DNA of 64,000 bases, taken from Octopus vulgaris. Taxonomy: Eukaryota. The stretch covers positions 13,144,001 through 13,208,000 of the forward strand of contig OX597819.1 of assembly GCA_951406725.2 (NCBI GenBank), read 5' to 3'. Positions within the stretch are counted from its first letter, which is position 1. Every line of letters begins with the position of its first letter. The notes beneath the pieces are model-generated. The model did not search any database. It had not been told where the DNA came from and worked only from the letters and a program-made list of their open reading frames with translations. This document shows positions 1 through 64,000 of this stretch, piece after piece. Made by a program: the position numbers and the translations under genes.

Positions 1-183
1 TAACTGGGCCCACCTGCAAGGTCATGTGCTGTTTTTCTTGATATGAGATCACCATGTCGTGCACATATGGTTGTGATGCATGTGCCTAGTGTACCCTTAT
101 CAGACGGGCAGTACCCTTATCAGACTGGACTTCGTATATTTTACCCCAGTGTCACTTTGATGGTATGCACTACTCTCTCACTC

Positions 184-185
<2 letters not shown>
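1..185 (+). mobile_element. 3' end of dispersed retroelement family D, ending in an (AAT)n tail
   Basis: Same sequence recurs at 33959-34399 (-) and 54474-54747 (+). All end ...ctctctcactca followed by (AAT)n. Confidence 0.75.
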
Positions 186-216
<31 letters not shown>

Positions 217-1192
217 TATTATTATTATTGTTATTATTGTTAGGTGGTGAGTAGGCAGAATTGTTAACATGTTAGAAAAATATTTTATGATGATTTTTCC
301 AACTCCTAACATTCTGAGTTCCAGTTCCTTCAAGGTCAACTTTACCTTTCATCCTTTCAGAGCTGATAGAATAAAGTACCAGTCAAGTACAAGGGTCGAT
401 GGAATCGACTTGTTCCCTCTCCTTCAAATTCGTAACCTTCTACCAAAATTAGAAACAATTATTATTATCATCATTACGGCAGGAAGCAGGCAAAATTGTT
501 AGCGTGTTGGAGAAAATGCTTAACAGTATCTATTCTAGTGTTATGTTCTTAATTCAAATGTCACTTCACTGAGGTAGACTTGGCCTTTCTCTCTTTCTGG
601 GTTGATAAAAGAAATACCAGTCAACTACTGAGGTTGATTTACTGCTATCTCCCCCAAATGTCAGCCCTATTGTTATTATTATTAATAGATTGTTAATGAT
701 GTAACGAAAGATGGGCTCATCTTTTTCATTGTTGTTTAACTCCTCCACTCCATCCATCTATGGTGAAACCCAGTCTACAACACAACACTAGCTAATCAAT
801 CATTGCAACTGAACCACTACATCTCCTGTCCCGGTTGAAGGATCTTGTGAGTTACACGGTGACCCTTCTAATGTTGGTGCCACTTAAAAAGCATCACGGC
901 ACTGTGAAGGGGTTGGTGTTAGGAAGGCTGTCCAGCCATAGAAACTGTATCAACACAGAGATTGAAACTTGGTACTGGCATAATTTCAAATAGATTTGGC
1001 TGTTATTTCTAAGCTGGTTGACCTACCTTGTAGCAGCTCTGTCATTTGTCTGCAGTATATATCCAAGGTAGAAGATCCAGGTGGCTTTCTAAACATTTAA
1101 CTGGTTGCCTGTGTGTAGGTGTACACCACTACCACCACCACCACCATGGTAACAATAGCTGACTATTTTATAGTCTAGACCAGAGCATAGTC

Positions 1193-1477
1193 ATTGAGTA
1201 ACCACCACAAGGTATTGTCATTCAGTTGACCAACTGATCAGCAGTTTCTCACCATTAACAAAAATGTCCTCACTGACTTGACATGGAAAGAACCGGAACA
1301 CCTCCCCACCCTGTATCCCTTGCTTGTAGAGTCACACTGTACTTTCATTATTACAAGCCTCATTAAACAACAGTCAGTAATACATCATCATCGTCATCAG
1401 CATAAATTGATGAGACTACTACTACTACTGCTATTATTATTATTATTATTATTGTTATTATTATTATTATTATTACT

Positions 1478-1508
<31 letters not shown>

Positions 1509-3226
1509 TTATTATTATTATTATAATTATTATTATTATTATTAACAACAACAACACAGCTGTAAAATGTCTCTTCAAACAAATCCCTGCCACTTCAAGT
1601 GGGGGGCTAATCAGTTTATTTCAACTGTTAATCCCTAGAAATAACATCCAAAACACGAATGGATTTGTTAAAGAAACAAAAAGCAAACAAGAGACTGTTT
1701 GATAAGAGTTTGAGTCATTTTTTTATATTGCAATTTGGGAATAATAACAACATTAAAAGCATGTTCTTGAATGGATCGTCACTGGTTAATTAGATTTTCG
1801 ATGGTAAGAGTGGTAGGGAAGGCTCTCAAATTGGTGTATTTCAAGAGACACTATTCCAAATCCATTGGTCTTTATGCCAAACTTGTACATCTCACCTGTA
1901 CATCACTTGTACATCTCACCTGTCTTCTGTTTTTTGGGTTTTGTATGTTTGGACCATATGAGGGCTGATAAATAAGTATTCAGACTGTTGCTATAGTAAC
2001 GAAGCTAAAGCACAGAGTGAAGCCACTCATCACAGATTGACCTTGACCTCTGATGTGCATGTGCACTAAATTTTAACATTCTAGCTCACTTCTGCTGTTA
2101 ACAGCAATTCTCAGAAGGAATGTGTGTAGCTTGTGATTGTTGCACTGACCACGACAGAGAAAGCTGTCATGGTGATACCTGCTCAGTGGCCTATGCAAAG
2201 TTGCAGAAAGTATATTGAGAGGAGTGTATGAACTGCACACAAGTATATGAGTGGTTCAGATGTTTCCAAGTTGGCTGAAAAATTGTCAATAGTGACAAGT
2301 GTTCTGGGAGATCCACAACCAGCAGGACTGAGAACAACATTGCAGCTGTGAGGGGAAAATCATCGAATCACCATCCATGAGTTATCAGAGGATATGCAGA
2401 TTAGTTACGGTTCAGGTCAGTCCATTATCACTGAAGATTTGGGTATGAGGTGCGTGTCTGCCAAGTTTGTGCCAAAACTGCTTTCAGCTGACCAAAAAGA
2501 CACTTGGGTTTCAATTGCACAAAATCTCCTATATTGTGTCAAGAACAAGAAAAACTTTTTGGAAACTTTACATAGGCCTCTGAGCAGGTATCGCTAAGCT
2601 TTTGACAAAATTTGATGCAGATTCTCTGCTCAACTTTCTCTGTCGTAGTCAATGCGACAATCACACGCTACACACCTTCCTTTCAAGCACTGCTGTAAAC
2701 AGCAGAAGTGAGCTAGAATGTTAAAACTTGGGCCATATGCACAGCAGAGTTTAAGGTCAGTCTGTGCTAAGTGGCTTCACTCTGCATGCTTTAGTATTGC
2801 AACTATGGCAACAGTCCGGATACTTATTGATCAGCCCTCACATGCATGCGCGTGTGTGTGTGTGTGTGAAAACAAAAAAAAACAGTGCTTTGGAAATGCT
2901 GGAATTCAAGACACTTCCCCCATCACTTTCACCCTCGAAAATCTAATTAACAGGTGGTAGTCCATTCAAGAACATGCATTAAATGTTGTTATTATTTCCA
3001 AATTGCAATATAAAAATAAATTAGATAAATCTAATGTTGTGTCTGGTCAAACTGTTATCAAAGCATCATCTTGTTTACTTTTGTTTCTTTGACAAATCCA
3101 TTTTGTGTTTTGAAAGAATGTTATTTCTAGGGATTAACAGTTGAAATAAACTGATCAGCCCCACTTGAAGTGGCAGGGGTTTGTTTGAAGAGACATTTTA
3201 CAGCTGTGTTAATAGTAGTAGTAATG

Positions 3227-3261
<35 letters not shown>

Positions 3262-3501
3262 CTCATCAGTTTATGCTGATGATGATGATGATGTTGTATT
3301 ACTGGCTGTTGTTTAACGAGGCTTGTCATAATGATGTTAATGAAAGCACAGTCTGATTCTACTAGAAAGGGGTATGGATGGAGTGGGGGTAGGCATCCTG
3401 GTTCTTTCCATGTCAAGTCACTGAGGACATTCCTGCCATTGATGAGAAATTGCTTATCAACTGGTGAGGTGAATGAAAATACCTTGTGGTGTTTACTCTA
3501 T
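1193..3501. repeat. Long diverged inverted repeat (arms ~1193-1822 and ~2912-3501)
   Basis: The arms are reverse complements. For example, cagctgtaaaatgtctcttcaaacaaatccctgccacttcaagtgggg pairs with ccccacttgaagtggcaggggtttgtttgaagagacattttacagctg. The ORF track also shows mirrored MTWKEP... ORFs. Confidence 0.9.
1959..2840 (+). mobile_element. Internally deleted mariner with very long (~250-290 bp) inverted termini
   Basis: TA|TGAGGGCTGATAAATAAGTAT ... ATACTTATTGATCAGCCCTCA|CA. Interior encodes degraded mariner HTH/linker (QVYEWFRCF, ITIHELSEDMQISYGS, SAKFVPKLLS). No catalytic domain. Confidence 0.9.
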
Positions 3502-3603
3502 CCGAGATGCTTGGACATTCTTTTGTCACTCTCACCATTGGGAGTGTACTGCATCAGTATTTGACTACTTGGAAGCCTCCAACCAAAGACACTATTACCT
3601 TTT

Positions 3604-3819
3604 TACTCTTTTACTTGTTTCAGTCATTTGACTGCGGCCATGCTGGAGCACCGCCTTTAATCGAGGAACTCGACCCCAGGACTTATTCTTTTGTAAGCCC
3701 AGTACTTATTCTATCGGTCTCTTTTGCCGAACCGCTAAGTAACGGGGACATAAACACACCAGCATCGGTTGTCAAGCAATGCTAGGGGGACAAACACACT
3801 CACACAAACACACACACAC

Positions 3820-3854
<35 letters not shown>

Positions 3855-4030
3855 CATACATACATATATACGACGGGCTTCTTTCAGTTTTCTTCTACCA
3901 AATCCACTCACAAGGCTTTGGTCGGCCCGAGGCTATAGTAGAAGACACTTGCCCAAAGTGCCACGCAGTGGGACTGAACCTGGAACCATGTGGTTGGTAA
4001 ACAAGCTACTTACCACACAGCCACTCCTGT
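3604..4030 (-). mobile_element. SINE family A (tRNA head, CORE-like cttgggcaagtgtctt, internal (TA)/(TG) tract, (GTAAAAGA)n tail)
   Basis: Near-identical to more than 12 other copies in the window. A-box-like TGGCTGTGTGG and B-box-like GTTCAGTCC. An internally deleted copy follows at ~4115-4328. Confidence 0.9.
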
Positions 4031-4647
4031 TTACACAAATGCATTATACCCCCCCCCACACACACAAGGAAAACGAAAAAGAAAGAAAAACTAGTAATTT
4101 ATAACATTCTTTTATTATTTGTTTCAGTCATTTGACTGTGGCCATGCTGGAGCACCACCTTTAGTCAACACACACACACACACACACACACACATGATGG
4201 GTTTCTTTCAGTTTCCGTCTACCAAATCCACTCACCAGACATTTTGCCCAAGGTGCCACGCAGTGGGACTGAACCCGGAACCATGTGGTTCGTAAGCAAG
4301 CTACTTACCACACAGCCACTCCTGTGCCCTAATAGTATAATAAAAAATGTTTGAAAAAATGTATTTCGGTAGAGGCATAATCTTTCTAATGCATCTCAGC
4401 TGCAGCAGAAACTGGCAAACGAGTCAGGGAGATGAAAGAATAACCTGATGATAACAAGAACTAAAGAGAGGAGTCAGTTTATTTGTTTATTAGATAACAA
4501 AGAAACGTGACTCTACCAAAACACAACACTCTTTCTTTCTCTTGTTTCAACACACGATTTCAGATAAAAATCTTTTGCTAGAAATTTATAAATATTTAAA
4601 AATTATATATATTATTAGTATCACTATGTATAAAAGAAAATCTTCTT

Positions 4648-4649
<2 letters not shown>

Positions 4650-4710
<61 letters not shown>

Positions 4711-4749
4711 TCATCATCATTGTCATCATTCAATGTCCATTTCCCATGC

Positions 4750-4783
<34 letters not shown>

Positions 4784-4835
4784 GACACACACATATACAT
4801 ATGTGTGTATATATATATATATACATGTATATATA

Positions 4836-4869
<34 letters not shown>

Positions 4870-4981
4870 CACACACACACGTATATATATGTGTGTATAT
4901 ATATACACATGTATATATGTGTATATATACATATATATTTGTGTATATATATATATGTATATGTAAAAATATGTATATGTG

Positions 4982-5040
<59 letters not shown>

Positions 5041-5150
5041 GTGTGTGTTTATATATATGTGTGTGTGTAAATATATGTATATATATATATATATATATGT
5101 TTGTGTATATATGTATGTATATATCTGTATATGTGTATAGTGTGTGTGGT
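4650..5150. repeat. Compound (TA)n/(TG)n/(CA)n microsatellite
   Basis: Directly visible. Confidence 0.95.
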
Positions 5151-5537
5151 AGTTATGTAAATTTGTGCATACAGTTTTCTGAATTTATCTTTTCCTTGTT
5201 GATCATGAAGGTTAGTTAATAATTAACCAGCCTTTTAATTACTCCTTTTATGGTTTGTTTGGTTATACTACCAACAACCTTCACATGCTGTACTGTTTTA
5301 CACCCACACAAACACATACAGTATTTTATTTCTCCAATCTGTTATGATTAAATGACTGCTGGTGCTATCATGAAATATGCTTTACATAACAACTAAATTG
5401 TTATCCAATTGTTATTGACTTGATGTTTGATTGGTCATCTGCACATGATGAAACAATTGTAATCCATAGAATAAATGTTAAGCCATAAACTACACTCTTC
5501 ATTTATTATTATTATTATTATCATTATTATTATTATT

Positions 5538-5753
5538 AAGGTGGTGAGCTGGCAGAAATCTTAGCACACCAGGCGAAATGTTTTGCTGTATTTCGTCTGT
5601 CTTTACATTCTGAATTCAAATTTTGCTGAGGTCAACTTTACCTTTCATCCTTTCAGGGTCAATAAATTAAGTACCAGTTATGTACTGGGGTCAAGCTAAT
5701 CGACTGGCACCCCCTCCCCAAAAATTTTGGGCTTTGTGCCTAGAGTAGAAAAG

Positions 5754-5755
<2 letters not shown>
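5538..5755 (+). mobile_element. SINE family B (variant tail gcctagagtagaaaaga) embedded in (TTA)n
   Basis: Head aaggtggtgagctggcagaa..gaattcaaatt and central tttcatcctttcagggtcaataaattaagtacc, shared with about 20 copies. Confidence 0.85.
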
Positions 5756-5807
<52 letters not shown>

Positions 5808-6619
5808 GATGATGATGATGATTATTATACTCAGACACACACCACAAAAATGTTTTGTGTCAACTTAGAATTTGTGAACCTTAAATTCTGACACTTGGAA
5901 ATGTGGCCCCGCCGTTTCTCTCACCTAGGTCATAGTCCTGTCAAATATATTTCAGTTGTGAATCTACAGAAATCTAAAAGGCTCTGCTGATCCCTTCTTA
6001 ATTAGGTTGTCTCTGACGATTTATAGTTTGTTTCGATTATTGAGCAGACACATGATCTAAGGTGTATATGACATGGCCAGCCTGTCTTTTAACCCCAGGA
6101 AAGGTGCAGATGTTAAAAAGAAAAGCTCTATATTAAATGATAACACTGAATGAAGGGGAATGAGGTTAAAAGCCTTTTTAATCTTTCTTAATCTTGCAAT
6201 ATCTCATCTTAGAAACGTAGCAGTCAGGTGTTACTCTCATTTGTGTTGTTCCCTATCATCTACAACAACTGTAAAATTGTTCAGGTCACTTTTGATGGGG
6301 TTACTTTTGTGAATTGAGCACTTCAGCATTATCTGGAGGAGATTAAAGTTTCCTCATACTCTCCCCCTTAACGTTTTACTTCCCTTTCCCCTATCCGTCT
6401 GATCTCTTGGGCAGCTGCATCGAGGTTTGTAACAAACCACTAAGTAATCTTTCATAGTCACTTGTCCTGAGAAAAAAAAGAAATACTAACCAAACCGCTT
6501 CATCATATCCTACTTTTCTTACAAAAGGAAGGAAATATCGGTGGTTCTAATTGTAGATACACTGTGACTGATAAAAAAAAAAGGCGTGTGTATGCATAGG
6601 TGGGGAGGTTATGAGTTAA

Positions 6620-6828
6620 CCCTTTACAATTCAGATCATTTTATCAAATGAAATGCTTATTTATTCACACTGCTTCGATATAATCATGTATTATTGCGTA
6701 GCTTTGGGATTTTAAAGATGTAGCTTTTCATTTTGTAGGGCAGGTGTGAGAGGCTAGATCTGGCCAGTTTGGACATAAAACAGGCAAAATATTTGGGGCC
6801 AGATATGGTTAGTTTAAATGCTAAAGGG
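6620..6828. mobile_element. TTAA-flanked MITE family G (piggyBac-like ends)
   Basis: TTAA|CCCTTTA...TAAAGGG|TTAA. Further copies at 61328-61548 and 63865-end, with partials at ~41275-41430 and ~56555-56750. Confidence 0.75.
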
Positions 6829-7232
6829 TTAAATGCCTTTGAAGATAAGGGTCATGGATCAGGGTTGACTTGGAGACCCATGGCAGGTTCTAATTATCTA
6901 ATGAAAAATATACCAGAATTTTAAGATAGTTTCATTACCATTTGAGCTACAAACAAATATTTGGGAATCTCTTTTATGTTGGAAGAAGTTTCTGTGTATT
7001 TATTCATCTTTCATTAGACTTTAAATAACTTTTATTTAATGATGACAGACAAGTGTTTTCTTAATTCCCATTCTGGTGGATTATATTTCATTATCTCATT
7101 TAAAAACTTTGGAAATCTATAGAATACTGCAATTCTACATACCATACATATAATTTAATTACAACACCATATATCACACATTTTATGCTGTTATTTTTCA
7201 GTGTGTAGAAAAAAACAAAAAAACATGAATGT

Positions 7233-7627
7233 AGGCACAGGAGTGGCTGTGTGGTAAGTAGCTTGCTAACCAACCACATGGTTCCGGGTTCAGTCCCACT
7301 GCGTGGCATCTTGGGCAAGTGTCTTCTGCTATAGCCCTGGGCCGACCAATGCCTTGTGAGTGGATTTGGTAGACGGAAACTGAAAGAAGCCTGTCGTATA
7401 TATGTATATATATGTATGTGTGTGTGTTTGTGTGTCCCCTAGCATTGCTTGACAACCAATGCTGGTGTGTTTACGTCCCCGTCACTTAGTGGTTCGGCAA
7501 AAGAGACCGATAGAATAAGTACTGGGCTTACGAAGAGTAAGTCCCGGGGTCGATTTGCTCGACTAAAGGCGGTGCTCCAGCATGGCTGCAGTCAAAATGA
7601 CTGAAACAAGTAAAAGAGTAAAGAGTA
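7233..7627 (+). mobile_element. SINE family A, full length
   Basis: ggcacaggagtggctgtgtggtaag ... gtaaaagagtaaagagta. Confidence 0.9.
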
Positions 7628-7837
7628 ATTTATTCTTGACTTTTACTGAGTTTCCATTTCTATGGAAAATTTTTCTTTTAGTAAGCTTATTGGTTGTGAA
7701 CCAAATTTAATTGGTTTAAAAGTGAATAAAATTTATATAAAGGATAACAAAATTAGATTTCAGCATGGAAGGTGTTTATAAGCCATTTAAGAAACACACA
7801 CAAAATCCGTTAGATTCACTTCAACATTTAAATTTAA

Positions 7838-7888
7838 TTTGCTAAAATATTTTCGTCACTTTGAGACCGTGACCTGTTCACTGACAAA
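7838..7888 (-). ncRNA. Minimal type-I hammerhead-like motif, G3-C8 core variant (repeat family F, ~7762-7890)
   Basis: Minus strand reads tttgtca GTGAACA g GTCAC ggtctcaaa GTGAC GAA A atat T T tagcaaa. Stem II is perfect, stem III is the palindrome AATATT, and stem I has one mismatch. Confidence 0.6.
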
Positions 7889-7952
7889 ATTCCGTGCTGT
7901 ATCATGGAATTAGATTGTTTTGTGATTATGATCATGATAATAATAATAATAT

Positions 7953-8141
7953 GCCTGAAATTTGGGGGAGGAGATAGTCAATTACATCGACCCCAGTACT
8001 CACCTGGTACTTATTTTATTGACACTGAAAGGATGAAAGGTAAAATCAACCTTGATGGAATTTGAACTCAGAACATAAAGATGGATGAAATGCTGCTAAC
8101 CACTTTGTTCAGTGTGCTAAGAATTCTGCCAGCTTGCCCCC

Positions 8142-8179
<38 letters not shown>

Positions 8180-8388
8180 CCTTTCTACTATAGGCACAAG
8201 GCCTGGATTTTTGTGGGGAGGGGGACAATCGATCACATTGACACCAGTACTTGACTCGTACTTAATTTATCGACCCACTAAAGGATGAAAATTGACCTCG
8301 GTGGAATTTGAACTCAGAACTTAGCAGCAGACGAAATACCGCTAAGCATTTTGCCTGGCATGCTAATGATTCTGCCAGCTCGCCACCT
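7953..8388 (-). mobile_element. Two SINE family B copies separated and flanked by (AAT)n
   Basis: Copies at ~7953-8142 and ~8180-8388 match the family B body. Confidence 0.8.
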
Positions 8389-8390
8389 TC

Positions 8391-8419
<29 letters not shown>

Positions 8420-8434
<15 letters not shown>

Positions 8435-9330
8435 TGATGAGCTTATTGTATGCAGTGTTCAGGTGCACCACAACTCATTACAAAAGGTTAAAAGAGGAAA
8501 CAGAAAGCAGACATAAGTAACAAAAGACAGTGATGAAAGCTAGAAATACCTGCACATTACACAGAATAGGGAACATTAAAACAGTCTTAAAGAGGAAAGG
8601 GTGCTTAAGTTTGTCAGGAATAAAGTTGGTGAATTTCAGGAAGCATGGAATCTTTGAAGGATGCAATGTCCTGACAACTAACAACTGATGTGGGTAGTTT
8701 GTTCTATGGTTTATTAATTCTAAGTGTGAAAAAATGTCTCTGAAAGTCTTGGGTGTTGTGCTGTTTTTTGTTAATTTTATACACCTGTGCAAGAGTGGTA
8801 GAGCTGTTGAATTCAAAATGATGGCCAAAGCTGTTATTGGAAAGATGGTGGATAATCCTTGTGTGCTTCTTCCAAGTCAGTTGCTCAATGCTGAAACTTT
8901 AATGTATTTGATGCCCAGAGAAGCAATACGTTCAGGGTATGGTGACTGACAGAAGATATTTGTCTGGTTGCACATCTCTGAACAGCTTCAAGTTTATTGA
9001 TATTGTGGACATGATGGGAGCAAGATAGGGGTTCCAGAGAAAAAATGCAATTTGTGTAGACATATCGTAGTGTCAAATATAACTTTAAATAGACAGCTGT
9101 TGGTTAGTAGTTGATAAAGATCTTAGTGATGCTGAGACACCTTGGGCATTTTTAATGATTTTAGAAATGTGGAATCTTCAAAACAGATCATTGTTGACAA
9201 TAATTCCTGGGTCACTTTCACCAGCAGATTTCTTGCAGTAACAGTTTTACTCAATTTTGATTCCAAGCAACGGACATTTCAGTTTGTTTCCAAAACCATG
9301 TCTTTGAGAAAAGTATGAATTCCATCATTT
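8420..9330 (-). mobile_element. Degraded CR1/L2-clade LINE 3' fragment
   Basis: Minus-strand peptides INKLEAVQRCATRQI and ..LRINKP*NKLP match CR1-type ORF2 C-terminal motifs (LE.VQRRAT, WN.LP). Many stops and frameshifts. Confidence 0.75.
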
Positions 9331-9756
9331 TCTCTCCTGTATATTTGTAACCTTTTTATCAGTTTAAGACAATTTTGTATTTCATGTTGTAACTGAGAAA
9401 GAAGCTGTGAGGAAGATGACTTTGAGAATAGATTTCAAATTTCATTTGTTGTTATTTTGTGTCTCTTTGCATTCACAATGTCTTTGGGAAAGGCATGATT
9501 GTCTCACAATTCCATTTCATCTTTCTATAAACAGAAAGCTTTATGCTTAAATTAGTATTCCTTCTAGTCTTAGAATATTCATTCAATGAAATTCTGTAGA
9601 GTTTAACTAGATTATTGATATACATCCAAGTTCAATTTAGGCAGGAGGTTAAGTTTGCTTCCATATTCCTCAGGGTTGATAAAATAAATAACACCAGTAA
9701 AATATTGTTGTCAATTTTGACCACCTGTATTTATTTATTTATTTCACTTTAGTATA

Positions 9757-10170
9757 GGCACAGGAGTGGCTGTATGGTAAGTAGCTTGCTTACCAACCAC
9801 ATGGTTCTGGGTTCAGTCCCACTGCGCCTTGGGCAAGTGTCTTCTACTATAGCCTCGGGCCGACCAAAGCCTTGTGAGTGGATTTGGTAGACGGAAACTG
9901 AAAGAAGCCTGTCGTATATATGTGTATATATGTATGTGTGTGTATATGCTTGTGTGTCTGTGTTTGTCTTGCCCATCATCACTTGACAACCGATGCTGGT
10001 GTGTTTACATCCCAGTAACTTAGCGATCAGGTAAAGGAGACCGATAGAATAAGTACTAGGCTTACAAAGAATAAGTCCTGGGGTCGATTTGCTCGACTGA
10101 GGGTGGTGCTCCAGCATGGCCACAGTCAAATAACTGAAACAAATAAGAGAGAGTAAGAGTAAAGAGAGTA
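9757..10170 (+). mobile_element. SINE family A
   Basis: Matches the family A consensus. Confidence 0.9.
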
Positions 10171-11291
10171 TTGGTCAAATTTTTTCAGGTTCATAATTCC
10201 CTTTTTCCTGAATGAAAAGCCATTCCTGAAACCCCAGTTTTGCTTCTCTCCTTGGCATATGAACTTAACCAAACATCACTGTTTACTTTCTGCCAGTGCC
10301 CCCACCCCCAACCATCAGTTTTCTTGGAGAATGATTTCTTATGGATGTCTTGTAGTTGTTTTAATGTTGACACTGTCTGAGTGTAAGCTTGGCCAAGGTG
10401 ACACCAATCTAGCAATGACATAAACGAAGTACACTCACATATTCAAGCACACCTACTTTTGATGTTTTCAGATAACGAAGTATGTTTTGAGATATAAATG
10501 CCGTTGGAGCATGATTATTTTTTAGCCCCCACTAAACCCTGACAAATGAGCTAACTTATAATCTTGGGTCTTCATACTGTGTGACCACATCGTGTTTAAT
10601 CCATTGTTTATCTAGGACTGCATTATCTAATGTCTTAGACACAATATTATTTGTGGGTGATTTAACTGCTATTTCTAGCTGGTCAAACAACCACATAGAC
10701 ACTCCTTCATTGGTTTGTGTTGTTGCTGAAGTAATATCACTTGTTCCAAGCTATAATCCTTGTTACTAACAAGTCGGCTAGGTTTCTCAACAGTAATCTA
10801 ATCACCCTAATCCTTTGTTGACATGATATCACTTACCTGAAACATTCCCTCATGCCTAATCTTGTAGTATTTACTGTTTGTCAAACTGAGAATTCTTCCT
10901 AAACCCTTTCAGAATGTAACAACCAAAGTCTCAGCGATTTAGCGTTTGTTTGTATTTTAGTTGTCATTTTTGTGTCAATTCGAATTTAAACCATTTTTAT
11001 ACTCAATCATGTCGTTAAACTATATTTTCCATGCTTTAAGCCTTCAAATGTTTTTTCACAAAATATATTTAACTTCTAAGTAGGATCTACGAGATCTAGA
11101 GGAAATGCAAAGAACTTTAAGCTCTTTCCAACATCAAAAGTGATTTCTTTATTCAGGAACTACATAGGGGTTACGTAGGGGTTTACATGAGAAGTATGTT
11201 CAGTAATGCTGTGTTTAGTAGTGAAAGTTAGTTAATGGATGAGACCTGGAAGAATTAACTGAGCTTATATGAGTTAAGAGCTGCAGCAGCT

Positions 11292-11675
11292 CTTTTATCT
11301 TTTACTGGTTTCAGTCATCCGACTATGGCCATGCTGGAGCACCACTCTGAAGCGTTTTAGTCAAACAAATCGACCCCAGTACTTGATTTTTTTAAAGCCT
11401 GGTAATTATTTTATTGGTCTCTTTTTGCTGAACCTCTAAGTTATGAGGACGTAAACACACCAGCACCAGTTGTCAAACAGTGGTGGTGATGGGGAGATAA
11501 CACACACACACACACACACACATATGACAGGCTTCTTTTAGTTTCAGTCTACCAAATCCACTCACAAGGCTTTGGTCAGCCCGAGGCTATAGTAGAAGAT
11601 AGATGCTCAAGGTGCCATGCAGTGAGACTGAACTCAGATACATGTGGTTGGGTAGCAAACGTCTCACCACAGCCA
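11292..11675 (-). mobile_element. SINE family A, older copy
   Basis: Diverged match to family A. Confidence 0.8.
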
Positions 11676-11902
11676 TTTTGTTAAACTTTTGCAGATCAAA
11701 TCTCCCTAAAAGACTGCATAAATATACTCCAACCACCATTGACAGGAGAAAAATAGCGAGTCTGATCAGAGAATATTTGATCGAACTTCATAAAGATGAT
11801 TAGTGACTGTATATGGTGAATGGTGGCATGATGTCCAACCTATGGCTACATGTTGGAAGGTTTTTAATCTGAGGTTCCTTGAATTAGGGAACCTCGGATT
11901 AT

Positions 11903-12134
11903 AAGGCGGCGAGCTGGCAGAAACGTTAGCACGCCGGGCGAAAAGCTAAGTGGTATTTCGTCTGCCGTTACGTTCTGAGTTCAAATTCCGCCGAGGTCGA
12001 CTTTGCCTTTCATCCTTTCGGGGTCGATAAATTAAGTACCAGTTACGCACTGGGGTCAATATAATCAACTTAATCCGTTTATCTGTCTTTGTTCGTCTCC
12101 TCTGTGTTTAGCCCCTTATGGGTAGTAAAGAAAT
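11903..12134 (+). mobile_element. SINE family B, young full-length copy with 18-bp TSD
   Basis: CpG-rich copy. aggttccttgaattaggg is duplicated at 11872-11889 and 12135-12152. Confidence 0.9.
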
Positions 12135-12445
12135 AGGTTCCTTGAATTAGGGCTTTCTTGAAGCTAAACAACAACTATGGTATATTAAAATTAACACTTG
12201 TGCTTCAGTGGTACTTTATCAGACTCTGAAACAGTAAAAGACAGTTGACTTGGACATGATTTGAACTCTGAATGTAAGGGGCTGGAGCAAAACTACAAGG
12301 CATTTTGTCCAACACCGTAACAATTCTGCCAATCTGTTGTAGAGGTAAGAAATATTGGTTTCAAATTTTAGCACAATGCCTGCAATTTTAGAGGGAGTGG
12401 AGGTTAGCTATTTACATTGACCCCAGTACTTGACTCTTTTATTAT

Positions 12446-12851
12446 ACTCTTTTATTACTTGTTTCAGTCATTTGACTGCGGCCATGCTGGAGCACCGCCT
12501 TTAGTCGAGCAAATCGACCCCGGGACTTATTCTTTGTAAGCCCAGTACTTATTCTATCGGTCTCTTTTGCCAAACCGCTAAGTGATGGGGACGTAAACAC
12601 ACCAGCATCGGTTGTCAAGCAATGCTAGGGGGACAAACACATACACACAAACATATACACACACACTTATATATATATACATATATACGACAGGCTTCTT
12701 TGAGTTTCCGTCTACCAAATCCACTCACAAGGCATTGGTCGGCCCGGGGCTATAGCAGAAGACACTTGCCCAAGATGCCACGCAGTGGGACTGAACCCGG
12801 AACCATGTGGTTGGTAAGCAAGCTACTTACCACACAGTCACTCCTGTGCCT
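12446..12851 (-). mobile_element. SINE family A, full length
   Basis: Matches the family A consensus. Confidence 0.9.
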
Positions 12852-14209
12852 GTTTACCTTTTTTTAACGGCCCTGGTACGATTAAAAACAAAATTGATCT
12901 CAGCAGGATTTGAACTCAGAATGTAAAGAACTGGAAGAAACACTGTTAAGCATCTTGTCCGATGCAGTTATTATTCTGCAAGCTTGCTGCTTTCAATGAT
13001 GGATAAGCCATTTTGTGTCCAAGAATAGAGACATATTATAAGCTTTAAGAACCATACTGTGGACAAGGGCACATACATAAAATTGCGTGTATGGAAAGGT
13101 GTTCCCTTTTTGTATATAAACTGCAGAAAACAATGCTACACCTTCACAAATTGGGACTTTTCTTTTCTTTTTACTCTGATGGTGGTCCATTTTCAAAGTG
13201 AAATGTCTGCCAAGTAAGACCTGTTGACTACTTGTAATCTTTTAATCTATTTTATCATCAACATGATGAGATGCTAACATCCTGTTCTACTTCTCCTGCA
13301 TCCTTTCCGCCCTCTCACTTCTTGTCTTTTATTATCTCAACAACCGTTTCTTTCTCTCTTCCTACAAGTTTGTAACTTCCAATTTTAAGCAATTCTTGGA
13401 AATAAATAAAATAAACAATACGGTGAACAAGAAAGAAGATTTCTTTGAAGTTTCATTAAAATATGAGGAACATCTTAAAGGAAGTTGTAAAAAGTCGTTC
13501 CATAAAAGTGTGCCTGTATCTGAATTGGGCGGCGGCGGCAGCAGAGGGACAACTCATTCTTCCTATCTTCCTCTCTTCCCCACCCACCATCATCATCACC
13601 ACCGCCCCCGCCACCTACGATATTCCTTTCCTTCCGCTTCTATGCCAAGTGACCAGCTCATCATCTCTGACTACAAACTCTTGTTTACCTATAAATACTA
13701 CCATTTCCGAATTATTTCTTCCTCCACAATATTCACACTTGTTTATTCATACAGCTGGTTTACATTTCGTCTCATTCAACTTCCCGTATTTTGTGTAAAT
13801 TTGTGTTGTTCAGACATGATTTCGCTGGAAGGCACACCTTTTTCACTTGCCTAGACACCTCGCCCCCCCACCTCCTAGTCCCACCAATTTCTTTGCTTTC
13901 GTCATTTCCCTCAGTTTTTTTCATCCATCCATCTGTTATTTTAATGAAAATGGCTGTTCAAGAAATTCTACTCTTATCAAAGTTTACACTGTATTATATT
14001 TGTATAGCAACGTCTGAGTGTCTGTTCCTGTTGTTGGAAACTGCCTGGACTTGTCAGCTTGGTTTTTTATTCCATTCACAAAATCAACTGAGCAAAAATA
14101 CATAAATTTGTCAAAGAAAAGGTTGAAATATTTCTGTATTTTAACACAGGTGTGTGAATGTATGTGTATACATGACTATATATATATACATATATACATA
14201 TATACATAT

Positions 14210-14263
<54 letters not shown>

Positions 14264-14348
14264 GGGTAGCGAATATTTCCAGAAATTTCACATCCAGTGG
14301 CCTACCATGTATAAAAAGTCAATAGACAACATATTCTCAATATACAAC

Positions 14349-14379
<31 letters not shown>

Positions 14380-14954
14380 TATATACATACACACACACAC
14401 ATTCACACAAATTTGGAACAAAATATATATGTATATATACACACACACACATTTACATATGCATAATGAAACATCTCTCTCTAAATATATATAAAGAGAG
14501 AAAGCACTTTAAAATTTTCTTGTCCTTCATACACAAACAGATGAACATACTATCATTTAATGCCTCTTTTCCATGCTGGCATGGGTTGGACAGTTTGACA
14601 GGATCCAACAAGCTGCAGGGCTGTGTCAAGCCCCTATGTCAGTTTTGGTATAGTTTCTATGACTGGATACACTTCAACCACTTCAAAGAATGTACTGGGT
14701 GCTTCTCTTCATGGTGCTGGTACCAGTGAAATCACCAACTTGCAAGAAAGCTCCTAACCTCACTGCAGTGGCTGTGTTATAAAAAGCTTGTTTTCCAACC
14801 ACATGGTTCTGGGTTCAGCCCCACTGTTTGGCACCTCAGGTGAGTGTCTTCTACTATGGTCCCATGCTGGCCAAAGCCTTGTGAGTGGATTTGATAGATG
14901 GAAACTGAAAGCTCATCATATATAATAATGTGTATATAATGCATGTTTATGAAG

Positions 14955-15190
14955 AGCAATGCTACATGGTAGTGAGATGTGGGCCCTGAATACAGAGGAC
15001 ATGTGAAGATTAGAGAGGAATGAAGGTAGTATATATAACAAAGTATTGATCACTTAAAGTGGATGGAACTTGTGGACTAGGGAGACCCAAGAAGACGTAG
15101 GATGAAGAATTGAGGGCCAATATCAAGCTGATGAGACTTACAAAGGAGATGACAAAGGATCAAGATATCTGGTACCTTGCTGTACTCAAG
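14955..15190 (+). mobile_element. Degraded RTE-clade LINE fragment
   Basis: Translates to AMLHGSEMWALNTEDM*RLERNE and GRPKKT*DE, typical RTE C-terminal motifs. Confidence 0.65.
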
Positions 15191-16539
15191 AATCGATATC
15201 CGAAAACCACCTTGGTAATGCTTATCCATGAAGGGCTCTGCTCCATCAACCGTTTCCCTTCCATAGATATTTCATCTAATACCCATCACTTCTTCCATCT
15301 CATGAGAGCAGAGTAGGCAATACTACATCCCCTGGCTTTTTCAGTTACCTTCCACCCCCAGTTACCTTTCTTCACCCCACCTATTATCTCCAATCCCCTC
15401 CTTTCTGCACCTTCTCCCTTACTCTCTATGCTGCTCTCCATCATCAACTCCTTGTGACTTGTGATCACCCTCAATGCCCTCACATATCTACTGCAACCTC
15501 CGCCCACAATCCATTAGAATTTTCTTGCTTTTTTGTTGTTTCATCTGCTTAGTTGTGAAGGCAGGCAGGGTCCATGTCTTGTTACAGAGTCTCTGAGAAT
15601 GGTGGCGGTGGTGGGGAGGAGGACGGTATCCTCAAAATGGAAATCTGGTGTCAAATGCTTGCAACAGAGTGGACTCCACTAAAGATACCCAAACTGCCTG
15701 ATGGTGGTGCTAAACTGGGCAATATGTTAAGGGCTACCACGCAAGTAGGCCATGGATGGATTTGCACTTAGAATGGAAAGTGCCTGAACAAACACCACAA
15801 GGGCATCTGGTTTGAGATTATTACAGTTCCAGCAATCAACCGCTTCAGATTGGTACTTTCTTTACTAACCTCTGAAAACGTGAAAGACCAAGGTAACCTC
15901 TATGGGATTTGAACTGTGATCTGATTGCAAAGACTTGAAACAAATGCCACAAAGCATTCTGTTTGATGCTGATGATTCTGATGAATGGTTAAGGAGGATT
16001 GCTTGGCAATCCTAAGGTTTCACTTCTATTGACTGACATCTAGGGCTAATGTCGTTTTCTAAAGTCTCAGAGAAACCCATACCCTATAAGTGGAACTCAG
16101 TATTTGGAAACTGTGTAGAAGTCTTATCATATGGCTGTAATCTAAGGGTGCATCTTTGTCACACAGGGTCACACATTGTGTCACGCTAGTTATATCTTGG
16201 CTTTACATTTACAGCTGGTCTTCCATTGTTGCAGTGTCCAAGATGTGAAGCCTTGGTCACCTTTAAAGACGATGGTTAATCACTGAAACATAGCAAGGGA
16301 GAGGATGGAGAACTCTTCTGTTTGCCTCTTTACTTCCTGACATCTCAACCATAAATGTCAGAAACTCTGCTCCTCACAGTGATATCATTTTACTACTATT
16401 ACTGTCATTTTTTGAAAAATAAAGTATCACTGATGTGTGTGTGTGTATAGGCACACACACACACACACACACACTAATAACTCTTTACATGTTTACAAAC
16501 AAATCATATCTAATCTGATAACTAACAACATGGTGTAAT

Positions 16540-16831
16540 GTGATCTCTCTCTCTCTCTTTCTCTCTCACACACACACACACATATACCCATTATCTCTCT
16601 CTCACACACACACACATTTTATCTCTCACACGCACACCCATTTTCTCTCACATACACATAAACCTGTTTTCTCTCTCTTACAGACACACACACACACACA
16701 TACACACACATCCATTTTCTCTCACAACCTCACACACACACCCATTTTCTCTCACATACCCATAAATCCGTTTTTTCTCTCTCTCTCTCTCTCTCATACA
16801 CACACATATGCACACACACACACACACATTT

Positions 16832-16864
<33 letters not shown>

Positions 16865-16870
16865 CACCCA
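16540..16870. repeat. Compound (CT)n(CA)n minisatellite-like array
   Basis: Recurrent ccattttctctc(ac)n units. Confidence 0.85.
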
Positions 16871-17463
16871 TTTATTAGATAATCTATGATCCAATCGAAA
16901 CAAAAACAGAAGGTTTAGTGCATATGAGAAATTTATTCTTTGCAAAAAGAAAAAAAAAAAAAGGTATCAGAACTGGGTGCCCCTCTAACCCCTTCCTCGC
17001 TCCCACCACACTCACTCACCCGCCATGCATCTACATCTCTATCCGCTTGTTGATGTTTGTAGATATTCTATAGACCCAGGGTAGGTTGTGGGGGGTGGGT
17101 GGGTTGTTTCGTAAAACTTGTAAAAACTATCCGGAGAGAAGCTGATAATATAATGAGGTGACTCCTTTCCGCCCCACCCCCACATCATCTGTTCCCCCTC
17201 CAAAAAAAACATCCAAGACAGAGTATTAAGACAGTAAAAAGAAACTGCATGGGGATAAGCTTGGTCCCCTCTGACCCCCCACCTCCCCCACACCACCTCA
17301 TGTGTGTCTGACTTTGAATGCCTTTAAATTAGTTTTACTATCCGCTCTGGGTGTATATGGGGTGTATGTATGTGCGTATGTGCATGCATGTATGTGTGTC
17401 TATGTTCTTGCTTCCATGAATAATCTATGGGTGTGTGTGTATGTGTATATATATATATATATA

Positions 17464-17733
17464 GTTGTGTCTGGGGAAAGTCATTCTCTTTTGGTGCCAT
17501 TTATTCCTTTATTTTACTAAAATTTTCGTTGCGTCTTGCAACCTTTTCAAAACTAATGAAAAGGTTGCAAAATGCAACGAAAATTTTAGAAAAATAAAGA
17601 AGCAAATAAGTTGAAATTTTACTGGTGATCGTGTTAAATTATAAGTCACTAAAAGAGAATTACTCTCCCTAGACACAACAGAATATGCTTCAACACACGA
17701 ACTCACATAAAGAATCTTGCAAACCAAATCCCA
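17464..17733. mobile_element. Palindromic element in (TA)n carrying two divergent hammerhead-like motifs (U3-A8 type)
   Basis: Outer inverted repeat 17464-17498 / 17645-17679 and inner ~31-bp hairpin 17519-17587. A related fragment lies at ~42483-42555. Confidence 0.65.
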
Positions 17734-17839
17734 AAAATATATATATATATATATTTACACACACATACACACATATATATACATATATATAAATATATAT
17801 ATACATACACATACATATACGTATATACATATATATATT

Positions 17840-17871
<32 letters not shown>

Positions 17872-18328
17872 TACAAATGTGTGTGTGTGCGTGTGTGTAT
17901 CTTTTTGTGTGTGTATATGCACTGGCAGTAGCTTTGTCTTGTATCTTTGCTGAACTCTTCCTTTATGGTGATGCCATTCATGACTGTAGACCAGTTCTTG
18001 CTTAGAAGAGTCGATTGCATTGACTCCATGGCAACGATGGTGGAGGACGAGGCTGGTTTTATCGAGCCTTTCTCTCCTGTTGTTTGATTTCTTCCTTTTC
18101 TCTTGTGGTGGCTGCGAAGGTTTTGTTTCTGATGGTGATGGAACATTGTCACTTGGTATGGTCTCAGGCTTATGTTTCAAATGATTTAGGTTCAATTCCT
18201 AATCATGCAATCTCTGGTTCAGTCCCACTGTGCAGTACTGGGACAAGTGACTTCTACGAAAGCTGTGGACCCACCAAATCCTTGAGAGTTGATCTGGTAA
18301 ATGGACACTGAAAGAAGCCCCTCATATG

Positions 18329-18491
18329 TGCAGGAGTGACTGTGTGGTAAGTAGCTTGCTAACCAACCACATGGTTCCGGGTTCTGTCCCACTGCATGGC
18401 ATCTTGGGCAAGTGTCTTCTGCTATAGCCTCGGGCCAACCAATGCCTTGTAAGTGTATTTGGTAGATGGAAAGTGAAAGAAGCCTGTCGTA

Positions 18492-18535
<44 letters not shown>

Positions 18536-18743
18536 CATGTTTGTGTGTCTGTGTTTGTCCCTCTAGCATTGCTTGACAGCTGATGCTGGTGTGTTTACGT
18601 CCCCGTCACTTAGCGGTTCCGCAAAAGAGACCGATAGAATAAGTACTGGGCTTACAAAGAATAAGTCCTGGGGTCGATTTGCTCGACTAAAGGTGGTGCT
18701 CCAGCATGGCCGCAGTCAAATGACTGAAACAAGTAAAAGAGTA
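18329..18743 (+). mobile_element. SINE family A (preceded by an older head at ~18197-18320)
   Basis: Matches the family A consensus. Confidence 0.9.
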
Positions 18744-19579
18744 TATGTACATATACATATGTGCATGTGTGTGTGTACTTGTGTTTGTGTTTGTGTGTAT
18801 CCTTATGTTGACATCATCCAACAAAGGGTGTTCCTTTCCTGTATTTCATGAAAAACTTGTCCAACCATGGTAAAGTGTATATCAAGCAATACTGTCTGTA
18901 CTTATTTTATTATGGAATATGTGATTATATCTACATAGACATCGACCACAAGGCCACTCCATAATCCCATACAAAGCTGAGCCCACCAAACCCCTTTTCT
19001 TTCATAGGAGAAAATACCAGTTCATTGTAATCCCCCAATGTCCTCACAAAAACACACTGAAATCTAATTTTACTCTGTCTTAATTACACTTGGTACTTAT
19101 ACTGGTTTCACATTTTGGCACAAGGCCAGCAATTGTGGGGGAGGGGCTAAGTTGATTACATCGACCCTACTGCTTGAATGGTACGTATTTTACTGACACT
19201 GAAAGGAGGACATGTGAAGTCAACCTTAGTGGGATTTGATCTCAGAATGTAAAGACCTGAAATGACACTAATCATTTTACCTGGCATGCTATCAATTCTG
19301 CCAGCTCACTGCCCTATGATTAGAACTTATATTGCCAGCTTCAGAGGAATGAATGTCGAGTTGGTCTTAGAGGTCTTCATCTCAGAATTTAGCAATCCGC
19401 TCTTTCTTCCTATCAAATGGTTGCATTGTAACTACAATAAAGAAATCAATTGTGCATCGCCTACATTTCACTTGGTATCTGTTTATGTTGAGGTGGCCTG
19501 GACCGAGTAACAGGACATAATTATAGACTGTTTTCTTCAAGCATAGCCATTGAGTGAGACTGTACAAACACATGTGAAC

Positions 19580-19709
19580 TCACACACACACACACACAAA
19601 CAAATGTACACATACTTACATACATGTGTTCATATATATATATATATGTATATATAATATATATATATATGTAAACACACACATACATATGCACACATAT
19701 ATACATGTG

Positions 19710-19749
<40 letters not shown>

Positions 19750-19951
19750 CACACACATACATATGCATACATATATACATGTGTTCATATATATATATGG
19801 ATATATAATATATATAGATATACAAAATATATATAAACACACACATATATATGCACACATATATACATGTGTTCATATATATATAAACACACACATACAT
19901 GTGTTCATATATATATATATATATATATAAACACACACATACTTACATGTG

Positions 19952-19990
<39 letters not shown>

Positions 19991-20040
19991 ATACACACAA
20001 ACACACAGATACATACATACATACATACATACATACACAT
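19580..20040. repeat. Microsatellite-derived higher-order repeat (acatgtgttcat(at)n aaac(ac)n units)
   Basis: The unit anchor tacatgtgttcatata recurs six times. Confidence 0.85.
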
Positions 20041-21436
20041 GCATACTTGAGGTACTGGGATTCATAAGACAAGAGAGAACACGCCTTAATCAGAATATTA
20101 TTGCTACAAGCTGTTAATGTCAAAATAGGTAAAGCATACATGAAATTCATCAGGTAACAAGATCCACAAATGCAATGCTCTCCATTACTTGTGTCACTCT
20201 GTATAAATGTATACCCGTGTGCATGTATACAAATATACATACATGTATGTATACGTGCATATTGCATACACATACATGACTACTCTGATGCTGTCTAAAT
20301 TCCAATAAAAGAGTCTAGTTTCTTGGCTAAAAACTGCTTCTTTCTCCATTATCTTTCACCTGTTTCAGTCATTAGACTGCGACCATACTGGAGCACCAAC
20401 TTTAAAAATTTCTAAGTTGAATGAATCAACCCCAGAATTTACTTTTTTTATAAGTTTGGTATTAATTCTATCACTCTCTCTCTCTCTCTCTCTCTGTCAA
20501 TCAACACACACACATTAGGCTTCTTTCAGTTTCCATCTACCAAATCTACTGACAAGGTTTTAGTAGAAGACTTCTATTGAAGGCACCATGCAGTGTGACA
20601 GAACCTGAAACCCTGTGGTTGGGTATCAAGCTTCTCAACTGCACAGCAATGCCTGCATCTACTTTTAACACAGCTGGTCCCTTTGCAATGAGGCAAGATT
20701 GCATTAGAACCTTTGTGTTTATGTCTGTTTCATGGATTTATGGATCTATACGTGGAAGGTTTGTCTCCAAAGCAGGGATCTGGGCAGCCTTTTTTCTCTT
20801 TTTAATCAAAGACTTGCAAGTGATCATGCCTCCTCATTCCCAAGCTTCCAATGAAGTCCAAAGAAAAGTCAAAGACCAATACATCTTGTCACCAATATTC
20901 TTTTCTACTCTAGGCACAATGCCCAAAATTTTTGGGGAGGGAGCCAGTCGATTAGATCAACCTCAGTATGCAACTGGTGCTTAATTTATCGACTCTGAAA
21001 GGATGAAAGGCAAAGTTGAACTCAGAGGAATTTGAACTCAGAACATAAAGGCAGATGAAATACCGTTAAGCATTTCGACTAGTGTGCTAACGATTCTGCC
21101 AGCTCGCCGGAATGCAAAGAGCCAGAACAGACACTGCAAGGTATTTGATTGATGCTGTACCAATTCCGCCAGTCTGTAATTGGGCTGGTACTTCATTTAT
21201 GTACGGATTCGGTTGGTCTCGTATTTACTGACCCTGGAAGAATGACATGCACAGTTAGTCATGGCAGTATTTGAACTAAGAGCACAGATCATCAGAACAT
21301 AAGTGCAAGCTATTTTATCCATCGCTCTGACAGCTGTCAATTCACTGTGTCACACTGAAAGTCAAATTGGGGGTATGAACAGGTAAAGATAGAAAACCAT
21401 TGAGATATATACATACATATATATATATATGTGTGT

Positions 21437-21775
21437 GTGGCACATAAAAGGCACCTTTCAAACGTTGGGCCTCACAGAAGCAATGGCAAATGATCTAGGC
21501 CCTTCGTGATATGCCGTGCTTGAGAAAAAGGCCTATCAACCAAGTGAAATCATAGTCGTGGCAGATATTGGTGTCATACAACTGGCACCCTTGCTGATGG
21601 CACATAAAAGCACTTCTTACATTCTCAGAGTTGTTGGCATTAGGAAGGGCATCCAGCCATGGAAACCATGCCAAATCAGATTGGAGTGTGGTGCAGCCCC
21701 TCAGCTTGCCAGCTCTGGTCAAACCATCCAACCCAAGCCAACATGGACAACAGATGTTAAATGATGATGATGATG

Positions 21776-21777
<2 letters not shown>
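21437..21777 (+). mobile_element. Retroposon family C (3' tail ...ccaacccatgccagcatggaaa..cgttaaa(cgat/gat)n)
   Basis: Related copies at ~26304-26532 (-), 35341-35610 (-), 38290-38590 (+), 53438-53704 (+) and 53738-53878 (-). Confidence 0.75.
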
Positions 21778-21810
<33 letters not shown>

Positions 21811-22320
21811 TTTTATTTGTTTATCATTTGACCATGGCCATGCTGGAGCACCACCTTTAGTCGAACAAATGTATATATAGCCATCCCTCCACTCTGATGA
21901 CAGAAGCTCAATTTATCCAATGTTGATTGCTTCCACTATGATTGCATATTCTGATGAATTACATCTACCAACATGATGATGGATCTCTGAGCACCCAGAA
22001 ACGGCTGTTGGACTAATAACACCTTTCTTCCACACCTTTCATTTTCTCTGTCATTTGCACTCTGTGTAAGTTGGATCTATATATTTATACTTAAATATTC
22101 ATCATTTGGAAGTCTTCACTTTTTTGCTTTCTCTCATTTTGCATGCATATATATATATATATATATTGTATTTTATAGCCAAACTGTTATTTTTACTATA
22201 TCTAATTTGTTTATCTGCATTATTGTCTCTCTCTGTATATAGCCATCTACATATCATGCTTATGTACACAGTTGATAGGCCAGTTATTACAGTATTTGTC
22301 CTGAAATAACATCTCTTATA

Positions 22321-22375
22321 GTTAGGATTCTTGGCTTTCACCCAGGTGGCCTGGGTTCAGTTTCCAGCATGGGAA
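22321..22375 (+). pseudogene. 5'-truncated tRNA-Glu(TTC) relic
   Basis: gttaggattcttggctTTCacccaggtggcctgggttcagtttccagcatgggaa matches eukaryotic tRNA-Glu from the D-loop to the discriminator. The 5' acceptor strand is missing and the T-loop is mutated. Confidence 0.8.
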
Positions 22376-22958
22376 TGTTATATTTATACATATGTATGTA
22401 TACATAATTTTAGCAGGCATGTTATGGAGTGGCTTCAACCTAGCAACAGAGTATGTTAGATTTGCTGTTGAAAGTCTGCATTCACTTCAGCTGTCATTAA
22501 TTTTGCTAGCTTTTTTGCATTTGATTGGTGAAGGTTCAAGGTAGCTCTAGTATTAAAGAAGCCCTTTCTTCATTCAGCCGATTTCTTTCTAGCGTGTCTG
22601 TTTGTGTGTGTGTATGTGTTATCTTTTAGTTTTGATGATTCATAGCCTCTTCCTTTAACAAGATACTTTCCTGCATCTTACCTCCGCCAGTCTTGCATCT
22701 TGTTTTTACTTCCACCAAACTATTTCCTGTCAGGGTGGTGTTGGGGATTAGGGCGAGTTCGACAAAGAGTGGGTGTAATAAACTTTCTCAGGTTACATAC
22801 AGTAGAGAAAGCGGGGTAGGCCTTAAAACCTAAGACAGCACTATTGATGCTTGAGCCACCCAAACATTAGAACTATCACCACCACCACAACAAACAACAA
22901 CAACAACAACAGCTGCTATTGGTACAGTTGCACTGATAATGGCTCTTTTTATATTTTA

Positions 22959-23358
22959 CTAGCAGTATCGCCCGGCGTTGCTCGGGTTTGTAAGGGAAAT
23001 AACTATATAAGCATTTTTAGAGAGTTATAGCCAAAAAGTAGCAAAAAAATGCATTAAAAATGGGGAAAAAATGATAGTAAATTTTTATAAAAATCGTTGA
23101 CTCATCGTAGACATTTTTAGAGAGTTACTTCCCTTATATAATAGCGAAAAAAAAAGCATTAAAATGGAAAAAAATGATGGTAAATTTTTTTTTAAATCGT
23201 AGACTCATCGTAGACGCGCACTAATACCCAGAAGGGCTCGATATGAACCACGACTATAAGATACCCGGTTTTGGTTAAACTGCACCGCAAAATGTGGGAG
23301 TAGTTAGGAATCTAAATCGTAGGAGACAGACACACAACTTCACTTTTATATATAAAGA
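22959..23358 (-). mobile_element. Non-autonomous Helitron
   Basis: Minus strand reads A|TC...CTAG|T with no TSD and a subterminal hairpin cccgagcaacgccggg. It contains an internal ~105-bp tandem duplication. Confidence 0.85.
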
Positions 23359-23952
23359 TTTTATTCTTAAATTTTGTTACTCAATTGAGTGAAGACATCA
23401 TATTTGAGAAATCATAAACTGCTTTTGAGACATTAAAAATAAGAAATTAAAATTTAATCTTTTTAACCTTATTTAACTTGACTTCTCTGTTTATTTGTTT
23501 CTTTCATTCCATGTTCTGTTAGGTTTTAACAGACCGGAAATTAGTTAAGACTTCGCTAGTATTGCTTTCATTATGGTCGTTTCATGTAACGGTGGCAGTA
23601 ACAAGATCAACAACAATAATTTCAGTAATCTTTTACTATTACACCCATTTGACATTGAAGGATTAAGATTAAGATAATAACTGAAAGTGTATGTTTGGAA
23701 TGAAGCCATTCTGGTACTCAGGTTATTCCAAGTTATCGGTTTGCATATGAATATATATATTTTTAGTGGGAGACTATCTGCTATTTCTAGCAGGTTGAAG
23801 TACTGCATATAGATGTCCTCTCACTCTTGGCTCTCAGCTGCATGAGAGGATTTATCTAAAGAATGAGTGACTTCCAATGGTTTTGATGGTCAGATTTGTT
23901 CAAAACCAAAGGAAGAACATACATTTCACCTCAAAATGAAACGGATTCTTTT

Positions 23953-24358
23953 ATTCTTTTACTTGTTTCAGTCATTTGACTGCAGCCATGCTGGAGCACC
24001 GCCTTTAATCGAGCAACTCGACCCCGGGACTTATTCTTTTGTAAGCCCAGTACTTATTCTATCGGTCTCTTTTGCCGAACTGCTAAGTGACGGGGACATA
24101 AACACACCAGCATCGGTTGTCAAGCAATGCTAGGGGGACAAACACAGACACACAAACATATACACACACACACTTATATATATATACATATATACGACAG
24201 GCTTCTTTCAGTTTCCGTCTACCAAATCCACTCACAAGGCTTTGGTCGGCCCGAGGCTATAGTAGAAGACACTTGCCCAAGGTGCCACGCAGTGGGACTG
24301 AACCCAGAACCATGTGGTTGGTAAGCAAGCTACTTACCACACAGCCACTCCTGCGCCT
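23953..24358 (-). mobile_element. SINE family A, full length
   Basis: Matches the family A consensus. Confidence 0.9.
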
Positions 24359-24593
24359 ATGTATATTTCATCTCAGAAATTATGGTAAATTTTTTACCAT
24401 TTTATCTCCTCTCACTCTAAAATAGGCAACAAAGTCAGTCATTTTGAGGAAGGCTTATAAAGAGTGGATTCTATTAGCTCAGTTCTTACCTTGGCTGGTG
24501 CCATGTAAAAGTACTCATGCTGAGCCACATAAAAAGCACCTGTGCTGCCATGTAAAAAGCGCCCAGCACATTCTGTAAAGTGGTTGGCATTAA

Positions 24594-25064
24594 CCCATTC
24601 AATACTAACCCGGCTGAAACTGCCTCTGGGCTCAGTAGTACAAATGTCTTTTTTCCATAAGTTCTGAATTAAAATCTTCCACCAAACCTTAGTCACAATT
24701 TATGTTCCTGACACTAGCTTAATGATAACTAAGTTATTTTCCTAAATTCTTTGTTATATTTAAAATTAATTGAAAGAAACACAGAGCATCTCAAAATAAA
24801 TACGGTAACAAAAGGGTTAAAATATATAATAGACAAACAATTCTTAACCCTTTTGATACCAACCTGGCTGAAACCAGCCCTGGCTCTGAGTACAAATGTC
24901 TTGTTTTCATAAGTTTTGCATTAAAATCTTCCACCAAACCTTAGTCACAATTTATGTTCCTGACACTAGCTTAATGATAACTAAGTTATTTTTCTAAATT
25001 CTTTGTTATATTTAAAATTAATTGAAAGAAACACAGAGTATCTCAAAATACATTAACAAAAGGG
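24594..25064 (+). mobile_element. Two adjacent TTAA-flanked MITEs, family H (24594-24816, 24848-25064)
   Basis: Each reads TTAA|CCC...GGG|TTAA and their bodies are nearly identical. They interrupt a family C copy. Further copies at 53373-53978 and ~56490-56815. Confidence 0.8.
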
Positions 25065-25203
25065 TTAAAAAGGGCACCCAATCATAGAAAGCATGCCAAA
25101 TCAAACTGGAACCTGGTCAAACTGTGCAACCCATGCCAGCATGGAAAACAGATGTTAAATGATGACGATGATAATGATGGTTAACCTTGGCAGGATTTGA
25201 ATA

Positions 25204-25591
25204 TCTTTATATATAAAAGAGAAGTTGTGTGTCTGTCTCCTACGATTTTGATTCCTAACTACTCCCACATTTTGTGGTGCAGTTTAACCAAAACCAGGTA
25301 TCTTATAGTCAGGATTCATATCGAGCCCTTCTGGGTATTAGCGCGTGTCTACGATGAGTCTACGATTTAAAAAAAAATTTACCATCATTTTTTTCCATTT
25401 TAATGCATTTTTTTGCTATTATATAAGGGAAGTAACTCTCTAAAAATGTCTACGATGAGTCTACGATTTAAAAAAAATTTACCACAATTTTTTTCCCCAT
25501 TTTTTTTGCTATTTTTTGGCTATAACTCTCTAAAAATGCTTATATAGTTATTTCCCTTACAAACCCGAGCAACACCAGGCGATACTGCTAG
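25204..25591 (+). mobile_element. Non-autonomous Helitron, same family as 22959-23358
   Basis: A|TCtttatatataaaag ... cccgagcaacaccagg..CTAG|T. Confidence 0.85.
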
Positions 25592-25931
25592 TAGAAAATA
25601 AAGACTACCATAATATTGCAAGGCATTTCAGTTTTTTGGTGGCAGTCATTTTATCCTCATTGGTGTTACACAATAGTAGGAAGGTAGGTTGATGTTAAAG
25701 TGAAAGGCAACCATACTAATAATAATGTTTCTGTTATTTTCTGCAAATATGAACTGTCACACAGAGAGGCTTCGGTAGGCCTGGGGCTATAGTGGAAGAC
25801 ACTTGACCAAGGTGCTATGTGATGGGATTTGAACCTGAACATATGTGGTTGGGAAACCAACTTCTTAACCACACAACCGTGCCTGCAACTCTGCCCTTTT
25901 AATATCCCACCTTTTAGATCAAACCACCATT

Positions 25932-25981
25932 CTGTCAGCGAACAGGTCGCAGTCTCAAACCGACAAAAATATTTTGGCAAA
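25932..25981 (+). ncRNA. Degenerate second copy of the G3-C8 hammerhead-like motif (family F, ~25932-26110)
   Basis: ctgtca GCGAACA g GTCGC agtctcaaa CCGAC AAA A atat T T tggcaaa. U4 and G12 are mutated. Downstream sequence matches 7762-7840 in reverse. Confidence 0.45.
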
Positions 25982-27099
25982 TTTAAATGTTGAAGTGAAC
26001 CTAACAGTTTTTGTGTTTTTAAATGGCTTATAAACACCTTCCATGCTGCAATTGTTTTTGTTTCAGCACACGATCTCAGATCAGGTCACTTGTTATGCAA
26101 GTACATCTGTGTAGTTTTATTATTTAGTCAAAAATGATTTGCAGTATATTTGGTTTGCTATTTATGCAAATACAACTGTTCTCTGCACATTTGAAAAAAG
26201 ACAGGATGGTCATGGCTTGACAACCCATGCTAGCATGGAAAGTGGACGTTAAACGATGATGATGATATATATACGTATATGTATATTTGTGTGTATGAGT
26301 ATAATCATCATCGTTTTACGTACACTTCCCCTGTTGGCATGGGTTGGACGGTTTGACTGAGGACTGTCAAGCCAGAAGGCTGCACCAGGTTTCTACAGCT
26401 TGATGCCCTTCTTAACGCCAACCACTCCAAGAGTGTAGTAGGTGCTTTTTACATGCTACCAACACGAGAGCCAGTCAGGCAGCACTGGTAACAACTGCAC
26501 TCGAATGGTGCTTTTTACGTGCCACCAGCACATGTATTAAAATTAATCAATTATATACATACATAATATAACCACATAATGATAATATAATTTAGGAAAC
26601 ATCACTCTAATTTGTGATTTTCCAAAGTTATAGACTATAATCATTATTATTATTGTCCACATTTTTCTAATCAAAACAATGCCTATTTGACTTATTAGCC
26701 ATTTGTTATTGGTGGCTGTTTGTGATTTAGCTATGAGTTTTAGTAGGAACACCAACCAGCTGTTTTTGATTTTATTATTAAAATTAATCTATCTTTTGCA
26801 ATTACAAGCCCAAAGGTCTATAAACGACAAGACCATTGCAGCCCCTAATCTTGTACCAGACTCCTAAATAAATGATCACAGATAATCTCAGTTACTTTTC
26901 AGTTAGATTGTTATTCTGTTTTTGATTACCAAATGATTAAAAGTTGATGTGTAACAGTTTTAATGTTATATTACACAAAAGTAGATGTTTTACTCAACTT
27001 GAAGGAGTTGTTCTAGATACATCATCATCATCATCATCATCATTTGTAACTTGTACTTTTCCATCTTTGCATGGGTCTGACAAGTGTATGTCAGGGCAG

Positions 27100-27521
27100 T
27101 TTCTTATTTCTTTATTGCCCACAAGGGGCTAAACCTAGATGGGACAAACAAGGACAGACAAAGGGGTAAAGTCGATTACATCGACCCCAGTGCATAACTG
27201 GTACTTAATTTATCGACCCCGAAAGGATGAAAGGCAAAGTCGACTTCGGCGGAATTTGAACTCAGAATGTAATGGCAGACAAAATACCTATTTCTTTATT
27301 ACCCACAAGGCGCTAAACACAGAGGGGACAAACAAGGACAGACATAGGTATTAAGTCGATTATATCGACCCCAGTGCATAACTGGTACTTAATTTATTGA
27401 CCCCGAAAGGATGAAAGGCAAAGTCGACTTCGGCCGAATTTCAACTCAGAATGTAGTGGCAGACAAAATACCGCTAAGCATTTCGCACAGTGTGCTAACG
27501 GTTCTGCCAGCTCGTCGCCTT
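27100..27521 (-). mobile_element. SINE family B dimer
   Basis: Full copy followed in sense by a head-less copy starting at ggtatt. Confidence 0.85.
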
Positions 27522-28218
27522 TATGTCAGAGCAGTTTCTACAGCTGGATGCCCTTCCTGTCAGCATCACCCTCATTTTCAAGTGAGCTAATAATCCCCCA
27601 CCCCCACCACATCTGTTGAACAACAAAGCTCAGACATGTTTTATGCAGAAAACAAGAATCAACGGATGCCGAGTTGTTTGTTTACAATGATTGCACAACT
27701 TGTCCAGGTATCTCAAGAAGACTGGACATGCTTTTGTGGTGGACTCTCAGCAAATGACACTGGCAGGAGGAAGCCATGGTAAACAAACCAGCAAAAACAA
27801 GAGAAATATGAACTGACACACAGACAGGCTTGGACAGGCCTGGGGCTATAGTGGAAGACACTTGTCCAATGTGCTATGTGTGGGGTTTGAACCTGAACAT
27901 ATGTATTGTTTGCCAACATAACATGGCAGTCCTTGTTTAGGATGAATCTTGCTGTAATTTAACCCCAGGTGACATCATCTCCAGCTAGCTATATGACATG
28001 ATCTGTGCCCTTATATTTTCAAACAAGGGAATCTAGCACACCCACTCAGCTCAAAACAATATCTCTGTATTGCGATTTCCGGGTTATTTCCCTTCATCAG
28101 CACAGAATAATTGTTTGGCTAGAGGTGGCGCTGCCAAATTCCCATTTGAAATATATAGTTTTCAAAGTGACAACTAGTCACTGATCTACAGATTTACAAA
28201 TAATTTTCTGAATGTATA

Positions 28219-28389
28219 GGCGCAGGAGTGGCTGTGTGGTAAGTAGCTTGCTAACCAACCACATGGTTCCGGGTTCAGTCCCACTGCGTGGCATCTTGGG
28301 CAAGTGTCTTCTGCTATAGCCCTGGGCCGACCAATGCCTTGTGAGTGGATTTGGTAGACAGAAACTGAAAGAAGCCTGTCGTATATATG

Positions 28390-28420
<31 letters not shown>

Positions 28421-28618
28421 TTGCCCCCCCTAGCATTGCTTGACAACCGATGGTGGTGTGTTTACGTCCCCGTCACTTAGCGGTTCGGCAAAAGAGACCG
28501 ATAGAATAAGTACTGGGCTTACAAAGAATAAGTCCCGGTGTCGATTTGCTCGACTAAAGGCGATGCTCCAGCATGGCCGCAGTCAAAATGACTGAAACAA
28601 GTAAAAGAGTAAAGAGTA
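28219..28618 (+). mobile_element. SINE family A, full length
   Basis: Matches the family A consensus. Confidence 0.9.
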
Positions 28619-29509
28619 TGTGGTTGGGAATCCAGCTTCTTAACCACACAATCGTGCCTGCAACTCTGCCCTTTTAATATCCCCCCCTTTTAGATCAAAC
28701 CACCGTTCTGTAGTGGTTCTTGTATTTCATTGAAGTTCTTCCTTCCACAAAATGTCTTTGATTTTATCTTGTTGATGTGATTTTCATTCTCCATATCTTG
28801 GCGTCATTTACCTTACATCACTTCTCTTGTCAACTTTACTATATTTTTCTCCTTTTTATTTTTTCCCTTCCAACATGCAATATGTTGTTTCTTCATCTCT
28901 TTCATTTCAAGGCACCTCAGATAATCATCTTTCATGTGTTGTAAGTAATGTTACAATTGTTTCCATTGTGGCTGTTGTTTATATCACGTCAAGTAAAACC
29001 ACTATATTTGTTGTTCTATTTAGATGTTGTTGTTGTTGTTGTCAAAACATTTCCCATTGGTTTCAGTGGTTATTATATAAATTTACTGTTCCTATTTCAT
29101 CTATGGTGAAGGCCATTGCGGAAGTGATACATTTACAGTGAACTGTGTCTTTGAATTCAGTTTTAGTCATTATCATCTCTATTTCATTTCCACACCTAAT
29201 CCTTCTGGAAAAAAGTCATCTCGCAAAAACATCACAAATTCCCACTTGCTCACCAGTAATGTCTATATGACCCTCCATCTGTTGCTGGTTTGCTTTGATC
29301 AAGAAATTAACTATTTATTGCACTAGTTTTTATTCTTACCACTCTGTCCTAGAATGATCTCATCATCATCATCATCATCGTCATCGTTTAACATCCATTT
29401 CTCCATGCTGGCATGGGTTTGACTGGAACTAACAAGTCACATGATTGTGTTGAGCTTCAATGTCTGTTTTGGCAGGGTTTTCATGGCTGGATGCCCTTCC
29501 TAATACCAA

Positions 29510-29743
29510 TTTCTTTATTACCCACAAGGGGCTAAACACAGAGGGGACAAACAAGGACAGACATAGGTATTAAGTCGATTACATCAACCCCAGTGCATAA
29601 CTGGTACTTAATTTATCGACCCTGAAAGGATGAAAGGCAAAGTCGACCTTGGTGAAATTTGAACTCACAACGTAACGGCAGATGAAATACCATTAAGCAT
29701 TTCGCCCGGCGTTCTAACGTTTCTGCCAGCTCTGCCAGCTCGC
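29510..29743 (-). mobile_element. SINE family B inserted in a family C copy
   Basis: gcccttcctaatacca is duplicated on both sides. Confidence 0.85.
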
Positions 29744-30098
29744 CCTTCCTAATACCAGCCACTTTACAGGGTGCACAAGCTGCCGTTTTTTATAGCACTG
29801 TCACTAGTGAGGTCACAAAGCATCTTGCAAGACAAAGCCCCTCCCTTGAGTGGAGTGTAGTATTGAGGGATATGAAAGTATGATGGAGGGGCAGGAGCAG
29901 GAGTCTTGCTGAAAAGGAAATGCATAGCTTTCTCAGCTGGAAAGAGAGAGGAGAAATGACAAGATGTGTGCCCCCAAGATCCAAGGGGAATATGAGAGAA
30001 AGGGTAGATGGGTAGGTAAGTTCTTTGGGAATATTTTTGGTTCATGCATCAAAATATGCTTCTTTATCCATGGTACCTTGGGGTGTGCCTTCTAATAT

Positions 30099-30331
30099 AT
30101 ATTTCTTTACTACCCACAAGGGGCTAAACACAGAGAGGACAAACAAGGACAGACAAACGGATTAAGTCGATTAAATCGACCCCAGTGCATAACTGGTACT
30201 TAATTTATTGACCCCGAAAGGATGAAAGGCAAAGTCGACCTTGGCGGAATTTGAACTCAGAACGTAACGGCAGACAAAATACGGCCACGCATTTCGCCCG
30301 GCGTGCTAACGTTTCTGCCAGCTCGCCGCCT
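30099..30331 (-). mobile_element. SINE family B with TSD
   Basis: gccttctaatata occurs on both sides. Confidence 0.85.
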
Positions 30332-30638
30332 TCTAATATAGTCGACCAAACCATCGTTGGTGGATGTAGTAGATAAAAAGTAAAAGAAGTCTGTGGTGTG
30401 TGTGTGTGTGTTCATGTCTCCTTGTCTTCAAATCGTGTGAAAGTTGTAAACAAGTTCCTCTGTCATACAGGCAGTGTCGTTTGTTTCCAATCTGTGCAAA
30501 CATGTTCAGCTATGGGGAAATATTTACCTTGCTTGGAAACAGATATGGGTTGGTGGCAGGAAGGGAATCTGGCTGTGGAAAATCTACCTCAACTAATTCC
30601 ATCCAACCCATGCAATCATGGAAGAAAAGTGAGTGTTA

Positions 30639-30672
<34 letters not shown>

Positions 30673-31190
30673 TCTTGTGGGCTGATCCAGTACCTTAAAG
30701 AAATGTTGTCCCCATCACTTGAATGTTGTGTGTTTCCCTGAATTTATGTATATGTTGTGATTTGTCCGTGTGTGTGTATACACACACTCACACATGCATG
30801 CATATGTCTGCGAATACACATACGCACCACTGATTCATAATCTTCATTCTTTTTCTAGTGTTTTAAACACACACTATACACACAAACACGTTCTTGCAAA
30901 CCAACAAGGGAACTTCTGTGTAGTCACTTGATTTCGCTAGAAATAACAGCCAAATCTACCTCAGATTAGACTCTACCATAAAAGAAATGTAGGACATATA
31001 GAACATTGTAGTACAAAATGTAAAAAATGGAATAGTCATGGCTGGAATGCTTTTGATCATAGTTTTTCTTGAATCAAGACTGATCTGGAGCTAAATACCA
31101 ATCCCCCGTTCACAGATTTTATAAAGTAAATAGAAGGATGTGAGTAAACCAGTGATGTTGTGTATCAACAATGAGTGGTGAATATAAATG

Positions 31191-32403
31191 TGGGGTCATT
31201 CCATAAATAATGCGTTTTTTTTTATTTTTTCAAAATCAAGATAAACAAAGTTTTTTCTTAATCTAACATATACTTTCCTTCATTTTCTACAATGCTCTTC
31301 CATCTCTCTGGTAGATGCACAAGGCCCCTCTTTCAAAATTCACTTATCCATGACAAAAAATACTCCTCCAGTACTGTTATCACCATGTCTACGGAATTCA
31401 TATTTTTTATATTCAAATGATTTTGAAGACTGCAGAATATATGATAATCAAATGGGGCAATGTCCGGCGAATATGGTGGGTGGGGCATCATTTCTCATTC
31501 AAACTACTTCAGCCTTTGGAATGTCATCTTCACTGAAACTAAAGTTAGTCGTTTTTCTTCTAGCACTGACTTAAGCCACTCAAGCTGCTCACAATAGATC
31601 TCCTTTGTTATCATTTGGTTTGGGTTTAAAAATTCAAAATGGACTAAACCTTTCATATCCCACCAAACAGATAACAACACTTTACATGGATTGGGGTGCC
31701 GGTGTTTCTTCTTTCCCTACCCACTATCTTTGGCACTTGACATATTTATTGAAAACCCATTTCCCATCACCAGTCACTATTCTGTCTAAAAAAAGGTTCA
31801 TTTACAAGACATGACAGCAAAGAAGAGCACACATTCACTCTCTGTGCGTGAGTAGACTTGGAAAGTTTGTGAGGAACCCATTGACCCAATTTGCTGACTT
31901 TTCCGATGGCACATAGGTGTTGATGAATGGTTGAATGACCAAATCCAAGCTTCTTTCCTAGTTCCTCAACAGTTACAATGTGATTTTGCTCCACCAGGAT
32001 GTCCTTGTCAAGCTCTCCAGATGTTCCAGGATGAGGCTCATCTTCTAGGCCGTAATTTCCAACTTGGAATTTCTGGAACCACCGCTGACCCTGGTTTATG
32101 CTTATTGTCTGCTCCCCATATACTGCATTAACATTCCTCACACTCTCTATTGCATTGTTGCCTTTATTGAACTCATAAAGCAAAATATGCCGAATATGCT
32201 CCTTTGTCACTTCCATTGTAGCTTTGAAAACAAAACTATTAAAATCGAACTGCACTCTTCAAAACTTGCACCAAGAATAAATACAAGGTAAAATTACTAC
32301 CTGCTTTTATAGCAAGTTGATGATGCAGGTAGTTTATTTCGCCTCCCTCTGACTTTTAGTTCATGCAATTGAAAAAAACTGCATTATTTATGGGATGACT
32401 CAA
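31191..32403 (-). mobile_element. Near full-length dead mariner (DD34D) transposon
   Basis: TIRs tggggtcattccataaataatgcg / gcattatttatgggatgactcaa. Transposase starts at ATG 32216 (MEVTKEHIRHILLYEF) and includes WVPHKL, IVTGD-KW and PYSPDIAP-DY. It is frameshifted, and the HDNA second-Asp region is deleted. Confidence 0.92.
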
Positions 32404-32499
32404 AGTTAAAAAGTAGAAAATGTCAGTTTGCTATGAGGAAGAATAAAAATTTAATGTTTTGGCACTTTTATCAAATGAAGGGTCTTGCCTGACACATTA

Positions 32500-32612
32500 G
32501 ATGATGATGATGATGATGATGATTCTTCTTCTTCTTCTTCTTCTTCTTCTTCTTCTTCTTCTTCTTCTTCTTCTTCTTCTTCTTCTTCTTCTTCTTTTTC
32601 TCCTCCTCCTCC
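32500..32612. repeat. (GAT)n(TTC)n(CTC)n compound microsatellite
   Basis: Directly visible. Confidence 0.95.
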
Positions 32613-32924
32613 AACTATTTTAGTCTAACATCTCAATTATTGACATTCATATACATACACATGCATTTATACAGAGATGAAGTTCTAAGTCCTCTTCTTA
32701 CATCTTAATCATCATCATCATCATTGTTTTAAACATCCACTTTGCCACGCTCACATGGGACAGATTTTCTACATCCAAAAGTCCTTCTACTCCTCCAAAT
32801 TTTACCTGTTTCCAAGAAAGGTAATATTTCACCACCATGGCCAGACATGTTTTTGCAGAATAACACTGCTTGTATGACGGTGATACTCATTTACAACTAT
32901 CATACAATGTCAAGACTGGGAGAG

Positions 32925-33150
32925 GGTGGCAAGCTGGCTGAGACATTAGCATGCCGGGCAAAATGCTTAGCGGTATTTCGTCTGCTGTTACGTTCTGAGT
33001 TCAAATTCCGCCGAGGTCGACTTTGCCTTTCATCCTTTCGAGGTCGATAAATTAAGTACCAGTTACGCACTGGGGTCCATATAATCGACTTAATCTCTTT
33101 GTCTGTCATTGTCCTCCCTATGTTTAGCCCCTTGTGGGCAATAAAGAAAT
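32925..33150 (+). mobile_element. SINE family B
   Basis: Full copy flanked by agact(g/a)ggaga. Confidence 0.85.
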
Positions 33151-33958
33151 GAGACTAGGAGATATAAGCATACACTCACACACACATGCACACACACACA
33201 TGAAGCTTCTTTCAGTTTCTTTTTACCAAATTCACTCACAAGATTTTGATTGACCCAGGGCTATAGTAAAAGATATTTGCCCAAATTGCCATACTGTGTG
33301 ATTGAACCTCAAACCATATAGTTTAAGAAGTAAACTTCTTAACCAGACAGCCGTGCCTGGACCTATCTTTGCATCTGTGTTACATAAGGTCCCTAACGCT
33401 TCTCAGAAATCATGTCAAACGAAAATCACGTCTGTTGGTTTACACCACAAAATATATCTACGAGTAAACAAAAGGCTTTTGTATAAACGATGAAACCACT
33501 GATCCTCTGTTTTTTGTTTGTTTTAAACAATTGACATAAGTATTGATTGCTTTATTCTGTAGAATGTGTGTAAACTTTTAATATATATATATATATGATA
33601 TTGTTCAGCTGTTTATGCATTTCTGCAATTTAATCTTCCAAAATTGAGTAAATATCAGAGACTTGAGTAACTAACCTTTGCTTTTAAATCTTGCTGAATG
33701 TAAACAGAATTTATTATTGTAGAATGGTGGAATTGTTAGAGAGTCCGATAAAATGGTATTTTCATGCTATTTCTTCCAGCTCTTTGCATCTTGAGTTCAA
33801 ATACTGCTGAGGTCAGCTTTGGCATTTGTTCTTTCAAAATTTATCAAATAAATTCTGTGATTAATGTAATCAACTGACCCCTTCCCTAAAATTTCTGGCT
33901 TTGTGCTAATATTCAAAACCATTACTATTATTATTATCATCATTATCATTATTTTTAT

Positions 33959-34399
33959 TGAGTGAGAGAGCAGTGCATACCGTCAAAGTGGCACTGGGGT
34001 AAAATACACGAAGCCCAGTATACCCATCATGACTACCCATCTGATAAGGGTACACTAGGCACATGCATCACAACCATATATGCATGACGTGGTGATCTCA
34101 TATCAAGATAAACAGTGCATGATCTTGCAGGTGGGGCTCAATTAGAATTTTCTTCAGGTCAAGTAGCTCATCCTGCTTAAAAGGTCCCTGAATAAGGGTT
34201 GTTTAAAGATGATGAACAGAATACCCATGTTTCCAGAGGTGAATTTTCCAAACCCCAAAGAATTCTTCTCAACACATGGCCATGATGCTTCCCAACTACT
34301 TCTGCTCATGATCAGAGATGCACATATTGCCAGCCACTAAGGTATATGCTTAACTGGTTACAGTCAAACAACTGACAAGCAAATCTGTGGTATTGAGCA
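33959..34399 (-). mobile_element. Retroelement family D, longest copy
   Basis: Reverse complement of 1-185 and 54474-54747, extended at the 5' end. Abuts a degenerate (ATT)n. Confidence 0.8.
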
Positions 34400-36177
34400 A
34401 CATCACTTGACAACTGATGCTGGTGTGTTTACGTCCCTGTAAGCTAGAGGTTCGGTCAAAAGAGACCGATAGTATGAGTACAAGGCTTACAAAGAATAAG
34501 TCCTGGAATCGATTTACTTGACTAAAAGGCGGTGCTCCAGCATGGCCGCAGTCAGATGACTGAAACAAATAAAAGAATATTATTAGTAACTCTTCCTTTG
34601 TAGCCAGAGCTTGAATTTTCTTGCTGAAACAGTTTCTTTCTTACACTCTGCCAACAAGCGAAGAGGAAGCATTTCTTTGTCTGTGAAGTTTACTGTTGAT
34701 TATGTCAAGGACAAATGGAAGCTGATCAAGATTAGATTATTTAAAGAAAATATTAACCACAAAATTTTAACATACTTTCACTGTGCACTTCAGTTTGGAT
34801 GTTGTGATACTAAACAAGCCAGCAGGTTGAATTAAGGGTGACAGGGTTGAAATGTTGTAATTAATTACTGAAGCATGTTAATTTAGCCAAATATTTATGT
34901 ACATGTAATTAATAGCTAATGGTTTCTCCCCACACTCCCATATTCCGAAGAAATTGTATCTCTCATAGTTGGCAATTATTTAGGGTTTGCAACATAATCT
35001 TAAATCCCTAAAAGTTTCAGAAAAAGAAAAGAATTGTGATATTAGCTGACAATAACATTAATGAAAGGAAATGGATCTTAATGAAAATCAGAAATGGATA
35101 AGACTTACTGCATCTAGAACAGAAGTTTTCTACCATTTTTTTTTATCAGTGGACCTCTTTGATTACTATTTTATTCTTGTAGATCCCCCCCCACCATAGC
35201 TATTTGATGATTAAGAATAGTTTTATAGATATTTATTTTCAAAATTCTTGTCTGGTTTTTCAACCATTCACTTGCGTAGGTTGAAGTATGTAAAACATGA
35301 GAGAAAGAAACCTAGTTGTTTGTTGGAATGAATACTTTATCATCATCATCATCATCATCATCGTTTAACGTCCGTTTTCTGCGCTAGCACGGGTTGGACG
35401 GTTCAACCGGGGTCTGGGAAGCTAGGGGCTGCACCAGGCTCCAGTCTGATCTGGCAGAGTTTCTACAGCTGGATGCCCTTCCTAACGCCAACCACTCCGC
35501 GAGTGTAGTGGGTGCTTTTTACGTGTCACCTGCACAAGTGCCAGGGGGGGGTCTGGCATCGGCCACGATCGGTTGGAGCTTTTAACGTGCCACCGGCACG
35601 GAAGCCAGCCAAAAATCAAAATTTGTTTACAAGCATTGGATGTGTCATGCAAGAGGACGTTTGCGTTGGTATGCCCTTCTGAACACCAACAACTTTACAG
35701 TGTGGATTGGGTGCTTTTAAGTAGCACCTACACTGACAGAGTCACCAAGTACTTGCAAGACAAAAAAAAAAAACAACTTTCAAGTGGGGAGGGGGCATTG
35801 GAGGAAGTGATCTTGTGTCAGATGATGAAAGTTTATTGTGAGACAAAGAGAAAGAAACAGGTGTCTTGCTGTAGAGGAAGTACAAGGTGACCCAACTGGT
35901 AAGAGATAGAGAGAGAGAGAGAGATCAAGGATGATGACATAAACAGGTGCACTACTGCAAAGGAAATACATGGTTACCCAACCTGAGGGAGGATCAGAAG
36001 GAGAGAGAGAGAGTGGGAGGTTGCAGGATGGAGATGGTGGCAAAATGCTGGGCATACTCACAAGGAATGGGAATCAGAGTATAAATGAGATGGTTGAGTA
36101 AAGGAAAAGAGAGATATAGATGGTGGCAAGTGCCAGGGCATATCCTTGAGGTTCAAATACCATAATTAAGTGGTAGG

Positions 36178-36572
36178 ATATTCTTTTCTATTCTAAGCAC
36201 AAGGCCTAAATTTTTTGGGGAGGAAACCAGTCGATTAGATTGACCCCAGTACACAACAGGTACTTAATTTATCGACCTTAAAAGGATGAAAGACAAAGTC
36301 GACCTTGGCGGAATTTGAACTCAGAATGTAAAGACAGACGAAATACCTATTTCTTTACTGCCCACAAGGGGCTAAACACAGATAGGACAAACAAGGACAG
36401 ACAAACGGGATTAAGTCGATTATATTGATCCCAGTGCATAACTGGTACTTATTAATCGACCCCGAAAGGATAAGTCGACCTCGGCGGAATTTGAACTCAG
36501 AACATAGCGGCAGACGAAATACCGCTAAGCATTTTGCCCGGCGTGCTAACGTTTCTGCCGGCTTGCCGCCTT
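36178..36572 (-). mobile_element. SINE family B dimer (two tail variants)
   Basis: Junction gacgaaatacc|tatttcttt at ~36347. Confidence 0.85.
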
Positions 36573-36674
36573 TAATAACTAATATATTCTTTTCTACTCT
36601 AGGCACAAGGCCTGAAATTTTTGGGGAGGGCGCCAACTAATTAGATTGACCCCAGTACACAATAGGTACTTAAT

Positions 36675-36913
36675 TTACACTATTTACATTTGACGGATAT
36701 TTGTTCTCATCTTGTTTGTTGTTAACACATTTTGGCTGATATACCCTCCAGTCTTCATCAGGTGTCTTGGGGAAATTTCAAACCTAGGTTCTCATTCCTG
36801 AGGTATTTTTTGATATTATTATTATTATTATTATCATTCAGGTCACTGCCTGGAATCGAACTTGGAATCTTGGGGTTGGTAGCCCACGCTCTTAACCATT
36901 ATGCCATATGCCC
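36675..36913 (-). mobile_element. tRNA-headed element with internal hammerhead-like motif (family I), inserted in a SINE B
   Basis: Minus strand has A-box TGGCATAATGG, B-box GTTCGATTC and an (AAT)n linker, then acac CTGATGA a GACTG gagggtatat CAGCC AAAA t gtgt. Second copy at 44945-45090. Confidence 0.75.
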
Positions 36914-37928
36914 ATGATGAAAGGCAAAACTAACCTTGGCAGAATTTGAACTCAGAATGTAAAGACAGACGAAATACCACTAAGAATTTCGCCTGGCATG
37001 CTAACGTTTCTGCCAGCTTGCCATTAAGTTAAAGAATTTTGCATAAGAAGTTTGATTAAAATGTGTAGAGGACAGGGAGTGAATAGTGAAAACCTATGTT
37101 GTTTAAACATATTCTTTCCTCAATGTTTTTGGGGTATTTTTTTAGTTTTTTTTCCACTAAGAGACACATTGCAATGCAACTGTATTGATATGTCTTGTCG
37201 GCCGACACATTGCTCTTAATGTTAGACTGACTTGAGACTTTTGGTAGACTGACCTTACTATGTTATGTTGATATAATAATGTTTTAAACACTTACATTTA
37301 CCCCCACTTTGCTAAGTTATGCTGACATATGAAGATAACAATGTTGTTTGATGCTGATAAATCCTACATTAAACGGTTATAGACTACTGATGTGAGATTC
37401 TGTTTATTTTGTGCAACTCTTTAGAGGGTGCTTGTGTGTGTGTGTATTAAGAGGGAATATACACACAATGTATCAATCATTTGGAGAACTGAAGGTTACT
37501 AACTGAGAGTCCATTATGAAGAAATACAAGTTCACTTTGGACCAGATGGTTAAGTGATCGGGGAAACCACATCACACTAAAACAACAACCAATTAACACA
37601 AGCCAGGTTGACCTGATCTACTAGTAGTAGTAGTAGTAGTAGTAGTAGTAGCAGCAGTAGTAAGTGGTGGGAAAGAGGGAGTGATGGGGGGTAGTAATAG
37701 TATAAGAATAGTAGTAGTAAGAACCCTTCTGGTTTTATTTTATTTCTTCCCCACCCCTAACATGGTCTAGAGAAAGAAGGGAAGTGCCTTTAGTATTTTG
37801 CAGGCTTTCTAAAAGTTTGTGTCAAGGAAGGAAGCCATAACTCCTGGGCCGCTGCTATAGGATGTGAATTAGCAACATTTTGAACTTCTTCCCAGACTGG
37901 ATGACCTGACCGAAAGGCTTGCGTCAGA

Positions 37929-37960
37929 ATGGACTTTGCTAATAATAAGAGTCTGCAAAA
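37929..37960 (+). CDS. Candidate first coding segment of the RhoGEF gene (MDFANNKSLQK), within putative exon 37804-37960
   Basis: Acceptor tattttgcag (37802-03) and donor AA|GTAAGA (37960/61). ATG at 37929 has A at -3 and G at +4, with an in-frame stop upstream at 37902. The phase-2 end is compatible with the microexon. Confidence 0.55.
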
Positions 37961-38978
37961 GTAAGATGGTTAAATTGAGCATGGGGGTGGGGTGAGCCTT
38001 ATCATTATAAGAGTTGTTAGGGTTCTGAGAAATCCCTTTCTTACATATGCCTACTTTACAAGAACAACACTCCCTTATAGAAAAAAACGTGATAGAAAGG
38101 GTAACAACTCTAAGAAAGCATATCCATTGACAGAGGGAGCTGGAGCTTGATCAGCAAAAGAGACAGAGTAAAGTTTGAAGAGTTTGAACCTGTATTAAGC
38201 AATGATATGATAAAAGAAGTCACAGGTATTAGTGGCTAAAAGAAGAGACCTTTGTGGATATGGAACCAGAGTGTACTTTTGGCTCCCATGCCAGTGGCAT
38301 GTAAAAAGCATCATTTGAGCTTGGTTGATGACTGGGTCCCAAGCTGGTGGTACATAAAAAGCACCATTCAAGCATGGTCGATGCCAATACTGCCCCTCGT
38401 GCTGGCGGCACATAAAAAGCACCCACTACATTCTTGGAGTGGTTGGCGTTACGAAGGGCATCTAGCTGTAGAAACCTTGCCAGAACAGATTGGATCCTGG
38501 TGCAGCCTTCTGGCTTGCTAGTCCTCAGTCAAACTGTCCAATCCATGCCAGCATAGAAAGCAGACATTAAACAATGATGATGATGATGATGAAGTCGTCA
38601 TTTAGAGTGGACAGATCACCAGCAGATTTGTTATTGTATTTACAGAAAAAAAAGAAGAGAAAAAATACCTTCCCAAATTCACCATTCTTGATAAACATTT
38701 CAGCAGCAAAAAAATGGTGTACAAGCCATGATGTTAAGTAAAGGAAAAAAAAAAAACCCAATAAAATATTGGTTTCACATTTTGGCACAAGGCCAGTCAT
38801 TTCGGGGGTGAGAGTAAGTCAATGACATCAACCCCAGTACTCAACTGGTACTTATTTTATTGGCTCTGAAAGGGTAAAAGGCAAAGTTGACCATAGAAGA
38901 ATTTGAACTCAGAACGTAAAGGTGGACAAAATGTTGCCCAGTGTGCTAACAGTTCTGCCAGCTGTCTTTAGGAAAGGT

Positions 38979-39428
38979 AAAATATTCTTTTCTACTCTAG
39001 GCACAAGCCTGAAATTTTGGGGGAGGGGACCAGTCAATTAGATCGACTCCAGTACACAACTGGTACTTAATTCATTGACCCCCAAAAGGATGAAAGGCAA
39101 AGTTGACCTCAATGTAAGAAATAGTAAAATATTCTTTCCTACTCTAGCCACAAGGCCCAAATTTTAGGGGAGGGGGCCAGTCGATTAGATTGACTCCAGT
39201 ACACAACTGGTACTTAATTTATTGACCCCCGAAAGGATGAAAAGCAAAGTCAACCTCGGTGAAAGAAATGGTAAAATATTCTTTTCTACTCTAGGCACAA
39301 TGCCCGAAATTTTAGGGGCAGGGGGCCAGTTGATTAGATTGACACCAGTATGCAACTGGTACTTAATTTATTAACCCCAAAAGGATGAAATGCAAAGTCA
39401 ACCTTGGTGGAAGAAACAGTGAAATATT
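38979..39428 (-). repeat. Tandem array, 3 x ~147 bp, of the SINE B 3' half
   Basis: aaaatattcttt(t/c)ctactctagg/cc recurs at ~38979, 39125 and 39273. Confidence 0.85.
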
Positions 39429-40199
39429 ACATGAAGACACTGTTACTGTCTGCCTAACCTCACTGGTGTCACTCCAAAGATGTGTAAAATATAGGAGGTG
39501 TTTCTGACACCATTTCATGTTGTAAACTTTCTGATGTAATCAGTAATATGAAATTCTAAGTCTTATCTAGATAAGACACAGCCTACCTGTAATGAGGTTG
39601 ATGTCACAGGTGAGGCTGCACATGATCAGCAGAGGAAAGGAGAGATAATATTACAAATGTGGGGAGAGGATGGAGTTTGTGAGATTGTGGAATGACATGG
39701 GATGGGATAGTAATTATATAAACGAAATAAAGGATTATTAAATATTAATGATCAGGCAGGTGGTCATTATAGTAAAACCTACGAATAAAGAATAAATATT
39801 ATAAAGTAAAAAATAGATCATTTTTTAAAATTATTTTTGAGAGAAGAGGAGGGAAACAGCTGCCTTGTTTTGTTATGACTGTCTCTGTGGAAATATTTGT
39901 ATAGATGCAGGTGGGATTAAGTAGTTAGGTATAATTAGTAAATATTAATTATGTAAATATATATAAGATAAGATTGATGTAAGACACTTTGTAACCACAT
40001 GGGTTTTCATTCAATTCTATCATTTGGCACATTTAACAAGATTCTTCTAGCTTTGGTTCAACCAAAGGAAGCCATTAGAATAAAACTGAGTGGATAGAAA
40101 CTGTGCTGAAGCTTGTTGAATTGGTACATTCCTTTTCTTGGATATTGGCTGTGAATTGGTAGAATTGGTAGAGCATCAGATAAAATGGTTAGTCCACAT

Positions 40200-40428
40200 T
40201 ACTCCATAAGGATCAAAGGGCTAGTTTCTTGATTTCTTTGACACATAAACTCCTCCCTGGCAATGGCACCAGTCTGTCAGAGGATTCCTCCTGTTTTCCA
40301 GCTGAGTGGAGCAACGTGAAATGAAGTGTTTTACTCAAAAATATAGCACATTGCCTGGTCCAAGAATTGAAACCACATTCATATGATCATGAGTCCAACG
40401 CCCTAACCACTTAGCCATGTGGCTCCAC
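40200..40428 (-). mobile_element. Old tRNA-derived SINE (head related to 49311-49613)
   Basis: Minus head gtggagccacatggctaagtggttagggcgttggactc..gtttcaattc. Confidence 0.65.
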
Positions 40429-43292
40429 TTTAGATAAAATACCTTTTGTTGTTTGTTCTGGCTCTTTACATCCTGAGTTCAAATCCTACCAAGATCAAAT
40501 TTGGTCTTCATCCTTTTGAGATCAATAAAGTTTCAATCACGTACTGAAGTCAATTTAATCAATTAAGCGTCTCCCACAAATCTTGGGCTTTGTTTCTATT
40601 CTAGGGACCCAATATCATCAACTGCCATGAATGGTTCATTGGTAGAATTGGTAAGGCATTCTGGAAGGAATTCATTTATTTATTGAGAGAGTGAGAGGGC
40701 AACAATGATAGACGTAGAATGACAAATAATTTGGTAGATTCTAACTATTTGAAATCTGTAAAAGAAATTATTCTGGACAAAATGAACATTGAAGAAAGCT
40801 GATTTTGTCATAGACCCCCACCTTTTTTATCTGGATTCCTTGCATATGTTTCAATAGTTTGAGCCAAAGATTCCAGTTAATTTCTTCAAATCTTCACAAG
40901 GTGTACATAAACATCCACCTGATAATCACTGCCATTATTATTAATTTCACAGTTTTTTTTCCTTATTTTCTTGTAGGTTTCCGATATAAAGTTATTACTA
41001 ACTTCTGATATATATATAAAGCACATACATACCAACATATTTACACCACAACCACACTACCCTTGTCAGGTTTCTTATAAACCAAATAACATTCAAAAGT
41101 CAGTGAGAGAGTTAGTATGTGGTCACTCAACTCTCTAGAAATAGCAGCAAATTCCCTCACATTGCTCCCAACTGTCTTGACAAATTTGGTAATGCACTCC
41201 TGGATATGCCATGCCTGAAAGAACTAGTTGGTCATGGCTTGCCTGCCTATGTAATCATCTCCCTTTCACAGCTGACCAGATCCAGGCTCTCACACCTACC
41301 CTACAATGTTATTCTACATTAAGTAATTACACCATCAAGATCTTGAAGGTATGAGATAATGCATGATTAATTCAAATCAATGGGAATCAACAGGCATTAT
41401 GTTTGATAGAATAATCAGAACACTAAAGGGTTAAAAGTTCATCTAATTAATATAATCAGTTATTCAATGAATAAACTTTTTTTACAAGCCACTGGTGGAG
41501 CATTTATGCAGCTATTTGACCTACAAGAAATAGCATTCAAATCTCCCTCATGTCGCACCCTAAGAAAGAAAAAAAAAACCCACAATAGATAATTATTGTA
41601 TCTTTTGTTTTCTGACACCTTATCAGGGGAAAAAGCCAAAACGGTCTCATGCTCAGCCATTAATTACATGTTGGACTTAAAGTTAACTTGTCTCTTCTCT
41701 AATGTATAATTACATCTTGTCTAAAAGACGTGGAATATCTGATGCTCTTTCATTACCCCCCCCTGACCAACACAACTCAATATTCTTTTACAGAATTCTA
41801 TATTTGTGATGTCTTTTTTTCTTTCGTTTTTTTTTTTTTTTTTTGAAATACCATCTTTTTACACAACACCGTTAAATATTACTCTGATGCCAAAATCTTA
41901 TAGAATTACACATTTTTATATACTTAATCCCATCTAGCAGACTCTAAGAACAACATAACACCTATTTTACACAAACATCACTGCCACCACCATCACCTTT
42001 AAAAGAATAGTGGATGAAATTCCTAGCAACATTTAGTTATGGACCTTTATGTTCTGAGTTCAAATTTTGCTATGGTCACATTCTGGGGTACGAATCAAGT
42101 AATGAAGATTTAATAGACTTGACTAATACTTTAATTCCACTAATGTCTGGCCTTGTGTCTCAGTAAGGAATCATTATTAGAAGATCTGTGAATTAAAAGA
42201 ATTATTAGAGCATTAGATAAAGTACTCTGCAATAGTGAGTTACAGCTCTCTACATTCTGAGTTCAAATTCTGCCATGGTCAACTTGGTTTTTTATTCTTT
42301 CAGGATCAATAGAATAGAGTACTGGTGAAGTACTGGAGTTGATGTGATAATCTAATCCCTCCCTACAAATTTTTGACCTCGTGTCTGGTATAAGTAAGCA
42401 TCAACACCCTAATTATCATTAAATCCATACAGCCGTGCTTGTACCACACACACACACACACACACATGCATGCATCATTTTTGTATTTGGTTTGCAAGAT
42501 TCTTGATGGGAATTTGTGTATTGAAACAAATCTGTGTCTTGAGAGGGTCATTGCACCAATAATAATAATAAGACATGCTCTGAATCAATATCACCTCTTT
42601 ATTGTTAGTCTATTGGTTAAATATCTAACTAACTAATCGAGACTCAGGGTGGTCTTTGAAGAGAGGAGGTAGGCCATTGATGAAAGTTTGTGAATAGTGA
42701 CAAAAGGGCTTTGACTGACAAACAAATGATTGATTGTTTAACCAGCACATTGAACAAACAATCCATTAGTTATTTGGTTGGATGTTTAACCAGTTGACTA
42801 ACAATAAAGAAGTGATATTGAACCTGCGGGTGTTATTATTATTGACATAATAAACCTCCCAAGATACAAGATATATAGGTGTGGCTATGTGATAAAAAGC
42901 CTGTTTCTCAACCACACAGTTCCAGGTTCAGTCCTACTGCATGGCACCTTGGGAAAGTGTCTTCTACTATAATCCTGGGCTGACCAAAGCCTTGGGAGTG
43001 GATTTTGGTAGATGGAAACAGAAAGAATCTTCATGTGTGTGAGTGTGTGAATGTTTGTGTCTCTTTGTCTTGACTTCCTGTGACAGAAGTTAAATGATTG
43101 ACACTGTCATAGAAGCAGTGCCATTCATTTCCAATATTGTGTGCGGGTAGGGCATGCCTGGCCATGGGGAAATATTTCCTTATGTGGGAACAGATGAGGG
43201 TTGGCGACAGGAAGAGCAGCCAGTCAGCAAATCTGCTTCAATAAACTCTGTCCAATTCATTCTGGCATAAAAAGAAATTGTGTTGATATGAA

Positions 43293-43635
43293 AGACTTTT
43301 ACGGATTCCATGGACAGCGAGGCTCACCAATGGAGAAGTTCTTAACCAGATCAAGCCGAAACTGTCGCTAGAAGCTAGGATAACCAAGCATAGATTGGCA
43401 TATTTTGGTCATATTATGCGGAGAAAATCCCTGGAGAAGGACATCATGCTCGGAATGGTCAGTGGCAAGAGAGGAAGAGGCCGACCAAGAACCCGCTGGC
43501 TTGACACCATCAAGAGTGACACGGGAATGGCCATAGCCAATCTGAAAGAAGCAACCCAGGATAGAACTGGCTGGAGGACACTGATCCATCGAGTAACCAA
43601 AAGTCGACTTCGATTGAACGGATACATAGATAGAT
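43293..43635 (+). mobile_element. 5'-truncated RTE-clade (BovB-like) LINE 3' end
   Basis: Stop-free frame RLLRIPWTAR.TN.EVL...RLAYFGHIMRRKSLEKDIMLG.V.GKR.RGRPRTRWLD..K...QDR.GWR.LIHRVTKSR, followed by a short (ATAG)n tail. Confidence 0.9.
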
Positions 43636-44094
43636 CGCAAATACGAAAGAATTAAATTTTGAATACAGAGTATTATATAAATGGACTTATTTATATTTTT
43701 ATAACCTGGCCACTGTTGTTTCAACAAAGTGAATAATCTCTGTGCATCAGAAAGAGTGGAGAAGGAAGTTGGTGAGAGAGAGAATAAACCAAGTTTGGAT
43801 AAACATTGCAGTTGAACAAATCTGGCAGTTCTCTATTCCACTCAGCTGGTTCCACCTCAACAGAATATTAATACTACAGTTTATTAAAACAGTAAATAAA
43901 ATTATTAATTCCTATGAACTTTATGGTGTCTCTTGTCTTACTCCCCTCCTCTGCAATAAAAAGATTGTTTATAGAATTATGTGCAGAAGCTACAGTGTGA
44001 CATTGGCCACTTGCTCCTAATTGGATTCAAGCAACAAAGGCTTGGAGTCTGCATGTGTTTGTGTAAGTGATGTGTGTGTTATTAAATAAAATTT

Positions 44095-44097
<3 letters not shown>

Positions 44098-44147
<50 letters not shown>
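44098..44147. repeat. (AG)n microsatellite
   Basis: Directly visible. Confidence 0.95.
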
Positions 44148-44627
44148 TGAGCAGTTATTAGCAAACTGTAGAAAGAAACAGGGAATGCTTTATCTCATCT
44201 TTGGAGATGGCAGAGGCAAGAGAATGTAGGAAAGTGATAAGCAAATTCTTGGCAAACATTAAATTAAAATAAGCATTTCTTGGTTAGCATGGCTGCATCT
44301 AATTGAAGTTTTGGTGGGGGTGGTACAGGGTGGCAACATACTTAGATGGGGGGGAGGCAAAGGAACATGGACATGCCCTGATAATAGTAATGTTGTTCCT
44401 TGGTGTTGGAGGTGGGGGTGATACAGTCTGGGTCCCTGCCATCTCCAGTGATCAGCTGATCACAGGAATGTTTCACAGTACAGGTTGTATTGAGTGCATA
44501 AAGCTATATTTATTGAGGGTGAGTGGTGTGGCTATGTGGTTAACAAGTCTCTTTCCCAACCATTTGGTTTTCAGTTCAATCCCACTATAGAGTACCTTCA
44601 GCAAGTGTCTTCTATGATAGCCCCAGG

Positions 44628-44783
44628 CAGGGGCAGACTGAGAGTATTAAGGGCCCTCGGGCATAACTGTTTACTGGGCCCCTTAGCATTGATATCAATA
44701 GAGTTAATATGTAGAGTGCAGAGCCCTCAGAATGCTGGGCCCTCAGGCAGAGCCCAGCTGAATGATGGCTCAGTCTGCCCCTG
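44628..44783. mobile_element. 156-bp hAT-type MITE inserted in an old SINE A
   Basis: 15-bp perfect TIRs CAGGGGCAGACTGAG / CTCAGTCTGCCCCTG and an 8-bp TSD gccccagg / gccctagg. Confidence 0.85.
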
Positions 44784-44944
44784 GCCCTAGGCCATCTAAA
44801 AGCCGTGGGAATGGATTTGGTATGTGGAAACTGAAGAAGTGTTTCGACTGGAAAAAATATAGTCAGGTACTTTTTGAACACACCTCATATATAGTTCTAC
44901 ATTTAGAGATGAGGAATTATGTACATTATTTGCATTATTTACAT

Positions 44945-45090
44945 TATGACGCAGTGGTTAAGAGCGCAGGCTACTAACCCCAAGATTCCGAGTTCGATTC
45001 CACGCAGTGACTTGAATACTAATAAAAATAGCATAGAAAAATACCTTAGGAATGAGAACCCAGGTTTGAAATTTCCCCAAGACACCTGAA
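44945..45090 (+). mobile_element. Second copy of family I (tRNA head), truncated inside the hammerhead core
   Basis: Aligns to 36758-36910 in reverse and ends at gacacCTGAA. Confidence 0.75.
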
Positions 45091-45359
45091 AGCATCTCTT
45101 CATAGTTGCTTGACATGTTAAAAATAGCAGTCAGTTACTTTCAAATGACCCCTTCAGTCTCAAAAAGAGAAGAACGTGTTGGACAATGAAGTCTTAAAAA
45201 TCTGCAATGACTGAAACAATGACATGTTTGTTTGTGACTCAAATGCTTTCGATAAAAGGTCTGTCTGTCTGGTCAGTGAGAATTGACCTAGGCTTAAACA
45301 TCCACTCCAGTGACGGTTGTGATCACAATTGGAAATAAATACTTGGAAGCAAAAACAGA

Positions 45360-45772
45360 TACTCTTTTACTCTTTTACTTGTTTCAGTCATTTGACTGCG
45401 GCCATGCTGGAGCACCGCCTTTAATCGAGCAATTCGACCCTGGTACTTATTCTTTTTGTAAGCCCAGTACTTATTCTATCGGTCTCTTTTTGCCGAACCG
45501 TTAAGTAACGGGGACATAAACGCACCAGCATCGGTTGTCAAGCAATGCTAGGGGGACAAACACAGACACACAAACACACACACACACATATATATATATA
45601 CATATATACGACGGGCTTCTTTCAGTTTCCGTCTACCAAATCCACTCACAAGGTTTTGGTCGGCCCGAGGCTATAGTAGAAGACACTTGACCAAGGTGCC
45701 ATGCAGTGGGACTGAACCCAGAACCATGTGGTTGGTAAACAAGCTACTTACCACACAGCCACTCCTGCGCCT
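45360..45772 (-). mobile_element. SINE family A, full length
   Basis: Matches the family A consensus. Confidence 0.9.
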
Positions 45773-45835
45773 ATACATCCTTTTTTTTTTTCTTCACTGT
45801 TTTTCACAATTCCTCTTTTCCATTCTCTCTGTCTT

Positions 45836-45867
<32 letters not shown>

Positions 45868-46389
45868 TGCTGTCATTATATATTTTATTTTTGACCTAAA
45901 ATTTCACTCTCAACTCCTTTCCCAATTGCTCTTACTATTTAAATACCAATACATCCATACACACATCTGTGAATGGCCATACGTGCAACAACACAACACA
46001 ACACAACACAACACACAAGAGTTTTTACACTTATACACACACACACAATCATACATGCATACCTTCACATACATTCACTCTCTTTTTTTCTCTTCTCTCT
46101 CACTTCTCATTCTCTCTCTCTCTCTCCTTCCTCTCTTTGTCTTCTCAGCCTGTCTTTCCTCAATGGCCATCCTTCACTAAAGAAGTACACTGCAGTCCTC
46201 ACATGTCTATTTTTCTTGAAGCTTAAGTGACATGTTTGTGTGTGTATGTGTGTGTGTGTGTGTTGTGGTGGTGGGGAAGGTGACTTAGTCTTGAAAATGG
46301 AGTAAAACACTTCATTTTCTTCACCTTTCTGTTTTTCCTTTTGTTTTTTTGTTTTTTTTTAAATACGTTTTGGCATTTTCTGGTAAGAG

Positions 46390-47030
<641 letters not shown>

Positions 47031-47660
47031 CCTTCCCTTCCCTGGGTTCTGGTTAGCACAGGAACTAACCATGGATTTTGTTTTTACTCTTGCTTTCTTT
47101 GTCCTTTTCTGTTTTGCCTGTTTTTCTTCTTTTATGTCAATGTTGCTTTTCATAAAGCAGCAATTACAGTTGCCATGACAACTAAACACTAAAGGGAAGG
47201 GCCGTGTGTTCACTGAACCCGCTAGAAACAGAAGCAATATTCCTTTAAATCTCACTTTTAGAGAAAGGAAAGTCACATTGGTTAATATAGCACCGGAGGC
47301 ATTATATCTTGAGATGAGATGGGAGAATTGTAGCTAGGACAGCTTTGATTAAAGGTCTGGTTGATCAGGTCTGACCTGGGGTTAAATAGTAGTGACTAAG
47401 CCCCCATTGTCTGTGATATACCAGCCCCCACCATCACCTTAGCTGCCATTTCATCACAGTTCCATTTTCCAGTCAAGCATTCTATTCAACCATCCCACCT
47501 AGTCAAAGAGGAGTTCCTCCATACTCTATAATCAAGGATGGAAGTGTCTGTCTGTCTGTATGTCTAGAGAGAGAGAGAGAGAGAAACTGAGGAGGCAGGC
47601 CTAGGTTAATTTATTACATCCTGTTCTCTTTGGAGGGACTGATTCATTCCACATCTACAG

Positions 47661-47698
47661 ACCCGGTGGATGTGTGGATAGGCTTGTGTCTAGCATAG
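47661..47698 (+). CDS. Candidate 38-nt coding microexon of the RhoGEF gene (K-PGGCVDRLVSSI-G)
   Basis: Acceptor attcattccacatctacag with branch-like ctgat upstream, and consensus donor TAG|GTGAGT. It is phase 2 in and phase 1 out, which bridges exon 37804-37960 and exon 54898 with no stop. The sequence is unique, not repeat. Confidence 0.6.
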
Positions 47699-48188
47699 GT
47701 GAGTGTGGTGGCGAGACAGCCGTACATCTAGCAGAATGGATTAAGAGGAATGCTTAGAGATTTATTCTTTCCTCAACTCCTTTTCAATTTTCAGAACAAA
47801 TTATCCAACAAATATATTCAATTTTTTTCCTGTTTAGTTATTGGTCTATAACCATGCTAAGTATAACCTAGGAGAGTATTCATTACGTAAGCCCTAACTA
47901 TTGTTGTTAGGCTTAAAGACTGGCCATGTTCTAGTGGATGTATAAACCAAAGAATTTCCATCCTGTTTTCGTTTTCAGGGATGGTGTACCCTGGACTACA
48001 TTACCCAATGTTTTCCATGTCTTGCTTTTATTATTTTTTTAAAGATGAACAGTGTGATTTAAGAGAGATTTAGCTGTTATTTCTTGCAGTTAAGACTTGT
48101 TGGCTTGTATCGACCCCAGTAATTTGTCTTGTCCACTGAACAACCTTAAAAGGAGGGAAAAAGTCAATTTCACCTCAGCATAACTTTA

Positions 48189-49108
48189 TATTTCTTTATT
48201 GCCCACAGGGGGCTAAACATAAAGGGGACAAACAAGAACAGACAAAGGGATTAAGTCAATTACATCGACCCAGTGTGTAACTGGTACTTATTTAATCAAC
48301 CCCGAAAGGGTGAAAGGCAAAGTCAACCTTGGCGGAATTTGAACTCAGAACGTAATGGCAGATGAAATACTGCCAAACATTTCGACCAGCATGCTAACGA
48401 TTCTGCCAGTTCGCTGCCTTGATAACTTTATATTGAGGTGAAATTAGTTAATGAGAGGGTTCTTTGTTTGGAGATCCTGTGAGTGCTGGCGCCATATAAC
48501 AAACACCAAGTACACTCTGTAGGTTGGTGTTAGGAAGGACATCCAGCAGTACAAACCATGCCAAAACTGACAGGCGCTGGCCTTGGAGCCCCATCAGGCT
48601 CCATAGTCTAACTGTCCAACCCATGCCAGCATGGATAATGCATGTTAAATGGTGATGATGGTGGAGGCTGAGTGGAATACAACAGGGTATTTTTGTTTGG
48701 CACACCAATTCTTTCTTCTTAGACCAGTGGATGTCTGTTTTCAAAATTTGTTTGTCAACAGATGAAAGAGAAAGTACTCAATATATGGTGTAGAGTATAT
48801 GATTAATATAAACTGAATTACTTTCTTGCAACTTGAGTTTTATGCTACAGCAGTCATCAGGCATGTGTGTGTGTGTGTGTATATTTCTTTACTACCCACA
48901 AGGGGCTAAACACAGAGGGGACAAACAAGGACAGACAAAGGGATTAAGTTGATTATATCGACCCCAGTGTGTAACTGGTACTTAATTTATCGACCCTGAA
49001 AGGATGAAAGGCAAAGTCGACCTCGGTGAAATTTGAACCCAGAACGTAACGGCAGACGAAAAACAGCTACGCATTTCGCCCGGCATGCTAGCGTTTCTGC
49101 CAGCTCGC
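48189..49108 (-). mobile_element. Two SINE family B copies (~48189-48420, ~48882-49108)
   Basis: Match family B. Confidence 0.85.
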
Positions 49109-49310
49109 AGTGTGTGTATATATATATATATACATACACACATGATGGGCTTGTACATAGTTATTTACGAAATTCCACTCACCAACCTTTGGTTGACTTG
49201 AGCAAAGGAGTAAGATGTCATGGAAGGAGACTGGGCTGAGAAAAAATGTGGTTTTAAAACAAATATCTTAATCACACAGCCATAACTAAACCTGTATAAT
49301 ATATATATAT

Positions 49311-49613
49311 ATCACCGTGACTGACCAGGCTATCAGATGTTGTTACACATCGCTGGTCACAATGCGCTTCACATTGTTTTAGCCTTCAAATGACGCCACC
49401 TCGCTGGCTAAGTGAGCAGGCCAACAGAAGAAAGAGTGAGAGAAAGTTGCGGCGAAAGAGTACAGCAGGGATCGCCACTACCCCCTGCCGGAGCCTCGTG
49501 GAGCTTTAGGTGTTTTCACTCAATAAACACTCACAACGCCCGGTCTGGGAATCGAAACCGCGATCCTACGACCGCGAGTCCGCTGCCCTAACCACTGGGC
49601 CATTGCACCTCCA
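49311..49613 (-). mobile_element. Young tRNA-derived SINE family E in (TA)n
   Basis: Minus head gtggaggtgcaatggcccagtggttagggcagcggactcgc..gtttcgattcc has A and B boxes and is CpG-rich. Flanked by (TA)n on both sides. Confidence 0.8.
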
Positions 49614-50506
49614 CATATATATATATGGATATAAATAGTTTCAGTCATGACTGTTTGGTCACACACACACACACTCTCTGAAAATTTTATGATTACCACT
49701 CATCTCTTTAGCATCCAATTCAACCAAACTAGCCTAATCCAGAATTAGTGATCTGTTAAGTTTTTGGTATCAGTAAACCCTGATTACATCACCCCTGCCA
49801 ACAATGACCACCACTTCCAAGTCACATGACTGGTTATTTATTTATTTATTATACAGCTTTATACATGACCCATCAAGGAGGCTTATCTTTGGTCACTTGA
49901 CCTGCTACAAATAGCAACCAAATCATTGAATTCACATAACCATCTTTGAAAAAAAAAAAAAGAGTTGAAAAGACAGGCTAGTCGTAAGGTTTTTTGAATT
50001 CTTTTGATCAAAGATCTTTTGGATGAAGACTGGCTTAGGACTAAACAGCTCTATTTCCCTACACCATAAATAAACTACTCTGCCGCCTACATTTAAAAAA
50101 GAAAAGATCTGTGGCTTAATTTACGTTTAAAACTCGTTTGTATGAGTGCACAGCAAGTCTAAGAGTGCACAGGGAATCTTAGATTTCATACATGAGGTTA
50201 GTTTTGTAAGCAAGCTCTGTTGGCCTCTCATTTGTTTATAAACACAGCCGAAGGAATTAGTATAAGATAAACCATACTGATTAGAAGATCAGCGATTAAC
50301 TGGTGTCTGAAGTGTTTGTCACTGTTTAGCCCTGAGTCAGCCTGGATCGAGCAACTCCATATTTAATGACATTCTTACCTAAGTCTACAAGATTATCCAT
50401 CAGCTTTCCAACTACTTTGGCCACTTTTTTTGAAGTCAACACCTCTACCATCCATGGACAAGTTTACAAAATCAAAAAATCTGCAGTACCCATGACTTTC
50501 AGCAGC

Positions 50507-51176
50507 ATTTCTTATTTCTTTACTGCCCACAAGGGGTTACACACAGAGGGGACAAACAAGGACAGATAAATGGATTAAGTTGATTATATCAGCCCAAGTG
50601 CATAACTGGTACTTATTTAATCGATCCCGAAAGGATGAAAGGCAAAGTCGACCTCGGCAGAATTTGAACTCAGAACGTAGTGGCAGATGAAATACCGCTA
50701 AGCATTTTGCCCGGGCGTGCTAACATTTCTTATTTCGTTACTGTCCACAAGGGGCTACACATAGAGGGGACAAACAAGGACAGATAAATGGATTAAGTTG
50801 ATTATATCGACCCTAGTGCATAACTGGTACTTATTTAATCGATCCCGAAAGGATGAAAGGCAAAGTTGACCTCGGCAGAATTTGAACTCAGAACGTAGTG
50901 GCAGATGAAATACTGCTAAGCATTTCGCCCGGCGTGCTAACATTTCTTATTTCGTTACTGCCCACAAGGGGCTACACATAGAGGGGACAAACAAGGACAG
51001 ACAAATGGATTAAGTTGATTATATCGACCCCAGTGTGTAACTGGTACTTAATTTATCGACCCTGAAAGGATGAAAGGCAAAGTTGACCTCAGCAGAATTT
51101 GAACTCAGAACGCAGTGGCAGATGGAATACCACTAAGCATTTTGCCCGGCGTGCTAACGTTTGTGCCAGCTCGCCT
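50507..51176 (-). mobile_element. Head-to-tail trimer of SINE B (~217-bp period)
   Basis: atttcttatttc recurs at ~50507, 50724 and 50942. Confidence 0.9.
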
Positions 51177-51189
51177 TTCAGCAACATTT

Positions 51190-51490
51190 GTTTCACACTC
51201 AAGAATTGCGAAAGCATGGAACAAACTACCCATATCAGTAGTTAGTTGTCAAGACACTGCATCCTTCAAAGATTCCACGCTTCCTGAAATTCACCAACTT
51301 TATTCCTGACATACTTAAGCACCCTTTCCTCTTTAAGACTCTTTTAATGTTTACTACGTTTCTGTCTTTTTCTGTTTTATTCTCTGTGCTATGCATGTAA
51401 TTCTAGCTTTCATTGCTGTCTTCCTTTACTTGACATACAGTGTCCGCTTTCAGTCACCTCTTTTAACCTTTTCCACAAGTTGTGCACTTT
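51190..51490 (+). mobile_element. CR1-type LINE 3' terminus (an opposite-strand tail fragment lies at ~51800-51960)
   Basis: RIAKAWNKLP..VV....ASFK motif. Same family as 8420-8740. Confidence 0.7.
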
Positions 51491-52157
51491 TCCCCATACA
51501 CACTGCACCCACATCCTGTAAACACCCTTTTTTTGAGATGGTCAAAGTATAAATTGTTTTGCCAGTACCGCAGAAGAGAGAGAAAGAAATTTAGAGAGAG
51601 AGAGAGAACTTGACAGCAGCTGCAAAATATGGTCTGTAATGATATTCTTGTAATCAGAGATTGCTTACAAAACAGTATGGAATTGTCCTTACTTTAGGAA
51701 CCAAATTTTGTCTGTTTCACATGTTTAATGCAGGAAGTATTAAGCGTTATGCAAGGAAGTGAAAAAACAATATTTATAATGATAAAAATGTAGAGTGTGT
51801 AGTGTTCAGGTGCACAACAATTTGTTAGAAAAGAATAAAAGAGGGGACAAAAAGCAAACAAAATCAGCTAAGGACAACCATGAATGCTAGAAATAGACGC
51901 ACAGTACACAAAATAGAACTCAAAAGAGAGAAAACTGGACATTAAAAGAGCCATAAAGTTAAGGACTAATATTATTTTCAATTCTTCAGCAAGTACAAGG
52001 AATAATTTCAAATGTTTCACTTTTATTGTGATGTTATAATCATTTGTAATTAACTTATTGACCCTCTTAATATTAAATATATTAACACTAGCTTAACTGT
52101 TATTTTTCAAGCAGATGGTGTCTCTGAATTATTTTATCTTTTATAAAAGTTTTCATT

Positions 52158-52320
52158 GGCACTGCAGTGGCTGTGTGGTAAGTTGCTTGCTTACCAACTG
52201 CATGGTTCCTGGTTCAGTCCCACTGCATGGCATCTTGGGCAAGTGTCTTCTGCTATAACCTTAGGCCGACCAAAGCCTTGTGAGTGGATTTGGTAGATGG
52301 AAACTGAAAGAAGCCTGTCG

Positions 52321-52360
<40 letters not shown>

Positions 52361-52566
52361 ATGTTTGTGTGTCTGTGTTTGTCCCCCCAACATCTTTTGA
52401 CAACTGATGTTGGTGTGTTTATGTCCATGTAATTTAGCAGTTCGGCAAAAGAGACCGATAGAATAAGTACTAGGTTTGCAAAGAATAAGTCTTGGGGTTG
52501 ATTTGCTTGACTAAAGGTGATGCTCCAGCATGGCCACAGTCAAATGACTGAAACAAATAAAAGAAT
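52158..52566 (+). mobile_element. SINE family A
   Basis: Matches family A. Confidence 0.85.
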
Positions 52567-53372
52567 ATCACATTTTTATCATAGGCAAGATAAAATTCTG
52601 GTGACCCAGTGAATTCATTAAGGGCTGTGGGGGTATATTATTTATTGTATTACATAGCAGTGTTAAGACTGTTGTGATTAAGAAACTGTTTCATTAGTTA
52701 AATAACAAAGATACAACTGTGAATGTTATATAAATAGATTCCTCACAGACTGCTGTCATTAGAAACCTTCGTCTAAAATGCTATGTTTAATATTAAACAG
52801 AATCTTTCAAACCATGATATTCAATTCCATAGTTTTCTTTCTATTTCTGCTATGCCATATCTTAAATCTGTAATACAAACTTAGTTCAATCAGTGATGAT
52901 ATCTTTCCATATATGATTGCTTTTAAAATAAATGGAAGAAAACTAAAGAGAATTTAGTTTCTTCTTCACAATATCTCTCTCTGTTTCTCTCTCTCTCTCT
53001 TGTAAGAGATTCTGCACTAACCAACCTATACAACCCTTCCACTTCTTTCAAACTAAACTGACCCCGGATTTACCTTCTGACTCTAAAATGTATTTGCACC
53101 AAACACAAACTTCTAACATTTCAAGTAATAAATCACCCTTACTGACCTGAACTCAATTATGTAACCCTTTAGTTGCCAAAAAGTCAGTCGTGACAAGATG
53201 TATCAGCATTGGAAAAAATATGCATTATACTCTGCCCAAAGCCAACTTTCTGTCTCATCCCTTCAGGCTTCGTGATTTCAGTAAAAGTGAAATATTGCCT
53301 TAAGTCAAATCAACTTCACTCATTCAAATTGTGTGGCTTTATCAATCATTACCATTATATTTTTTTTGTTAA

Positions 53373-53978
53373 CCCTTTCGTTACTGTCTTTATTTTGAGG
53401 TGCTCTGTGTTTCTTTCAATTACTTTAAATATAACTACTGGCACTTGTGCCGGTGTGCAGGTGGCACGTAAAAAGAAACGCGATTTTTTCGTGGCCGTTG
53501 CCAGTACCGCCTGGTGGGCCCTCGTGCCGGTGACAAGTAAAAGCACCCACTACACTATCTGTGTTAGGAAGGGCATCCAGCTGTAGAAAGTCTACCAGAT
53601 CAAGATTGAAGCCTGGTGCAGCCATCTGGTTTGCTAGTCCTTAGTCAAATCGTCCAACCCATGCTAGCATGGAAAGCGGACGTTAAACGATGATGATGAT
53701 GATGAATTTAGTAAAATAACTTAATAATCATTCAGTTATCATCATCATCGTTTAGCGTCCGTTTTCCATGCTAGCATGGGTTGGATGGTTCAACTGGGGT
53801 CTGTGAAGCTGGAAGGCTTCATCAGGCCTAGTCAGATCTGGCAGTGTTTCTACGGCTGGATGCCCTTCCTAACGCCAGTTAGTGTTAGGAATATAAATTG
53901 TGACTATCAAAACTTATGACAACAAAACATTTGTTCTCAGAGCCAGAGCTGGTTTCAGCCGGGTTGGTAACGAAAGGG
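53373..53978 (-). mobile_element. Family H MITE carrying two nested, oppositely oriented family C inserts
   Basis: TTAA|CCCTTTCGTTAC ... GTAACGAAAGGG|TTAA, with inserts at 53438-53704 (+) and 53738-53878 (-). Confidence 0.8.
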
Positions 53979-54473
53979 TTAAGGCAACCAGTTAGCAGAA
54001 TTGTTAGTATGCCAGGTAAAATGCTTAGCAGTATTTTGTCTGTCGTTACATTCAGATTACAAATTCTACCATAGTCAACTTTACTTTACATGTTTAATAA
54101 AATAAGTACCAGTTAAACACTGGGGGTTAGTGTAATTGAGTTTCCCTTTTCCCTGAAAATGTTGGCCTTGAGTCAAAATTGGAAACCCTTATTTTTTTTG
54201 GTTCATTCTCACTTTTGGTGCTGCTGTTGTTGATGCTAAAATGGTAGAGTTATGGACCAAATGCCTTACAACAACTATTTCCATCTTCTCATTTTTTTTA
54301 AAAATCAGTTTGTACGTGGTTCAGTTTTTGCTTCCTTGCTTCTGGAGTCACAAGACCTCAGCGGAATTTGAACTCAGAACGTAGTGGCAGACGAAATATT
54401 GCTCAGCATTTCACCTGGCATGCTAACGATTCTGCCAGATCACCACCGTAATAATAATAATAATAATAATAAT

Positions 54474-54747
54474 AAACATGGGTGGTTCTTTCAACATCCT
54501 TAAACGACCCTTATTCAGGGACCATTTGAGCAGGATGGGCTACTCAGCCTGAAGAAAATTCTAACTGGGCCCCACCTGCAAGGTCATGCGCTGTTTATCT
54601 TGATATGAGATCACCATGTCGCGCACATATGGTTGTGATGCATGTGCCTGGTGTACCCTTATCAGGCGGGTAGTCATGATGGGTATATTGGGCTTCGTAT
54701 ATTGTACCCCAGTGTCACTTTGATGGCATGAACTGCTCTCTCACTCA
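54474..54747 (+). mobile_element. Retroelement family D, 5'-truncated, (AAT)n on both sides
   Basis: Matches 1-185 and 33959-34399. Confidence 0.8.
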
Positions 54748-54897
54748 ATAATAACAATAATAATAATAATAATATATAATAACAACAATGATGTGAATAA
54801 TAACTTATCTCAGATTTTTACACATTTACTATTTATTAGTTTTGTTTTGAGGTTTAATGACTGTTATTTTATTTTTATTTTCTTTCTCTAATTTCAG

Positions 54898-55871
54898 GTT
54901 CTTCCGTTGATTTGACACGGGCTTTGTTGTCCATCTACGACAAGTTTTTAAATGTCAATGAAGACGATGTACAACAGCAAACAGAAACCTGTTGCACTGA
55001 CAAAGGCGACCCAGAATCTATTTGCCCAGAACCTGCAATGTACCAAAGTGACCAACAGACCAATCCATCATTACTTTCTTCTTCATCATCATCTTCGCCG
55101 CCGCCGCCGCCGCCAACGTCTTCTCTTGCTGCTGCAGCTGCTGTTGACGAGCAGCAGAATGACAAACCTGATTTCGACCAAACAGATGCAGCAGCTTCTC
55201 ACACGACCAACCTGTGCGCCGGTGCCACACTTGACAATGCTGCCTTGGACAGTCGGAAAAGGCCTTTAAGCATCAGCTCAATGTCATCAGCTTCATCATC
55301 ATCTCTCCCACGACACAGTCGATACAAACGCTTAAACATGACCGACACAGAAATTGTCGTCAATGGAAACAACCAGAATATTGTTTCCGGTCCCACGATT
55401 GTTGTGGATAACACTGACATGGAGTCGGTGGTTAGTTCCGAGGACTTTATAGACACTGTTTCAGTTACTTCATCTTTCGATGGGGCAGTAAGAGGATTTG
55501 AGGAAGATCGGACGTCAGCTTCTGACCAATCAGCAAGTTGTCAGAAGTTGACCATTGACCAGCATGAAGGTATTGAAGAGGAAGAGGATTCTATGACCTC
55601 GAGTAGTTATTCATCCCCGAGTCATGCACAAGATGACAACAGGTTGAAGTATCGGTCAAATGAGAGAGAGAAAAGTTGTTCTCCAGTGCCTACACTCCAT
55701 GAACTGACAGACAATGAATGTAAACAATCTCTTCCTGATGAGGATGGGGAAGAGGTAACAGATATCCATTCCACTTCTCTGTCTCATTATGTTTCTTACA
55801 CTGAAAGAGTGGTTTCCGAAATTGTGGAAACAGAACGGACTTATGTAAAAAGCCTAAAGGAAATCAAAGAG
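54898..55871 (+). CDS. Large coding exon of a Dbl-family RhoGEF, PLEKHG1/2/3-like (disordered N-terminal region plus start of DH domain)
   Basis: 974-nt open exon between a strong acceptor (ttttctttctctaatttcag, AG 54896-97) and donor GAG|GTAAGT (55871/55872). It ends in SYTERVVSEIVETERTYVKSLKEIKE, which matches the DH-domain CR1 helix as I recall it in PLEKHG1/3 (YVDRVVQEILETERTYV). It also has an RPLSISSMSSASSS motif like the PLEKHG1/3 N-terminal RPVS...SSS. It starts in phase 1 and ends in phase 0. No next DH exon was found in the window. Confidence 0.9.
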
Positions 55872-58134
55872 GTAAGTGTCTTAAGAATTCCTTGTATTTT
55901 GCATTAAATCTTTACTACTTTGAGACTTTAGAATATGGTACAAACATTGTCGAACTATATTTTACAGGATCCAAAACTGAAGGGTAACATTCCCAAGTTC
56001 AGGTTTTGATGGCGTCAATTTTACATTTTATCCTTCTGATATTGATTCCATCACCTTGCAGAACTCATTTCAAATTGTCCTAAAGAATGATGCGAGGGTT
56101 GAGTCAAAAAGTAATGCCATTTTGTTTAGGACAAGTATAATTACCAACACAGGAACATGTATCATACATCAAATTGAAGCTGGTCCTCTGTGGATCACAT
56201 CCCTACTTCTCAACATAGTCACCGTTTCTCTCAATAGCAATGTTCTACCTTCGAATGAAAGCATGTATCCCTGCCCTGTAAAATTCTGTTGACTGTTCTT
56301 TGAACCACTTCTTCACTACAGTTTTCACTTCCTCGTCACTGGACTGTTATCGTCACTGGACTATCATCTCTTTGGCTCCATGAAAGAGGGTTTGAAAGGC
56401 AAACATTATTCCAGTGACCAGACTATCTATGAATATTGCTTGCAATCGACTGATATTATATAGAATACAATATGTAATAATAGCACTAACCCTTTTGATA
56501 CCAACCAACCTGCTTGAGATCATTCCAAGTTTAATGATACAAACTTTTTTCTTTAACCTTTTAGCATTCAAACCAGCCATTTCTGGCCAAAATGTTCTTC
56601 CTGTTTTATGTTCAAACTGACCAGTTGCAGCCTTTCACATCTACCCTACAATGTTGGTCTCAGAAATATATAGTCACATAATTAAAATCTCAAGGCTACA
56701 AGATAATGCATGGTTGAAGCTTTACATTTGACAGTATAACCTAAATGTTAAAGAAATAAAGAAATTCTTCATTAATTTCAAAATTAATTGAAACAGAAAT
56801 GTGGTAACAACAGGGTTAAACTGGGGTTAAGGAGCAGGCCCTAAAAGTCATCCATTGCTTTATTTGTGTTTTTACATGTCTTACTTTATAATCTGTGTCT
56901 GTTATTTTCTCACAGAAATAATTAAAGATTATCACCAAAAACAAGTTGCATGCTTTGTCAGTAGAGGGTTACATTCAGAATCCCTTGAGCAAGTGAGGAA
57001 AAGAACTTCTGTGTATTTGCCAAACTCAGCTAAAAACAGCAGTCAATTGACACTGTATCACTGTATCAGTTATAAAATGGGAACCATAGTAGTCATAGAT
57101 AGAACAATGTCAGCCAGTGTTGATAGCCATCTTGTATCTGATTTCATATCTCAAGTCCTTGACCTGTGGCATTTTACTGATTGACCTTACCAGATAGAAC
57201 TGACTAGTTGCCAGTTGGTACCTACACAAAAACAACCACCACCACCACCACTATAGTATCATCATGGTACCAACTTATTCACTAGCTTTGTTCTCTTGTT
57301 GCAAAACACCATATTAATAGCTTCAAAAGATATTTTCATCTGAGACTTAACCAAATAGTTTCTCCTCTATATTTTCGGAATATTATCTTCTCATTTATTT
57401 TTCCCCTAACTAAATATTGGTTTTGATAAAAAGCTGAATATCTCACACTATTTCCCTTACACTTGTCTGGAAGCTGTTTAAAAACAGAATGTAACTAAAA
57501 TCTCTCAATCTTCTCTTCCCGCTAAGAAAGAAAACATCAATTCTCACTTTTAGATTTCACTTCTGATGAAACCTCCCCGCCACCACCACCATCCCAGGCA
57601 TAAACTTGGAGCACCTTACCAACTTCTGGTTACATTCTTTCTTCGTTATTCCAAATTGTTTTCCCCAAGCATCCCCTGGAACACTGCCGTTGTTTATTTT
57701 AGTTACCAATGAACACATGTTCGACAGATGTCAACATTCTGATGCCACACATTCCAAGTCAACTTTTTTTCCTTTACAGAATGTCGTCCTTTCTTTATAT
57801 TCCTTATTGCCAGACTCGAATGTCCTTCCTTCTATTCCTCTTACTGCCACAGCCCACCCTGTCATATAATTTAGATTAGGTTATAGTGTCAACTGCCATT
57901 AGTATTATTACACTTCCCAGGTGTTTCATACTTTTACAGAGAACCTGCCATTGGTATTTTAAGATTCAATAATGATGAAACCAGAGATACTTGTCTAAGG
58001 AATAAATTACAGACTGAGATAAATAACTCCTCTTCCTCATCATCATCATCATCATTTAACATTCATGTTCCATGATGGCATGAGTTGGGCAGTTTCACAG
58101 GGTTCAGTGGATTTGAGGACTATATTGAGCTCCA

Positions 58135-58528
58135 TACTCTTTTACTCTTTTACTTGTTTCAGTCATTTGACTGCGGCCATGCTGGAGCATCACCTTTAAT
58201 CGAGCAACTCGACCCTGGGACTTATTCTTTTGTAAGCCCAGTACTTATTCTATCGGTCTCTTTTGCTGAACTGCTAAGTAACGGGGACATAAACACACCA
58301 GCATCGGTTGTCAAGCAATGCTAGGGGGACACACACAAATACACACACGCATATATATATATACGACAAGCTTCTTTCAGTTTCCGCCTACCAAATCCAC
58401 TCACAAGGCTTTGGTCGGCCCGAGGCTATAGTAGAAGACACTTGCCCAAGGTGCCATGCAGTGGGACTGAACCCAGAACCATGTGGTTGGTAAACAAGCT
58501 ACTTACCACACAGCCACTCCTGCGCCTA
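58135..58528 (-). mobile_element. SINE family A
   Basis: Matches the consensus. ctccatact / cctatg flanks interrupt a family C relic. Confidence 0.9.
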
Positions 58529-59250
58529 TGGTTACTTTGACATGACTTTTATGACTGGATGCCCTTCCTAATGTCAACCACTTTTACAGCTTGTAGTAGG
58601 AGCTTTTTTGTCCCTTAACCACCAAACATAAATACTAGTTGTACACCACAGCTAATTCTGTAGAGTATAATTTAAACCTTTTGTTTTTTAAAATATTTTC
58701 ATAATACCTAAAAAAGAAACCATTTCAGTTGAAATGACAGCAGTATTAGGTGGAGCAACAGATAAACAACCTTGCAATAAATTGTCACTTTCTTCTATGT
58801 TCTGAGTTCAAATTCCGCCAAGGTTGGCCTCTACTCTCATCCTTCAGGGCTGAACAATGCCTTTAATCCTTCAGAGGATCCAAACTTCTAAGCATCAGTT
58901 TTACCTGGACCAGGTAAAATTTTTTGTGGTCAGTAAAATAACATTCAGTGAGAAATCAATATCAGTCATTATTGTTGCTAACCACAGGTCAGCCTTGATT
59001 GAACATGTTTATGAAGGGCATCCCAACTATAACAGTCCATCTCATCTTTTTATATATTTAGGATTGCAGGTTGTGCCCTTCATTTTTTTGTAGACAGTAG
59101 AGTATAATTTGATTTTGCTGCTGTTTCAAGCAAGTCATGCAACCATGGAGAAGTTTATGCATTGGCTAGTAACACTCTCTCATTGGCTAATAGCACTTTC
59201 TCATCGCTTAATACTGCTCCCTCATTGGTTAGTCAATAATACTATGTATC

Positions 59251-59650
59251 TGGCAGTGAGCTGGCAGAAATGTTAGCACGCTGGGCGAAATGCTTAGCGA
59301 TATTTCGTCTGCCGCTACGTTTTGAGTTCAAATTCCGCCGAGGTCGACTTTGCCTTTCATCCTTTCGGGATCAATTAAATAAATGCCAGTTACGCACTGG
59401 GATCAATATAATCGACTTAATCCGTTTGTCTGTCCTTGTTTGTTCTCTCTGTGTTTATCCCCTTGTGGGTAGTAAAGAAATAGGTATATTGTCTGTCTTT
59501 GCGTTCTGAGTTCAAATTCCACCAAGGTCGACTTTGCCTTTCATCATTTTAGGGTCAATAAACTAAGTACCAGTTATGTACTGGGGTCGATCTAATCGAC
59601 TGGAACCCTTCCTCCAAATTTTAGGCCTTGTGCCTAGAGTAGAAAAGAAT
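59251..59650 (+). mobile_element. SINE family B dimer (two tail variants)
   Basis: Junction aaagaaata|ggtatattgtctg at ~59482. Confidence 0.85.
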
Positions 59651-59949
59651 AATACTGTGTATTTGTTTGTCTTTGCAAAAAAAGATGCTACTAAGAAAGA
59701 AATATCTTTGTATTTGTTTTAATATTGTTGTTTTTAATTATTTCTTCAACTGCCTGCAATTAGGGCCCAGCTCCATTAATTACTGCTGAAACAGACACCC
59801 TGTGGTATTTTGTGTGTGTTAAACCGAATTCCTTACTCGGTTTAAAGCTGCCAACAAAATTTTGGTTTTTTTTAAATGGAATCTATTCTATTGCAAAGAT
59901 TTGGACTTGGGCCATATCTCTGGATTGAGAATAACTGGGTGACTTTATA

Positions 59950-60168
59950 CTCTTTTTTTTTTTTTACTTGTTTCAGTCATTTGACTGCGGCTATACTGGA
60001 GCACCGCCTTTAATCGAGCAACTCGACCCCGGGACTTATTCTTTTGTAAGCCCAGTACTTATTCTATCGGTCTCTTTTGCCGAACCGCTAAGTGACGGGG
60101 ACATAAACACACCAGCATCGGTTGTCAAGCAATGCTAGGGGACAAACACAGACACACAAACACACACA

Positions 60169-60208
<40 letters not shown>

Positions 60209-60373
60209 TACGACGGGCTTCTTTCAGTTTCCGTCTACCAAATCCACTCACAAGGCTTTGGTTGGCCCGAGGCTATAGTAGAAGACATTTACCCAAGATG
60301 CCACGCAGTGGGACTGAACCCGGAACCATGTGGTTGGTAGACAAGCTACTTACCACACAGCCACTCCTGCGCC
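59950..60373 (-). mobile_element. SINE family A, full length (partial copy also at 60950-61202)
   Basis: Matches the family A consensus. Confidence 0.9.
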
Positions 60374-61936
60374 TCTTCGTTTCTTTTTATAACAACCCAC
60401 AAGTCTTAGGTACCTTCTTCTCTCTTTTCACCAGTCTCCAAAACTCTGCATAAAGGTTGTGTCTGCCCCTTCAGCTAAGCCATAAAATAATAAAATTTCT
60501 TTGGGATTAATAATATTCTCTTAGTCATTCTCCCTTTATCATCTGTCATAAATATTCAATATTTATTTAGTTTTACAAGTAGAAGAGTGGATAACAGGGT
60601 TGTTTTGTAACATTAGCAATGTTGTAATAATATCTTCTCAGCCTCAACAATTTCTCTGCAATTTTACCTGACTCCATTCTCTCCTGTAACCCTACCCTGT
60701 TTAGCGTTTCAACAAACAAAAAGATGAACAAACCTAATCCAGTAATAATATCAGCCACAGCAACATCAGGTAAACAAATCAGAAGCTACCAGCAATCTCT
60801 TCTCATTTAACTCTTGCTTTACTCCATTAACAGTACACACCTTCATTATTTGGTTGGTACAGCCATCCTCCATTTCTTTACAACTCAGCAGAGACCCCTC
60901 TCTGTTTTTATACTTATTGAATTAATTGGATTCAAAGAAGGGGCTGTGAGGGACATAAACACACCAGCATCAGTTGTCAAGCAAAGTTTGGGGGGACAAA
61001 CACAGACACACAAACATATATATATATATATATATATACGATGGGCTTCTTTCAGTTTCCGTTTACCAAATCCACTCACAAGGCTTTGGTTGGCCCAAGG
61101 CTTTAGTAGTAGACACTTGCCCAAAGTGTCACACAGTGGGACTGAACCCAGAACCATGTGGTTGGTAAGCAAGCTACTTACCACACAGCCACTCCTGCAC
61201 CTACCACAAATGAAATTGAACTCGGAATTTCAAGTTACCAAAATTAATTGTTGAATTAATTATTGAATTAATTGGATTCGAAGAAGGGGCTGTGACTATT
61301 GTTTTCAAAGCTTTCTGGGAGCATTAATCCTTTAGCATTCAGATTACTCTGTCAAATGTAATCCTTATTTATTCACACTGTTTTGAATTAATCCTGCATT
61401 ATCTTGTAGCTTTGAGAGTTTGATAAAGTGATTGCTTATTTTTAGAATGACATTGTAGTGTAGGTGTGAGGGGATGAATCTGGCAAGTTTGAACATAAAA
61501 TGAAGTAGAATATTTGGGCTAGATGTGGCTGGCTTTAATGATAAAGGGTTAAGATTGTTCATTAAGGTCCTTTTGATTAGCTGTAGGCCAAGTTACGGAG
61601 GTGAAGGAATTGAAAAGGACATCCATGTTCTGGAGAGCAAAGGTTGGGCATAATGGCTTGAGTGGGGCTCCCTTCCACTCTAGCCATTCAATATATCACT
61701 CAACACTCATCCATTCATTCATTTGTTTGTGTTTTATGCCAAGTTCTACAGAATTAGCATGTTTCTGAAGCTCCTCCCATATCTATTGTGGAGGCAGAAC
61801 AGAAACAGCCTCTGGTTACCAAATTTAATTTACAAATGTTTGGTTAATTCAAAGGCTGTAGTAGAAGTGACATTGCTGCTAATAAAGAGCAATGAGATTA
61901 AACTCCAAGCATGCAAGTTAATCTTTTAACTCCATA

Positions 61937-62744
61937 GCCATCATCATCAACACCATCATAGACACAGCAAATAAAGGTTCTTACTGTATTTGTGCATTTA
62001 GAGATTTGAAATATCATTTAATTTAAAAGTCAGTGTTTGTTTTGTGATTATTTAGTGTCTAATATGGGCGCAGGAGTGGCTGTGTGGTAAGTAGCTTGTT
62101 TACCAACCATATGGTTCTGGGTTCAGTCCAACTGCGTGGCCATCATCATCAACACCATCATAGACACAGCAAATAAAGGTTCTTACTGTATTTGTGCATT
62201 TAGAGATTTGAAATATCATTTAATTTAAAAGTCAGTGTTTGTTTTGTGATTATTTAGTGTCTAATATGGGCGCAGGAGTGGCTGTGTGGTAAGTAGCTTG
62301 TTTACCAATCATATGGTTCTGGGTTCAGTCCAACTGCGTGGCCATCATCATCAACACCATCATAGACACAGCAAATAAAGGTTCTTACTGTATTTGTGCA
62401 TTTAGAGATTTGAAATATCATCTAATTTAAAAGTCAGTGTTTGTTTTGTGATTATTTAGTGTCTAATATGGGCGCAGGAGTGGCTGTGTGGTAAGTAGCT
62501 TGTTTACCAACCTTATGGTTCCGGGTTCAGTCCAACTGCGTGGCCATCATCATCAACACCATCATAGACACAGCAAATAAAGGTTCTTACTGTATTTGTG
62601 CATTTAGAGATTTGAAATATCATCTAATTTAAAAGTCAGTGTTTGTTTTGTGATTATTTAGTGTCTAATATGGGCACAGGAGTGGCTGTGTGGTAAGTAG
62701 CTTGTTTACCAACCATATGGTTCCGGGTTCAGTCCAACTGCGTG
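61937..62744 (+). repeat. Tandem array, 4 x 202 bp (unique flank plus SINE A tRNA head)
   Basis: gccatcatcatcaacacc starts at 61937, 62139, 62341 and 62543. Units are nearly identical. Confidence 0.95.
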
Positions 62745-62837
62745 GCACCTTGGGTAAGTGTCTTCTACTATAACCTCGGGCCAACCAAAGCCTTGTGAGT
62801 GGATTTGGTAGGCGGAAACTGAAAGAAGCCTGTCGTA

Positions 62838-62885
<48 letters not shown>

Positions 62886-63463
62886 TGTGTGTTTGTGTGT
62901 CTGTTTGTCCCCTTAGCATTGCTTGACAACCGATGCTGGTCTGTTTATGTCCCCGTCACTTAGCGGTTCGGCAAAAGAGACCGATAGAATAAGTACTGGG
63001 CTTACAAAAGAATAAGTCCCAGGGTCGAGTTGCTCGATTAAAGGCGGTGCTCCAGCATGGCCGCAGTCAAATAACTGAAACAAGTAAAAGAGTAAAAGAG
63101 AGTGGCTGTGTGGTAAGTAGCTTGCTTACTAACCACATGGTCACATGGTTCTGGGTTCAGTCCCACTGCGTGGTACTTTGGGCAAGTGTCTTCTACTATA
63201 GGCTTGGGCTGACCAAAGCCTTGTGAGTGGATTTGGTAGACGGAAACTGGAAGAAGCCCATCGTATATATATATGTTTGTTTGTCTGTGTTTGTACCCCC
63301 ACCCTCGCTTGACAACCGATGTTGGTGTGTTTACATCCTCATCACTTAGTGGAGACTGATAGAATAAGTAGAAGGCTTACAAAGAATAAATCCTGGGGTA
63401 AATTTGTTCAACTAAAGGCGATGCTCCAGCATGGACGCAGTCAAATGGCTGAAACAAATAAAA
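62672..63463 (+). mobile_element. Two consecutive SINE family A copies (62672-63101, ~63100-63463)
   Basis: The tail of the first runs directly into the head of the second. Confidence 0.9.
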
Positions 63464-64000
63464 TATATATTTAGTGTTTTAAACAATATATAATAAAGCA
63501 CCTTTGCCAGTGTGACACAAATGATCCACCCATGCCAGTGCCACGTAAAATGTACCTATGTTGGCACCACGTAAGAGCACCTAGTGTTATCCCCATGGCT
63601 ATAGGTTTTGACATTCAGTTTTCCAATTCACAAAGTCCACAACAAGTCTGGGTAATGGCTACTCTATACATATCTTATTCAATAAACAAAAAAATTATAA
63701 TAATTGAGGAAAGTTTGATTAAATTGGGACCTAATGGAGAGTTTCTGGATACCTCGACTTACTTTTTCCCAATAAAAACCCAAAAGAATATCCTATTTTG
63801 GTTCTGTATGGATTAAAAATACATGAAATCTACAAATGAGGCACTGCACCATCTTTTGTGTTAACCCTTTAGTATTCAGATTATTCTACCAAATGTGATG
63901 CTTGTTTATTCATATTGCATTGAATTAATCATGCATTCTCTCATAGCTGTGAGATTTCTGCGATGTGACTCTTTACTTTGGGAATAATATTGTAGGATAG

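Follow-up and report, generated by a model that had tools for sequence, protein, structure and literature searches.

A G3-C8 hammerhead-type motif in an abundant repeat of Octopus vulgaris, probably derived from Penelope-like elements

Hammerheads related to the octopus motif

In hammerhead ribozymes C3 and G8 are treated as near-invariant, and Lunse reportedly described about 150,000 small variants in 2017. Natural core variants with a U3-A8 pair are known, among others from Schistosoma (Perreault et al. 2011, PMC3088659; PMC4209133). Like them, the octopus repeat family described here carries a compensated 3-8 change in nature, but U3-A8 is reached by two transitions, whereas the G3-C8 pair of the family needs two transversions and inverts the pair. 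The same swapped pair has been made in the laboratory. When all double mutants of a hammerhead were scanned, C3G/G8C stood out by strong positive epistasis (Roberts et al. 2023, PMC9901934), and a G3-C8 variant was stated to be more active with G17 than with C17, the data not being shown in that paper (Kalweit and Hammann 2013, PMC3884650). In these engineered ribozymes the swap rescues activity and more of it is obtained without C17; the family has U17. They are laboratory mutants of tertiary-stabilised ribozymes, whereas the family is natural. By analogy the swap is chemically plausible, because of the positive epistasis in the engineered hammerhead and a partial rescue in an Anolis ribozyme, and its chemistry is unsurprising since it is a known laboratory rescue.

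The minimal hammerheads of Penelope-like elements (PLEs), as described by Cervera and de la Pena (2014, PMC4209133), share many traits with the family: the type I order, an extra nucleotide after A9, a G10.1-C11.1 pair, a palindromic stem III, no evident loop-loop contact, a permitted U17 and mostly solo, dispersed copies. With its U-rich 5′ and AU-rich 3′ flanks the family also fits the consensus published there, and U17 is frequent in the canonical-core PLE motifs of the supplement. Among the cores reported in that study are C3-G8 and U3-A8, whereas the family core is G3-C8, and all nine GUGA occurrences in its supplement file 2 lie outside cores. The family further differs in having G as the extra nucleotide and a longer stem I (7 bp), and no PLE gene was found linked to it. 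PLE minimal hammerheads are reported to have very low activity (PMC4209133), and action as a dimer via stem III or with protein help has been proposed or shown (PMC4209133; PMC6765202; PMC11167929).

In the Anolis Poseidon PLE, PAc, the ribozyme cuts at position 26, and the start of reverse transcription lies at 111–118 nt of the ORF (Frangieh et al. 2024, PMC11167929). By our own arithmetic these points are 85–92 nt apart in PAc; in the octopus copy examined here the 3′ end lies 85 nt past the predicted cut, a likeness that may be coincidence. Both have an optional tail, an AT-rich target with ATT and the motif upstream of the insertion 3′ end. PAc is naturally C3-G8, its G3-C8 form being an engineered partial rescue, and its ORF starts in stem II, whereas the family has only a short candidate ATG frame downstream. 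Non-LTR retrozymes (bioRxiv 10.64898/2026.07.22.740005) resemble the family as non-coding animal repeats with a type I hammerhead and a proposed derivation from PLEs, but form tandem arrays, whereas the two family copies are dispersed single units 18 kb apart.

Penelope families are present in Octopus vulgaris (PMC13282606). Literature searches for the swapped core and for the family motif sequences listed no report of a natural G3-C8 family; the text covered included PMC10085705, PMC12192606 and PMC1636495 and had Lunse 2017 and Arkhipova 2017 outside its range. The surveys consulted for their methods hard-code CUGAnGA (PMC8557442; PMC10085705).

We analysed a window of 64,000 nucleotides of the O. 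vulgaris genome. The reading we favour, and hold to be reasonably probable, is that positions 7760–7903 are a worn copy (copy 1) of an abundant repeat with a family-state G3-C8 hammerhead motif, likely the 5′-truncated 3′ end of a PLE; its source RNA would cut after U17, slowly, and probably as a dimer or with an element protein. The motif is likely a natural ribozyme variant of a Penelope-type element that standard searches would miss.

Anatomy of the motif and chance expectation

Positions 7838–7888 on the minus strand can be read as a type I hammerhead of the minimal kind, its core pair being G3-C8. Its parts are as follows.

7882..7888, minus strand: stem I 5′ strand, pairing at p 0.68–1.0 with the majority letters of the family
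7875..7881, minus strand: core box G3-U4-G5-A6-A7-C8-A9 with the 3-8 pair swapped (G3 = 7881, C8 = 7876, A9 = 7875)
7874, minus strand: extra nucleotide between A9 and G10.1, G here and H in the published PLE minimal hammerhead consensus
7855..7873, minus strand: stem II, 5 bp, with G10.1-C11.1 and a 9-nt loop (strands 7873–7869 and 7859–7855)
7854–7852, minus strand: G12-A13-A14
7851–7846, minus strand: palindrome AAUAUU (A15.1..U16.1), with stem III predicted only between two molecules
7844..7845, minus strand: predicted cut site, after U17 (7845) and before 7844, as placed by hammerhead numbering
7838..7844, minus strand: stem I 3′ strand, with letters in copy 1 that are not those of the majority at 7843 (a mismatch) and 7842 (a wobble)

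The junction elements of copy 1 follow the type I order (stem I, N3UGANN8A box, stem II, GAAA, stem III, UH, stem I), and U4, G5, A6, A9, G12, A13, A14, A15.1, U16.1 and H17 are all in place. So are the traits of PLE minimal hammerheads: the extra nucleotide between 9 and 10.1, the G10.1-C11.1 pair and the palindromic stem III. Stem II has A-U at 7870/7858, where the family has G-C, and stem I contains a C-A mismatch and a U-G wobble adjoining the core. The initial annotation of this DNA had described a G3-C8 hammerhead-type motif with a complete core, a 5-bp stem II and the AAUAUU palindrome, all of which we confirm; it counted one mismatch in stem I, which is the C-A pair, and the wobble next to the core comes in addition.

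The window holds one sister copy and no third.

25930..26082, plus strand: copy 2, a decayed sister with G3 (25938) and C8 (25943) kept

Copies 1 and 2 are 82% identical over 145 columns. Canonical C3 and G8 are absent from both, and Watson-Crick 3-8 pairing is kept. The earlier account of the sister copy left unmentioned that the core is broken by U4C (25939) and G12A (25965). Because of these two changes and a C-C mismatch in stem II, copy 2 is predicted to be catalytically dead. A 24-nt, 92% match to the 3′ extension of the family at 4542–4565 may be a fragment or due to chance.

We searched both strands of the window with a descriptor that allowed any Watson-Crick 3-8 pair and was written after the motif had been seen; copy 1 was the sole match. 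In 3137 shuffled windows, which preserve local dinucleotide content and were searched with any of the four Watson-Crick pairs at 3-8 and with the loop range widened slightly, 133 loose matches occurred and none as good as the motif of copy 1; an earlier shuffle set gave 2 loose matches in 150. These counts speak against the motif being a look-alike that arose by chance because the repeat is AT-rich and has a short hairpin, as do the independent data presented below, which shift all four deviating positions towards better pairing, and the PLE-type context, where such motifs are expected. For a look-alike one can cite the descriptor being post hoc and the many genomic repeat families, one of which could match by chance. 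Rfam also detected no hammerhead among the 150 of 153 window matches listed, nor in a scan of 151 nt around the motif with E up to 10, and copy 1 folds no more stably than its shuffles (z = -0.95). Taken together, we regard a look-alike as highly improbable.

Family state of the core and predicted function

Reads or contigs matched to 7650–7950 at 80% likeness were taken from 4 of 24 public runs, with the small-share runs X18–X22 left out. The four comprise one set of raw RNA reads (X23, 1338 reads) and the DNA-type contig sets X1 (12431), X2 (8893) and X14 (3783 records). One 579-nt contig covering the unique flank occurs in both X1 and X2, which are possibly non-independent, and is missing from X14 and X23. 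Summed depth in X1, which is no copy number, was 1.2–3.3 million over the repeat versus 51 on the unique flank; together with two copies in 64 kb this points to a family of tens of thousands of copies. Similar repeats are known from octopus genomes.

C>G changes at 4% or more were found in none of X1, X2, X14 and X23, therefore C3 is absent at that level. G>C changes, as needed for G8, did not reach 4% anywhere in X23 and X14, and in X1 and X2 they did so at two places each, at positions outside the 40 of 79 rows listed. G3 is family-wide, and at least two of the four runs show the same for C8. At four motif positions the majority letter in X1, X2 and X14 differs from copy 1, with shares of 87–90% at 7870, 89–93% at 7858, 96–99% at 7843 and 57–73% at 7842. 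These letters match the consensus GTCGC/GCGAC and TGTCA/TGACA that the initial annotation had deduced from the two copies. It had staked the ribozyme reading on a consensus that can form stems I and II, and with the majority letters both stems are fully paired. The reading as a G3-C8 hammerhead-type motif is thereby better founded than for a lone candidate copy.

The common variants within the motif in the contig sets lie in loop II (7863, 19–21%; 7865, 8–9%) and at 7842, where pairing is kept as U-A or U-G. Common variants are absent from the 11 core positions, which on its own is not significant (p about 0.4, our estimate), because variants this common occur at only about 6 of the 78 positions outside the motif. 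G12A has a share of 1.4–2.6% in the contig sets but of 18% among the RNA reads, a sign that decayed copies are transcribed. Non-majority letters, which are the letters of the reference itself, make up 10–13% at 7870 and 8–11% at 7858, while most other CpG changes stand at 1–9%; these are shares per position, without linkage. An A-U subfamily at 7870/7858 is possible. The suggestion that the apparent compensation in stem II could be double CpG decay agrees with the data, in that A-U is in the minority and derives from G-C through two transitions of CpG type, and other CpGs of the family decay too. Since the changes are of CpG type and the shares are per position only, the stem II 'compensation' is not countable as covariation.

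In copy 1 as it stands, stem II is predicted to pair at p = 0.5 and stem I at p = 0–0.47. With the majority letters, which repair the stems of copy 1, the hammerhead fold becomes the predicted minimum-energy structure (-14.5 vs -8.6 kcal/mol), and pairing rises to p 0.99–1.0 in stem II and 0.68–1.0 in stem I. The predictions also contain competing pairings. The AAUAUU self-duplex in catalytic register has only -0.2 kcal/mol, and a 10-nt palindrome, A13..U1.1, forms a stronger self-duplex at -3.8 kcal/mol that would occupy A13 and A14. A G3-U17 pair is predicted to lengthen stem I, and the cofold of two copies adopts another arrangement than the stem III dimer, the palindrome being present but weak. 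Based on these models, copy 1 itself is probably weak or dead as a ribozyme.

Transcripts were assessed in the 1338 reads of X23. RNA ends did not pile up at the predicted cut site or at any other place, and first mates were split 680/658 by strand; thus, the reads give no sign of a transcript that is cut or specific to the element. A negative of this kind has also been reported for the active Anolis ribozyme (PMC11167929). A drop in depth near the cut site in the contig runs was considered as a sign of cleavage-defined 5′ ends and rejected, as it coincides with reference mismatches and is absent from the raw reads.

These observations bear on a different account, in which the PLE-derived motif was already silent, or nearly so, in the source elements and its stems persist for protein binding, as pLTR structure or by recent descent. 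The competing pairings and the missing RNA ends at the cut site agree with it, as does the very low activity of minimal PLE hammerheads (PMC4209133). Mutants of the Anolis PLE ribozyme were reported to be without effect on insertion in vitro, and G3-C8 only partly restored its cutting (PMC11167929); uniformity within one repeat family can also stem from shared descent rather than selection. Against a silent motif, however, the majority stems pair fully, and in copy 1 all nine other core positions are on consensus (9/9) with the 3-8 pair kept Watson-Crick. By our reckoning, if two of the 11 core positions changed at random, the changes would fall on 3 and 8 and again leave a Watson-Crick pair in about 1 of 165 cases. 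We therefore consider silence in the source elements unlikely, though it is an account to be reckoned with.

Two further features of the RNA reads were noted. Behind 7889, 113 reads of X23 continue as what is, by eye, the reverse complement of the upstream sequence of the family; they read as an expressed head-to-head pair of copies, which would form double-stranded RNA. X23 also has 23 A>G and 13 T>C places, versus 4 and 3 per contig set, which could be A-to-I editing or differences between loci.

Insertion boundaries and probable Penelope-type ancestry

The boundaries of copy 1 and the 3′ extension of copy 2 are defined as follows.

7760..7903, minus strand: copy 1, a 144-nt insertion, with a depth step and loose ends at 7757 and 7899–7903
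7751..7759, plus strand: left copy of a 9-bp direct repeat, AATTAGATT, likely a target-site duplication
7908..7916, plus strand: right copy of the 9-bp direct repeat, with 4 extra bases (7904–7907) before the family match
26050..26082, plus strand: 3′ extension of at least 33 nt, a candidate PLE 'tail', which copy 2 has and copy 1 lacks

The direct repeat is AT-rich; by chance, a repeat of at least 9 bp was found in 0.5% of 15770 random window pairs and in 1.0% of 1817 AT-rich pairs. A 9-bp hairpin at 7888–7911 spans the upstream junction of copy 1 and uses the extra bases 7904–7907; it could be a miniature 5′ inversion.

In the initial annotation, the 5′ edge of stem I marked the end of the family match for both copies. 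This holds for copy 2, whose match stops there because another repeat adjoins (25842–25935, 94% like 28617–28711, with an overlap of about 6 nt). It does not hold for copy 1, where the match reaches 7903, 15 nt beyond the stem I edge at 7888. Beyond 7903, 222 RNA reads extend with a common sequence (agreement 0.75); the other loose ends at 7899–7903 show low agreement, as expected for unique flanks. On the other side, the loose-end sequence before 7757 (277 RNA reads) matches the 3′ extension of copy 2. The 3′ end of copy 1 lies 85 nt past the predicted cut site. Both copies have an ATG downstream of the motif, at 7786 (minus strand) and 26023 (plus strand), which opens a short Cys-containing frame of 34 aa in copy 2 and could be the start of the element's ORF; the 34-aa frame from 26023 had no usable Atlas match.

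Contigs matched at 80% likeness contained 48 joints between family copies, 15 of which were listed. Opposite strands are joined in 14 of these 15, and 12 of the 14 have one end at 7886–7904, a clustering that the end of the reference match at 7903 may force. Inverted 5′-truncated neighbour copies and an optional tail of 30–40 nt are described as PLE features (Craig 2021, PMC8557442). Copy 1 thus appears to be the 3′ end (a pLTR-type segment) of a PLE or of a non-autonomous derivative. Because no PLE protein is linked, we infer PLE membership of the repeat from its architecture. Pfam searches of 35 of the 86 ORFs listed for the window detected no reverse-transcriptase or GIY-YIG family, and pattern scans for the family found no locus in either metagenome or viral contigs. 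The supplement of Craig 2021 contains consensus sequences of two Octopus Naiad elements. Of five family motifs sought in it, three had 0 matches and the other two matched at 4 places, 3 of which were listed and looked unrelated; line breaks could mask matches.

With no PLE protein linked, the repeat might instead be of another kind, such as a SINE or LINE fragment, that acquired a real hammerhead independently, as in schistosome SINE-like elements and non-LTR retrozymes. A 9-bp duplication fits any target-primed retroelement, and many copies appear to have common short boundaries. Yet the inverted junctions, the optional extension and the minimal dimer-type anatomy are PLE features, and the window copies, being dispersed single units 18 kb apart, are unlike tandem retrozymes. 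We judge such an independent origin to be quite improbable.

For the favoured PLE origin, the following course of events can be proposed. A PLE transcript would have carried the motif near the start point of reverse transcription, and reverse transcription, primed at the target and beginning about 85 nt past the cut site in the downstream direction, would give short inserts when truncated early. Cleavage after U17 would take place when two motifs form stem III together or a protein assists, and the 3-8 pair would be under selection in the source elements. U17 may avoid a G3-C17 trap, since the engineered G3-C8 variant is reported to be more active with G17 than with C17, although canonical-core PLE motifs often have U17 as well.

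A bolder proposal, which we put forward tentatively, is that a working hammerhead family has fixed G3-C8, with U17 avoiding the G3-C17 trap, and now numbers tens of thousands of copies in several animal species related to each other, invisible to CUGAnGA searches; swapped-core ribozymes may then recur uncounted in PLEs, including some described as lacking a ribozyme. If this is true, nature has made a change of two transversions although either one alone abolishes activity, and current counts of retroelement ribozymes are too low. It would also provide a high-copy family for testing whether the 3-8 pair is under selection and what PLE hammerheads do, a role that is disputed.

The window has a GC content of 30–42% per 2-kb bin and is rich in microsatellites and dispersed repeats. 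Positions 7400–7627 hold an abundant dispersed repeat with more than 10 window copies at 75–93% identity, which adjoins TA/TG microsatellites and which we take to be SINE-like; 7951–8290 is a second abundant repeat, often in tandem units with (TAA)n between them. An ORF at 31767–32258 (minus strand) encodes a Mos1-type transposase HTH domain (PF17906, E 2.9e-19) and represents a mariner fragment. The segments 53608–53826 and 26221–26393 belong to a long inverted-repeat family with several copies and a MITE-like shape, whose microRNA-model scores are below the cut-off. The longest non-repetitive-looking frame, of 348 aa, is at 54861–55907 (plus strand); it has a weak terminal RhoGEF match below the cut-off (E 0.0086) and may be an exon of a host gene.

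What the first reader, a model, noticed from the sequence alone, without database searches (positions are those of the whole stretch)
7838..45090. Several unrelated small repeat families each carry a minimal hammerhead fold, together showing all three 3-8 core pairings
Seen: the architecture stem I - core(3-9) - one extra purine - stem II - GAAA - short palindromic stem III - UH - stem I' is approximated in unrelated repeats. The cores are CUGAUGA (36755-36761 -, 28094-28100 -), GUGAACA (7875-7881 -, decayed at 25938-25944 +) and UUGAAAA (17544-17550 -). Positions 3 and 8 co-vary as C-G, G-C and U-A. Established: C3-G8 is a tertiary Watson-Crick pair in the active hammerhead that tolerates compensatory swaps. 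Minimal type-I hammerheads with palindromic stem III are typical of Penelope-like elements and are thought to work as dimers. Inference: this genome hosts a radiation of short non-coding ribozyme-bearing retroelements, many of which a CUGANGA-only search would miss. Every copy here has at least one defect.
Basis: partly seen in the sequence, partly recalled or inferred. Interest (0 to 1): 0.85.

Follow-up and report, generated by a model that had tools for sequence, protein, structure and literature searches.

The report
Penelope hammerheads with swapped core pair
The short repeats are real: two of the four families are end-pieces of Penelope-like jumping genes carrying a predicted self-cutting hammerhead RNA, and three related lineages in this genome hold three different letter pairs at one catalytic-core contact, which likely means selection keeps that contact.

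Summary
Observation confirmed at family level. The window's own copies are all damaged and fail a strict descriptor, but genome copies give intact minimal type-I hammerheads: G3-C8 (1434 exact copies, about 40% passengers of one insertion), U3-A8 (1431) and two C3-G8 families. 'Unrelated' is wrong for the two variant families. They are homologous pseudo-LTRs (pLTRs) of related Penelope-like elements (PLEs) and run into RT + GIY-YIG ORFs; one G3-C8 element keeps a 1025-aa open frame. A third, young relative has C3-G8. Across this clade the 3-8 pair and stems I and II change in compensating pairs. The copies show PLE insertion marks: two 3' ends about 60 nt apart, head-to-head pairs with one long end, and TA-repeat flanks. 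They are most likely reverse transcripts of the PLE 5' leader, not independent retroelements. One C3-G8 family is a SINE-like repeat with a tRNA-like head; the other is a 353-nt partly tandem repeat. Minimal PLE hammerheads and U3-A8 are published. I found no natural G3-C8 in four searches, but two key papers were unreadable. Cleavage and expression are untested. Verdict: new variant of a known kind, interest 0.45.

The parts
7757..7904 (-). Family G solo pLTR copy (short 3' end, no tail), beginning at the family's sharp 5' boundary
7838..7888 (-). G3-C8 minimal hammerhead: stem I 7888-7882 with 7844-7838 (one C-A mismatch), core GUGAACA 7881-7875, extra G, 5-bp stem II, GAA, palindrome AAUAUU, U17
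   Evidence: intact family copies fold into stems I and II as the minimum-energy structure
25929..26118 (+). Family G copy with long 3' end (tail); decayed core at 25938-25944 (U4C, G12A, broken stem II)
17464..17550 (-). Family U left arm of a head-to-head pair; core UUGAAAA 17550-17544, stems II and III intact, 5' strand of stem I lost at the junction, internal deletion, short end into a TA repeat
17551..17737 (+). Family U right arm with tail (start of the PLE ORF); core at 17556-17562 carries U3A
27905..28194 (-). Family C2, part of a 353-nt unit; core CUGAUGA 28100-28094, 3-bp stem II plus an extra G, 8-nt palindrome (broken here), 6-bp stem I
36663..36913 (-). Family C1: tRNA-like head (A- and B-box-like), (AAT)n, then a C3-G8 minimal hammerhead (core 36761-36755; here G12A and a stem III deletion) and a PLE-type 3' end
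44888..45089 (.). Second C1 insertion: inverted 3' piece (44888-44951, -) joined to a head that breaks off inside the core (to 45089, +)
42475..42552 (-). 3' fragment of family U without the hammerhead

Best explanation
The G3-C8 and U3-A8 repeats are the pLTR plus first codons of two related Penelope-like retrotransposons, likely copied into thousands of short insertions when the element's reverse transcriptase primes just inside the ORF and runs to the RNA's 5' end, and their hammerheads are predicted to cut weakly, as dimers or with the element's protein. SHOWN: the units run in frame into PLE ORFs and also follow such ORFs; the G, U and young Y lineages hold G-C, U-A and C-G at the same place 92-135 nt before the start codon; stems covary; copies end at two sites about 30 and 90 nt into the ORF; head-to-head pairs usually have one short and one long end; TA repeats are favoured. 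INFERRED: the two 3' ends are the two RT start sites; priming from both nicked target strands gives the head-to-head pairs; the sharp 5' boundary is the RNA's start (the extra G fits a copied cap; a tiny spliced first exon is the alternative); most solo copies are dead on arrival; the 3-8 pair was restored by selection in the autonomous lineage, since C-G to G-C needs two changes with a mismatched intermediate. The two C3-G8 families likely use PLE machinery in trans: C1 as a SINE with a tRNA-like head, C2 as a retrozyme-like tandem unit. Their partners were not found.
For: PLE link: L244 has a 1025-aa open frame with C-terminal GIY-YIG (Pfam PF01541, E 1.8e-5, above cut-off; nearest Atlas clusters are RT-domain proteins), then a 3' UTR and an intact G3-C8 motif. 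L018 holds ORF end, UTR, motif and an inverted copy. L193, L224, L225, L227 and L228 run from the G unit into the ORF start; L234 and L242 do so for U; L239 and L245 are the two ends of one 1311-aa Y element, each with the motif. N-terminal peptides align. Covariation: 3-8 pair UA:5, GC:3, CG:2 with none unpaired; all 4 stem I pairs and 2 of 5 stem II pairs show double changes; 84% and 100% of cells paired, 0 of 500 shuffles as high, slid controls lower. Two G subfamilies differ at 5 of 9 loop II positions, 2 of 42 core and stem positions (both still pair) and 6 of 96 elsewhere. Ends: 39 of 44 G 3' ends fall in two clusters; 10 of 13 G and 12 of 18 U head-to-head pairs have one short and one long end; TA-repeat flank in 18 of 42 and 21 of 53 against 825 of 8000 background. 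5' ends (my hand count of the first 100 of 1000 matches): 82 lack the upstream sequence, 58 of those 82 have G at -1, and 26 of the 34 ending in AG have G where the template has C. PMC11167929 (passages): internal RT start at two sites that define the tail, both target strands extended, C3G/G8C partly rescues cleavage in a PLE hammerhead, and cleavage needs the protein.
Against: No cleavage or expression data were obtained. The covariation alignments hold only 9-10 copies from about 5 subfamilies that I chose, so cells are not independent events. Family U has only a 3-bp stem I, and about 47 of the first 100 U matches do continue upstream (hand count), so its 5' boundary is less sharp. Some of the G-at-minus-3 cases could be templated by the inverted arm. 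In G the boundary also has a branch-point-like ACUAAC, a pyrimidine tract and YAG in both subfamilies, which favours splicing over a start site; U has no such tract. The youngest lineage Y has A9C and an imperfect palindrome, and a G subfamily with a core deletion is present in 12 of 30 long-form loci, so an intact core is not required for spread. PMC11167929 found cleavage dispensable for insertion in vitro and no RNA-seq read ends at the cut site. No tree was built. No autonomous partner was found for C1 or C2.
Confidence: 0.72

Rival explanations
1. The families are independent, self-propagating non-coding ribozyme retroelements (retrozyme-like): multimeric transcripts self-cleave to monomers, circularise and are reinserted by a PLE RT.
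For: C2 occurs as 352-353-nt tandems in 3 of 30 loci. C1 has its own tRNA-like head in 20 of 39 copies and a tandem array in L105. bioRxiv 10.64898/2026.07.22.740005 (abstract, methods and passages) derives retrozymes from pLTRs. Solo copies far outnumber ORF-bearing ones.
Against: G and U copies are solo or head-to-head, not tandem. They are not circularly permuted at the cut site, they end inside the ORF start, and they match the pLTR of ORF-bearing elements. The one G structure with a fixed junction and many copies (607) is a passenger in a 2.2-kb composite repeat with identical flanks in 7 of 7 fetched copies.
Confidence: 0.12
2. The fold is kept for a non-catalytic job (binding the PLE protein, promoter or splicing control, RNA dimerisation). 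G3-C8 and the Y variant do not cut at a useful rate, and the 3-8 covariation reflects fold stability or drift through a tolerated mismatch.
For: Low or protein-dependent activity is reported for PLE hammerheads (PMC4209133; PMC11167929). The young Y lineage has A9C, U has a 3-bp stem I, C2 lacks a pair next to G12, and a core-deleted G subfamily exists.
Against: U4, G5, A6, G12, A13, A14 and U16.1 are kept across G, U and Y while loops turn over. The 3-8 pair is a feature of the catalytically active conformation (my knowledge; PMC3088659 passage), and a purely structural role would not need it.
Confidence: 0.13
3. The motifs are chance matches in AT-rich hairpin repeats or MITEs.
For: Window copies fail the strict descriptor and most do not fold better than shuffles (z -0.03 to -2.1). 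The 17544 site lies in a long palindrome.
Against: 0 hits in 100 shuffles of the window, 4 in 20 shuffles of 400 kb, a fixed position in PLE pLTRs and compensatory changes.
Confidence: 0.02

Closest known systems
Minimal hammerheads (min-HHR) of metazoan Penelope-like elements, including the U3-A8 variant of Schistosoma mansoni (PMC4209133; read parts 1-2 of 4 and searched 2 of 3 supplements)
   Same: Type I, extra nucleotide between 9 and 10.1, G10.1-C11.1, palindromic stem III, pLTR location, mostly solo or on opposite strands, several families per genome, about 1,300 U3-A8 hits reported.
   Different: No G3-C8 family in the text I read; here G-C, U-A and C-G sit in homologous pLTRs of one clade, with stem covariation. 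Octopus has no mention in the supplements searched.
PAc (Poseidon, Anolis) hammerhead and internal RT initiation (PMC11167929; passages)
   Same: Hammerhead near the ORF start; two RT start sites inside the ORF define the tail; AT-rich targets; engineered C3G/G8C partly active.
   Different: G3-C8 is natural here; the tail is about 60 nt rather than 30-40; the core lies 92-135 nt before the start codon; copies stop at a sharp 5' boundary just upstream of stem I.
Drosophila virilis Penelope pLTR with 5' UTR intron (PMC2377424 passages; PMC4209133)
   Same: A splice-acceptor-like signal ends just before the hammerhead in family G.
   Different: Genomic Penelope copies are described as keeping the intron; here 82 of the first 100 G matches begin at the acceptor-like site. 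Splicing is not shown here.
Non-LTR retrozymes (PMC7229834 passages; bioRxiv 10.64898/2026.07.22.740005)
   Same: C2 and the array in L151 are about 350-nt tandem units with type-I hammerheads.
   Different: G and U are not tandem; circular RNA is untested; C2 lacks the pair next to G12.
Schistosome SINE-like elements with a hammerhead (review PMC6765202, section 11 part 2)
   Same: C1 joins a polymerase III-type head to a hammerhead.
   Different: C1 carries a minimal PLE-type motif and a PLE-type two-ended tail; its partner is unknown.

Membership tests
PLE minimal hammerhead (min-HHR) | Core 3-9, GAAA and UH, with a Watson-Crick 3-8 pair | tested here: met
   Family majorities of G, U, C1 and C2; the window copies at 25938 and 36755 do not meet it
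PLE minimal hammerhead (min-HHR) | Extra nucleotide between 9 and 10.1 | tested here: met
   G in G (37 of 38) and U (50 of 52); A in C1 (50 of 50) and C2 (38 of 38)
PLE minimal hammerhead (min-HHR) | G10.1-C11.1 closing stem II next to G12 (families G, U, C1) | tested here: met
PLE minimal hammerhead (min-HHR) | G10.1-C11.1 closing stem II next to G12 (family C2) | tested here: not met
   3-bp stem with an extra G before GAAA (29 of 38), or an A-G apposition; C2 works like one but is atypical
PLE minimal hammerhead (min-HHR) | Palindromic stem III that allows a dimer | tested here: met
   AAUAUU, AAUU, ACGU and AUCGCGAU (C1 and C2 samples are split because the queries were damaged); imperfect in Y
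PLE minimal hammerhead (min-HHR) | Stem I of about 4-5 bp | tested here: inconclusive
   G 7, C2 6, C1 5, U only 3; a 2-bp helix I is described for D. virilis
PLE minimal hammerhead (min-HHR) | Self-cleavage as a dimer or with protein | not testable with these tools
   Needs a bench assay
Penelope-like element (EN+) | Single ORF with RT and C-terminal GIY-YIG (partners of G, U, Y) | tested here: met
   L244, 1025 aa, GIY-YIG at 915-1005; RT by Atlas neighbours and motifs (Pfam RVT_1 itself did not hit); for U only the ORF's first 35 codons were seen
Penelope-like element (EN+) | pLTR with the motif on both sides of the ORF | tested here: met
   G: 5' in L193, L225, L227, L228 and 3' in L244, L018 (different copies); Y: both ends of one element, L239 and L245
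Penelope-like element (EN+) | Tail at one end and an inverted 5'-truncated copy | tested here: met
   definition from PMC8557442 passages
Penelope-like element (EN+) | Spliceosomal intron in the pLTR | tested here: inconclusive
   Acceptor-like signal in G only; a donor-like GUGAGA 270-390 nt upstream in L018 and L214; no RNA data
Penelope-like element (EN+) | Autonomous partner for C1 and C2 | tested here: inconclusive
   No match in 30 GIY-YIG loci and no PLE protein in their 60 loci; the search was shallow
Neptune/Nematis clade | CX2-5CxxC linker before the endonuclease and RT phylogeny | tested here: inconclusive
   The linker is readable in L244 and L245; no tree was built
Non-LTR retrozyme | Head-to-tail tandem units, each with a hammerhead (families G, U) | tested here: not met
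   Solo or head-to-head in 60 loci
Non-LTR retrozyme | Head-to-tail tandem units (family C2) | tested here: inconclusive
   Tandem in 3 of 30 loci, inverted in 4 of 30
Non-LTR retrozyme | Circular RNA intermediate | not tested
   No reads were laid
tRNA-derived SINE (C1) | tRNA-like head with A and B boxes | tested here: inconclusive
   Box-like strings in 20 of 39 copies (box consensus recalled); ARAGORN finds 0 genes in 6 loci

The most novel reading that the evidence does not exclude
An autonomous PLE lineage fixed a natural, active G3-C8 hammerhead by a compensatory double change, while its sisters hold U3-A8 and C3-G8: an evolutionary proof that cleavage by PLE hammerheads is selected although insertion in vitro does not need it. 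The thousands of solo copies are cDNAs of the capped or spliced 5' leader, a built-in route by which internal priming spawns short ribozyme repeats, and one such 3' end gained a tRNA head and became a PLE-driven SINE.
Probability: 0.4. Interest if true: 0.65.

Novelty: new variant of a known kind. Interest (0 to 1): 0.45.

Why it matters
Whether the weak hammerheads of animal PLEs really cut, and why, is open: cleavage was dispensable for insertion in the one reconstituted system (PMC11167929). A clade in which the tertiary 3-8 pair takes three Watson-Crick forms at one homologous site, with matching ORFs in the same genome, is a ready-made natural mutagenesis set for testing this. It also shows that CUGANGA-only surveys miss families of about 1,000 copies or more, and that such 'SINE-like' unknown repeats can be PLE leader fragments.

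Tried and rejected
Rfam at E up to 10 listed no hammerhead family among the 150 of 176 matches shown. Sequencing-run search: no RNA holder on record was listed, and no reads were laid, so expression, splicing and cut ends stay open. The 607-copy fixed junction looked like a self-propagating palindrome but is a passenger of a larger repeat. The GIY-YIG ORF upstream of G in L191 belongs to another PLE type and is separated by unrelated sequence, so I did not use it as a link. The upstream flank of L038 is not the U long form. A PDB sequence search for the 1025-aa protein gave 0 hits. Pfam on seven broken ORF pieces gave only a sub-threshold GIY-YIG. One search used a structure string that was one column off and is void; replace it. 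Dimer cofolding was only 1.9-8.4 kcal/mol better than two monomers and often in another register, so it is not used as evidence. I looked for a shared first exon in the 5' flanks; only 4-6-nt matches in a few copies turned up. Literature: natural G3-C8 was sought; only engineered uses appeared (PMC3884650 and PMC11167929 passages; PMC8495972 seen as a listing only). Lunse et al. (PMC5785218) and Arkhipova et al. 2017 (PMC5850863) are not held and could well list it, as could supplement 1 of PMC4209133, which was not searchable. An Octopus vulgaris repeat annotation (PMC13282606, passages) has 0 mentions of hammerhead or ribozyme.
Full report
Setting. The window is G000:C6:13144001-13208000 in a 2.8-Gb, 227-contig genome, 30-42% GC and rich in microsatellites and short repeats. 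It looks like an octopus genome; this is my inference from recalled repeat types and size, not a test. I call the families G (7875, 25938), U (17544), C2 (28094) and C1 (36755, 45089).

Observation. From the window alone nothing follows: a strict descriptor (Watson-Crick 3-8, stem II of 4 or more, GAAA, palindrome, UH, stem I of 3 or more) has 0 hits in the window and 0 in 100 shuffles, and Rfam showed no hammerhead among the 150 of 176 matches listed. I took the 30 best loci per family. G3-C8 holds in 35 of 38 aligned copies and 29 of 38 are intact in core, stem II and stem III. U3-A8 holds in 46 of 52, and 35 of 52 are intact. C1 and C2 keep C3-G8, but only 6 of 50 and 7 of 38 are intact, partly because the damaged queries pulled in like-damaged copies (one G locus is counted twice). 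Exact whole-genome patterns give 1434 G copies (core through stem III) and 1431 U copies (5' half), controls 0. Of 60 G copies taken in order along chromosome 1 (60 of the first 61 listed), 24 share one inverted junction; it occurs 607 times inside a 2.2-kb composite repeat with the same flanks in 7 of 7 fetched copies. Independent intact G insertions are therefore nearer 800-900 (inference). In 400 kb of unselected genome the strict descriptor found 10 Watson-Crick hits (8 C-G, 2 U-A, no G-C) against 4 hits of any pair in 20 shuffles.

The families are not all unrelated. G and U align over their length (local score 126; shuffles 70.7 +/- 6.7, 0 of 300 as high), whereas the other five pairs do not beat their shuffles. 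Walking upstream of G gave long forms. L193 runs from the motif into a broken PLE ORF; L018 holds the ORF's end, about 1.1 kb of UTR, the motif and an inverted copy. A search with the ORF's N-terminus gave 142 matches. Of 20 upstream stretches fetched, G copies (L224, L225, L227, L228) and U copies (L234, L242) run into the start codon, and a young family Y with 1311-aa frames has a related motif at the same place; several others were truncated or rearranged. L244 has a 1025-aa open frame with a C-terminal GIY-YIG domain, RT-domain neighbours in the Atlas and an intact G3-C8 motif after its UTR. The cores lie 92, 103 and 135 nt before the start codon in G, U and Y, and the first 35 residues align, U closer to Y than to G. 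A separate young PLE with 781-aa frames also uses U3-A8 (sense hit in 12 of 30 GIY-YIG loci).

Covariation. In natural copies from G, U and Y the 3-8 pair is U-A in 5, G-C in 3 and C-G in 2, never unpaired. All four stem I pairs counted and two of five stem II pairs change on both sides. 84% and 100% of cells pair, with 0 of 500 shuffles as high and all slid controls lower. These are 9-10 hand-picked rows from about five subfamilies, so the number of independent events is small. Two G subfamilies differ at 5 of 9 loop II positions but 2 of 42 core and stem positions, both still pairing, and 6 of 96 elsewhere. Intact G and U copies fold into stems I and II as the minimum-energy structure (z -1.4 to -2.7). 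Against strict conservation: Y has A9C and an imperfect palindrome, U has a 3-bp stem I, C2 has no pair next to G12, and a core-deleted G subfamily fills 12 of 30 long-form loci.

How the short copies arise. 39 of 44 G 3' ends fall near +147 or +207, that is about 30 and 90 nt into the ORF; U shows the same two clusters. Of the head-to-head pairs, 10 of 13 (G) and 12 of 18 (U) have one short and one long end. TA repeats flank 18 of 42 and 21 of 53 ends against 10% background. PMC8557442 (passages) describes the inverted copy and one-sided tail as PLE marks. PMC11167929 (passages) shows that RT starts at two sites inside the ORF, that both target strands are extended, that cleavage needs the protein and is not needed for insertion, and that C3G/G8C partly rescues. 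The 5' ends are sharp. Setting the 24 passengers aside, 1 of 36 G copies extends upstream, 11 begin at -3 to -1, and the other 24 begin between +2 and +22. By my hand count of the first 100 of 1000 matches with an intact start, 82 lack the upstream sequence, 58 of these have G at -1, and 26 of the 34 ending in AG have G where the template has C (binomial test, uncorrected for cases templated by an inverted arm). For U about 47 of 100 continue upstream. I read the boundary as the RNA's 5' end, with a copied cap as the extra G. The alternative is a spliced leader with a first exon of a few bases: G has a branch-point-like ACUAAC, a pyrimidine tract and YAG there and a donor-like GUGAGA 270-390 nt upstream, but U has no tract and no shared exon was found. 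Either way the solo copies are best read as cDNAs of the PLE leader. No RNA data were obtained.

The canonical-core families. C1 has a tRNA-like head in 20 of 39 copies (ARAGORN 0 genes in 6 loci), then (AAT)n and the motif; 49 of 53 3' ends fall in two clusters about 35 nt apart (the upper cluster is capped by my reference's end). It is likely a SINE moved by a PLE. C2 is a 353-nt unit, tandem in 3 and inverted in 4 of 30 loci, like a non-LTR retrozyme. No partner was found for either.

What is known. PMC4209133 (parts 1-2 of 4 read) describes minimal PLE hammerheads, the extra nucleotide, the palindrome, their mostly solo occurrence, low activity, and about 1,300 U3-A8 hits in S. mansoni. 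PMC3088659 (passages) reports natural U3-A8. Searches for a natural G3-C8 returned only engineered variants, but the two papers most likely to list one were not held. Earlier scan notes flag single G3-C8 candidates in other genomes (unchecked).

Verdict. Real and largely of a known kind. What is added is a natural high-copy G3-C8 family tied to an ORF-bearing PLE, all three pairs in one homologous clade, and a leader-cDNA origin for the solo copies. New variant of a known kind; interest 0.45.

Noticed in passing
L238-L241, L245 (e.g. G000:C9:33146628-33152600): Young PLE family Y with many 1311-aa open frames; its hammerhead has C3-G8 but A9C and an imperfect stem III palindrome at both pLTRs.
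   Followed up: partly
L127-L147: Another young PLE family (781-aa frames, GIY-YIG) with a U3-A8 hammerhead, no extra nucleotide and a 6-nt palindrome, 450-950 nt after the endonuclease.
   Followed up: partly
L306-L312 (G000:C3:26609651-26612400): A 2.2-kb composite repeat, sometimes tandem, carries one head-to-head G insertion to 607 places; part of it resembles a Helitron-type non-autonomous element (resemblance recalled, not tested).
   Followed up: partly
L194-L198, L200, L203, L206-L209, L218: G subfamily with a 3-nt core deletion and an internally deleted ORF; several copies lie near chromosome ends and share long flanks.
   Followed up: partly
L151:3082-4560 and the opposite strand: Canonical non-LTR retrozyme array, 353-359-nt units, 7 intact C3-G8 hammerheads.
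   Followed up: no
L158:8151, L160:5072, L139: A further U3-A8 family with a 6-nt palindrome whose 10.1-11.1 pair switches A-U to G-C between copies.
   Followed up: no
L034:1110-1226: A relative of family U with core UUGAGAA and a changed stem I, as a head-to-head pair.
   Followed up: partly
L036:2701, L089:405: More C3-G8 minimal hammerhead families with 4-bp stem II and ACGU palindrome.
   Followed up: no
window 27105-27472, 38977-39428, 50506-51162, 61937-62746: Tandem arrays of 184, 147, 217 and 202-nt units, the first three from an abundant SINE-like family; no strict hammerhead hit.
   Followed up: no
window 53648-53790: Long hairpin formed by two inverted copies of a repeat end around a microsatellite; its sub-threshold miRNA match is not meaningful.
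   Followed up: no
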